NCBI GenBank assembly: GCA_963832165.1
Contig: CAWHTE010000007.1
Coordinates: 384,001 to 448,000 of the forward strand
Reading direction: 5' to 3'
Origin: an uncultured delta proteobacterium
GTDB lineage: Bacteria > Myxococcota_A > UBA9160 > SMWR01
DNA length: 64,000 bases
The notes under the pieces are model-generated. The model was given only the letters and a program-made list of their open reading frames with translations, searched no databases and was not told the DNA's origin. Positions 1 through 64,000 of the stretch are shown here, piece by piece. The position numbers were made by a program, and so were the translations under genes. Within the stretch, counting starts at the first letter, position 1. Each line of letters opens with the position of its first letter.

Positions 1-12
1 CGCGAGCCACGC

Positions 13-1136
13 TCAGAGCCGCATCGGCATTACGACCGCGAGCGCGTCGCGTCGTCGCTGGGCGAGAGCTCTGCGGGCGACAGCGCGTCGCGGAACCCGA
101 AGCGGATTTCCTTGCTGCGCGCGGCCGAGACGGCGTCGATCAGATAGCGCGCGTTGAAGGCGATGCTCGTGGTCTCGCCCGCGTAGTCGACGTCGAGCTC
201 CTCGCGCGCATCGCCGAGATCGGGATTGTTCGACGACAGCCGCATCTGGCCCTCGGAGAGTTCGAGCTTCACCGCTCTGCTGCGCTCGGCCGACAGCAGT
301 GCGACGCGGCGCAGCGCGTGCGTGAACACCTCGGTCGGCAGCGTGAGCTGCTGACCGTGCTCACTCGGGATCACCTGGCGGTAGTTCGGGAACTCACCCT
401 CGATCAGGCGCATCGTGAGCGTGACGGTGCCCTTGCGCGCGAGACCGTTGTTGCCCTCGAAGCCGATCTCGATCTCGTCGGCGTCTTCCTCGTCGACGAG
501 CTTCTTGAGCTCGGCGAGGCCCTTGCGCGGGATGATCACGCCCGCGTCCGCGAGCGAAGTGAGGCTCTCGCCGAGTGCGCGGTCGACGTAGGCGAGGCGA
601 TGACCATCCGTGGCCACCATGCGCAGCTTGCCGGTCTCGGCGATCCGCTCGACGAAGACGCCGTTCAGGTTGTAGCGGGTCTCGTCGGTCGAGGCCGCGT
701 ACATCGTGCGCTCGATCATCTCGGACAGCACCGCCGCGGGAACCGTCGCGAGTGATTTGGGCGCGAAGTTCGGCAGGCTCGGGTATTCCTCGGCGGTGGT
801 TCCCGCCAGCGTGAACTCGGCACGCGCACAGCGCAGCGTCAGATAGGCGTTGCTCGAGGCCTCGAGGTGCACCTTCTCGTCGGGAAGCTCGCGCACGATC
901 TCGTGCAGCTTGCGCGCGGAGACCGTGAGGCGACCGGCTTTCGCGACCTCGCACGCATGCGAGCTGCGGATACCCACTTCGAGGTCGGTTGCGGCGAGCT
1001 CGAGCGAACCGTCCTTCTTGCCAGTCACCTCGAGCAACGCGTTGGCCAGGATCGGCATCGTGTTGCGCTTCTCGACGATCGACTGGATCCGGCCGAGGCC
1101 GCGCTGGAACTCGCTCTTCTCGATCGTGAACTTCAT
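13..1136 (-). CDS. dnaN: DNA polymerase III beta sliding clamp; apparent 1-nt frameshift near pos. 48
   Basis: MKFTIEK...NTMPILAN, ATDLEV, DETRYNLNG, VATDGHRL, RLIEGEFPNY motifs. The canonical C-terminus (ALAVVMPMRL*, stop at 13-15) lies in a shifted frame. Confidence 0.96.
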
Positions 1137-1415
1137 GGCTGGTCTTTCCTTGCCAGAGAGCTGTGTTTCTTTCTTCTCTGGTGCTTTCTCGACCTTCAAC
1201 AGTAGTAGGAAGAAGGGTGCGCCGGAGGACAGAACTCAGTCAACGCACCGACGGCGCACGGACTTCTAGGCTCGCCGGGGAGCCCGAACGATCTGTGCAG
1301 AACCCCCCGAACGGGAGTGATCCTCTGCGCAGATCACTCCGTCGAGGCGATGGTACCACGCGAGTCGTGCCGGAGATTCGATTTCGCGTCGCAGATTGCA
1401 TGCGAATCCGATCGG

Positions 1416-1450
1416 TTGACATGCACTCGGAGCCGCGGCAACGTTGCCGC
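1416..1450 (+). promoter_or_regulatory. Putative sigma70 promoter of rpmH, with a 16-bp perfect palindrome over the -10 region
   Basis: TTGACA at 1416-1421; GCGGCAACGTTGCCGC palindrome at 1435-1450; the -10 match is weak. Confidence 0.4.
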
Positions 1451-1521
1451 CTCCCGCGTACCGGGCTCGCTGTGGCCGTAGGCCTCCAGCGCTTCACCGG
1501 CTGACTCCAAGGTCCGTACTC

Positions 1522-1678
1522 ATGAAGCGCACCTATCAACCGAGCCGGATCCGGCGCCGTCGTGTCCATGGCTTCCGCTGCGCGGATGAAGACACAGGGC
1601 GGCCGACTCGTGCTCAAACGTCGCCGCGCCAAGGGACGGAAGCGGCTCACTCCGTCGACTCCGTCGAAGCGAGGGTGA
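1522..1678 (+). CDS. rpmH: 50S ribosomal protein L34; one extra base near 1579
   Basis: MKRTYQPSRIRRRRVHGFR, continuing in a shifted frame as ARMKTQGGRLVLKRRRAKGRKRL...*. Confidence 0.95.
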
Positions 1679-2025
1679 TCCCTCCGACCGGACCGTTCCC
1701 CCGGGAGGTACGGATCCGGCGATCGCGCGAGTTTCGGGAGATGAGCAATCAGGGACGGCGCCAGAGCTCGGCGGCGTTCGTGATGCTCGTGGGCGCCACG
1801 CGTGAAGACGCGCACGCCCGGCTCGGTGTCACGGTCGGGCGCAAGGTCGGGAACGCGGTGGTGAGAAACCGCGTGAAACGGCGAATTCGCGAGTGGTTCC
1901 GGCGCGAGGGCCAGGAGCTCCTGTCGGGACGCGACCTCGTGGTGATCGCGCGCGGTCAGTCGGCGAACCTCACGGGAAACGGGGTGTTCGCCGAGCTGAG
2001 CCGGGTCGCGCAGGGCGTCCGGTGA
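1675..2025 (+). CDS. rnpA: RNase P protein component
   Basis: [25 protein letters not shown] motif; GTGA overlap with the rpmH stop. Confidence 0.95.
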
Positions 2026-2279
2026 GTGCAGAGGTCCATTTGCCCCACCCGAGCGCGCCGACGCATGGGCTGCGCCGGGCGATCGTCGCCGTGATCCGCA
2101 TCTATCAGCTCGTGCTGTCGCCCTTGATCGGGCCCGCGTGCCGTTTCGAGCCGAGCTGCTCGGCGTACGCGAGCGAGGCGATCGCGCGTCACGGCGTGAT
2201 CCGGGGCGTCCGGCTCGCTCTGACGCGCATCGGACGCTGCCATCCCTGGGGCGGCTTCGGCTACGACCCGGTGCCCTGA
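2022..2279 (+). CDS. yidD: Membrane protein insertion efficiency factor
   Basis: YQLVLSP...[10 protein letters not shown]...[14 protein letters not shown]. Confidence 0.95.
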
Positions 2280-2287
2280 GGGACGAC

Positions 2288-3949
2288 GTGGACCGCAACC
2301 TGTTGCTCGCGTTCGCGCTTTCGTTCGTCGTGCTCTCGGTCTGGACGATGATGCAGCCGCCACGCCCCAAGCCGGAGACGGTGGCCGAGGCGCCCGCCGC
2401 CACCGAGGCGCCGGCCGCGCCCGCGCAGCGCTTCCCCGAGCTACCCGCACCCGAGGTCGCGCCCGCAGCGCCTGCCCCGCCTGCCGACGCACCGGCGGCC
2501 CCCGCGGAGTCGATCGCGATCGAGCGTCCGCTCTACCGCGCGGAGCTCTCGAACGAAGGCGCCTCGTTGCGCGATTGGGAGCTCTCGCAGTACCGCGACA
2601 GCCACGACGAGCCGATCCGGCTCGTCGACCGCGGCGATCGGCTCGCGACCGGCGCCACGCCGTTCGCGGAGCTCGCGCTCGGCGATCTGTCGCAGCAGAG
2701 GTGGCGCGTCGAGAGCCGGTCCGACACCGAAGTGCGTTTCGCGTGGGAAGCGCGCGGTGTTGCAGTGCGCAAGACCTACGCGTTCTCCGACGACGGCTAC
2801 GATTTCCGCCTACGCATAGATGTGTCGAACCGCAGTGCGGCGCCGATCGCGCCGATGTTCCTCGTCGAGTTGCCGCTCGTGGAGCGCGTGGGCAACGATT
2901 TCCGCGAGCTGAGCGCCAGCGCGCTCCACCTCGGATCGGTCGAGCACGTTGCGCTCGCGAGCCTCGGCAGCGCGGGCATGTTCGGCTGGCTCACGGGCAA
3001 GCAGGGCGGGGCGCCGGTCGAATTCGTCGGCGAGATCGACTGGGCCGGTGTGCAGACTCCCTACTTCCTCGCCGCGTTCTTTCCGGATCAGCCCGCGACC
3101 GCGCGCACGCGCGTCGTGACGCTGGAAGAGGGGAAGCACGGTGTCGTGCAGATCTACTTCGATCCCGTGACACTCGCGCCCGCGCAGAGCGCCACGCGCG
3201 AGTACCGCGCCTACTTCGGACCGAAGGAGATCGAGCGCCTCGAGGCGTTCGCTCCGGCGGCGGTGAGCTCGATCGATCTCGGCTGGTCGTTCGTCGAGCC
3301 CGTGACGCGCGCGTTCGGCTGGCTGCTCGCGGTGCTGCACTCGTTCGTGCCCAACTACGGCTGGGCGATCATCATTCTCACGATCCTCGTGCGTGTCGCG
3401 ATGGCGCCGCTCACGGTGAAGCAGATGCGCTCGATGGAGCGCATGCGACTGCTCCAGCCCAAGATCAAGGAGATCCAGGAGAAGTTCGCGGACGACCGCC
3501 CTAAGCAGTCCGAGGCGATGATGAGCCTCTACCGGCAGGAGAAGGTGAACCCGCTGGGCGGCTGCCTGCCGATGTTCCTGCAGCTGCCCGTGTTCATCGG
3601 GCTGTTCTACGCGCTGCGCAGCTCGATCCAGCTGCGCCAGGCGCCTTTCTTCGGCTGGATCGACGACCTCGCTGCGCCCGATCTCTTGTTCACGATCCCG
3701 GGCGCCGACTTCCCGGTGCGAGTGCTTCCGATCTTGATGGGCGCCTCGATGTTCGTCCAGCAGAAGATCACGCCGGTCCAGATGGATCCTGCACAGGCGC
3801 GCATGATGCTGATCATGATGCCCGGCATGATGACGGTGGTTTCCTACTCGTTTCCGTCGGGCTTGGTGCTCTACTGGATGATGAGTAATGTCCTCGCGAT
3901 CTCGCATCAGCTCTGGCTCGGTCGCCAGATGAAGCCCGCCGCGAGCTGA
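2288..3949 (+). CDS. yidC: Membrane protein insertase
   Basis: N-terminal TM helix and periplasmic domain; NYGWAII, NPLGGCLP, LRQAPF, LVLYW motifs. Confidence 0.97.
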   Translation: MDRNLLLAFALSFVVLSVWTMMQPPRPKPETVAEAPAATEAPAAPAQRFPELPAPEVAPAAPAPPADAPAAPAESIAIERPLYRAELSNEGASLRDWELSQYRDSHDEPIRLVDRGDRLATGATPFAELALGDLSQQRWRVESRSDTEVRFAWEARGVAVRKTYAFSDDGYDFRLRIDVSNRSAAPIAPMFLVELPLVERVGNDFRELSASALHLGSVEHVALASLGSAGMFGWLTGKQGGAPVEFVGEIDWAGVQTPYFLAAFFPDQPATARTRVVTLEEGKHGVVQIYFDPVTLAPAQSATREYRAYFGPKEIERLEAFAPAAVSSIDLGWSFVEPVTRAFGWLLAVLHSFVPNYGWAIIILTILVRVAMAPLTVKQMRSMERMRLLQPKIKEIQEKFADDRPKQSEAMMSLYRQEKVNPLGGCLPMFLQLPVFIGLFYALRSSIQLRQAPFFGWIDDLAAPDLLFTIPGADFPVRVLPILMGASMFVQQKITPVQMDPAQARMMLIMMPGMMTVVSYSFPSGLVLYWMMSNVLAISHQLWLGRQMKPAAS

Positions 3950-3971
3950 CGAAGTCCGAGAGGAGTGTCCC

Positions 3972-4913
3972 GTGTACGACCCCAAGCAGGAGCCGCACGA
4001 GTTCGTCGCCGAGAATCGCGAGGCGGCGCTCGAGAAAGCGCGCTCGTTCTTTGGCCTCGCGGCTGACCAGCTCCTGGTATCGGAGCCCGCGCCCGGAGAG
4101 GTCTACGGGCTCTCGGGGCGCACCGTGGTCGTCGCGGTACCGCGCGATCGCAAGCCGCCGCAGCGCTCGGACCGCGGTGAAGGCGGCCGCGATCGGGATC
4201 GAGATCGAGGGCGTGGGGGTCGCGATCGCGACCGGGATCGGGGCCGCGGCGGACGCGACCGCGACGGACGCGGGGGCCGCGAGATGCGTGGGGGCTACGA
4301 GGGCCGCGAGATGCGCGGTGGCCACGAGGGCCGCGAGCGAGACCGCGGTCCGCGTGAGTTCGCGCCGGCCCCCCCAGTTTCGAACGAGCCTTCGATCGGC
4401 TCCGTCGAGGGCACGCTCGGTGAGATCGGCGAGTTCGTGAAGGGTGCGATCGAGCGGCTCGAGGTGGGCCCGTTCGCGATTCGCGAGAGCCAGGACGGGG
4501 CGAACACCGTCGTGGAGATCAAGGGCCCTGCGGCGGCGCTGCTCGCAGGGGGTGAAGCGCGCGGACTCGATGCGCTGCAGCTGCTCGCGAACCAGGTGCT
4601 GCTGCGCCGCGACGAGCAGGCGACGGGCCGCGTGGTGCTCGACGTGGAAGGCGGCTCGGATTCGCGCGAGGCGCATCTCGAGCGCCTGGCCGAGCGCGTG
4701 GTGAAGCGCGCGCTCGAGGGGGGACGCGCGATCGCGCTCGACCCCATGAACGGACGCGACCGCCGGACGATCCACATCAGCGTTCGCGAGTACGAGGACG
4801 TCGCCACGATGAGCATCGGCGAGGGTCGGTTCCGCCAGGTGGTCGTGGTGCCCAAGGGCGCTCCCGAGTACGAGGAAGCGCTGCGTCAGAGCCAGGCGAG
4901 CCCCAACGAGTAG
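3972..4913 (+). CDS. jag: Jag/KhpB-like RNA-binding protein (Jag N-terminus, RD/RG low-complexity linker, KH-like and R3H regions)
   Basis: LDALQLL...VVLDV, LDPMNGRDRRTIH (R3H), SIGEG; canonical position after yidC. Confidence 0.85.
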   Translation: MYDPKQEPHEFVAENREAALEKARSFFGLAADQLLVSEPAPGEVYGLSGRTVVVAVPRDRKPPQRSDRGEGGRDRDRDRGRGGRDRDRDRGRGGRDRDGRGGREMRGGYEGREMRGGHEGRERDRGPREFAPAPPVSNEPSIGSVEGTLGEIGEFVKGAIERLEVGPFAIRESQDGANTVVEIKGPAAALLAGGEARGLDALQLLANQVLLRRDEQATGRVVLDVEGGSDSREAHLERLAERVVKRALEGGRAIALDPMNGRDRRTIHISVREYEDVATMSIGEGRFRQVVVVPKGAPEYEEALRQSQASPNE

Positions 4914-4930
4914 GGCGGATGTGATCCGCC
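4910..4930 (+). repeat. GTAG-type REP-like palindrome
   Basis: GTAG + GGCGGAT-gtg-ATCCGCC; its TAG is the jag stop codon. Confidence 0.65.
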
Positions 4931-4988
4931 TGTCCGGGTAGAGAGCCCGGGGGGTGCCTGCTCCCCCTCGTGCGTCGATGGCTGGACC

Positions 4989-5004
4989 TGTTCCACGTGG
5001 AACG
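4989..5004. promoter_or_regulatory. parS centromere site 1
   Basis: TGTTCCACGTGGAACG palindrome upstream of parAB. Confidence 0.9.
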
Positions 5005-5026
5005 GAATCCTCCGCCACCACTTCAG

Positions 5027-5042
5027 GGTTCCACGTGGAACA
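5027..5042. promoter_or_regulatory. parS centromere site 2
   Basis: GGTTCCACGTGGAACA palindrome. Confidence 0.9.
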
Positions 5043-5673
5043 CACGAAAGACCTGCGCCGGGTGCTGGCAGAAGGGCTCGCGGAGCTCGGGCTCAGCGCC
5101 GACTCTGGCGCGCTGGATCGCTGGGAGAAGCTCGCGCGGCTCCTGGATCGGTGGAGTGAGCGGATCAATCTCACGGGTCACCGCGGAGCGATTGCGATCG
5201 CAGAGAGGTTGCTGCTCGAGTCCGCCGCGCTGGGCCAGGTGCTCCCGACGGCCGAGACGATCGCGGATCTAGGGTCGGGAGCCGGTATCCCGGGGCTACC
5301 ACTCGCGATTTCCCGCCCCGAATGCTCGGTTCGGCTCGTCGAATCGAGGGAGCGCCGCCATCATTTCCAACGCGCCGCGATCCGCGAGCTCGGCCTCGAC
5401 AACGCAGTCGCGCTACTCGGCCGGGCAGAAGAGATCGAGGTCCAGCCGAGTCAGGGAGTGGTCGCCCAGGCGATGGCTCATCCCGATCGGGCCCTGGGCT
5501 GGATGCGTCCCTGGGCGGGGCCCGGGGGCTGGCTCGCACTCGCGACCGTACCGGGCACCGAGCTCAGCCACCCGGATCTCCTGCCAGGACGGGCACTTCG
5601 CTACGCCGCGCCGCGCGGACCCGAGCGGTCGGTCTGGATCGCGTATTTGCGGCCACTCGATTCCAGCGCGTAA
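5035..5673 (+). CDS. rsmG: 16S rRNA m7G527 methyltransferase (start uncertain)
   Basis: W...INLT, DLGSGAGIPG, LVES, GRAEE motifs; lies upstream of parA. Confidence 0.88.
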   Translation: MEHTKDLRRVLAEGLAELGLSADSGALDRWEKLARLLDRWSERINLTGHRGAIAIAERLLLESAALGQVLPTAETIADLGSGAGIPGLPLAISRPECSVRLVESRERRHHFQRAAIRELGLDNAVALLGRAEEIEVQPSQGVVAQAMAHPDRALGWMRPWAGPGGWLALATVPGTELSHPDLLPGRALRYAAPRGPERSVWIAYLRPLDSSA

Positions 5674-5839
5674 CTCGTCGGAAATACGCTGGAAACTCGA
5701 GTTCCCGCGCACGGGCGCGAGCTCGTCGCTTGGATTCGCGCATCCACTTGTGTTATCAAGGGAAAAGAGACGCTATCCCCAGGGGGATCAAGCTGGGGTG
5801 ACTCTGGAGCCGAGCGCAGCGGGCGGGGGGTGAGTGGGG

Positions 5840-6670
5840 ATGACCCATCCGGGGCGGGTCTACGCCATCGTCAACCAGAAGGGCGGCGTCGGTAAGACGA
5901 CGACCGCCGTCAATCTGGCTGCGAGCCTCGCCGCGTCAGAGCGCTCCACGCTGCTGGTCGACTTCGATCCCCAGGCCAATGCGACGAGCGCATTCGGCCA
6001 GAGCGGCAGCCAGCCCCAGGTTTATGACGCTCTGAGCGGCGACTGCGTCATCAAGGCGATGACGCGCGCCACGGATCTGCGTTATCTGCATCTCGTGCCG
6101 TCGGGCCGCGACCTCTACGGCGCCGAGATCGAGCTGGTGTCCGCGATCAACCGCGAGCGCCGGCTCGAGCGCGCGCTGTCGGAGATCCGCGACGCGTACG
6201 AGATCGTGTTGATCGACTGCCCGCCCTCGCTCGGGCTCTTGACGCTCAACGCGCTGACTGCGGCCGACGCGGTGATCATCCCGCTGCAATGCGAGTACTA
6301 CGCGCTCGAAGGCCTCGCGGGCCTGCTCGAGACGATCGAGCTCGTGCGGCGCGAACTCAACCCGGGTCTCGCACTCGAGGGCGTCCTGCTCACGATGGCC
6401 GACGCGCGCAACAACCTGTCGCGCCAGGTCCAGGACGAGGTGCGCACGCACTTCGCAGCGCAGGCGTTCACGACGGTGATTCCGCGCAACGTGCGGCTGT
6501 CCGAGGCACCGAGCCACGCAATGCCCATCCTGCTCTACGACGTGCACTCGAAGGGCGCGATCGCCTATCTCGAGCTCGCCGCAGAGCTGATCCGCCGTCT
6601 TCCGCCGCCGCAGGTGCCGGTGGCGCCACCGTCGCCCGCATTCCCGGCGCCGTCAGGAGAATCGACATGA
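5840..6670 (+). CDS. parA: Chromosome partitioning ATPase
   Basis: NQKGGVGKTTT, DFDPQANAT, IDCPPSLG, QCEYYALEG, IPRNVRLSEAPS. Confidence 0.97.
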   Translation: MTHPGRVYAIVNQKGGVGKTTTAVNLAASLAASERSTLLVDFDPQANATSAFGQSGSQPQVYDALSGDCVIKAMTRATDLRYLHLVPSGRDLYGAEIELVSAINRERRLERALSEIRDAYEIVLIDCPPSLGLLTLNALTAADAVIIPLQCEYYALEGLAGLLETIELVRRELNPGLALEGVLLTMADARNNLSRQVQDEVRTHFAAQAFTTVIPRNVRLSEAPSHAMPILLYDVHSKGAIAYLELAAELIRRLPPPQVPVAPPSPAFPAPSGEST

Positions 6671-7542
6671 GCAATCCCCGCAACGCGCTCGGCCGCGGCA
6701 TCGGCGCACTGATTCCGGGCGCGCGTCCGGCCTCGCAAGCCCCGGCACCCGTCGAGCCGCGCGAGCGCGCGGGTGAGATCGCCGTCGCCGACATCGACCC
6801 GAACCCCGATCAGCCGCGCCGCACGTTCGAGCCCGGCGCGCTCGACGCGCTCGCCGAGTCGATCCGCGTGCACGGCGTGCTCCAGCCGGTCGTCGTGCGC
6901 CGCGCGGGCGACCGCTACGAGCTCGTCGTGGGCGAGCGGCGTTGGCGTGCGTCAAAACAGGCCGGCCTTGCGTCAATTCCCGCGGTCGTGCTCGAAATCG
7001 ACCCGCGCGACCGGCTCGAAGTCGCGCTGGTCGAGAATGTCCAGCGCCGCGACCTGAATCCGATCGAGCTCGCGGTCGCCTTCCGCGCGCTCGCCGACAC
7101 GGGGGCAACGCAAGAGGAAATCGGCCAACGCGTCGGCATGGACCGGTCCTCGATCGCGAACCATCTGCGCCTGCTCGAGCTCTCGCGCGAAATCCAGGCG
7201 GATGTCGAGGCGGGCCACGTCACGATCGGCCACGCGAAGGCGCTGCTCTCGCTCTCGAACCCGGAGCGCCGCCGCCACCTGCGCGATCGGATCGTCGCCG
7301 AGCAGCTCTCGGTGCGCGCCGCGGAGGAGATCGCTCGCCCGACGCCGCGCCCCGCGGCCGATCCCGAGCGGTCGCGCGGGCGCCAGGATCCGCACCTGCA
7401 GGGCGTCGCGGACGCGCTGCGCCAGCGCTTCCAGACGCGTGTGCGCGTCAAAGGCGGTGCCGAGCGCGGGCGCATCGAGATCGAGTACTTCGGCGCCGAG
7501 GATTTCGATCGCATCACCGGCGTGCTGCTCGGCGATGTCTGA
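6667..7542 (+). CDS. parB: Chromosome partitioning protein
   Basis: ALGRG N-terminus, PDQPR, GERRWRA, ENVQRRDLNPIE, HTH region. Confidence 0.97.
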   Translation: MSNPRNALGRGIGALIPGARPASQAPAPVEPRERAGEIAVADIDPNPDQPRRTFEPGALDALAESIRVHGVLQPVVVRRAGDRYELVVGERRWRASKQAGLASIPAVVLEIDPRDRLEVALVENVQRRDLNPIELAVAFRALADTGATQEEIGQRVGMDRSSIANHLRLLELSREIQADVEAGHVTIGHAKALLSLSNPERRRHLRDRIVAEQLSVRAAEEIARPTPRPAADPERSRGRQDPHLQGVADALRQRFQTRVRVKGGAERGRIEIEYFGAEDFDRITGVLLGDV

Positions 7543-7930
7543 GCCGGAGCTCGACGTCGCGCTCGGCCCCGACATGGACTTCGAGGGCCTGCTCGTGCTG
7601 CCGAAGCCGGCCCGGATCGACGGGCGCGTCCACGGAACCGTGATGGCCGGGTCGTCGGTGTGGGTCGGTGCTACCGGGATCGTCGAGGCGGACCTCGAGG
7701 CCGACGTGATCGTGGTCGAGGGCACCGTGCTCGGTGATATCCGCGCGCGCACCTCGATCGACCTGGGACCCGACGCGATCGTGAGCGGCGACATGACAGG
7801 GCCGCGCATGACCGTGGCCGAGGGCGCGACAGTGAACGGCCTCTGCCGCTGCGGAAACCCCGGGGTCGACGACGGCGTAACTCGCGTCGAGCTCGACCGC
7901 CGGCCCGCGACGACGGCGTCGGCGTCTTGA
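7535..7930 (+). CDS. Bactofilin (polymer-forming cytoskeletal protein)
   Basis: G-V/I-x-G beta-helix repeats (RIDGRVHG, GIVEADL, VEGTVLGDI, VAEGATVNG); overlaps the parB stop. Confidence 0.85.
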   Translation: MSEPELDVALGPDMDFEGLLVLPKPARIDGRVHGTVMAGSSVWVGATGIVEADLEADVIVVEGTVLGDIRARTSIDLGPDAIVSGDMTGPRMTVAEGATVNGLCRCGNPGVDDGVTRVELDRRPATTASAS

Positions 7931-8096
7931 AGTTCGTCGCGGCTATGTAAGAATTCCGCCGCCCAAAGACCGGCGGTCTCCGCCGGTTCTCGTGTTTTAT
8001 AGCCCCACTTTCTCATCCACCACCTCATCGGGAAGCGGTGAAGCGGGCGCGGCCCTCGCGGCGCCTCCGTCGCCCATCGTGGGGGATCCCCGTTCC

Positions 8097-8645
8097 ATGA
8101 AGCGACTGCAAACGCCGCGAAGCGCCGAGGGCCGTCTGTCGATGCCGCACGCCGCTATCTGGATGGGCGCGCTGCTGCTCCTGCCCTCGCTCGCGGCCGC
8201 GTCCGAGGGCGGGCTCGTACTCGTGCCCGACCCGACCGTGATGCTCACGCTGATCGCGTTCTTCGTGCTGCTGATCGCGCCCGCGAACGCATTCGTGTTC
8301 AAGCCGCTCCTGCGCGTGCTCGACGAGCGCGAGGCGCGCACCGCAGGCACGCGCACCAAGGCGGAGCGGCTCGAGCAGGAGGCCGCGGCGATCCTGGCGC
8401 GTTACGAAGAGGCGGTGCGCGAAGCGCGCGAAGAGGGCGAGCGCGGGCGCCGCGCGCTGCTCACCGAGGTGCGCAGCGAGACGCAGCGCGAGATCGCGTC
8501 GGCGCGGCGCGCTGCCGAAGAGCGGCTCGAGAGCGCGCGCGCCGAGCTCGACGCATCGCTCGAGTCCGCGCGCGGCGCGCTGCGCGGCCAGGCGCAGGAG
8601 CTCGCGCGTCAGGCCGCATCACAGGTGCTCGGGAGGGCGCTGTGA
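8097..8645 (+). CDS. F0F1 ATP synthase subunit b' (start uncertain)
   Basis: TM helix + FKPLLRVLDERE + long coiled coil; first gene of the atp cluster. Confidence 0.85.
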   Translation: MKRLQTPRSAEGRLSMPHAAIWMGALLLLPSLAAASEGGLVLVPDPTVMLTLIAFFVLLIAPANAFVFKPLLRVLDEREARTAGTRTKAERLEQEAAAILARYEEAVREAREEGERGRRALLTEVRSETQREIASARRAAEERLESARAELDASLESARGALRGQAQELARQAASQVLGRAL

Positions 8646-9204
8646 TACGCGCTGCGATCTGGACGGTGCTGGCGATGATGGCTTCGGCGGCCCCCGCGAG
8701 CGCGGCCGACGAGGGGGGCCTGCTCTACCCCACGATCAACTTCGTCCTGCTGATCGCGGTGCTCATCTACTTCGCGCGCAAGCCGATCCAGGCCTTCTTC
8801 AGCGACCGCCGCACGGCGATCCGCAAGGACCTCGACGAGGCCGCCGCGATGAAGCGCCAGGCCGAAGAGCGCTATGCGCAGTGGCAGCGGAAGCTCGTGG
8901 ATCTCGAGCGCGAGCTCGCGGAGATCCGCGCCGGTTCGCAGGAGCGCGCCGAGGCCGAGCGCGCGAGCCTGCTCGAGGACGCGCGCGCCGCGGCCGAGCG
9001 GATCCGGTCCGATGCGGCGACGGCGGTCGAGCACGAGCTCCGCCGCGCGCGCACGCGGCTGCGTGAGGAGGCCTCGCAGCTCGCGATCGAGCTCGCGGCC
9101 GGGATCCTGGGCGAGCAGGTCACCGCGCAGGACCGCAACCGCCTGATCGACGAGTTCATCGAGCGCGTGGCGACGCGCGCCGCGAGCCGAGGCGAGCGAA
9201 GTAG
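8642..9204 (+). CDS. atpF: ATP synthase subunit b; reads through into delta as sequenced, probable true stop TAG at 9202-9204
   Basis: INFVLLIAVLIYFARKPI...DRNRLIDEFI. Confidence 0.85.
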
Positions 9205-9211
9205 GAGGCGG
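9163..9211 (+). repeat. Hairpin repeat family copy at the atpF/atpH junction
   Basis: GCGCGT-ggcg-ACGCGC hairpin followed by GCCGCGAGCCGA-GGCGAGCGAAG...AGGCGG, one base shorter than the family core. Confidence 0.7.
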
Positions 9212-9217
9212 AGTGCG

Positions 9218-9762
9218 ATGCGAAGCTCTGCCGCAGCCCGCCGCTATGCGCGAGCGTTGTTCATGCTCGCCGACGAGACGGGCGCAGTCGCGAAGATCCG
9301 CGCCGAGCTCGCCCAGATCTCCGGGTTGTTCGAGTCCGAGCCGCAGCTGCGCAATGCGTTGTTCCGGCCGCTGCATCCGGTGGCCGAGCGGCGCGCGGTG
9401 CTGCGCTCGCTGTGCGAGCGCCTCTCGCTCGAGACCACCCTGCGCAACTTCTTCGCGTACGCGATCGATCAGCGGCGCCTGGTCGACTTCGAAGCGATCC
9501 GCGCCGAGTTCGAGCGACTCGCCGATACGGCTGCGGGGCTCGTCAAGGCGCGCGTCACCGCCGCGGCGCCGCTCGACGACGCCCAGCGCCAGCGGCTCCA
9601 GAGCGCGCTCGCCGCGCGCACGGGCCAGCGCGTCGAGCTCGACGTCTCGGTCGATCCCTCACTGATCGCCGGCGCGGTAGCCGCGGTCGGCAACGTCGTG
9701 TTCGACGGCAGTCTTCGCACGCAGCTCTCCCAGCTGCGCGACACCCTCTCGAGAGGAAACTG

Positions 9763-9763
<1 letters not shown>
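9218..9763 (+). CDS. atpH: ATP synthase subunit delta
   Basis: [35 protein letters not shown] at 9203-9208. Confidence 0.92.
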
Positions 9764-11310
<1,547 letters not shown>

Positions 11311-11311
11311 C

Positions 11312-13718
<2,407 letters not shown>

Positions 13719-13719
<1 letters not shown>

Positions 13720-14123
13720 TGCCGATCGATCTCACGATCGTGACGCCGTCGGGGCCCGCCTATCGCGGCGACGTCGACTCGGTGGTCCTGCCCGGCAGCG
13801 AGGGCGACTTCGGCGTGCTGCCCGGGCACGAGCGCTTCCTGACCGCGCTGCGCCCGGGCGAGATCCAGATCAAGACGGGCAACCAGACGATCTACGCCGC
13901 GTCGTCGCCGGGCTTCGCGGACGTCTCGGGCGAGCAGGTGACCGTGCTCGTCGACGCGTGCGAGCTCGCGGCCGACATCGATCCGGCGCGCGCCGAGCAG
14001 GCGCGCCAGCGCGCGGAGCAGGACCTGGCCGGATCCGGCAGCTCCGACCCCGCGCGCGCCGCGGAGCTCCAGGCGGCGCTCGAACGCGCGAACAATCGCA
14101 TCGCGGTGAGCCAGCGGAAGTAG
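13719..14123 (+). CDS. atpC: ATP synthase subunit epsilon
   Basis: IVTP, PGSEGDFGVLPGH, C-terminal helical hairpin. Confidence 0.96.
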
Positions 14124-14157
14124 GCCCCGGGCCGCGGGCGTGCGATGCTGGGCGAGC

Positions 14158-15441
14158 ATGCATTCCGCGCCCCAACCCCTCCCCGAGCGATCCGGCGCGT
14201 TCGGCGGCTTCATCGGCCCGCGCACGCTCGTGTCGCTGGTCGAGAGTGCGTTGCCGTGGCTGCTCGCGCCCGCGTTCGCGCAGCGCGCGGGAGTCGCGGC
14301 GCCGAGCGGGGATGGGTCGCTGCACGAGCTCGCCGCGGGTCCGCTCGGCTGGTGGCGCGTGCTGCGCGCAGTGCAAGGAGGCCGACAGAGTCGGCCGACG
14401 CGCAGCGAGCCGGAGGCGAGCGAAGGCGCGCCCCTGCAAGATTGGCTCGCACCGAGCGAAGTGCCCACCCCGGAGCAGCGCACCGACTACTTCGCGCTCT
14501 GCTTGGCCGCGCACTTCGCGAGCGCGGCGAGCTTCGTGCCCACCGACGTCGATACCAAGATCCGCCGCGCGCTCTGGCGCGAGGCCGTGGGCACGCCCGA
14601 GCTCGCGCGCATGCGCGCGCTCGCGCTCGGGCTGTCGGCGTGGGACGTCTCGGCGGTGTCGGCGCGCCAGGTGCAGACTCCCGAGGGCGTCGTCTCGGGC
14701 CACGATGGCGAGCGGCTCTCGGTGCTATGCGGCGGGCTCATCGCATCGCTGCGTGCGCAAGAGAGCGAGGGCGCGGCCGAGCTCGAGGCCGCGATCGAGG
14801 ACGAGCTCGCGCGCGAGGCGCGCGCGTTCGCGGAGCTCGAGCGTGCGCGGGGGTCCGAGCTCGATCTGGTGCGGCTCGCCGGCGTGCTCACGCACAACGC
14901 GGGCGACGTGATGCAGGGTCTCGCGGGCGCGGGAAAGGCGAGCCTGCTCGTGGAGCGCTTCGGCGACCTCGCGCGCACGGGTGTCTCGCGCTACGGCGGG
15001 GCGTTCGGGCGCGCGGCCGCTCTCTACCGCGCGCTGCTCGCGAGCGAGGGCCACCGCAACTACCCGCTGCGCGGGCCGCGCGCGCTCCGGCGCGTTCCCG
15101 AGCTGTTGCTGCCGATCGCGCCGCTGCTCGACGACTGGGGCGAGCGGATCGCGCGCGTGCGCGAGCTCACCGCGCGCGAGCGCGCCGAGATCGTGGAGGC
15201 GCTCGCGCTGGGCTGCACGAAGCTTCCGGGCCAGCAGGGCTACTACCGCGCGCTCGCGGGCTACGCGCGCGCGAGCGCGCGCGGGCTCGAGGCGCCCGAG
15301 ATCGCCGAGCACGTCGCGGCGTCGACGCGCCGCCTGCTGCGCGCGAGCGACCTGCGCCAGAAGATCGCCGTGCCGCGCGCGTCGTTCGAGTCGCAGCTCG
15401 CCAAGCGCGCGCGCTCTCTCCTCGCTACGCGGACTTCTTGA
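14158..15441 (+). CDS. Hypothetical helical protein with an in-frame repeat insertion (start uncertain)
   Basis: Long ORF with host-like codon usage; conserved-looking blocks FVPTDVDTKIR, HNAGD, EGHRNYPLR. Confidence 0.75.
   Translation: MHSAPQPLPERSGAFGGFIGPRTLVSLVESALPWLLAPAFAQRAGVAAPSGDGSLHELAAGPLGWWRVLRAVQGGRQSRPTRSEPEASEGAPLQDWLAPSEVPTPEQRTDYFALCLAAHFASAASFVPTDVDTKIRRALWREAVGTPELARMRALALGLSAWDVSAVSARQVQTPEGVVSGHDGERLSVLCGGLIASLRAQESEGAAELEAAIEDELAREARAFAELERARGSELDLVRLAGVLTHNAGDVMQGLAGAGKASLLVERFGDLARTGVSRYGGAFGRAAALYRALLASEGHRNYPLRGPRALRRVPELLLPIAPLLDDWGERIARVRELTARERAEIVEALALGCTKLPGQQGYYRALAGYARASARGLEAPEIAEHVAASTRRLLRASDLRQKIAVPRASFESQLAKRARSLLATRTS
14373..14438 (+). repeat. Hairpin repeat family, C-type copy (in-frame)
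   Basis: GCAAGGAGGCCGACAGAGTCGGCCGACGCGCAGCGAGCCGGAGGCGAGCGAAGGCGCGCCCCTGCA; near-identical to the reverse complement of 16016-16080. Confidence 0.9.
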
Positions 15442-15991
15442 CGCGCGACGCCTTGAGCCGCGCCTTGCCGTCCTCGATCTGGACGCGGAACGAGAACTCG
15501 GCCGATTCGCCGAACTTGGTGCGCAGCGCGTCGCGCTGCTCGGCGATGATCGACTCGAGCTTCTCGCGCGTGAGGCCGCTCACGCTCTCGCCGCACGTGC
15601 GCCGCGCGTCGACGTAGCTCTGGTAGAGATCGCCGGGGGTGGGCGCTGACACGGGAGGCACGGCCGCCGACTCGCCGGGCGCTTGCTGCTCGTGCAGCCG
15701 GGCCTTGAAGCGGTGCCGCTCGTAGGTACCCGCCTCGATCTTGCGCAACGTCTCGTCCCATTGGCGGCGGTACGCCTGGTAGCGCGAGCAGATGCTCGTG
15801 AACTTGAAGCGCGCCCCGGTGTTCTTGATCGCGGTGCTCGTGAGCTCGATCACGGCCTTGTTGATCTCGCTGCGCAGCTGCACCGGCTCGCGCGGTCGGT
15901 TGCCGAGGAAGTACTGGTCGTAGTCGCGTTTGAGCTGCGCGAGCTTGAACTCGAGCATGCGCAGATCGTCGTCGATCGCCTCGGTGGACAC
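15425..15991 (-). CDS. MXAN_5187 C-terminal-domain-like protein
   Basis: LKRDYDQYFLG..PREP, LYQSYVDARR.CGE, FRVQIEDGKARLKA; family recognised from memory. Confidence 0.65.
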   Translation of the reverse strand: MSTEAIDDDLRMLEFKLAQLKRDYDQYFLGNRPREPVQLRSEINKAVIELTSTAIKNTGARFKFTSICSRYQAYRRQWDETLRKIEAGTYERHRFKARLHEQQAPGESAAVPPVSAPTPGDLYQSYVDARRTCGESVSGLTREKLESIIAEQRDALRTKFGESAEFSFRVQIEDGKARLKASRVKKSA

Positions 15992-16015
15992 GCGCGGCTC
16001 TCCCCGGCCATCCCG

Positions 16016-17955
<1,940 letters not shown>

Positions 17956-17959
17956 CGTG

Positions 17960-19039
17960 CTAGGCGTCGCCGCGCGCGACTTCGGGGCGCAGCAGCGGAG
18001 CTGCGCCACGTAGCCGGAATGCGGCGGCCTCGGCTCCACCCGCCGTCTCGCCGGGCTGGAGCGGATTGCCGTCCACCTCGAAGCCGGCCTCGCGGATCAT
18101 GCGGTAGGTGTCGGCGAGCGAGTCGCCGCGCGTGGTGAGATAGCCCTCGACGAAGAGCGAGTTCGCGGGCCAGAGCGCGAACGCCTCCATGCCGCGCAGG
18201 TGCCCTTCGCGCCCGCCTGCGGCGCGGATCTCCGCGCGCGGGTTCACGAGCCGCATCAGGCACAGCGCGCGCAGGCAGCGCTCGGGCGTGAGCGAGCCGT
18301 CCGACTGCACGGGGTTGCCGTCGATCGGGATCAGGAAGTTCACGGGGATCGACGGCACCTCGAGCTCGCGCAGCTTGAAGCTCACCTCGACGACATCGGC
18401 GCTCTGCTCGCCCATGCCGAGGATCAGTCCGCTGCACGCCTCGATGCCGCACTTCTTCGCGGCGACCAGCGTGCGCACGCGGTCGGCGTAGGTATGGGTC
18501 GAGCAGATCTCGCCGTAGTGCGACTCGCTCGTGTTCAGGTTGTGGTTCAGGCGGTCGAGACCCGCGTCGGCGAGGATGCGCGCGTGCTCCTCCTCGAGCA
18601 GACCCACCGAGAGGCACACCCCGATCGGGTAGCGCTGCTTCACCTCGCGGATCAGTTCGGCGAGCCGGTGCGTCATCGCGAGCGTCGGACCGCGCCCCGA
18701 CATCACCATGCAGTAGCGCGTCGCCCCCGCGCGTGCGGCGGCCTCGGCGCCCGCGAGGATCTCCTCGCGATCCTTCATCGCGTACTTGCGGATCGCCGAC
18801 TTCGAGTCGCGCGACTGCGAGCAGTAGCCGCAGTCTTCGGGGCACAGCCCGTTCTGCACGTTGTTGAGCACGTGCACCATCACGCGGCGGCCGAAGTGCT
18901 GCTCGCGCGGCGCGAACGCGGCGTGCAGCAGCGGCAGCAGCGCGACGTCGGGCCCGTCCAGGATCCAGTGGGCCTCGCTCTCGGAGGGCGGCTCGTCCGC
19001 CAGCGCGCGCGCCGCGAGTCGTTCGTACTTCTCGAACAT
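17960..19039 (-). CDS. bioB: Biotin synthase
   Basis: Radical SAM CPEDCGYC, NHNLNTS, PVNFLIPI, GYLTT; GAGGAG SD before the ATG at 19039. Confidence 0.96.
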   Translation of the reverse strand: MFEKYERLAARALADEPPSESEAHWILDGPDVALLPLLHAAFAPREQHFGRRVMVHVLNNVQNGLCPEDCGYCSQSRDSKSAIRKYAMKDREEILAGAEAAARAGATRYCMVMSGRGPTLAMTHRLAELIREVKQRYPIGVCLSVGLLEEEHARILADAGLDRLNHNLNTSESHYGEICSTHTYADRVRTLVAAKKCGIEACSGLILGMGEQSADVVEVSFKLRELEVPSIPVNFLIPIDGNPVQSDGSLTPERCLRALCLMRLVNPRAEIRAAGGREGHLRGMEAFALWPANSLFVEGYLTTRGDSLADTYRMIREAGFEVDGNPLQPGETAGGAEAAAFRLRGAAPLLRPEVARGDA

Positions 19040-19065
19040 GGGGGGTCTCCTCGGGTGGCGGGCCA

Positions 19066-19119
19066 ACCCTAGAGAGGGCACCCGACCCCTGTCAACCGCA
19101 GTCCCGATCGCGGTTTACA
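19066..19119 (-). promoter_or_regulatory. bioB promoter overlapped by a BirA operator
   Basis: Minus-strand TTGACA (19095-19090)-N18-TAGGGT (19071-19066); BirA box TGTCAACC-N14-GGTTTACA at 19090-19119. Confidence 0.85.
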
Positions 19120-19175
19120 GCGCCGCATCGCGCATTGCGCGGCTACTCTCGCGCGCAAGCTGTCCGGCGCGCAGT

Positions 19176-19213
19176 GCAAGTTTCGCGCAGCGAGCCGAAG
19201 GCGAGCGAAGACC
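19176..19213 (+). repeat. Hairpin repeat family, A-type copy in the radA 5' region
   Basis: GCAAGTTTCGCGCAGCGAGCCGAAGGCGAGCGAAGACC; identical to 19565-19602 and to the reverse complement of 54495-54532. Confidence 0.92.
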
Positions 19214-19225
19214 GAAGGGCATTGA

Positions 19226-20653
19226 ATGGGGCGCAGCCGCAGCGTGTACGCGTGCACCGAATGCGGCGCTCAGCAGCCGCGCTGGCTGGGGCGCTGCCCC
19301 GAATGCGGTGCGTGGTCGACTCTCGTGGAGGAGCGCGCGGTCGCGCCCGCCGAGCCGCGTGAGCTGATCGCGCGCGAGCCGCAGAGCGCCAAGCCGCGCC
19401 GGCTCGCCGAGATCGATGCGGACGCCGTGCCGCGCCTCGCGACCGGGATCGCCGAGCTCGACCGCGTGCTCGGCGGCGGCATCGTGCCCGGATCGGTCGT
19501 GTTGCTCGCAGGCGAGCCCGGAGTCGGCAAGTCGACGCTCGCGCTGCAGCTCGCGGCGGGCGCCGCAAGTTTCGCGCAGCGAGCCGAAGGCGAGCGAAGA
19601 CCATCAGGTGGGAGCAGCCGGCCCGTGCTCTACGTCGCGGGCGAGGAGAGTCCGGAGCAGATCCGGCTGCGCGCGGATCGCCTCGCGTCGCTGCCCGAGG
19701 CGCTCGTCGTGCTGCCCGAGACCTGCGTCGAGGCGCTCGCGGATCCGTGGCGCGAGATGCAGCCCTCGCTCGTGATCGTCGACTCGGTGCAGACGCTGCG
19801 CAGCGAGCGCATCGAGTCGGCGCCGGGCTCGGTCGCGCAGGTGCGCGAGTGCGCGGCGCTGCTCGCGGCGACCGCGAAGGCGCACGGCACCGCGCTCGTG
19901 CTGGTCGGCCACGTCAACAAGGAGGGCGCGATCGCGGGACCGCGCGTGCTCGAGCATCTCGTCGACGTCGTGCTCCAGCTCGAGGGCGACGGCTTCCACG
20001 CGTTCCGCCTGCTGCGCGCGCACAAGAACCGCTTCGGCTCGACGCAGGAGATCGGCGTGTTCCACATGAGCGGCGTGGGACTCGAGGCCGTGCCGAACCC
20101 GAGCGAGCTGTTCCTCGCCGAGCGCCGCGCGGGCGCACCCGGGTCGTGCATCGTGCCGTGGCTCGAGGGCAGTCGTCCGATGCTCGTGGAGATCCAGGCG
20201 CTCGTGGCGCCCGCGGGCTACGGCACCGCGCGCCGCACCGCGATCGGCGTCGATGACGCGCGGCTCGCGCTGCTGCTCGCGGTGCTCGACCGGCGCGCGC
20301 ACGTCGACCTGCTCTCGCGCGACGTCTACGTGAACGCGGTCGGCGGTGTGCGGATCCGAGAGCCCGGCGCCGATCTCGCGCTTGCGCTCGCGCTCGCGTC
20401 GAGCCGGCTCGATCTCGCGCTGCCCGCCGACGTGGCCGCGTGCGGCGAGGTCGGTCTCGGCGGCGAGATCCGGCGCGTGGCGCGGCTCGATGCGCGCGTT
20501 GCCGAGGCGGCGCGGCTCGGCTTCCGGCGCCTGCTCGTACCGGCCGGAGCGCAGGCCGCGCTCGCGTCGCCGCCGGGCGCCCTGCTCGTGCCCGTGAACG
20601 ATCTCGCCGAGGCCGTGGCGTGGCTCTCGTCCACGGCCGTTCACACGTCGTGA
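19226..20653 (+). CDS. radA: DNA repair protein RadA/Sms with a ~15-aa repeat-derived insertion
   Basis: CTECG...CPECG Zn finger, GEPGVGKST, KNRFG, Lon-like C-terminal domain. Confidence 0.97.
   Translation: MGRSRSVYACTECGAQQPRWLGRCPECGAWSTLVEERAVAPAEPRELIAREPQSAKPRRLAEIDADAVPRLATGIAELDRVLGGGIVPGSVVLLAGEPGVGKSTLALQLAAGAASFAQRAEGERRPSGGSSRPVLYVAGEESPEQIRLRADRLASLPEALVVLPETCVEALADPWREMQPSLVIVDSVQTLRSERIESAPGSVAQVRECAALLAATAKAHGTALVLVGHVNKEGAIAGPRVLEHLVDVVLQLEGDGFHAFRLLRAHKNRFGSTQEIGVFHMSGVGLEAVPNPSELFLAERRAGAPGSCIVPWLEGSRPMLVEIQALVAPAGYGTARRTAIGVDDARLALLLAVLDRRAHVDLLSRDVYVNAVGGVRIREPGADLALALALASSRLDLALPADVAACGEVGLGGEIRRVARLDARVAEAARLGFRRLLVPAGAQAALASPPGALLVPVNDLAEAVAWLSSTAVHTS
19565..19611 (+). 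repeat. Hairpin repeat family, A-type copy in-frame in radA
   Basis: GCAAGTTTCGCGCAGCGAGCCGAAGGCGAGCGAAGACCATCAGGTGG, translated as [15 protein letters not shown]. Confidence 0.92.
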
Positions 20654-20702
20654 GCCCGCTAGTTAACCATTCGAATTTGCTGATCTTTTCAGCATTTTCC
20701 CT

Positions 20703-20732
20703 TTGACAGCGCGAGGCGAGTCGGGCTAGGGT
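20703..20732 (+). promoter_or_regulatory. Putative sigma70 promoter (possibly for a leaderless or short-leader mRNA)
   Basis: TTGACA-N18-TAGGGT (same hexamers and spacing as the bioB promoter), 9 nt before the ATG at 20742. Confidence 0.6.
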
Positions 20733-20741
20733 TTCGCAGCG

Positions 20742-21767
20742 ATGACGAACCGCTCGCCCGCCGCCGGCCCGGCCGGCTATGCAGCCGCGCTCGAGCGGCT
20801 CACCGAAGATCTCGCGCTCGTCGAGAGCGCGATGCGCGAGCAGCTCGTGTCGGCGAGCGAGGTGCTCTCGGCGCTCGGCGATCACGTGCTCGCCTCGGGC
20901 GGCAAGCGCATGCGGCCCGCGCTGCTCCTGCTCGCGGCCGAGCTCTGCAACTACACGGGGCCCCGGCGCATCCAGATCGCCGCGGCGGTCGAGCTGCTCC
21001 ACACCGCGACGCTGCTGCACGACGACGTGGTCGATCTCTCCGTGCTGCGCCGCGGCCGCCCCTCCGCAAACGCGCTCTGGGGCAACCGGCGCGCCGTGCT
21101 CGCGGGCGACTTCTTCTACGCGCGCGCCTCGTCGATGATCGTCGAAGACGGCGACCTCGACATCCTGTGGATCTTCGCCGACACGATCCGCAGCATGGCG
21201 GAGGGCGAGCTGCTCCAGCTCCAGCGCAGCTTCGATCCCTCGGTCACCGAGGCGCACTACTTCCAGGTGATCGAGCGCAAGAGCGCGGTGCTCCTGTCTG
21301 CGGCCTGCGAGTCGGGCGGGATCCTCGGCGGGGTCACGCGCGCCGAGCGGCGCCGGCTCGCCGAGTACGGGCGCGAGCTCGGGCTCGCGTTCCAGCTGCG
21401 CGACGACGCGCTCGACTACGAGGATCGCGAGGCCGATCTCGGCAAGCGGCCCTACGACGATCTGCGCGAGGGCAAGGTGACGCTGCCGCTCCTGCTCGCG
21501 CTCAAGCGCTGCTCGGCCGCCGAGCGCGAGGCAGTGGCCTCGCTGCTCAAGGCGGTGTCGCTGGTCCCCGACCCGGACGCTGCGGTCGCGCTCGATCTCT
21601 CGCCCGCGATCGAAGTGGTGCAGCGCTACCGCGGCGTCGAAGACACCGTGCGCCGCGCCGAGGAGCACGCGCGCCGCGCGCGCAACGCGATCGCTCCCTT
21701 CCCCGATGGAGGCGCTCAGAGCGACCTGCTCGCCGCTGCCGACTTCGCCGTCGCGCGCGATCGCTAG
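20742..21767 (+). CDS. Trans-polyprenyl diphosphate synthase (IspB-like)
   Basis: GGKRMRP, LHDDVVD...RRG, FQLRDD.LDY, GK...DL.EGK.TLP. Confidence 0.93.
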   Translation: MTNRSPAAGPAGYAAALERLTEDLALVESAMREQLVSASEVLSALGDHVLASGGKRMRPALLLLAAELCNYTGPRRIQIAAAVELLHTATLLHDDVVDLSVLRRGRPSANALWGNRRAVLAGDFFYARASSMIVEDGDLDILWIFADTIRSMAEGELLQLQRSFDPSVTEAHYFQVIERKSAVLLSAACESGGILGGVTRAERRRLAEYGRELGLAFQLRDDALDYEDREADLGKRPYDDLREGKVTLPLLLALKRCSAAEREAVASLLKAVSLVPDPDAAVALDLSPAIEVVQRYRGVEDTVRRAEEHARRARNAIAPFPDGGAQSDLLAAADFAVARDR

Positions 21768-21827
21768 CAAAGCGCCGCGAAGCGGCGCACGCAGCGAGCC
21801 GAAGGCGAGCGGAGATCGAACAGGTGG
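21767..21827 (+). repeat. Hairpin repeat family, B-type intergenic copy
   Basis: GCAAAGCGCCGCGAAGCGGCGCACGCAGCGAGCCGAAGGCGAGCGGAGATCGAACAGGTGG. Confidence 0.88.
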
Positions 21828-21868
21828 ATTCAACCTCTCATCCCCGATCGGTCCCGGGAGCTACTCCC

Positions 21869-22183
21869 ATGGTTCGATTCGCACAGGCCGCGGGCGCCGC
21901 GTTGGCGCTCGCCACTCTCCTCGTGTTCTCGGGCTCGCCCGCGTTCGCCGAGGAGAAGCTCTCCGGCGTCGTCAACGTCAACACCGCGAGCGCGGCGGAG
22001 CTCGAGATGCTGCCCGGCGTCGGCGCGTCGCGCGCCAAGGCGGTGATCGAGGCCCGCGAGGCGAAGGGCGGCTTCAAGAGCCTCGACGATCTGCTCGAGG
22101 TGAAGGGTATCGGCGAGGCGAGCCTCGCGAAGCTGCGCCCGCACCTCACGCTCGACGGCAAGACGACGGTCAAGGCGGAATAG
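21869..22183 (+). CDS. comEA: ComEA-family helix-hairpin-helix protein with signal peptide
   Basis: VNVNTASAAELEMLPGVG...GGFKSLDDLLEVKGIG. Confidence 0.88.
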   Translation: MVRFAQAAGAALALATLLVFSGSPAFAEEKLSGVVNVNTASAAELEMLPGVGASRAKAVIEAREAKGGFKSLDDLLEVKGIGEASLAKLRPHLTLDGKTTVKAE

Positions 22184-22194
22184 CAGCGGACGCC

Positions 22195-22227
22195 GATGGG
22201 GCCGGCGGCCGTGCCTCCGGCCCCATC
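22195..22227 (+). terminator. GC-rich hairpin after comEA
   Basis: GATGGGGCCGG...CCGGCCCCATC, 11-bp stem with only a weak U-tract. Confidence 0.4.
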
Positions 22228-22261
22228 CTTCCCGATGGACTGCGCCCGCTACCTTGCCGCG

Positions 22262-23089
22262 GTGACTGCGCGGCGCCCGGCCGTCTACCTCCTGCTTGCG
22301 CTCGCGCTCGCCACGCGCGCGGACGCAGACACCCCGCGCGTGGTGTCGCTCTCGCCATCGCTCACGGCGATCCTGCTTGCGCTCCACGCGGGCGATGCGC
22401 TCGTGGGCGTCGACGAGAGTTCCGCGCAGTCCGATCACCGCGTGCGCGAGCTGCCGCGCGTCGGAGGGCTGTTCAATCCGAGCCTCGAGGCGATCGTTGC
22501 GCTGAAGCCGTCGGCCGTGGCGCTCGTGCCGAGTGCACAGCAGCGCGAGCTGCGCGAACGGCTCGAAGGCGCTCGGTATCGAGGTGCTCGCACTGCCCAA
22601 CATCAGCTTCCTGGATGTCCTGAGCTCGATCGCAGTCTCGGGAAGCCATGTCGGGCGCGACGCCGTCGCGCTAGCGCGCGTCGAGACGATCCAGCAAGGC
22701 CTGGGGCAAGGCATTGGCCGATGCCGCGAGCGGGCCGCGCGTGCGGACCGTGCTCGTGCTCCAGCGCGAGCCGCTCTACGTCGTAGGTCTCGGCAGCTTC
22801 CTCGACTCGATGCTCGAAGCGGCGGGCGCGGAGAATCTCGCGCGAAAGTTTGACGACCCCTACCCGCGCGTCTCGATCGAGTGGCTGATCGCCGCGGCGC
22901 CCGACCTGATCCTCGACGCCGCCGATCCGGCCACGGAGGCGCGGACCGCATTGGTCGCACTGGCCGTCGCTGCCCGCCGTGAAGCACGGGCGCGTGAAGA
23001 CGCTCGACCGCACGATCACGATCCCGGGTCCCTATCTCGACCGCTCGCTCGCGACGCTGTCCGCGGCCGTGCGCGGGCCCGAGCGATGA
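22262..23089 (+). CDS. ABC transporter periplasmic binding protein (BtuF/helical-backbone type), broken by about 3 frameshifts
   Basis: RVVSLSPSLT...VGVD...PSLEAIVALKP; GSFLDSMLEAAGAENL...YPRVSIEWLIAAAPD; W.SLPAVKHGRV...PGP in successive frames. Confidence 0.8.
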
Positions 23090-24108
23090 GAGTGCTCACG
23101 GCGCGCGCGGCGGCGCTGCGGCTCGCGCTGCTGGGCGCGCTGCTGCTCGGATCGCTCGTGGTGGGCCTGGCCGCGGGGCCCAGCTCGCTAGGCCCCGGCG
23201 AGGCGCTGCGCGCGATCTTCGCGGGCGACGACGCGGGCATCGCGGCTGACATCGCGCTGCGTGTGCGGCTGCCGCGCGTGCTGCTCGCGGCGGCGGTCGG
23301 TGCCGCGCTCGCGGTGGCCGGCGCGCTGTTCCAGGCGCTGCTGCGCAATCCGCTCGCGGATCCCTACGTGCTCGGCGTTTCGGGCGGCGCGGCGGTCGGC
23401 GGGATCCTCGCGCTCTCGCTGGGCTCGGCATTGGGCTGGGGCGCCGCGGCCGTGACGCCTGCAGCGTTCGCGGGGGCGCTCGTCACCACGGCCGCGCTCT
23501 ACGCGGTTGCCGCAGTGCGCGGGCGCGTGTCGGCCACTCACCTCCTGCTCACGGGCGTGGTGTTCAACGCGTTCGCGTCGGCGGCGATCGTGTTCGTCGC
23601 GTCGCTCGCGGGGCTCACCGAGGGCACGAGCCTGTTCCTGTGGCTGATCGGGAGCCTCTCCGCGGTGCGCGCGGACGCGGCTCCCGTGGTGGGCGCGTTC
23701 CTCGCGCTGGGTCTCGGCTGCGCGCTGCCGCTGCTGCGCGACCTCGACCTGCTCTCGCTCGGCGAGGAGTCCGCCGCGCAGCTCGGCGTGGACGTCGTCC
23801 GCCTTCAGCGCGTGCTCCTGCTCTCGACCTCGCTCATGGTGGGCGCGGCCGTGTCGGTTGCGGGGCTGATCGGCTTCGTGGGCCTGATCGTCCCGCACCT
23901 CCTGCGGCTGCGGCTGGGTCCCGACCACCGCCTGCTCGTGCCGGCCGCGGCGCTCGGCGGCGCCGCTTTCCTCGTGCTCTGCGACACCGCGGCGCGCACG
24001 CTGTTTGGCGGCCGCGAGCTGCCCGTGGGCGCGATCACCGCGCTCGCGGGCGGGCCGCTCTTCCTCTACCTGCTCCGGCGCCACCACCTCCGGAGCACGG
24101 CGCCGTGA
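23086..24108 (+). CDS. FecCD/BtuC-family ABC permease
   Basis: RLPRVLLA, QALLRNPLADP, LGEESAAQLG, IGFVGLIVPH, ELPVG. Confidence 0.94.
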   Translation: MRVLTARAAALRLALLGALLLGSLVVGLAAGPSSLGPGEALRAIFAGDDAGIAADIALRVRLPRVLLAAAVGAALAVAGALFQALLRNPLADPYVLGVSGGAAVGGILALSLGSALGWGAAAVTPAAFAGALVTTAALYAVAAVRGRVSATHLLLTGVVFNAFASAAIVFVASLAGLTEGTSLFLWLIGSLSAVRADAAPVVGAFLALGLGCALPLLRDLDLLSLGEESAAQLGVDVVRLQRVLLLSTSLMVGAAVSVAGLIGFVGLIVPHLLRLRLGPDHRLLVPAAALGGAAFLVLCDTAARTLFGGRELPVGAITALAGGPLFLYLLRRHHLRSTAP

Positions 24109-24902
24109 GCGCACCCGCGCTCGCATTCGAAGACGTGGCGGTGCGCTTCGGCGAGCGCACCGTGCTGCGCGGCGTTTCACTCGAGCTCTTCCCGGGCGAA
24201 GTGCTCGGGCTCGCCGGCCCCAACGGCGCCGGCAAGACCACGTTGTTCCGCGCCGCGACGCGCGTGCTGCGGCCCGACCGCGGCGAGGTGCGCGTCGCGG
24301 GAACGCCCGTGGCGTCGCTCGCGCGCCGCGAGCTCGCGCGCCGCGTGGCGGTCGTTCCGCAGGACGTCACGGTGCCGTTCCCGTTTCGCGCGGGCGAGGT
24401 GGTGTTGATGGGCCGGGCGCCGCACCGCACGGGCTTCGGCTTCGAGACCGCGGCGGACGTCGAGCGGGCGCGGGCGTGCCTCGCGCAGGTCGGGATCGAG
24501 TCGCTCGCCGACCGCCCGATGGCCGAGCTCTCGGGCGGGGAGCGCCAGCTCGTGCTCGTGGCGCGCGCGCTGGCCCAGGACCCCGACGTGCTGCTGCTCG
24601 ACGAGCCCACGGCCCACCTCGACCTGCGCCACCGCGCGGTCGTGCTCGAGCGGGTGCGCGAGTTCGCGCGCGCGGGAGGCGCCGCGCTGGTCGTCTCCCA
24701 CGACCTCACGCTCGCGGCGCGCAGCTGCGGCCGGCTCGCACTGCTCGCCGATGGGGCGCTGGCGGCCTGCGGCCCGCCTTCCGAGGTATTGCGCGCGCCG
24801 CTTCTCGCCCGTGTGTTCGGGGTCGAGGCCGAGGTGCTCGACGCACCCGACGGGGCGCCGCTCGTGATCCCGCGCCGCGCCTTCCCGGGGCCACCGGGTT
24901 AG
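24105..24902 (+). CDS. BtuD/FecE-type ABC ATPase
   Basis: GPNGAGKTT, LSGGERQ, LLDEPT, SHDL. Confidence 0.94.
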   Translation: MSAPALAFEDVAVRFGERTVLRGVSLELFPGEVLGLAGPNGAGKTTLFRAATRVLRPDRGEVRVAGTPVASLARRELARRVAVVPQDVTVPFPFRAGEVVLMGRAPHRTGFGFETAADVERARACLAQVGIESLADRPMAELSGGERQLVLVARALAQDPDVLLLDEPTAHLDLRHRAVVLERVREFARAGGAALVVSHDLTLAARSCGRLALLADGALAACGPPSEVLRAPLLARVFGVEAEVLDAPDGAPLVIPRRAFPGPPG

Positions 24903-25096
24903 GCAAGTCCGACCGCCAACCCGGCGAATCCAAGCTCGTCCAGCGGTCTTCAAAATAAAACCCCGGTTTCCCCATTGCGCCCTTGATATAAAGGGCAATC
25001 CTCGTCCAACCGAATGTTTAGGGGTCCAGCCAGCTCGGCGGGGGGCGAGTAACGACGATCCCTGTCGAGGGCTCGGGGCCGCTTCCAAGGTCTCCA

Positions 25097-31067
<5,971 letters not shown>

Positions 31068-31098
31068 GAATCGGGGCCAGAAGAAATCGGGGTAGCGC

Positions 31099-32688
31099 GT
31101 GAGTGAAGACGAACGCATACAGATCCTGTTGGTCGATGATCAACCCGGAAAGCTGCTCTCCTACGAGGCGATGCTTTCCGACCTCGACGCGACGCTGATC
31201 CGCGCGACGTCGGCGAGCGAGGCGCTCGACCAGCTGCTGCGGGCGGACATCGCAGTCGTGCTGATCGACGTCTGCATGCCGGGCCTCGACGGCTTCGAGC
31301 TCGCGGCGATGATCCGCGGGCACCCGCGCTACCGGAACACCGCGATCATCCTGGTGTCGGCCGTGCTCGTGAACGACGTCTACCGCCTCAAGGGCTATCA
31401 CGCGGGCGCGATGGACTACGTCGGCGTTCCGGTCGTCCCCGAGATCCTGCGCGCGAAGGTGGGGGTGTTCGCGGACCTGTACCGCAAGAGCCGACGCCTC
31501 GAGCGCATGAACGAGGAGCTCGAGCGCCGCGTCGAGGAGCGCACCGCGGCGCTGCGCGCGAGCGATCGGCGCAAGGACGAGTTCCTCGCGATCCTCGCGC
31601 ACGAGCTGCGCAACCCGCTCGCGCCGATGCTCAACTCGATCCATCTGCTGCGATCCGAAGCAGAGCCCGTGCAGCGCAGCCATTCGGTCAACGTGATCGA
31701 TCGCCAGCTCGGCCACCTCGTGCGCCTCGTCGACGATCTGCTCGACGTCTCCCGGATCACGACCGGCAAGCTCGAGCTGCGCTCGGAGTCCGTGAAGCTG
31801 ATCGAGGCGCTCGAGCACGCGGTCGAGCGCGTCGAGCCCGAGATCAAGCACAAGAGTCAGCAGCTCTACGTCGAGGTGGAGGACGACGGACTCGTCGTCG
31901 AAGGCGACGAGATGCGGCTCACGCAGATCTTCTCGAACCTGCTCCAGAACGCGAGCAAGTTCACAGAGCGCGGCGGGAACATCGCGATTCGCGCGGGCCG
32001 GTCGGGCAGCGAGGTCGAGGTCGCGGTGCGCGACAGCGGCGACGGCATCGAGCCCGCAATGCTCGAGAAGATCTACGACATCTTCTCGCAGGGCGATCGC
32101 ACGCTCGAGCGGCGCCACAGCGGTCTCGGGATCGGCCTCACGATCGTCAAGCGCCTCGTCGAGATGCACCACGGCACCGTCGTGGCGCGGAGCGAGGGCC
32201 CCGGCACTGGCAGCGAGTTCACGGTTCGCCTGCCGCTGCCCGCGGTGTCCGAGAGCGTGAGCGAGCAGCGTGACGAGCCGATCGATTGGGAGCCCTCGGC
32301 GCAGCGCGTGCTCGTGGTCGACGACAATCACGACAGTCTCGAGAGCCTCTCGGCGCTGCTCGAGCTGCAGGGCAACGAGGTGCGCACGGCCTGCGACGGA
32401 GTGCGCGCGGTGGCGGAGGCGGAGGCGTTCCGCCCGGACGTCGTGCTGCTCGACGTCGGTATGCCGAACATGAACGGTTACGACGCGTGCCGGCTGATCC
32501 GCGCCCAGGAGTGGGGCCGCAACATGCTGCTCGTGGCGCTCACGGGCTGGGGCCAGGAGGAGGACCGCGCGCGCAGCCAGGCGGCCGGCTTCGATCACCA
32601 CTTCGTGAAGCCGGTCGATCCGAAGGTGCTGATCCGCTACCTCGGCCGGCACTCCGCGAAGCGCGAAGAGCTGCGCGCCGGCCGCTAG
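31099..32688 (+). CDS. REC-HisKA-HATPase-REC hybrid sensor kinase
   Basis: [28 protein letters not shown]-terminal VLVVDD...DVGMP. Confidence 0.93.
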
Positions 32689-32707
32689 GCGGGTCGATCC
32701 GCCCTAC
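32688..32707 (-). repeat. GTAG-type REP-like palindrome between convergent genes
   Basis: Reverse complement = GTAG GGCGG-atcgac-CCGCC; its TAG is the stop of the GNAT-like gene. Confidence 0.6.
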
Positions 32708-33768
32708 CGGCGCGCGAAGTCTCGTCGGTAGGCGAGGTAGTTGGCGCGCAGCACACCGCCGAGGCCTTCGCCCGTGCGACGCGACGGCCAGTTATCGTCG
32801 AGCACGAGCGTGTAGGCGACGTGCGAGAATCCGCGCTGCACGAGCTCGAGGTAGCCGTAGGCCGCCATCGCGTAATTGAGACCGCGGCCGCGCGCGCGCG
32901 GCAGCACGCCGATCGCGAGCGAGTTCGTGCCTTCGCCGGGCCGCGGTGCGCGCCCTTCGGCGTGCGAGACGTCGTCGGGCATCACGAAGCAGAAGCCGAC
33001 CGGCTCACCGTCGGAGAATGCGAACACCGAGCTGTCGAGCACGGGTTGACCGTCGAGCACGAACAGTCCGACGAGCCCGGGCGAGAGCGGACTCCAGCCC
33101 CAGTGGCTCGCGAACGTCGCGTTCCAGAGATCACAGAGCTGCTGGGCGCGCTGCGGGTGCGGGAACTCGCGAAACGGCGCGAGCTCGAAGCCGGCGCGCT
33201 GCGCGCTCTCGAGCGAGCTCTGCCAGCGCTCCACGAGGTGCGGCAGCACGGGCATCGAGTAGTCGACGAAGCCGCGCTCGGTCTCGAAGCCCGCACCCTT
33301 GATCAGCGCGTGGTACTCGCGCGGGTTCTGCCGCAGCGTGCTCGGCGGCAGCGCCTCGTAGTCGTCGGTCGTGAATGGTGTCTCGAGCAGGCCGAAGCCG
33401 TTGCGCGCGGCCTGCATGCCGCGCTCCGCGAGCCATGCGCACGCGGCGTCGAGCAGCTGGCGCACCGCCTCGCGTGCGCCCGGCTCCGCTTCGAACATGA
33501 GCAGGTGGCCGACGCGTTCGTTCCAGTGCTTCAGGTAGGGTCCGTCCACGGCCGCGCACACGCGCGCGACGACCTCGCCGCCTTCGCGCGCGACGAAGGG
33601 CTGGAGCTCGCGCTCCTGCGTGGCGGCGGTCAAGCCGAGCAACATCGGCCCGTGCAGCGGCGGGCTCTGCCAGCGCACCGCGCGGGATGCGTACACGCGG
33701 TCGTGCAGCGCCACGAACTCGGCGATCGCGTCCTTGCCCTCGGCCTTTTCGATCCGGATCGAAGCCAC
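32704..33768 (-). CDS. GNAT-fold (YghO-like) acyltransferase-like protein
   Basis: GEVVARVCA...GHLLMFE, HWGWSP, IGVLPRARGRGL, VLDDNWPS. Confidence 0.7.
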   Translation of the reverse strand: MASIRIEKAEGKDAIAEFVALHDRVYASRAVRWQSPPLHGPMLLGLTAATQERELQPFVAREGGEVVARVCAAVDGPYLKHWNERVGHLLMFEAEPGAREAVRQLLDAACAWLAERGMQAARNGFGLLETPFTTDDYEALPPSTLRQNPREYHALIKGAGFETERGFVDYSMPVLPHLVERWQSSLESAQRAGFELAPFREFPHPQRAQQLCDLWNATFASHWGWSPLSPGLVGLFVLDGQPVLDSSVFAFSDGEPVGFCFVMPDDVSHAEGRAPRPGEGTNSLAIGVLPRARGRGLNYAMAAYGYLELVQRGFSHVAYTLVLDDNWPSRRTGEGLGGVLRANYLAYRRDFARR

Positions 33769-33853
33769 GCGCGCATGCTAGATCACGCCGCGCTCGGGCG
33801 CGGCAGGCGCATCGATCTGCGCGCACTAGACTCGGCTGGGGGCTACCCGCCGG

Positions 33854-35614
33854 ATGCGTTGTGCGATCTTCGTCGCCGGGTTCCTGTTAGCGGCCTCCGC
33901 GTCGGGTGCGGAGCTGATCGTCGCCGGCCAGCAGAGCCAGAACCTGCTCGGCTTCGACGCCGCGAGCGGCGCATTCACGCGCGTGTTCGCGCACACGATC
34001 GACCAGGGATTTCGCAACCCCGGCGGAATCGCGCTGCGGCCCACCGACGGTGCGCTGTTCGTGTCGAGCCGCGGCACGGGCGAGATCTGGCGCTACGACA
34101 CGGCGACCGGCGCGCTCCTCACGCCGGTGGTGAAGACGGGCCTGCGCACTCCCAACGGGATCGACTTCGCAGCGTCGGGTGCGTTGCTCTATTTCGCCGA
34201 CGCCAACGACATCGACTCCGAGTCCGACGATGCGGTGAAGCGGCTCGATCTCGCGAGCGGCACGGTGACGACGCTCGGCTCGACCGCGAGTGCCGAGTTC
34301 GCCGACGTCGCCGTGAACGGCAGCGACGTGTACGCGGTCGACAGCGACGGAGGCCGCGTGGTGCGGTTCCCGGCCGCGGGCGGTGCCGGCGCGACGGTGA
34401 TCGGCGCGGGGCTCACGGATCCCTCCGATCTCGCATTCCGCTCGGCGACGCGTCTGCTGGTCGCCGACACGGGGGCGGATCGCGTGGTCGAATACCTGAA
34501 CACGGGCGGGAGCTGGGTGTTCGATCGCGTCGTCCTGCCGGCGAGCTCGGGCGTGCAGGATCCCTGCGCGCTCGCGATCGCGCCGAGCGGGGCACTCGCC
34601 GTCGCCGGCTGCCTGTCGAACGCTGTGGTGTCGATCGACCTCGCCACGCTCGCGGTCACGCCGCTGGTCGCACCCGGCGCCGGCGGGCTCGCGAGCCCGA
34701 AGGACCTGGCGTGGAGCGGCACGACGCTCCTGGTCGCGAACCCGATCGCGAACGCGGTGGTCTACTACGACGCGTCGGGTGCGCCGAGCGGCGTGCGCGC
34801 GCAGGGCGTCACGTCCGCACTCGACGGCGGAATCGCGCTGTCGGCGGACGCGACGCGCGTCGCGGTCGCGAGCGTGTCTGCCGACGAGGTCATCGAGCAC
34901 GCCGCCTCCACGGGCGCACCGCTGCGCAGCCTGGGCGACGTGTGCGGCGGCCTCTTCCCGAACGACGTCGCATACGGCCCGAGCGGGGACCTGTTCGTTG
35001 CGTGCTTCGGCGGAAACAGCGTGAACCGGATCGACTCCGCCAGTGGAGCGGTCAGCACATTCGTGTCGGGCGGCAACGGCGGGCTCTTCGCTCCGCGCCA
35101 GCTCGCGTTCGGCCCGAACTCCGATCTGTTCGTAGCGAGCGCGAGCGGCGAGCTGCTGCAGTTCGACGGCGCGTCGGGCAGCTTCCTGGGCGCGTTCGTC
35201 GACGCGACCGGAAACGGCGGCGGCGCCCTCGATCCCTACGGTTTCGCATTCCACGGTGGGCTCTTGTACGTGACGTCGTTCTTCACCGACTCGGTCGCGG
35301 TGTTCTCTGGAACCACGGGTGCGTTCGTCGCGACGCGCGTCGCGAGCGGCAGCGGTGGCCTCGATGAGCCGACCGCGCTCGCATTCGCACCCGACGGCGC
35401 GCTGCTCGTCGCGAGCCACGGCGACGACAACGTGCGCCGCTACGACGCGGGCACGGGCGCATACCTCGGCGCGCTCGTGCCTGCGGGCGCGCACGGGCTC
35501 GCGGCGCCGGTCGATCTCGCGGTGCTGCCCGAGCCCAGCGCGATGCTCGGGATCGGCGCGGGCTGTGCGGTGCTCGCCGCGCTCGCACGTCGGCGGCGCG
35601 AGAGGCCCCGGTGA
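33854..35614 (+). CDS. Secreted NHL/beta-propeller protein with a PEP-CTERM-like sorting signal
   Basis: Signal peptide; GL..P..LAF.PDG.L.V repeats; C-terminal LPEPS + TM + RRRR. Confidence 0.82.
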   Translation: MRCAIFVAGFLLAASASGAELIVAGQQSQNLLGFDAASGAFTRVFAHTIDQGFRNPGGIALRPTDGALFVSSRGTGEIWRYDTATGALLTPVVKTGLRTPNGIDFAASGALLYFADANDIDSESDDAVKRLDLASGTVTTLGSTASAEFADVAVNGSDVYAVDSDGGRVVRFPAAGGAGATVIGAGLTDPSDLAFRSATRLLVADTGADRVVEYLNTGGSWVFDRVVLPASSGVQDPCALAIAPSGALAVAGCLSNAVVSIDLATLAVTPLVAPGAGGLASPKDLAWSGTTLLVANPIANAVVYYDASGAPSGVRAQGVTSALDGGIALSADATRVAVASVSADEVIEHAASTGAPLRSLGDVCGGLFPNDVAYGPSGDLFVACFGGNSVNRIDSASGAVSTFVSGGNGGLFAPRQLAFGPNSDLFVASASGELLQFDGASGSFLGAFVDATGNGGGALDPYGFAFHGGLLYVTSFFTDSVAVFSGTTGAFVATRVASGSGGLDEPTALAFAPDGALLVASHGDDNVRRYDAGTGAYLGALVPAGAHGLAAPVDLAVLPEPSAMLGIGAGCAVLAALARRRRERPR

Positions 35615-36252
35615 GTCGACGCACGCTCGCCGCGGCCGTCGTCCTGGTGCTCGCGGCACTCGCTGCGTTCGTGTGGCTCGATCGCGCGCGCGGTCCGCGC
35701 GCGATGAAGGAGGGCGAGGCGCTTCCGCTCGGTGAGAAGGTCGAGATGCATTTCGAAGACGCAAAGACCGGCGAGCCGGAGACCTGGACGCTCGAGAAGA
35801 AGCAGACCACGCGGGAGGAGGCCGTGCGACCGATCGAGCTCCCGAAGCCCGATCCGGCAGCCGCCGAGCATCGGCCGAACGAATCGGCGCGCGCGCTCGA
35901 TGGGCTCGGAATCGCGGAGTGGAGGCGCGGGGACCTCGCGAAGGCCGCCGCGCAGCTCGAGGCGGCCGTGGCCGCCGATCCCGACGACCGCGTGCCGCGT
36001 TCACACCTCGGGCGCCTGCTCACGATGATGACCGACTACGAGCGGGCGCTCCCGCATCTCGAGCGAGCGGCTGCGCTCGCGCCCGACGACCCCCAGGTCT
36101 GGCTCGACCTCCAGTCGTTCTACGAACGCAGCCAGCGCATCGAGGGAGTCGAGCCGGCGCGCGCACGCGCCGAGGCACTCGCCAACGGTCGGCCGATCGG
36201 GCAGGACTGGGCGGGCTTCTGGACGATCGAGGGAGCGGAGGAGATTCCCTGA
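35611..36252 (+). CDS. Membrane-anchored TPR protein
   Basis: N-terminal TM; A.AADPDD...LG, LERAAALAPDDP TPR-like repeats. Confidence 0.75.
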   Translation: MSRRTLAAAVVLVLAALAAFVWLDRARGPRAMKEGEALPLGEKVEMHFEDAKTGEPETWTLEKKQTTREEAVRPIELPKPDPAAAEHRPNESARALDGLGIAEWRRGDLAKAAAQLEAAVAADPDDRVPRSHLGRLLTMMTDYERALPHLERAAALAPDDPQVWLDLQSFYERSQRIEGVEPARARAEALANGRPIGQDWAGFWTIEGAEEIP

Positions 36253-36384
36253 CCTCGGGCGATGATGATCCGACCGCAATTTGGTGCTCGCGACCACTTG
36301 ATTCGCCATTCGAACTAGTCCAGGATCCTCTTGGTTCTGGGCCGCCAACAAGCCGGCTCGTCACCGGCCCACGAGGGGTGTGTG

Positions 36385-37638
36385 ATGCGGACTTCGCGAT
36401 TCGCTCAGTCGACGTTTGTCTGGACGTTTGCGTTGGGGTTAGTGCTGCTCGCCGCCGCACCGGCGCTCGCGGACACGACGATCACCGGGGAGAAGCTCGG
36501 AGCCTTCTTCCAGATCACCGTGCCGGATGATTGGAACGGCGACCTCGTGATCAACAACCACGGCTTCGACTTCAATTCGCCCGCGGCAAATCCCGGGCTC
36601 GGACCGCTCGCGCCGCTGATGCTCTCGGAGGGATACGCGGTCGCCGCGTCGAGCTACAGCAACTGCTGCTGGACGCTGTTCAGCACGCAGCAGGACATGA
36701 ATCGGCTCATCGGCATCGTCACCGCGAACTTCGGAGCTCCGAACAACGTGATCCTTCACGGCTTCAGCCTCGGCGGCATCGTCTCCGCGCAGGGGATCGA
36801 GAAGCTCGGCGCGAACGTGGTCGGCGCATACCCGGTCTGCGGGGCGCTCTCGGGCAGCCGCTCCTGGGACGGTGCGATCGACCTGCGCCTCGTCTACGAC
36901 GCGGTCTGCGCGGGGGTAGCCGGCGGGACGTTCCCGGGCGGCGCGACGGGTCTGCCGTCGCCGGGCTTCCCGGCGGGTGGGCTCTCGCCGACAGCGGTCG
37001 CGACCGCGGTGAACACGTGCACGGGCGTGCTCACGCCGCCGGCGTTCCGCACGCCCGAGCAGCAGGCGCGGCTGGATACGCTGAAGGCGGTCACGCAGCT
37101 GCCCGAGAGCTTCATCATCCTCGACATGGTGTTCGTGACGAACGGTCTGTCGAACCTGATCTGGGCCGCCGACAAGCTCGCGGGCGGCCAGGGCGTCGGC
37201 AACGTCGGCGTCACCTACAACGACGAGACGATCGACGACGAGATCCAGCGCGTCGCGTACGACCCCCAGGCGCACAAACGGCTGGAGCGGTACTTCACGC
37301 CCAAGGGCGACGTCGGCGCGACCAAGATCGTGTCGCTGCACACCGACGGAGACGGCCTCGTGATCGTCGAGAACGAGGAAGACTACGCGGACAAGGTTCC
37401 GGCCGCGAACCTGACCACGGCGATCGTCGACGAGCCCGGCAACACCCACTGCACGGGCATCAGCGGGCCCGAGCTGATCGCCGGTTGGGAGTCGCTGCGC
37501 GGCTGGATCGCGGGCGGGCCGCAGCCGACAGCGGCGGGCATCCAGGGCGTGTGCCTGGCGATCGGGCCGGCAGACCAGTGCAGGATCGATCCGGCATTCG
37601 TCGTCGGCGAGTTCGACGCTCGCGTTCCGCCGCGCTGA
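36385..37638 (+). CDS. Secreted alpha/beta-hydrolase-fold protein
   Basis: Signal peptide; WNGDLVINNHG, GFSLGG nucleophile elbow, late D and H (NTHC). Confidence 0.75.
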   Translation: MRTSRFAQSTFVWTFALGLVLLAAAPALADTTITGEKLGAFFQITVPDDWNGDLVINNHGFDFNSPAANPGLGPLAPLMLSEGYAVAASSYSNCCWTLFSTQQDMNRLIGIVTANFGAPNNVILHGFSLGGIVSAQGIEKLGANVVGAYPVCGALSGSRSWDGAIDLRLVYDAVCAGVAGGTFPGGATGLPSPGFPAGGLSPTAVATAVNTCTGVLTPPAFRTPEQQARLDTLKAVTQLPESFIILDMVFVTNGLSNLIWAADKLAGGQGVGNVGVTYNDETIDDEIQRVAYDPQAHKRLERYFTPKGDVGATKIVSLHTDGDGLVIVENEEDYADKVPAANLTTAIVDEPGNTHCTGISGPELIAGWESLRGWIAGGPQPTAAGIQGVCLAIGPADQCRIDPAFVVGEFDARVPPR

Positions 37639-37720
37639 TCCGCGCGACGACCTCGCTGCGATCGCGTGGAGGGGTGAGAGCTTGCTCCTCGTGGTGATCT
37701 CCCGTGGGGCGTGATCTGTA

Positions 37721-37750
37721 AGGGCGGCCCTGCTCCCGCGAGGCCGCCCT
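37721..37750 (+). terminator. GC-rich hairpin
   Basis: AGGGCGGCC...GGCCGCCCT, 9-bp stem. Confidence 0.35.
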
Positions 37751-37947
37751 CCTCCTGAGCCACCCACACGCATCAGCCACGAACGGCGGCGCACTTCGAG
37801 CCGCCCGCTCCGGGGCATTTTGACCGGGTGCTGCTTCTCGGCCGGCGGCAGGAAGCCAGCTTGCTTCGCCTATTCTCTGCCGGTCGAGCTCGAACGAATG
37901 GTTTGGCCGACCTGGGCGATTCCTCCACGCGGAACTAACAGACAGGG

Positions 37948-40495
<2,548 letters not shown>

Positions 40496-40496
<1 letters not shown>

Positions 40497-41248
40497 TGCT
40501 GCGCACGGCGGCGCACGCAGCCGCCGCGCTCTGCCTGGCCGCGCTCGCAGCGGCGCCCGCGCGCGCGGTGATCCCGCAGCCCGCGCGGATCGCGCGCGCG
40601 GTGGCCGAGATGAATGCGGCGTCGGGTCGCAGCTCACCGCTCCTGTTCTCGGTAAAGCTGCGCGTCGATGGCGCCGCGCCGTCGGCCGAGGGCGAGCTCG
40701 CCGTGCATCCCTCGGGTCTCGCGCGGCTCGAGCTGCGCAACACCTGGGGCGGATTCGTCGAGCGGCACCTGCTCCAGAGCAGCTCGTATCAGGCGAGCCG
40801 CAACGGCGAGATGCTGGAAGATCCCCATCCATTCCTGCCGCCGGTATTCCTGCTCCAGGCCAGCTCGGGCGAGGCGCTCGGGGCCGCGCTCTCGACGTTC
40901 GGCGTCGACGGCCAGCAGGTGGTGCTCGGCAAGCTCGGCTCGCACGACTGTTATGTATTTGGCGGGCGCACGATCGGACCCGCCGAAGCGGAGCATCCCC
41001 TGCCCTCGTTCTGGGTGGACATGGCGAGCTTCGAGCCGCAGCGGATCGTGCGCGCAGACGGCGTCGAGTACCGCTTCGGCCCGCTCCAGACGTTCGGGGG
41101 GATCCGCGCGCCGAGCTTCATCGACGTGATCGCGCCGAACCTGCGCGCGCGGCTCGAGATCACGCGCGTCACGCGCGCCGAGGCGCCCGCGGCGCTGTTC
41201 CAGCGCGGTTGGCTCACGTCCGCTACGGGTGCGCCCGCTTCCAAGTAG
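40496..41248 (+). CDS. Secreted hypothetical protein, beta-rich (possibly LolA-like fold)
   Basis: Signal peptide (AAAPARA); overlaps the eno stop; host-like codon usage. Confidence 0.6.
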
Positions 41249-41435
41249 CGGTAAATCCAGCTTTTTCCGGCGGCCCTCAGCGCGCAGAGCGGATTTTTCG
41301 CCTGCGCGCGCAATCTAGGCCTAAAGGAACTTGGCAGGAATACCGAACACCGGGATGTCTTCGGTGGAGCCGATTCCACTGGCCCGGCAGCGGGTTCAGG
41401 CTCCGCCCTACGCACTAGCGAGAAAGGAGCATCCA

Positions 41436-42041
41436 ATGTCCGAGAAGAACCGCTTGAACGTTCTGGTGGTGGATCCCGACGAGGGCACCGTCCTCGATCT
41501 CAAGGAGATGATCACCGAGCTGGGCTACCGCGTGTCGTCGAACACGAACCCCGAGGCCGTGATCGAGGAGATCAAGCACGGGACCTACCAGATCGTGGTC
41601 GCCGACGTGTCGCCGCCCTCGGACCGCGCGCTCGACCTGCTCGCGCGCATGCGCTCCGCCGACTCGGACCTGTGCGTGATCTCGATGACCGCGATGCCCA
41701 CCGTCGACGTGGCTGTGCGCGCGATGAAGCAGCACGCGTTCGACTACCTGCAGAAGCCGGTCGAGTTCGAAGAGCTGCGCCACGTGATCGAAGCGGCGAT
41801 CCGCGAGAAGGGCCTGCTCGTCGACGTCGAGACCCGGCTCAACCAGATCGTGGGCAAGCGACTGCGCGAGCGCCGCTCGGAGTCGACGCTCACGCTCAAG
41901 CAGCTCGCGAACCGCACGGGACTGTCGGTCTCGCTGATCTCGCAGATCGAGCTCGGCAAGTCGGCGGCCTCGATGTCGACGCTCTACAAGCTCGCCACCG
42001 CCCTCCAGGTGCGGATGACCTACTTCTTCGAGACCGTCTGA
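41436..42041 (+). CDS. Response regulator: REC + XRE-type HTH
   Basis: VLVVD, AFDYLQKP, LTLKQLANRTGLSVSLISQIELG. Confidence 0.88.
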   Translation: MSEKNRLNVLVVDPDEGTVLDLKEMITELGYRVSSNTNPEAVIEEIKHGTYQIVVADVSPPSDRALDLLARMRSADSDLCVISMTAMPTVDVAVRAMKQHAFDYLQKPVEFEELRHVIEAAIREKGLLVDVETRLNQIVGKRLRERRSESTLTLKQLANRTGLSVSLISQIELGKSAASMSTLYKLATALQVRMTYFFETV

Positions 42042-42086
42042 CCCACACCGCGGCGGGGAAGACCCGCCGGGGTATGATTCTGCGCG

Positions 42087-43169
42087 ATGCGATCGGTCGA
42101 GGAAGCGCGGCCGCGGCCCGGGCTGTCGGTGCCCGTGGTGACGGTGCTCGACGCCCAGGGCGAGCTCGACCCCGAGGGCCAGCGCGCGCTCGTGCGCTTC
42201 GTGGTGCAGGACGGCTACGGCGCCGACATCGTGTTCGCGGCCGGCACCACGGGCGAGTGGGATCGGATCGACAACGACGTGCGCCAGCGCGTCGTGCAGA
42301 TCTGCGCCGAGGAGGTGGCGAAGTGCAACGCCGCGCTCGGCCGCGGCGACCGGCCGATCGAGGCATGGGCCGGGGTCACGGCGCACTCGCGCGAGGAGAC
42401 GCTCGCGAATCTCGACTTCGCGATCGCGCACGGCGCCGACGCCGCGGTGCTCGCGCCGCTCTCGATCGAGGGTGTGGCCGATCCCGTGGCGTTCGTGGCG
42501 CGCGACGTGGCGGACCTGCTCGACGCGCGCCGCCGCCGCATCCCGGTGTACCTCTACGACAACGCCGACATCGCCATCGACCCGCGCGTGCCGCACATCC
42601 GCACGCGTCAGGTCAAGGCGATGAGCCGCCTCGACTTCGTGCGCGGGATCAAGGTCTCCGCGTCGAAGAAGGTGCTCGGCAACTACACGCGCGCCGCGGC
42701 GGGCTTCTCGGAGCGCGGTGAATTCGGCATCTACGTCGGCAACGCGATGTTGATCTTCGACCTGTTCCGGCCGCGCACGGGCTGGCTCGGCACGGTCGCG
42801 GAGCACTGGAACCGGTACCGGCTCCAGGGCGGACTGCCGATCGGCGTCGTGTCTGGACCCGCGAACGCCATGCCGCGCGAGTGGGCCCGCGCGTGGCAGG
42901 TCGCGCGATCGGGCGACGCCGAGCGCATGGAGCGCGCGCGGGAGATCGCGCTCGCATTCGGCGCGAGCTGCCAGACGCCCGCCGGCAAGCGCTCGATCGC
43001 CTGCATCAAGCGCGCATTGCGCCACCTCGGCGTGATCGAGTGTGACGCCGTGGCACCGGGCACGCCCGCGCTCGCGCCCGAGCACGTCGACGCGTTCGAC
43101 GCCGCGTTCGACGCTGTTCGGGCGCAGGCTAGTTCAGGACTCGGCGCGCTGTGGGTGAGCGTCGCGTGA
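42087..43169 (+). CDS. DHDPS/N-acetylneuraminate-lyase family class I aldolase
   Basis: AGTTGE, GADAAVLAP, YLYDN, GIK (Schiff-base Lys). Confidence 0.82.
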   Translation: MRSVEEARPRPGLSVPVVTVLDAQGELDPEGQRALVRFVVQDGYGADIVFAAGTTGEWDRIDNDVRQRVVQICAEEVAKCNAALGRGDRPIEAWAGVTAHSREETLANLDFAIAHGADAAVLAPLSIEGVADPVAFVARDVADLLDARRRRIPVYLYDNADIAIDPRVPHIRTRQVKAMSRLDFVRGIKVSASKKVLGNYTRAAAGFSERGEFGIYVGNAMLIFDLFRPRTGWLGTVAEHWNRYRLQGGLPIGVVSGPANAMPREWARAWQVARSGDAERMERAREIALAFGASCQTPAGKRSIACIKRALRHLGVIECDAVAPGTPALAPEHVDAFDAAFDAVRAQASSGLGALWVSVA

Positions 43170-44764
43170 CCGATCTCGACGTCGTCGGCATCGGCAGCAT
43201 GGTGGTCGACCGCATGCACCGCGCGCCGCGCGCGATCGGGGCGGGCGAGAAGGTGATGCTGCGCGATCCCGGCGGCGGGCCCGTGCAGACGCGGATCGGC
43301 GGCGTCGTGCTCAATCACCTGGGCTGGGCCGCGGCGCTGGGACTGCGCACGGGAATCTTCGGGCTCGGCGCCGACGACGAGAACGGGCGCCTCTTGCGCG
43401 CGGCGATGGACCGGCTCGGGATCGCCCACTCGATCGACCGCACGGGCAGCGCGAGCTCGGTGGCAGAGATCTTCGTCGACGACGCCGGCGAGCGCGCGAT
43501 CTACATGGCGGCCGCGGCGACGTCCGAGACGACGCCCGAGCGCGTGCGCGCGCACGCGGCGTTCGTGCGGCGCGCTCGGCGCGTCACGACCGAGGTGTCG
43601 CAGCTTCCGCTCGCAGCGGCGCACGCAGCGCTCGAGCTCGCGCGCGCGGCGGGCTCGGCGACTGCGGTCGATCTCGACGTGCCGCCCAGCGATGCGCTCG
43701 CGTCGGGGCTCGGCGACGAGGCCGCGCTCGAAGCCGTGCTGCGCAGCGCCGATCTGCTCAAGCCGTCGAAGATCGCGTGCCGCGAGCTCGTGTCGAGCAG
43801 CGGCGATCCACTCCGCCTCGCGCGCGCGCTGCGCGGGCGCTTCGGCAACCAGGCCGTCGTGGTCACCGATGGCGAGGCCGGCTGCGCGATCGCGGCCGAG
43901 GGGTTCGAGGGCTACGTGCCCGCGCGGCCGGTCAAGATCGTCGACACCACGGGCGCCGGCGACGCGTTCCTGGGCGGCCTGCTCGCGGCGCTCTCGGCCG
44001 GGCTCGGATGGGAGGAAGCCGCGCGGCTCGCCCACGCGTGCGGCGCCGCGTGCGTCGAGCAGCTCGGCGCGTTCCCCGAAGATCCCGAGCGAGCTCGCGC
44101 GCGCGTGCTCGAGCTGTATCCCGACGCTGCGCGCGTCATGCGCGCGATGCCGATCTCCACGCCGCTTGCGCCTTCCTGTGCCGAGGCACTTGCGAGCTTC
44201 GGCGTGGCGGTCGAGGAGCTGGATCGGCTGCAGCGCCGGCTCGACGCGACGGCCTTCGAGGCGGCGCTCGCGCTGCTCGCGCGGGCGCGCGAGGGCGGCA
44301 GCCGTATCCACGTGACGGGAGTGGGCAAGCCCGAGCACCTGGCGCGTTATGCGGCGTCGCTGTTCGCGTCCACGGGCACACCCGCCTACTTCCTGCACGC
44401 GACCGAAGTTGCACACGGCAGCGCTGGCCAGATCCACGCGGGAGACGTCGTGATCGCGATCAGCAACAGCGGCGCCACGGCGGAGCTGCTCGCGGCCGTG
44501 GCGGTCGCGCGCGAGATGGGCGCGCACGTGATCGCCGTGACCGGTGTGCTCGATTCTGCGCTCGCGAAGGCCGCCGACACCGCACTCGACGCGGGCGTCG
44601 CGCGCGAGGGCGGTCCGCTCGGACTGGCTCCGCGCGCGAGCGCTGCGGCCGAGCTGCTCGTGCTCGCCGCGCTGGCCGCGGGCGCCGAGCACGCGGTGGG
44701 CCTCACGCGCGCCGAATACCACCGCCGCCACCCCGCGGGCGCTCTCGGCGATCGTTCGCGTTAA
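43166..44764 (+). CDS. PfkB-family sugar kinase fused to a KdsD/GutQ-like SIS isomerase domain
   Basis: GG..N, VVTDGEAG, DTTGAGDAF; then TGVGK, STGTPAYFLHATE.AHG, ISNSG.T.EL, HPAGALG. Confidence 0.88.
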   Translation: MTDLDVVGIGSMVVDRMHRAPRAIGAGEKVMLRDPGGGPVQTRIGGVVLNHLGWAAALGLRTGIFGLGADDENGRLLRAAMDRLGIAHSIDRTGSASSVAEIFVDDAGERAIYMAAAATSETTPERVRAHAAFVRRARRVTTEVSQLPLAAAHAALELARAAGSATAVDLDVPPSDALASGLGDEAALEAVLRSADLLKPSKIACRELVSSSGDPLRLARALRGRFGNQAVVVTDGEAGCAIAAEGFEGYVPARPVKIVDTTGAGDAFLGGLLAALSAGLGWEEAARLAHACGAACVEQLGAFPEDPERARARVLELYPDAARVMRAMPISTPLAPSCAEALASFGVAVEELDRLQRRLDATAFEAALALLARAREGGSRIHVTGVGKPEHLARYAASLFASTGTPAYFLHATEVAHGSAGQIHAGDVVIAISNSGATAELLAAVAVAREMGAHVIAVTGVLDSALAKAADTALDAGVAREGGPLGLAPRASAAAELLVLAALAAGAEHAVGLTRAEYHRRHPAGALGDRSR

Positions 44765-44796
44765 TTTCGGTCGGCGCCGGGCCGATAACCGTCCGG

Positions 44797-45819
44797 ATGA
44801 CCCACCCCGATGGTCTTCGCTCGCCTCCCGCTCGCTGCGCGAAACTTGCGCTCGACCGGATCGGCACCTCGTTCGAGACCCAATACACATGGCGCTACGA
44901 GCCCTCGCAGGCGGGCCTGCGCGAGCTCTACGAGAAGGCCAAGCGCGAGCAGTGGAACGCCACGACGCAGCTCGCCTGGGACACACCCGTCGATCCCGAG
45001 AGCGAGATCATCCCGGCCGCGTTCAACCCGCTCGCCGACTACGGCCCATTCCTGCGCTGCTCGGCGAAGGAACAGGCCCACGTGCGCCACGCGATGCTCG
45101 CGTGGCAGCTGTCGCAATTCTTGCACGGCGAGCAAGGCGCGCTCATGACCGCCTCGCAGCTCGTCTCGTGCGTGCCCTGGATCGACGCCAAGTACTACGC
45201 CGCGACCCAGGCGATGGACGAGGCGCGCCACGTCGAGGTGTTCGCGCGTTACCTGCGCGAGAAGCTCGAGTGGGAGTTCCCGATCAACGAGAACCTGCGC
45301 AAGCTGCTCGACGCGATCCTGACCGACTCACGCTGGGACCTGAAGTACCTCGGTATGCAGATCCTGGTCGAAGGGCTCGCGATGGCCGCGTTCGGAAATC
45401 TGTACCAGATCGCCGACGACGAGCTGCTCGTGGAGCTGATCCACTACGTGATGCGCGACGAGTCGCGCCATGTCGCGTTCGGCGTGCTGTCGCTCGACGG
45501 CTACTACCGCGAGATGTCCGCGAGCGAGCTGCGCGACCGCGAGGACTTCATCATCGAGGCGAGCGTGATGATGCGCGACCGCCTGATCGGCGACGACGTC
45601 GCCGACGTGATGGGCTTCGACCGCGCCGAGGTGCGCGAGCGCATCCTCGCCTCGCCGATCATGTCGGCATTCCGCCAGCAGCTGTTCGCGCGCGTGGTGC
45701 CGAACGTGAAACGGCTGGGTCTGCTCACGCCGCGCGTGCGCCACGCCTACGAGCAGCTCGGCGTGCTCCAGTTCGAGCACGCCGACCCCGAGGCGCAGGA
45801 CCGCGCGCTCGGGTTGTAG
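44797..45819 (+). CDS. Ferritin-like diiron protein (AurF-like)
   Basis: QFLHGEQGAL, DEARHVE, QILVEG, DESRHV. Confidence 0.85.
   Translation: MTHPDGLRSPPARCAKLALDRIGTSFETQYTWRYEPSQAGLRELYEKAKREQWNATTQLAWDTPVDPESEIIPAAFNPLADYGPFLRCSAKEQAHVRHAMLAWQLSQFLHGEQGALMTASQLVSCVPWIDAKYYAATQAMDEARHVEVFARYLREKLEWEFPINENLRKLLDAILTDSRWDLKYLGMQILVEGLAMAAFGNLYQIADDELLVELIHYVMRDESRHVAFGVLSLDGYYREMSASELRDREDFIIEASVMMRDRLIGDDVADVMGFDRAEVRERILASPIMSAFRQQLFARVVPNVKRLGLLTPRVRHAYEQLGVLQFEHADPEAQDRALGL
44802..44849 (-). repeat. Hairpin repeat family, A-type copy forming the N-terminal codons of the ferritin-like ORF
   Basis: Reverse complement = GCAAGTTTCGCGCAGCGAGCGGGAGGCGAGCGAAGACCATCGGGGTGG. Confidence 0.88.
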
Positions 45820-45829
45820 CGCCGCTGCT

Positions 45830-46282
45830 CTACTGCGATTTGCCCGACTTCACCGTGAGCACGGGGCACGGCGCCTTCTGCACCACGCGCTCGGCGATGC
45901 TGCCGAGCAGCAGGTGCTTGATGCCCGAGAGGCCATGCGTGCCGATCACGACCAGGTCCACGTCGAGGCGCGCGGCCTCTTCGACGATCACCGTGGCGGC
46001 ATAGCCCTCGCACACGGCGGTATCCACCATGAGACCGCGCGCGAGCAGCGGCTTGGCGTGCTCCGCGAGCTGCTGCTCGGCCTCCGACCGCACGCTGGCC
46101 CAGAAGTCCGGGGGCAGGTAGGCGCCCTCGAGCTGCTGGAACTCCACGGGCAGATGGTAGGCGTGGAGCAGGATCACCTTGCTCGAGTGCTCCTCGGCCA
46201 GGTGCGCAGCCCATTCGAGCAGCGCCGGCGTGTTCTCCGAGAAGTCGAGCGGTACCAGGATGCGCTCGATGTTGATCGGCAT
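45830..46282 (-). CDS. Universal stress protein
   Basis: ILVPLDFS, VVIGTHG, LLGSIAERVVQKAPCPVL. Confidence 0.93.
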   Translation of the reverse strand: MPINIERILVPLDFSENTPALLEWAAHLAEEHSSKVILLHAYHLPVEFQQLEGAYLPPDFWASVRSEAEQQLAEHAKPLLARGLMVDTAVCEGYAATVIVEEAARLDVDLVVIGTHGLSGIKHLLLGSIAERVVQKAPCPVLTVKSGKSQ

Positions 46283-46369
46283 TCCTACAGGCTGCCCCTA
46301 CCTGCGCGCGGACACAACCCCGTGGGATCGATGGGGTGCCGGGCCAGAAAGCGCTCCAGGAACGCGCAT

Positions 46370-46398
46370 TTGACGCGCGGACGGCGCGATCCTACCGT
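46370..46398 (+). promoter_or_regulatory. Putative tRNA promoter
   Basis: TTGACG-N17-TACCGT, about 20 nt before the tRNA. Confidence 0.55.
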
Positions 46399-46418
46399 CC
46401 CGATCCCAATCGGTTTTC

Positions 46419-46494
46419 GGGGCCGTAGCTCAACTGGGAGAGCGCTGCGTTCGCAACGCAGAGGTTGGCGGTTCGATCCCGCTCGGCTCCACCA
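46419..46494 (+). tRNA. tRNA-Ala(CGC)
   Basis: GGGGCCG acceptor stem with G3:U70; anticodon stem CTGCG-TT CGC AA-CGCAG; GTTCGAT T-loop; encoded CCA. Confidence 0.97.
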
Positions 46495-46512
46495 CTGATC
46501 CTTGTGCGCCCC

Positions 46513-46926
46513 CTAGCGCGCGCCGAGCGCCCGCGCCGCGCGCGCGTAGTCCTTCTGCTTCACCCAGAGGATCATCCCGTAGCGCCCGTGCCCCGCGGTG
46601 ACGGCATCCGCGGCTGTGACGTTGATCCCGGCCTTCGCGAGCTTCTTCAGCTGCGAGTGACACGCGCCCACCGCATCGCTGCTCTGCACGAGGAACGCCT
46701 TCTTCGCGCCGGACAGCCGCCAGCCCTGCTGCTTCGCGACGCGCTTCACGCCTGCGAGACCGTCGGCGACGAAGTCGAGCTGTGCCTTGCCGCCGCGCGT
46801 CGGAAAGCCCGTGAAAGCGAGCAGGTTCACCTTCGCCTTGCGCAGCGCTTTGAGCGCCGCGACCGCTTCGCCCGGGCGCCCCGCCCTCACCACCGTGTAG
46901 CAGTAGTCGACCTTTCGAACCGGCAT
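46513..46926 (-). CDS. Small ACT-domain-like protein
   Basis: Two ACT-like halves (RPG....L..L.KAKVNL; D.VG....L.KLAKAGINV); AAGGAGG SD. Confidence 0.65.
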   Translation of the reverse strand: MPVRKVDYCYTVVRAGRPGEAVAALKALRKAKVNLLAFTGFPTRGGKAQLDFVADGLAGVKRVAKQQGWRLSGAKKAFLVQSSDAVGACHSQLKKLAKAGINVTAADAVTAGHGRYGMILWVKQKDYARAARALGAR

Positions 46927-46947
46927 AGCATCCCTCCTTGCTGTGAC

Positions 46948-46986
46948 GGCGGGATCCGCTCGCTTCGCTCGCTTCTCCCGCCCTAC
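46948..46986 (-). repeat. GTAG-type REP enclosing the family core hairpin
   Basis: Reverse complement = GTAG GGCGGGA GAA GCGAGC-GAA-GCGAGC GGA TCCCGCC; its TAG is the stop of the PPOX gene. Confidence 0.75.
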
Positions 46987-47450
46987 GGCGAAATATATGC
47001 GACGGCTGCCTCGGAAGCGCACCAGCTGCGCTGTGCGGTGACACCGATACGCAACAGCAGCGCCTCGGGACCGAGCACGGGGACGCGCGCGTACTGGGGG
47101 TATTTCCGCCGCAGCGCCGCGAGCGCGGCCGTCTCTTCGGCGCCCGCGTGATCCGGCGGCGCACTTCGGATCTGCGCCTCGCCGTCGACGCGCAGCCACC
47201 AGAGCAGCGTCCAGTCTTCGTCGTAGTGCGAGAAGAGCAGCGACACACGCGGGTCGCGCCGGATGTGGCGGATCCGCGCGAGCTCAGAGCCGCGCTTCGG
47301 CTTGCCGTCGATCGGCGACCAGAGCGCGTCCCCAACGCGCGCGAACACGATCGGCACCGCGTGCGGCTGGCCATCTTCGGAGATCGTCGCGAGCGTCGCG
47401 ACCGGCCACCGCTCGAGGATGCGCGACGTGGTCTCGTCGGGAAGCTCCAT
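46983..47450 (-). CDS. PPOX-class (pyridoxamine 5'-phosphate oxidase-like, putative F420-dependent) protein
   Basis: VATLAT...PHAVPIVF, D.KPK, DPRVSLL..HYDEDWT.LWW.RVDG, KYPQY. Confidence 0.82.
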   Translation of the reverse strand: MELPDETTSRILERWPVATLATISEDGQPHAVPIVFARVGDALWSPIDGKPKRGSELARIRHIRRDPRVSLLFSHYDEDWTLLWWLRVDGEAQIRSAPPDHAGAEETAALAALRRKYPQYARVPVLGPEALLLRIGVTAQRSWCASEAAVAYISP

Positions 47451-47482
47451 GCTGCGCCATCATACGCGCTCGGAGTGTTGCC

Positions 47483-47761
47483 GTGGCCCAACCCGTGATC
47501 GAGATCGTCTACTGCACGCGCTGCCGGTGGCTCCTGCGCGCCGGTTGGATGGCACAGGAACTGCTCTCCACCTTCGAGCAGGAGCTCGGCGGAGTCACGC
47601 TCGTGCCGAACGCGGAGGGCGGCGTGTTCGAGGTACGGCTCGCGGGCCAGACGATCTTCTCCCGCGCGCAGGCGGGCGGGTTCCCCGAGATCAAGCAGCT
47701 CAAACAGCTCGTGCGCGACCGCGTCGCCCCGGGCCGCGACCTTGGGCACGTGGATCGGTAG
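47483..47761 (+). CDS. SelT/SelW/SelH (Rdx) family protein
   Basis: IVYCTRCRWLLRAGWMAQELLSTF, GGFPE. Confidence 0.9.
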   Translation: MAQPVIEIVYCTRCRWLLRAGWMAQELLSTFEQELGGVTLVPNAEGGVFEVRLAGQTIFSRAQAGGFPEIKQLKQLVRDRVAPGRDLGHVDR

Positions 47762-47790
47762 TCTCTCCGCGGGGGGAGCAGGAGCATCCA

Positions 47791-48549
47791 ATGGACGACT
47801 ACCGCGAGCAGATGGCGGGCGACACGGGCGGGCGCACGGTCGAGCAGGAGCGCGCGCAGCGCAAGATCGAGGTGGCGCTCGGCTACCGGCTGCTCGCCGC
47901 GAACAAGTGGGGCGACGCGGGCGACGGCCACATCAGCGCGCGCGATCCGGAGCGCCGCGACTGCTTCTGGCTCTTGCGCTACGGCCCCTCCTACCACGAA
48001 GCGCGCGTCTCGGACCTCGTGCTCGTGGGCCCCAACGGCGAGCTCGTCGAGGGCAACGGGATCATCAACGTCGCCGCCTACTACATTCATCACCCGATCC
48101 TCATGGCGCGCCCCGATGCGGTGAGCGCTACGCACGTGCATACGGGCTGGGGTACGCCCTTCTCCGCCGAGGTGCGCATGTTCCAGCCGATCACGCAGGA
48201 GTCGTGCGTCTTCTTCGAGGACCACGCGCTGTTCGACGACGAGGAGGTGCAGGTCCAGAGCGTGGATGCGGGCAAGCGGATCGCCGACACGCTCGGCGGG
48301 AACCGCGCGATCATCCTGCGCAACCACGGCCTGCTCACGGTGGGCGAGAGTGTCGCGGACGCGGTCGGCAGCTTCGTGCAGATGGAGCGCGTGGCCGAGG
48401 CGCACCTGAAGGCGCGCGACGCGGTGCCGATCTCCGCGGAGGCGGCGCGCTTCGCGAAGGCCGATCTCGTGCGTTTCGGTGCCGGGCGCGTGTCGTTCGC
48501 GGCGATGGTCGCGCGGCACATCGGCGATCCGTCGGTGGTCATGCGGTGA
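47791..48549 (+). CDS. Class II aldolase/adducin family protein
   Basis: GHISARDP, AYYIH, HVHT, LRNHGLLTVG. Confidence 0.88.
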   Translation: MDDYREQMAGDTGGRTVEQERAQRKIEVALGYRLLAANKWGDAGDGHISARDPERRDCFWLLRYGPSYHEARVSDLVLVGPNGELVEGNGIINVAAYYIHHPILMARPDAVSATHVHTGWGTPFSAEVRMFQPITQESCVFFEDHALFDDEEVQVQSVDAGKRIADTLGGNRAIILRNHGLLTVGESVADAVGSFVQMERVAEAHLKARDAVPISAEAARFAKADLVRFGAGRVSFAAMVARHIGDPSVVMR

Positions 48550-48608
48550 CCCTGTAACCGCGATCCCGTGCACGGCATCCACCTGAAGCCACCGCTGCGG
48601 AGAAACAC

Positions 48609-48914
48609 ATGGTCGTCGTCACGTTTCGCAATCGGTTCAATCCCGACATCGACGAGGCGGAGTACGGCCAGCGCGCCGGAAAGCTCTTCGAGATCGTGTC
48701 CGCGATGCCGGGCTTCCGCTCGATCCGCGACTACGCGGCCGAGGACGGCGAGCGACTGTCGGTGATCGAGTTCGATTCGCTCGAATCTCTCGCGACGTGG
48801 CGCGACCATCCGGAGCACCGCGTCGCCCAGGAGCTCGGCAAGCAGCGCTACTACGCCGAGTACCACCTCCAGATCTGCGAGCTCGTGCGCGAGTCGCACA
48901 AGCAGCCGGCCTAG
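48609..48914 (+). CDS. Antibiotic biosynthesis monooxygenase (ABM) family protein
   Basis: MPGF, W..HPEHR.AQ..G...YY. Confidence 0.85.
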   Translation: MVVVTFRNRFNPDIDEAEYGQRAGKLFEIVSAMPGFRSIRDYAAEDGERLSVIEFDSLESLATWRDHPEHRVAQELGKQRYYAEYHLQICELVRESHKQPA

Positions 48915-48921
48915 CAGCGCG

Positions 48922-50991
48922 TCAGGTCGCGAGCCCCGGGAAGCACGACTTCACGCCGAGATCGTTCCCCTTCTTGATCTCCTGGTACTTCTTCCAGAAG
49001 TCGGCGTCGATGCGGTGGCCGACCTTGCCCTTCCCGAACGAGCGCCGGTAGCGGTCGAGCTGGCGCGGGCCCGCGTTGTAGGCGGCGTAGGTGGCGCGCG
49101 CGAGATCGTCGAAGTTCTTGCGCACCTTGTCCTCGCGCTTCTTGATCGCGTAGTCGAACAGGTAGTGGTGGAGGATTTCGCTGCCCGCCGACGCGTTGTA
49201 CTTGGTGCTGCTGCGCAGCGACTTCACGTCGTAGAAGCCGCGCCACACGTGCGGGTTCACCTGCATGATGCCGAGCGCACCCGCCGACGACGTGAGCGGC
49301 TGCACCGCACCCTTCTTGCGCACGAACTGGCGCCAGCAGCTCTCCTGCCACGCGGTCGTGAGCACGAGGTTGCGGAACAGCTTCGCATAGCTGCCCGGCA
49401 CCACCTTCTTGCGCTGCGTGCGCAGCGCCGTGGCGCCGAGAAGGTCGCCCACCTGCGGCAGGTACACGGCGAGCTCTTCGCGCGTGGGGATCCACTTGTC
49501 GAGGCTCTTCGCGATCGGTCCCGCGACGAGCAGGATCTGGAAGCGCGGTGAGCGATCGAAGAACGACTGCGGCGGCGGTGGCGCGTCGGGCGCGGGCGGC
49601 GGCGACGGCGGCTCGGGAGCGGGAGCTTCGGGAGCGGGAGCTTCGGGAGCGGGTACTTCGGGAGCGGGTACTTCGGGCGGAGCCTCTGGAGCCGGCTCGG
49701 GCGCGGCTTCGGCTTCGGGCGCAGCCTCGGGCGGCGCTTCCGCGGGCTCGACGCTGCGAGTGCTCTCGCCCTCGGGCGCCATCTCGTCTGCGGGCGTCTC
49801 CTCGGGCTCCGGCTCCTCGAGCGGCGGTCCGAACCCGAACAGGTCGCGCAGCTCGGTGTCGATCGCCTCGCTGTACGCGGTCGGGTCCGAGAGCGGTGAG
49901 GGCTCGATCATGCGCGCCATTCGGCGCAGCCCGTCGGTGGTGAGCTCGACGCCGTAGTCGGGCCCGAGCTGCTCGAGCGCGCCGAATGCGTCGGCCGCGG
50001 CGATCAGGCTCAGGTAGTGCAGAGCGCTCTGGCCGGGCAGGTGCGTGAGCTGGCGCAGGATCGGCGCGAGGCGGCTCCAGGTCGAGAGGAACAGCGGCTT
50101 CACGGGATCCGCGCCGCTCGGCTCGGTCGAGACCAGGATCAGGTCGATGTCCTGGCGCGCGTCGAGCAGCAGCGCGCGCAGCTCATCGCGCACCTCGTCG
50201 CCGGCGTCCCTGGAGCTGTGCTTCACGACGAAGGTCAGGAAGGCGTCCCAGCTTTTCCATGCGCTCTCCCAGCGCGCGTGCTCCGCGGGCGTGAGCGCGG
50301 GCTCGGGGGTCTGGGGAGCCGCAGCACTCGGCTTGGTCGGGGGGGGCACGTCGAGCCGCACGCGCAGCGCGATGCCCGGCGTCGAGACCGCCACGCTCAC
50401 GAGCGCGAACGAATCGATCAGCTTCTTCAGGCGCTCGGTGCCGGAGCCCGGGAACAAGACGGGCAGGAAGGTCTTGAGCTCCGTGACCGGCTGATGGAGA
50501 TCGATGCGGATCGTCTCGAGATGCGGGTGCACCTGTGATCGCACCCAATCCCAGAGCGCACCCGAGAAGCGCTTCACCCCGTCGGGGTCGAGCAGCTGGG
50601 ATTCCACGACGCGGAACTCGACGATCGGCAGCTTCGGGTGCAGACGCGCCTCGAGCGCGGCATCGAGGATCCCCGTGCGCCGCGTGGCGTTCAGACACCA
50701 GGTCCCCATCGGTGCGCCGAGCTTCGCTTCGAAGTCCGCCACCACGTGGAGCCTTCCCCCGCGCTCGGCGAGCTTCGGGTGGGAGAGCACGATCTCGTTG
50801 CATTGGCTCGGGTCGCGCCATACGCGCGTTCTCTCGTTGGGCTGGTCGAACAGCGCCTCGACCATGCGCTGACGCACGAACGCGAGGTCGAGCTGGATCG
50901 GGAACTCGACCACGCGCGCGCTCGCGGGCGCCGCCGCGAGCAACGCGAGCGCGACCGCCCGGCAGATCCCGGCGAGCCGTCTCGCGATCAC
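48922..50991 (-). CDS. Secreted protein with a C-terminal lytic transglycosylase (SLT) domain and a Pro/Ala/Glu linker
   Basis: Signal peptide; AWQES, GIMQV, AAYNAG motifs. Confidence 0.82.
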   Translation of the reverse strand: MIARRLAGICRAVALALLAAAPASARVVEFPIQLDLAFVRQRMVEALFDQPNERTRVWRDPSQCNEIVLSHPKLAERGGRLHVVADFEAKLGAPMGTWCLNATRRTGILDAALEARLHPKLPIVEFRVVESQLLDPDGVKRFSGALWDWVRSQVHPHLETIRIDLHQPVTELKTFLPVLFPGSGTERLKKLIDSFALVSVAVSTPGIALRVRLDVPPPTKPSAAAPQTPEPALTPAEHARWESAWKSWDAFLTFVVKHSSRDAGDEVRDELRALLLDARQDIDLILVSTEPSGADPVKPLFLSTWSRLAPILRQLTHLPGQSALHYLSLIAAADAFGALEQLGPDYGVELTTDGLRRMARMIEPSPLSDPTAYSEAIDTELRDLFGFGPPLEEPEPEETPADEMAPEGESTRSVEPAEAPPEAAPEAEAAPEPAPEAPPEVPAPEVPAPEAPAPEAPAPEPPSPPPAPDAPPPPQSFFDRSPRFQILLVAGPIAKSLDKWIPTREELAVYLPQVGDLLGATALRTQRKKVVPGSYAKLFRNLVLTTAWQESCWRQFVRKKGAVQPLTSSAGALGIMQVNPHVWRGFYDVKSLRSSTKYNASAGSEILHHYLFDYAIKKREDKVRKNFDDLARATYAAYNAGPRQLDRYRRSFGKGKVGHRIDADFWKKYQEIKKGNDLGVKSCFPGLAT
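49608..49680 (-). repeat. 15-nt tandem coding repeat (APEA/VP)
   Basis: TCGGGAGCGGG(A/T)(G/A)CT repeated about 4-5 times. Confidence 0.75.
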
Positions 50992-52271
50992 TTCGGCGCA
51001 CCGAAGCGCGCGCGGAAGTCGGGGAGGCGCACGCTGAACGAGTCCTTCGCCACGAAGGCCGCGTCGTCGAGATCGGGCGCTTCGTGCGGCTTGTACCACG
51101 CCGCGTAGGTAGCGAGCTCGTCTGCGAACGCGCGGTAGTGCGCGGAGTAGGTGCGCACGCGCAGCGTCGGGACCTCGGCGGCGGTGTCGAAGGTGAGCAG
51201 GCGCACCCAGCCGTCGCCGATCGGAACGGGTTTGCCGCGCACGAGCGGCACACCCGCATCGAGCGAGGCCTGCCCGCGATCCTGATAGTCCGCGAGCAGC
51301 TGGAGCACCTCGTGTCCGGCCGCATTCTTGTCCGTGCGCGTCGCGACGCCGTGATGGTGTCCGCACAGCACCAGGAAGATCTGATCGTTCGGCTGGATCA
51401 GCTCCTTCCAGAGGTCTTCGGCGCTGTTGTGGGTCGAGTCGGCCGCCGCGAGGTCGACGATCGGGTTGGCGCGCCGCTCGCCCTTCGCGTTCAGGTAGTC
51501 GTGAGTCGTGATGATCGTGGGCTTGCCGGGGTGCTTCGCGATCACCGACTTCGCCCATTTGATCACGGCATCGGTGGGCGACATCTCGAGCGCGATGTGC
51601 AGGAAGTCGTAGCCGCCGGCCGAGAACGTCTGGGCACTGCTCGACCCGCCCGTGTGGCTCGCGATGTACCACGGCTCGCGCGCGTTGCGCTGTGCACCGA
51701 AGATGGAGCGGAAGCCGTCGAGCCCGCCGACGTGGAGCATGCCGAGCGTCTTCGCAGTCATGTCGATCTGGCGCGCGTCGGACACGGGCGGATAGCGCGC
51801 GTCGCTCCACATCGCGTCGTAGTCGTGGTTGCCCGGAGCCACTCCGAACGCGATCTTGGTCTCGGCGATCAGCTTGTAGCCCGAGAATGCCATCGGCATC
51901 TCGACGGAACGGGTCTTGTTCGTCACCTCGAGCTCGTTCGCGAACCAGGGATTCTCGATCGCCTTGAAGCCGCGCTTCGCGTGGAACTCGTCCATGGTCT
52001 TCGTCTGGTGCTGCCAGACGTCGCCGACCGCGGCCACGAACACGACGTCGCCTCCGCGCAACTTCGCACGGCCGGCGATCCAGCGCATCTCGGCCAGGAA
52101 CAGATCGCTCGCATCGAACGGGAACCCGCTCGCGCGCTGGTGCTTGTAGTCGATCATGTTCTGGGTGTCGGGCACCACCGCGATCGAGAACGCGCCGCCC
52201 TGCGCGCTGGCGAGGACCGGGATCGCAAAGGCAAGGACGGCGACGCGGCAGGGCCAGACGAGACGGCGCAC
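50988..52271 (-). CDS. Secreted calcineurin-like metallophosphoesterase
   Basis: PDTQ, GD, GNHD, TTH, CGHHH. Confidence 0.82.
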   Translation of the reverse strand: MRRLVWPCRVAVLAFAIPVLASAQGGAFSIAVVPDTQNMIDYKHQRASGFPFDASDLFLAEMRWIAGRAKLRGGDVVFVAAVGDVWQHQTKTMDEFHAKRGFKAIENPWFANELEVTNKTRSVEMPMAFSGYKLIAETKIAFGVAPGNHDYDAMWSDARYPPVSDARQIDMTAKTLGMLHVGGLDGFRSIFGAQRNAREPWYIASHTGGSSSAQTFSAGGYDFLHIALEMSPTDAVIKWAKSVIAKHPGKPTIITTHDYLNAKGERRANPIVDLAAADSTHNSAEDLWKELIQPNDQIFLVLCGHHHGVATRTDKNAAGHEVLQLLADYQDRGQASLDAGVPLVRGKPVPIGDGWVRLLTFDTAAEVPTLRVRTYSAHYRAFADELATYAAWYKPHEAPDLDDAAFVAKDSFSVRLPDFRARFGAPK

Positions 52272-52308
52272 GGGCTCAGGATATCGTTGATAGAATGGCC
52301 AGGCCCCC

Positions 52309-53589
52309 ATGCCCAACCACCCCACCCGCGACGACATCCACCTGCTCGGCCGGTCGTTCTACCTCGATCCGCACGAGCGGTTCGGCTGGATGCGCGATCA
52401 CGCGCCCGCCTACTTCGAGCCCGCGGTCGACGAGCTGGGCGGCATCTGGGGCCTCACGCGCCACGCCGACATCATGAACGCGTCGAAGACCCCGGAGCTT
52501 TTCAGCTCGGGGAAGAGCTCGCGGCCTGAGCCCGGGTCGTGGATCCCCTCGATGATCAACCTCGACGATCCGCTCCACAAACGGCGCCGCAATCTCGTGA
52601 ACCGCGGCTTCACGGTGCGGCGCGTCGCGGATCACGAGGCGAGGCTGCACGCGCTCTGCGACGAGCTGATCGACGCGGTCTCGCCGCGCGGCGAGTGCGA
52701 CTTCGTGGCCGACATCGCGCGCTGGGTGCCGATGGTGGTGATCGGCGACATGCTGGGCGTGGCGCCCGAAGACCGCGGGATGCTCCTGCGCTGGTCCGAC
52801 GAGATGCTCGGCGGCGGCGAGGTGGCTGCGATCGAGGATCCGCAGGAGCGCCGCGCGCGCAGCGTCGCGATCGTCGACGAGTACATGCGCTACGCGCAGG
52901 GCGTGCTCGCCGACCGCCGAGGTCGGGCCCCCACCGACGATCTCATGAGCATCCTCGTCCACTCCGATCTCGACGGCGATCGGCTCAGCGAGGAGGAGAT
53001 CCTCCAGGAGAGCCTGCTGATCCTGATCGGCGGCGACGAGACCACGCGCCACGTGATGACGGGCGGCCTGCGCGCGCTGCTCGAGCATCCGGAACAGAAG
53101 CGGAAGCTGATCCAGAACCCCGCGCTGCTGCCGACCGCGGTCGAGGAGATGCTGCGCTGGGTCTCGCCGATCCAGAACATGAACCGCACGCTCACGCGCG
53201 ACGTGGAGCTGCACGGCGAGAAGCTGCGCGAGGGGGAGCGCGTGCTGCTGCTCTATCCGGCCGGCAACCGCGACGAGCGCGCGTTCCCGGAGCCCGACCG
53301 CTTCGACGTCGAGCGCACCCCGAACGACCACGTCGCGTTCGGCGGCTTCGGCACCCACTTCTGCCTTGGCGCGAGCCTCGCGCGGCTCGAGCTGCGCGTG
53401 CTGTTCGAGCACGTGCTGCGGCGCCTGCCCGACATCGAGCTCGCGAGCGAAGATCTGCCGCTGCGCCCGAGCAACTTCATCGTCGGCATCGAGGAGATGC
53501 CGGTGCGCTTCACGCCGCAAGCGCCGCGAAGCGGCGCGCGCAGCGAGGCGAAGCCGAGCGAAGCGCGGGCGCCCGCGAAGGGAGGTTAG
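52309..53589 (+). CDS. Cytochrome P450 (CYP142/CYP125-like); C-terminal tail derived from a repeat
   Basis: GGDETT, EEMLR, HVAFGGFGTHFCLG. Confidence 0.94.
   Translation: MPNHPTRDDIHLLGRSFYLDPHERFGWMRDHAPAYFEPAVDELGGIWGLTRHADIMNASKTPELFSSGKSSRPEPGSWIPSMINLDDPLHKRRRNLVNRGFTVRRVADHEARLHALCDELIDAVSPRGECDFVADIARWVPMVVIGDMLGVAPEDRGMLLRWSDEMLGGGEVAAIEDPQERRARSVAIVDEYMRYAQGVLADRRGRAPTDDLMSILVHSDLDGDRLSEEEILQESLLILIGGDETTRHVMTGGLRALLEHPEQKRKLIQNPALLPTAVEEMLRWVSPIQNMNRTLTRDVELHGEKLREGERVLLLYPAGNRDERAFPEPDRFDVERTPNDHVAFGGFGTHFCLGASLARLELRVLFEHVLRRLPDIELASEDLPLRPSNFIVGIEEMPVRFTPQAPRSGARSEAKPSEARAPAKGG
53517..53585 (+). repeat. Hairpin repeat family, B-type copy in-frame at the P450 3' end
   Basis: GCAAGCGCCGCGAAGCGGCGCGCGCAGCGAGGCGAAGCCGAGCGAAGCGCGGGCGCCCGCGAAGGGAGG; closely matches the inner atpG copy. 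Confidence 0.9.
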
Positions 53590-53591
53590 CG

Positions 53592-54473
53592 ATGCCGCTC
53601 CGCCATTTCGGACCGCGACAATGGGTGCGCGACGAGCGCGAGCGGCTCGCCGCGCTGCGCTTCGAGCGGATCGGCGTCGCGCCGCTCGGCGCCACGGTCG
53701 GCGCCGAGATCAGCGGGGTCGACCTCGGCCATCTCGATGAATCAACCTTCGCCGAGATCGAGCGCGCGTTCTACGCCTTCAAGGTGATCTTCTTCCGCGA
53801 CCAGGACATCACGACCGAGGACCACCTCGCGTTCGCGAAGCGCTTCGGCGAGCTCGAGGAGCACCCGTTCATCCCCGCGAAGAAGGGCTACGAGCAGATC
53901 GTCCGGTTCTCGAAGAACGAGCGCGTAATCGGCGTCGAGAACATCTGGCACCACGACGTCACCTGGCGGTTGCGCCCGTCGCTCGGCTCGGTGCTGCGCG
54001 CGGTCGACGTGCCCGCACTTGGCGGCGACACGCTGTTCGCGGACATGTGCGCGGCGTATGAGGGCCTCGCTCCCGACGTCCAGCAGAAGGTCGACGGCGC
54101 GGTCGCCGTGCACGACTTCTCGAACACGTTCGGCCTCATGATGACGCCCGAGAAGCTGGCCGAGCAGCGCGAGAAGTTCCCGCCCGCGCGCCATCCCGTG
54201 GTGCGGACCCACCCGCAGACCGGCCGCAAATGCCTCTACGTGAACGTCGCATTCACGAGCCACATCGAGGGCATGGCGACCGACGAGAGCCGCGCGCTGC
54301 TCGAACACCTCTACCGCCAGGCCGACGTGCCCGAGTACCAGTGCCGCTTCCGCTGGCAGAAGAACAGCCTCGCGTTCTGGGACAACTGCGCGGTCCAACA
54401 CTACGCCGCGTCGGACTACGATCCGCAAGTGCGCGTGATGGAGCGCGTGACCATCATCGGGCAGCCCGTTTGA
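53592..54473 (+). CDS. TauD/TfdA-family Fe(II)/2-oxoglutarate dioxygenase
   Basis: [30 protein letters not shown]...QH. Confidence 0.92.
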
Positions 54474-54563
54474 CTTCGCTCGGGCCCGCCTGCTGGTCTT
54501 CGCTCGCCTTCGGCTCGCTGCGCGAAACTTGCAGCTCGCTGCGCGCGCCCTTTGGGCGCTTGC
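54474..54563 (-). repeat. Nested pair of hairpin repeats (outer B-type copy split by an inner A-type copy at 54486-54532)
   Basis: Reverse complement = GCAAGCGCCCAAAGGGCGCGCGCAGCGAGCT | GCAAGTTTCGCGCAGCGAGCCGAAGGCGAGCGAAGACCAGCAGGCGG | GCCCGAGCGAAG. Confidence 0.85.
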
Positions 54564-54576
54564 TGCCGCGCGCGTG

Positions 54577-56370
<1,794 letters not shown>

Positions 56371-56423
56371 CCCTCGGGCTCTCCTAGGGTTCTGCCCGCC
56401 GTAACGGCGGGGGCGATCGCGCG

Positions 56424-57653
56424 ATGAGACCGGCCTATGTGCTCGGCGTGCTGCTGCTCGTGCACATCCTGAACTTCGTGGACCGCAACATCCTCGCGAT
56501 CGTCGCGGGCGACATCAAGCGCGAGATGGACCTCTCCGACACCGAGCTCGGGATCCTGCTCGGCCCCGCCTTCGCGACGTTCTTCTCGCTCGCGGGCATC
56601 CCGATCGCGCGACTCGCCGACCTGACCTCGCGGCGCAACGTGATCGCGGTGGGCCTGGTCCTGTGGAGCGCGATGACGGCCGCGTCGGGCCTCGCGCAGA
56701 ACTTCTGGCACATCGCGCTGGCGCGCTTCGGCGTCAGCGTGGGTGAGGCGGCCTGCACACCGGCCTCGCACTCGATCCTGTCGCAGGTCTTCGAACCGAA
56801 GCGCCGTGCCACCGCGCTCGCGATCTACGGGATCGGGATCTACTTCGGGATGATGTTCGGTTTCGCGGGTGGCGGCTGGGTGCGCGATCACTTCGACTGG
56901 CGGACGGCGTTCTTCGCCGGCGGTGCGCTGGGCGTTCCGCTCGCGCTGCTGCTCGTGACCACGGTGACGGAGCCGCCGCGCCCCGCGCAGGAGGGCGACG
57001 CGGCCGACGGGGCGTCGCTGCGCGAAGTGATCGCGGTGCTTTTCGGGAAGCGCGCCTTCCGCTTCCTGCTCGCGGCGGCCTGCTGCCAGGCGCTGCTCGG
57101 CTACGCGGTGATCTCGTGGGGAGCGCAGTTCCTGATCCGTGTGCACGCGATGACGCCCACCGAGGTGGGCGTCTCGTTCGGAGTGATCGGCGGCATCGCG
57201 GGCGCACTCGGCATCACGTTGGGAGGTCATCTCGCCGACCGCGTCGCCGCGCGCGACGTGCGCTGGTACGCGTGGCTCTCGGCGATCGAGTCGCTCGCGG
57301 CGTTCCCGTTCGCGCTCGTGTTCCTGCTCGCGGGCGACCGGGTCGCTTCGCTCGCCGCGTTCGCGCCGTTCTACTTCCTGAACAACATGTACGTCGGGTC
57401 GCTGTGGTCGCTCACCCAGGGCCTCGTGGCGCCGCGAGTGCGCGCGGTGGCCGCCGCGACGCAGCTCGCGGTGCTGAACTTCGCCGGCCTGTTCATCGGG
57501 CCGCTCGTGGTCGGCGCGCTCAACGACGCGCTCGCGCCGACGCTCGGCGTGGATGCGATCCGCTGGTCGCTGCTCATGATGGCGGTGATCGGCGCGTCTG
57601 CGGCGTTCTTCTTCCGCGCCTGCGCGCGGACGCTGCGCGAGGACCTGGTCTGA
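56424..57653 (+). CDS. MFS transporter (spinster-like)
   Basis: NFVDR, ARLADLTSRR, GEA; multiple hydrophobic segments. Confidence 0.92.
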   Translation: MRPAYVLGVLLLVHILNFVDRNILAIVAGDIKREMDLSDTELGILLGPAFATFFSLAGIPIARLADLTSRRNVIAVGLVLWSAMTAASGLAQNFWHIALARFGVSVGEAACTPASHSILSQVFEPKRRATALAIYGIGIYFGMMFGFAGGGWVRDHFDWRTAFFAGGALGVPLALLLVTTVTEPPRPAQEGDAADGASLREVIAVLFGKRAFRFLLAAACCQALLGYAVISWGAQFLIRVHAMTPTEVGVSFGVIGGIAGALGITLGGHLADRVAARDVRWYAWLSAIESLAAFPFALVFLLAGDRVASLAAFAPFYFLNNMYVGSLWSLTQGLVAPRVRAVAAATQLAVLNFAGLFIGPLVVGALNDALAPTLGVDAIRWSLLMMAVIGASAAFFFRACARTLREDLV

Positions 57654-57689
57654 CGAGCGATCTCCCAGGCGTCGGTGCCGCGGGTGGGA

Positions 57690-59924
57690 TCAGCTGCCGT
57701 CGATGCGCTCGAGGCGCACCGCGCAGTGCTTGTACGACGGCTGGCGCGAATGGGGATCGAACGCGCGCAGCGTGAGGCGGTTGGCGCCCTCGTGGTGCAT
57801 AGCCGTGAACAGCTGACCGCACTGCACCGAGGCCGTGACGCGCGCGACGAGCATGGCCTCGCCGCGCCGCGAGCGCAGCACGACGCGCTCGCCACTCGCG
57901 ATGCCGAGCCGCGCGGCGTCGCCGGGGTGGATCTCGACGCACGGCTCCGCGGCGTGGAGCTTCGTCAGCACGGGCGAGCGTTTCGTGCGCGTCTCGGTGT
58001 GCCACTGCGCCGACGAGCCGCGTCCCGTGAGCAGCACGAACGGATACTCGCAATCGGGCGCTTCGGGTACCGCACGCGGCGGGTCGAAGCAGAAGCGCGC
58101 GCGGCCGTCCGCGTGCGCGAACACACCGCCCTCGAACAGCCGCCGCTCGTTGGCCGTGATCGCTTCCCCTTCGCGCAGCGGCCACTGCACGCCGCCCTCC
58201 TCGTCGAGCATCCGGTAGTCGCGGATGCCCGTGATCTCGCAGAACCGGCCGCGCGAGAGCTCCTTCACGGTGTCGAACACGTCCTCGGGCGTCTTCCAGC
58301 GCTCGAATAGCGCGCCACAGCCCCACGCGTCCGCGATCAGCCGGAAGATCGCGAAGTCCGACAGCGCCTGGCCCGGTGCGCGACTCACCTTCTTCACGAG
58401 CCCGATCCGGCGCTCCGAGTTGATGAACGTGCCGTCCTTCTCGCCCCAGCCCGCAGCCGGCAGCACGAGGTGCGCGCGCTGCGCGGTCTCGGTGTCGGCG
58501 TAGAGGTCCTGGACGCACAGGAAGTCGAGCTTCTCGAGCAGTGCGCGGAAGTCGCTCTGGTCGATCCACGAGTGCGCGCCGTTCGTGCCCGCGATCCAGA
58601 GACCGCGGATCGCTCCGCTGCGGATGCCCTCGACGATCTGGTCGTAGGCCCAGCCGTTCCGGTCGGGAATCCGCTCCGCGGGAATGCCGAGGATCTCCGC
58701 CACCTCGCCGCGCTGCGCCGCGTTCGCGAAGTCGCGGCCCCCGAACAGGTTCGTCGTGTTGCTGTAGAGCCGCGATCCCATCGCGTTGCACTGGCCCGTG
58801 ATCGAGTTCGCACCCGTCCCGAGTCGGCCGATGTTTCCGGTCAGCAGGGCAAGCGCGATGATCGCCTGCGCCACGCGCACGCCCTCGTGGCTCTGGTTGA
58901 CGCCCATCGTCCACCAGAACGAGACGCGCGCGCCCTGCGCGATCACGTCGGCGAGCTCGCCGATCTGGCGCTCGGAGATCCCGGACACGGCGCTCACGCG
59001 CGCGGGCGTGAACTCCGCGACGAACTCCGCGAACGCCTCGAAGCCCACCGTGTGGTTCGCGACGAACTCGCGATCGACCGCGCCACGCGCGATCAGGAGA
59101 TGGGCGATGCCGTAGAAGAACGCGAGGTCGCTCTTCGGTTCGATCGCATAGTGGCGCGTTGCGGCCTGCGCGGTCTCGGTGGCGCGCGGGTCGATCACGA
59201 CGATCTCGGGACGGTCCGGATTGCGGCACACGCGCTCCCAGAGGATCGGATGCGCGATGCACAGGTTGGATCCCACGAGCACGATCACGTCGGACTTCTC
59301 GAGATCGCGATAGGTGTAGGGCGGTGCGTCGAAGCCGAACGATTCCTTGTAGGCGGTCGCCGCGGTGGCCATGCACTGCCGCGTGTTGCCGTCGCCGTGC
59401 ACCATGCCGAGGCCGAACTTCGCGAGCGCGCCGAAGAACACGAGCTCTTCGGTCGGCAGCTGACCGGAGCCGAGGAACGCGACCGATTCCGGGCCGTGCT
59501 GCTGCTGCACGGCTCGCACGCGCGTGCAGAATTCTCCGATCGCTCGCGGCCAGGAAACCGGGTTCAGCGCGCCGCTCGAGTCGCGCAGGAGCGGCGCGGT
59601 GGCGCGATCGGCTGCGGCGAGCGGTGCGAGAGCCTCCCAGCCCTTCGGGCACGCCATGCCCAGGTTCACGGGATAGGCCGACGCCGGCGAGAGATTCACC
59701 GCCTGGCCGTCGCGCAGGTGAACGGTGAGACCACAGCCGGTCGAGCAGAAGCCGCATACCACCGTGGTGGTGGCGTCGGGTGCGAGCCGCGCGGGCACCT
59801 GGCCGAGGCCGAATGCTCCGGGCTCGCGCAGCAGGTCGCGCGTGAGCGGTCCGTCCGTCTGTCGCAGCAGCTGCGCTGCGCGCCGCGTCAGCGCGCGCAG
59901 GTCGAGCTTCGGCAGAAGACCCAC
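57690..59924 (-). CDS. Molybdopterin nitrate reductase catalytic subunit (NasA/NarB-like)
   Basis: CGFCSTGC...[37 protein letters not shown]. Confidence 0.88.
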
Positions 59925-59934
59925 CCGATCCCCC

Positions 59935-61602
59935 TCAATGGCCCGGCATCGCCGGGCTCGATTCGGACGTGAAGTAGAGATGGCGCTCGACGAGCTCGCC
60001 GAGCGCCGTGCACGCGAGTGCCGCGCCCGCGAACACGGCAGCAGAGCCCGGAGCCGCGGCGATGCCGCACGCGAGCGCCGCTGCTGCGGCGATCCAACCC
60101 GCTGCCGCTGCGGCGAGGCGAGCGCGCAGCTTCGGGCGCAGCGCACCTGCGAGCAGGCGGGCCGTGCGCACGAGCGCGTCGTTCGTCGCTGCGCGACGCC
60201 GCGCGAGGAGCCTTGTCTCCCCCGCGACCTTCACGGCGAGCGCGAGCGCGCCGATCGCGATCAGCAGTGCCGGGAACACGAACCCTCGGCCCGGCTCGAT
60301 CCATGTGCCTAGCGCGAGGGCGGCGCCTGTTCCGAGCGCGCCGAGGCCGAGCGCAGTGCCGGCGAAGGTCGACGCGGTGCGCGCGAATGCCCATGCGCGG
60401 CGGCGGGTGTCGACGTAGATCATGATCGAGCACACCGTGCCCGCAATGCCGAACGCGACGGCGCCGCCGCGCAGTGCGGGCAGGATCGTCTCCGCGAGAT
60501 CCACGAGCGGCGGGGGCGCGCCGGGCAGCAACGCGAGCGCGCTGGCCGCGGCGCACAGCGCGACGAGCGGCACGTAGGCGCCGAACACGAGGATCTCGCG
60601 GCTCATCCACGACGTGCGCCAGCCGAGGAAGGCGCGGAACGCATAGAGCGGCCGGCCGAGGTGGAGCGTCGCCGCGCCGAGGCCCGCCAGCGCGGAGACC
60701 GCGGCGAGCGCGAGCGCCGCCGACCGCGCGATCGCGCTCTCGACGCCGAGCGCGCCCGCGAGCCCCGCGAACAGCAGCGTTCCCACCGAGAGCTGCATCA
60801 GCACGAGCATCACCGCGAGCGGATCGTGCGCGGCAGCCGGGTGGAGGCGATCGCGATTCGCGGCGTGAAGCGGCCCGATCGGCTCGCGCGAGACGTAACG
60901 CGTCGTCGGCCGGGTGTAGGCCGAGTCCGGGATCTCGGCCGCCGCCGCCGGCAGCAGCTCGCGCGCGCCGCCCGGTCCGACGGTGTCCACGATCTCGATC
61001 GAGATCGCGCCAGTCGGGCAACCCTGCACGCAGGCCGGCGCTTCGCCGCCGGCGAGCCGGCTGCTGCACATGTCGCACTTGCGCACGATCCCGAGCTCGG
61101 CGTTGTACTTCGGGACCTCGTACGGGCATTTGAGCACGCAGTACTGGCAGCCGATGCACTGGTCGTCGAGGTGGCGCACGATCCCCGTCACGGGATCCTT
61201 CTCGTAGGCCTGCACCGGGCAGCCCGCGAGACACGCCGGATCCTCGCAGTGGTGACACGCGGTCGTGACGATCTGCTGGGCCCCCGCGTTCTCGCCGACT
61301 CCGAGCAGCAGCCCGACATCGCGCCAGGTCTCCTCGGGCGCGAGCCCGTTCAGGCTGTGGCACGCCGTGACGCACGCCTTGCAGCCCGTACACGAGTCGA
61401 GGTCGACACGAAACGCGAGCTGCTGGCCGGGCAGCGGCGTCCGCCCGACCGGGATCCGCTCTTCGTAGACGCGCTTGTTAGATAGGCCGTCGTCGTGGCG
61501 GCGGGAGAACACGTCGACCGCCGAGAGCGAGCGCTGCTCGGCGAGCAGCTCGTCGAGCAGGCGCGGAACGCGATCCGCCTCGAAGAGCGGTGCCGCGCTC
61601 AC
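59935..61602 (-). CDS. DmsB-like 4Fe-4S domain fused to a DmsC/YnfH-like membrane anchor
   Basis: [37 protein letters not shown]...[15 protein letters not shown]. Confidence 0.88.
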
Positions 61603-64000
61603 GCGCGCCTCGCGCACGCGAGCTCGCGCTCGAGCGACTCGGCGGGTGGCAGCTTCACCCAGACCTCGTCGCCGCGCAGCTCGACCGGGAAGGTGCGCAC
61701 CTGGTAGTTGGGATCGGACAGGCCCTTGCCCGTCTGCAGCGAGAAGGTCTTCTTGTGCAGCGGGCACGCGACCTTCGGCTCGCCCGCCTGATCGCCGAGC
61801 AGCCCGCGCGCGAGCACGTTGTCCTTGCGGTGCGGACATGAGGCCTGCGTCGCGAACCACTCGCCGCGGCGCGTGAAATTGTAGATCGCGAGCTGAACCG
61901 TTCCGTAGCGGACCGCTGCGCCGCCGTTCGCGGGGAACTGCTCGGCGCGCGCGAGCTGCTGCCAGGTCCACGTGTGCTCCGCGGGAACCTCGCCGCTAGG
62001 TGCGGGCGGATCCGGCGCGGCCCAGTCGGCGGGGCGTTTCTGATCGCGCTCGCGCACGAACGCGATCGCGTCGTCGGCGTCGCCGCCGTCGGCGAAGTGC
62101 CGGAACCGGGCGCGCAGCTCCGGCGACTCGACCACTGCCTTCCACTCGCAGTAGTAGGTGTCGACGAGCTGCTGCATGTCGGCTTCGAGCTGGTCGCAGA
62201 TGCGGAGCGCGTCGCCGAGGATGATCTCCTTCAGCCTCGCGATCCCGCCCTCGAGCTCCTCGAGCCAGCGCGCCGTTCGCTGGAGCGGCTTCGCGGTCTG
62301 GATGTAGAACATCAGGAAGCGATCCAGAACGCGGATCACCTCGTCTTCGCGAAACATCCGTCACGAACAGGTCGGCGTGCCGCGGATGGCTCCCCCCATT
62401 GCCGCACAGGTAGACGTTCCAGCCCTTCTCGGTCGCAATGACGCCGAAGTCCTTGCTCTGCGCCTCGGCGCATTCGCGGATGCAGCCCGAGACGGCCGAC
62501 TTGAGCTTGTGCGGAGCGCGGATGCCGCGGTAGCGCTCCTCGATCCGGATCGCGAGAGCGGTCGAGTCCTGCACGCCATAGCGGCACCAGGTCGACCCGA
62601 TGCAGCTCTTCACCGTGCGCATCGCCTTGCCGTAGGCGTGGCCGCTCTCGAAGCCCGCGGCCACGAGGTCCTCCCAGATCGCCGGGAGCTGATCGACGCG
62701 CGCACCGAGCAGATCGATGCGCTGGCCGCCGGTGATCTTGCAGTAGAGGTCGAACTTCACCGCGACCTCTCCGAGCACGATCAGCTTCTCGGGCGTGATC
62801 TCGCCGCCCGGAATCCGCGGGATCACCGAGTACGTGCCGCCGCGCTGGATGTTGGCGAGGAAGCGGTCGTTGGTGTCCTGGATCGCCGCGTGCTCGAAGA
62901 CGAGATCGTTCCAGGTGGCGGCGAGGATCGACGCCACCGCGGGCCGGCACACCTCGCAGCCGTCCCCGCGCCCATGGCCGTCGAGCAGCGCGTCGAAGCT
63001 CTCGATCCGGCCGAGCTTGACGATCCAGAACAGCTCCTGGCGCGTGTAGGGGAAGTGTTCGCACAGGTGACGCACCAGCTCGTGACCGCTCTTCGCGAGC
63101 TCGGCCTCGAGGATCGAAACCACGGCCGGCTGGCACCCGCCGCAGCCGGTCGCGGCCCGGGTGCACTTCTTCACGTCCGCGACCGTCGTGAGGCCGCCAT
63201 CCGCGATCGACCGCACGAGATCGCCCTTGGTGACGTTGTTGCACGAGCAGATCTGCGCCGCGTCGGGCAGGCTCGCCGTGTTTCCTGCTGCGCGGAGCGC
63301 CGGGAGCTCCGAATAGCAGCTCGCGCGGATGTGCCGGGACCGGGGCGCCGGACACGGCGTGTGAGGAGAGCTGGACGTAGGCGCTCGCGTCGCCGACGAG
63401 GATCCCGCCGAGCAGCCGCTCGCGTTCCGGATCGAAGAGCAGCTTCTGGTACACGCCCTCGGTGCGGTCCTCGAACACGAGCGCGCGGGTCTGGTCCGGC
63501 CGCTCGAGGTCGGCGAAGTAGTCGCCGAAGCTCGCGACGTCGACGCCGAGCAGCTTGAGCTTCGCCGAGAGGTCGGCTCCCGCGAAGCGGACGTCCTCCC
63601 CGGCGAGTCGCCGCGCCGCGACGTCCGCCATCTCGTAGCCGGGCGCGACGAGGCCGTAGTGAACGCCGCGGTGAACGCGCGCACTCGCCGATCGCGGTGA
63701 TCCGCGGATCGCTGGTCTGGAGCGCGTCGTCGACGGCGATCCCGCCGCGCGGCGCGACTTCGAGCCCGGCTGCGCGCGCGAGATCGTCGCGCGGCCGGAT
63801 CCCGGCCGAGACGATCACCAGGTCGACGCGGAGCTCGGGCTGATCCGAGAAGTGGAGTGCGCGCACCCGCTCGTCTCCGACCAGGGCCTCGGTCGCGACC
63901 CCGAGGTGCACGTGCACACCGAGCTCCTCGATCGCATCCCGCAGCAGCGCAGCGCCCGCGCGATCGAGCTGCCGCGGCATCAGCCGGTCCGCGTACTCGA
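61599..64000 (-). CDS. nirB: NADH nitrite reductase large subunit with a fused C-terminal NirD Rieske domain; 5' end outside the window; about 3 frameshifts
   Basis: GIRPRD, CSCNNV, CGGC, TNDRFLANIQ, KSCIGSTWC, SGCIRECAE; then CPH...CPLH Rieske motif in the same frame as the NirB C-terminus. Confidence 0.92.

Follow-up and report, generated by a model that had tools for sequence, protein, structure and literature searches.

Within the 64-kb stretch of DNA analyzed here (the window), a purine-rich hairpin sequence recurs both inside and between genes, and a preliminary description took it for a conserved DNA fold under recognition by a protein. What, then, is this repeat, and for what is its fold maintained? 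Across the UBA9160/SMWR01 host genome, known from metagenome assemblies only, a pattern search permitting about three substitutions returned 187 core matches, versus 3 for the reversed-pattern control, and the 179 matches with intact flanks form the count of cores used below. The element is 42-110 nt long, present in ~180 copies, and reads GCAA, a variable hairpin (P1), a core of the form C-GCA-GC-GA-[3-bp stem, GNA loop]-GA-GC-GNA-G, in which the 3-bp stem is P2, and a tail; GCAA and P1 make up the 5' end in 157 of 179 copies. Its listed ends are not complementary, so that terminal inverted repeats are absent, and no GTAG tetranucleotide stands at the foot of the 5' hairpin. A short hairpin in the 3' tail was not supported, its outer pair not being kept among copies, and Rfam returned only a tRNA in the window and no match in seven element loci. 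The copies in the window, with two of the genes that carry them and one member of a separate repeat family, are as follows.

9160..9205, plus strand: degenerate copy, ends approximate
11312..12280, plus strand: host gene atpG
11908..12014, plus strand: nested pair in frame within atpG, the inner copy (from 11926; core 11945-11970, GGC-GAA-GCC) lying in the P2 tip of the outer copy
14373..14438, plus strand: copy with a tandem-GA P1 (G-GA-7bp-AGA-7bp-GA-C) and core 14400-14425 (GCC-GGA-GGC), in frame in ORF 14158-15441
16016..16080, minus strand: copy with a tandem-GA P1 and core 16029-16054 (GGC-GAA-GCC), between two minus-strand genes, in sense orientation
19155..19217, plus strand: left-arm remnant (19155-19174) and 42-nt copy (from 19176; core 19185-19210, GCC-GAA-GGC), directly upstream of radA
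19226..20653, plus strand: host gene radA (sms)
19565..19611, plus strand: short copy (42 nt and a G-rich tail; core 19574-19599, GCC-GAA-GGC), in frame in radA
21767..21828, plus strand: copy with a 7-bp P1 and core 21789-21814 (GCC-GAA-GGC), beginning at the stop-codon G of a polyprenyl synthetase gene
44808..44849, minus strand: short copy with a broken P2 stem, core 44815-44840
46948..46986, minus strand: GTAG-REP of a separate family, its loop carrying GA/GNA modules as in the element
53517..53585, plus strand: copy with a 7-bp P1 and core 53538-53563 (GGC-GAA-GCC), supplying the last codons of a P450 ORF
54465..54563, minus strand: nested pair, a short inner copy (54491-54532; core 54498-54523, GCC-GAA-GGC) in the P2 tip of an outer copy with P1 at 54546-54558

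All eight central stems of the preliminary description are present in the sequence, although the positions given for them mark element ends and two, 16016 and 54486, sit on the minus strand; the ninth core, at 44815-44840 on the minus strand with its broken stem, had been overlooked. The four 5' modules were likewise all found, one of them in the outer copy at 54546-54558 (minus strand) and one, the fourth, in the degenerate copy at 9163, outside the range originally given. The compensatory C-G/G-C swap reported for P2 holds genome-wide at the middle pair (C:G in 127 of 179 cores, G:C in 46, T:G in 1, unpaired in 5, the search pattern having permitted C.C and G.G, of which one copy each was found), but carries little weight alone: because both variants coexist in most of the listed genomes, with identical P1 modules, it may trace back to a single old change that has since been reshuffled between copies. 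P2 takes four Watson-Crick forms in 249 cores from other loci (118, 106, 11, and 1), with 13 others. A covariation test on the copies, in which four of the six core pairs are invariant and were set by the search pattern, gave a score of 0.200 that none of 500 shuffles reached, but its number of pairs changed on both sides was reached by 118 of 500. The more than 120 distinct P1 stems that still pair are better evidence for the fold than the P2 swap, with a mean paired run of 4.25 over 123 distinct P1s versus 1.42 +/- 0.08 when shuffled (maximum 1.69 in 1000). On the proposed extension of the core stem through tandem GA pairs covariation is silent, because the 2-bp GC/GC stem (130/131) and the basal C:G pair of the core (133/137) barely vary.

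Several features bear on the chemistry of the folded strand. Among 26 distinct P1 triloops, 25 are closed by C:G and 20 are GNA, and the core loop has G at its first position in 170/179 copies and A at its last in 172/179, around a variable middle base (A 127, C 28, G 16, T 8). The GA/GA of the core has been corrected to a Watson-Crick pair in 0 copies, against 137 that retain it; tandem GA also occurs within the P1 helix in 28 copies, and G-T pairs are scarce (1/285 stem positions in the host genome, 12/676 elsewhere). The C-GNA-G triloops, uncorrected GA/GA, and few G-T pairs favor a predicted DNA fold and, with P1 covariation, support the original claim of a conserved, strand-specific fold built from DNA-type motifs. 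DNA is preferred over RNA because the C:G closing pairs and GNA loops fit the DNA triloop rule given in the available part of PMC3201870, and an 8-mer mini-hairpin is listed in the accessible text of PMC13037366 with a Tm of 76.5 C as DNA and 39.0 C in its RNA form. In the portions available of PMC13037366, PMC11014236, and PMC3201870, d(GCGNAGC) mini-hairpins, tandem sheared GA, and GNA zippers supply the structural vocabulary of every module of the element, but as physical motifs and not as a genetic element; the composite fold of the repeat is here predicted from sequence. At locus L075, a long hairpin with nearly perfect pairing has the core at its tip. The full core was not recovered by nearest-neighbor DNA folding (ViennaRNA); such models probably give sheared GA and GNA too low a score.

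The distribution of the repeat is that of a dispersed, lineage-specific insertion with no fixed target duplication. It occurs in 27 of 40 relatives at 1-326 copies each (0-326 overall; reversed control, 0), and orthologous sites are empty in 27/27 RadA orthologs parsed for 19565..19611, in 14/14 stretches for the atpG pair, in 5/5 for 16016..16080, and in the sole ortholog found of ORF 14158-15441, itself without an NCBIfam match; at the site matching 21767..21828, one relative (G003) carries a different element variant. Many copies adjoin start or stop codons and others lie in frame in intact genes whose orthologs lack them, as RPEs do, including atpG, radA, purH, and birA. Among 23 host proteins tested, the copy falls inside the profile match in 9, at borders or linkers in 7, and in proteins with no match in 7; the AtpG profile match covers residues 1-322 and that of TIGR00416 covers residues 1-464 of RadA, where the copy occupies a variable-length loop past the Walker A helix. 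Modules are mosaic among copies.

The element also inserts into itself. Nested copies make up 25 of 157, of which 19 lie in P2 (0.02 expected), 3 in REPs, 2 in P1, and 1 in P3, so that the hosts are other element copies or the GTAG-REPs found elsewhere in the genome; all 25 are co-oriented with the host hairpin and 0 opposite. Comparison with intact REP alleles of the same genome places the insertion point at the GAA tip. SMR-A is characterized by the same behavior, insertion into other elements' palindromes with no duplication of the target. Mobility, self-nesting, and frequent in-frame insertion had been overlooked in the preliminary description. The net gain at junctions is 41-45 nt (42 in 7/17, 44 in 6/17), and the junctions are ragged, with G-rich tails and shared words slightly longer than in shuffled sequence (3.63 versus 3.05) and of no fixed length. 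IS605-type insertion is precise, unlike these junctions. At the flanks of the 91 short copies, complementarity does not exceed that of shuffled pairs (2.77 versus 2.83), and hence no hairpin is evident at most target sites. A search for a strain-level empty site found none, the closest loci being 90-92% alike at the protein level; in sequencing runs that contained at most 0.10 of the words, four of them examined as contigs, none of the joints listed skips the element cleanly, a comparison that carries no weight.

Orientation tracks transcription more than replication. Sense copies outnumber antisense copies 120:27 overall and 51:18 at intergenic sites, and the bias persists on lagging-oriented (29:10) and leading-oriented (53:8) genes, for replichores inferred from weak skew that leave 47/147 sites outside these counts. 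Deep inside predicted genes it reaches 29:1, the in-gene counts being upper bounds because the gene finder merged adjacent genes at least twice (L351, L352). Selection may add to this bias.

No gene for a RAYT, Ssn nuclease, DUF559 protein, reverse transcriptase, IS110 transposase, or HNH protein could be tied to the element, and among the gene families searched none tracks the repeat as a recognition protein might. Of the 12 Y1 genes in the host genome, GTAG-REPs flank one and the other 11 are REP-less paralogs; the element flanks none of the 12, the sole full core within ~1.5 kb sitting 1.4 kb from one of them; in relatives, 3/27 Y1 loci have a copy within ~1.5 kb and none on both sides. We did not find PF01797 in six relatives that carry 58-146 copies, including a genome 99% complete, and one relative (G015) has seven PF01797 matches and 0 element copies. 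The REP-less Y1 family was not found in seven relatives with 58-146 copies (G003, G004, G005, G009, G016, G029, and G037), but occurs in 7/40 relatives, six with the element and one without, and because the six include the three highest-copy relatives, a link between Y1 and the element stays possible. The single GIY-YIG match in the host genome falls in a frame of 625 aa, the size of UvrC; we found no small GIY-YIG gene with the repeat on its flanks and no CGTC-type head, as NTS/SRM-Ssn systems have. In the host genome, 89% complete, we found no reverse transcriptase and no DUF559, five IS110 with no element nearby, and four HNH-motif proteins 9-52 kb from the closest copy; the IS3-like OrfA of L075 was not found in it with the L075 query. 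Genes bracketed by copies, in the host genome and at 12 hand-picked close pairs in four relatives, are ordinary host genes.

We propose that the repeat is probably a small, nonautonomous mobile single-stranded DNA element whose fold serves as a recognition tag, like REP, RPE, and SMR-A. Its purine-rich strand would fold as ssDNA into P1 and a core hairpin, the latter putatively comprising C:G, a GCA/GNA 3x3 loop, 2 bp, tandem sheared GA, 3 bp, and a C-GNA-G triloop, and this fold may be the tag for cutting or copying of the element. A single-stranded copy would then join into ssDNA, mainly the non-template strand opened by transcription, apparently preferring the 5' side of GNA triloops with junctions varying by 1-3 nt; R-loop ssDNA is named as a possible substrate of REP mobilization in the available text of PMC3333891. 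The likeliest candidate catalyst would be an ssDNA-specific nuclease or strand-transferase (HUH/Y1-like) acting in trans, and in-frame copies would persist in protein loops as short peptides, RPE-like. The interpretation originally offered, a conserved DNA fold under protein recognition, is partly supported, with selection on the fold more likely to be for copying than for host function.

The core also occurs beyond the lineage, and other readings have to be weighed against this one. Exact cores lie in a conserved noncoding stretch adjoining ParB-like genes in rhizobial plasmids (83 records, 54 conjugative), at the 5' end of an IS3-like transposase frame, and in viral contigs. The GA/GNA core could be a general ssDNA recognition module of conjugative plasmids, the IS3-like element, and phages, used in this lineage for a transcription-coupled, undescribed single-strand insertion into GNA mini-hairpin tips without a HUH transposase of its own, via a host or other enzyme; we regard this as possible, if doubtful. 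The same occurrences would suit a host ssDNA signal of the ssi or primosome-assembly type (PriA, primase, SSB exclusion), with the repeat spread or kept via priming, as would the mini-hairpins in G4 origins and ssiA mentioned in the accessible part of PMC13037366. ColE1 at 1334+ offers a partial resemblance, both core flanks around a 5-nt centre (0/2000 shuffles), in a comparison made post hoc; the site, presumably the n'-pas, lacks P2. Against such a signal stand the orientation of copies with transcription more than replication and a copy number of 0-326 among relatives at sites that are not conserved, which means that the host does not need the element, and we judge it improbable.

Spread without a dedicated enzyme, through host repair capturing nuclease-resistant mini-hairpin fragments or template switching at stalled hairpins, with covariation partly reflecting quasi-palindrome correction and not protein recognition, would agree with the gene-family searches, which turned up no dedicated enzyme, the ragged junctions with G-rich tails, the freely varying length and sequence of P1, and the mosaic modules. 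However, template switching should have perfected the GA/GA of core and P1, which is the case in no copy, and this reading leaves unexplained both a 26-nt core almost invariant across a class and insertion into REPs that are alike only in the hairpin tip; it is unlikely, if somewhat less so than the priming signal. Constraint on RNA is the least likely reading that we weighed: the element might act or move within mRNA, or the sense bias might be purifying selection against C/U-rich antisense (e.g., Rho loading). The bias deep inside genes and the many copies at start and stop codons agree with it, and tandem GA pairs form in RNA too. Its loops, however, are C:G-closed triloops and not tetraloops, the P2 swap disrupts C(UUCG)G as read on the antisense strand, few pairs are of the G-U type, reverse transcriptase and Rfam matches are lacking as given above, and co-oriented nesting of 25:0 has a probability of ~6e-5 if orientations are independent at 80% sense.

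As a probable mobile ssDNA element, the repeat belongs to an already known kind, transposase-free hairpin repeats, and resembles selfish repeats of the REP/RPE type. RPEs are longer than 42-110 nt. Like RPEs as described in the text available of PMC3733652, the element is a palindromic repeat in frame in functional genes, but its description sets it apart as shorter, strongly sense-biased, self-nesting, and built on non-Watson-Crick GA/GNA. SMR-A of Haloquadratum, in the portion available of PMC3119063, shares the lack of transposase and target duplication and the insertion into palindromes of ssDNA-type elements, but is ~110 bp long with terminal inverted repeats and targets PATEs/IS605, whereas our element targets itself and REPs. 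The NTS/SRM hairpins of Ssn nucleases (PMC11893778, accessible text) are likewise strand-specific ssDNA hairpins in hundreds of copies, from which the element differs in its head and in the UvrC-sized host GIY-YIG match. A literature search, mostly of open-access papers and in main texts, gave no description of the family; the repeat tables accompanying PMC3733652 may be relevant here.

The family speaks to how transposase-free hairpin repeats (RPE, SMR-A, RAYT-less REPs) move and enter genes in frame. With a defined 26-nt core, compensatory variants supplied by nature, filled and empty target pairs within the genome, and a strand rule tied to transcription, it lends itself directly to the design of pull-down or cleavage assays. 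It would also be a case of DNA mini-hairpin and tandem-GA motifs, in a predicted fold, that selection maintains in a genome, and the core proteins AtpG, RadA, PurH, and BirA gain peptides from it. Another comparison is with GTAG-REP/BIME repeats and their RAYTs (TnpA-REP); in the available parts of PMC3733652 and PMC3333891 the repeats are, like the element, short, high-copy, lineage-variable, modular hairpins that are sometimes intragenic. Those of the host genome carry GA/GNA loop modules like the element's and flank a Y1 gene, whereas the element has no GTAG tag, forms no inverted dimers, flanks no Y1 gene, and inserts into REPs; it shows no enrichment between convergent genes, where 8/101 of its intergenic copies lie, compared with 105/201 GTAG-REP matches.

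All eight stems and all four 5' modules of the preliminary description were located in the window, which spans C7:384001-448000 of an assembly of 5.5 Mb with 70% GC; the stems are real, but the positions assigned to them proved to be element ends, and two copies lie on the minus strand. One further core was found in the window sequence:

44815-44840, minus strand, core absent from the preliminary description

Genome-wide, the core pattern matched 187 sites (up to about three substitutions) and a reversed-pattern control 3, and the 179 cores with at most one flank mismatch formed our working set. The element runs 5'-GCAA, P1, G-C-GCA-GC-GA-[P2]-GA-GC-GNA-G, tail. The GCAA head is present in 157/179 copies, P1 is a 5-nt G-NNN-C (91/157), a Watson-Crick hairpin or a hairpin with basal tandem GA, and the tails contain additional GA-rich hairpins. 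The short element measures 42 nt, the spacing seen in four tandem pairs of copies, and the core strand is 73% purine. A four-copy tandem array (G000:C1:560639-560992; period about 114-120 bp) has the GGC-GAA-GCC core variant in another context.

At the middle P2 position, 127 of the 179 cores pair C:G, 46 pair G:C, 1 has T:G and 5 are unpaired; 249 distinct cores from other loci comprise four Watson-Crick stem types (118, 106, 11, and 1) and 13 others. In a covariation check, 65 aligned cores had 99.2% paired cells and a score of 0.200 reached by 0/500 shuffles, though a pair-count measure was equalled by 118/500; two of the six core pairs vary, the other four being set by the search pattern. 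The compensatory C-G/G-C swap described previously is thus present, but because identical P1 modules occur with either P2 variant it may be a single old event, and P1 pairing is the stronger evidence for covariation (mean paired run 4.25 across 123 distinct P1s; 1.42 in shuffles). Template switching could produce P1 pairing without selection, yet it would also mend GA/GA, which is repaired to pairs in 0 copies and kept in 137 core and 28 P1 copies, counting against template switching as the source. The proposed stem extension through tandem GA pairs lacks covariation support, but is backed by their invariance, their reuse within P1 helices and a locus with the core at the tip of a long hairpin:

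L075:283-345, IS3-like transposase frame (PF01527) with the core in its 5' part, Longimicrobiaceae MAG

We propose, as the probable reading, a non-autonomous element that would travel as ssDNA, with its fold serving as the recognition tag, and that a putative ssDNA nuclease would insert into single strands laid open by transcription and into GNA tips. Distinct P1 triloops are closed by C:G in 25/26 and are GNA in 20/26, and G-T pairs occupy 1/285 stem positions in this genome (stems with at most one mismatch) and 12/676 at other loci. According to the literature, C:G closure gives d(GNA) loops about 3 kcal/mol extra stability (PMC3201870), a mini-hairpin melts at 76.5 C as DNA versus 39.0 C as RNA (PMC13037366), and DNA stably forms tandem GA and GNA zippers (PMC11014236). 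Energy minimisation of the sequences did not recover the full core fold, which counts against the predicted DNA fold; set beside the loop and pairing data, a constraint acting at the RNA level nevertheless appears decidedly unlikely.

Sense copies outnumber antisense copies 120:27, a bias seen by inferred replichore, for which the skew is weak (53:8 for genes pointing with it, 29:10 against it), and in intergenic copies (51:18). That the core is a priming signal seems quite unlikely beside these ratios, even with both core flanks present in ColE1 1334+, which we take to be a primosome assembly site. The primosome assembly site is described in PMC3167613 and PMC5935869. Nested copies (25/157) sit in hairpin tips of other copies or REPs, all co-oriented, with 0.02 P2-tip nestings expected by chance; intact REP alleles map insertion to the 5' side of the GAA loop, plus or minus a base, and the net gain is 41-45 nt. 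No target duplication of fixed length was found at insertion junctions, nor complementarity in the flanks of short copies generally, so hairpin targeting is established for repeat targets only. Enzyme-free capture of the element is an unlikely account.

The ssDNA element that we favor resembles REP, RPE and SMR-A in its mode of working, as PMC3733652, PMC3333891 and PMC3119063 describe them, but falls outside the GTAG-REP, SMR-A/MITE and SRM/Ssn (PMC11893778) families. GTAG-REPs are enriched between convergent genes (105/201; background 243/2332), whereas the element is not (8/101). A literature search found no description of this repeat family. No mobiliser gene emerged from searches of this genome for Y1/RAYT, GIY-YIG, DUF559, reverse transcriptase, IS110, HNH and bracketed genes, or of relatives for Y1/RAYT and bracketed genes. 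The Y1 genes of this genome are:

G000:C4:535459-535773, RAYT-type Y1 transposase (L002), flanked by GTAG-REP pairs
G000 C1:102477, C2:485363, C3:3415, C3:44062, C3:96625, C5:330641, REP-less Y1 (HUH) paralogs 1-6
G000 C6:7737, C11:63085, C11:137213, C11:229913, C11:918011, REP-less Y1 (HUH) paralogs 7-11

Loops of the GTAG-REPs at the RAYT (GA-GCC-GAA-GGC-GGA, GA-GC-GCA-GC-GA or AA-GC-GGA-GC-GCA) use the element's vocabulary, and this canonical RAYT could act on the element in trans. The eleven paralogs are dispersed, in open frames of 231-307 aa without flanking REP arrays. Matches to them (6-22 each) occur in 7/40 relatives, all in one family, and the three relatives richest in element copies show an expansion of this REP-less family; six other relatives, with 58-146 copies (MAGs, 71-99% complete), yielded neither it nor a RAYT.

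The element is mobile: exact cores occur in 27/40 relatives (1-326 each), and orthologous sites lack the copies present here. In a phylum sample the core matched 11/27 genomes within the class and 3/123 outside it, one of the three being a lone unpaired match within a gene; among the matches listed in a GTDB scan, most were labelled Myxococcota or Deltaproteobacteria MAGs, some Spirochaetales and one Longimicrobiaceae, and the host presumably falls in the Myxococcota or Deltaproteobacteria group. The radA copy is missing in 27/27 orthologs parsed, and a second radA set held no core in 34/35 stretches, the remaining one giving one core match; the nested pair in atpG is missing in 14/14 orthologous stretches. 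One of the 27 orthologs, radA of the relative G002 (L041), carries a different related hairpin, antisense and in frame, in the same RadA loop. By our own gene finder, 69 cores share the orientation of the gene that contains them, 9 oppose it and 101 are intergenic. Of 23 host proteins tested, 9 have the insertion inside an NCBIfam match (AtpG, RadA, PurH, BirA, an MMPL transporter, two acyl-CoA synthetases, an enoyl-CoA hydratase, and a glycoside hydrolase); another 7 have it at a border or in a linker, and the last 7 matched nothing in NCBIfam. DNA-repair genes with copies in or at them include radA (window 19565) and mfd (G000:C7:363701), and a UvrC-like gene has copies in two relatives (L367:1424; L371:1789,1900); PMC3733652 likewise notes REPs in or at DNA-repair genes.

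Beyond this lineage, three viral contigs contain the core, as do rhizobial plasmids (83 records), where it lies amid other GA/GNA hairpins in conserved non-coding DNA adjoining ParB-like genes and may be a leading-region ssDNA signal:

L251:2001-2025 and L252:2001-2025, rhizobial plasmid cores next to ParB-like genes

In distant relatives (L036, L028, L107, L015, and others), copies or short tandem arrays often directly adjoin tRNA or rRNA genes, as judged by eye. Other features of the window are:

25419-28336, about ten coding repeats of 276 bp, upstream of and into ORF 27779-31102
46419-46491, tRNA gene

The repeats of ORF 27779-31102 are presumably typical of a poly-HAMP sensor kinase; because the 276-bp repeats extend over several ORFs, the reading frame may be broken.
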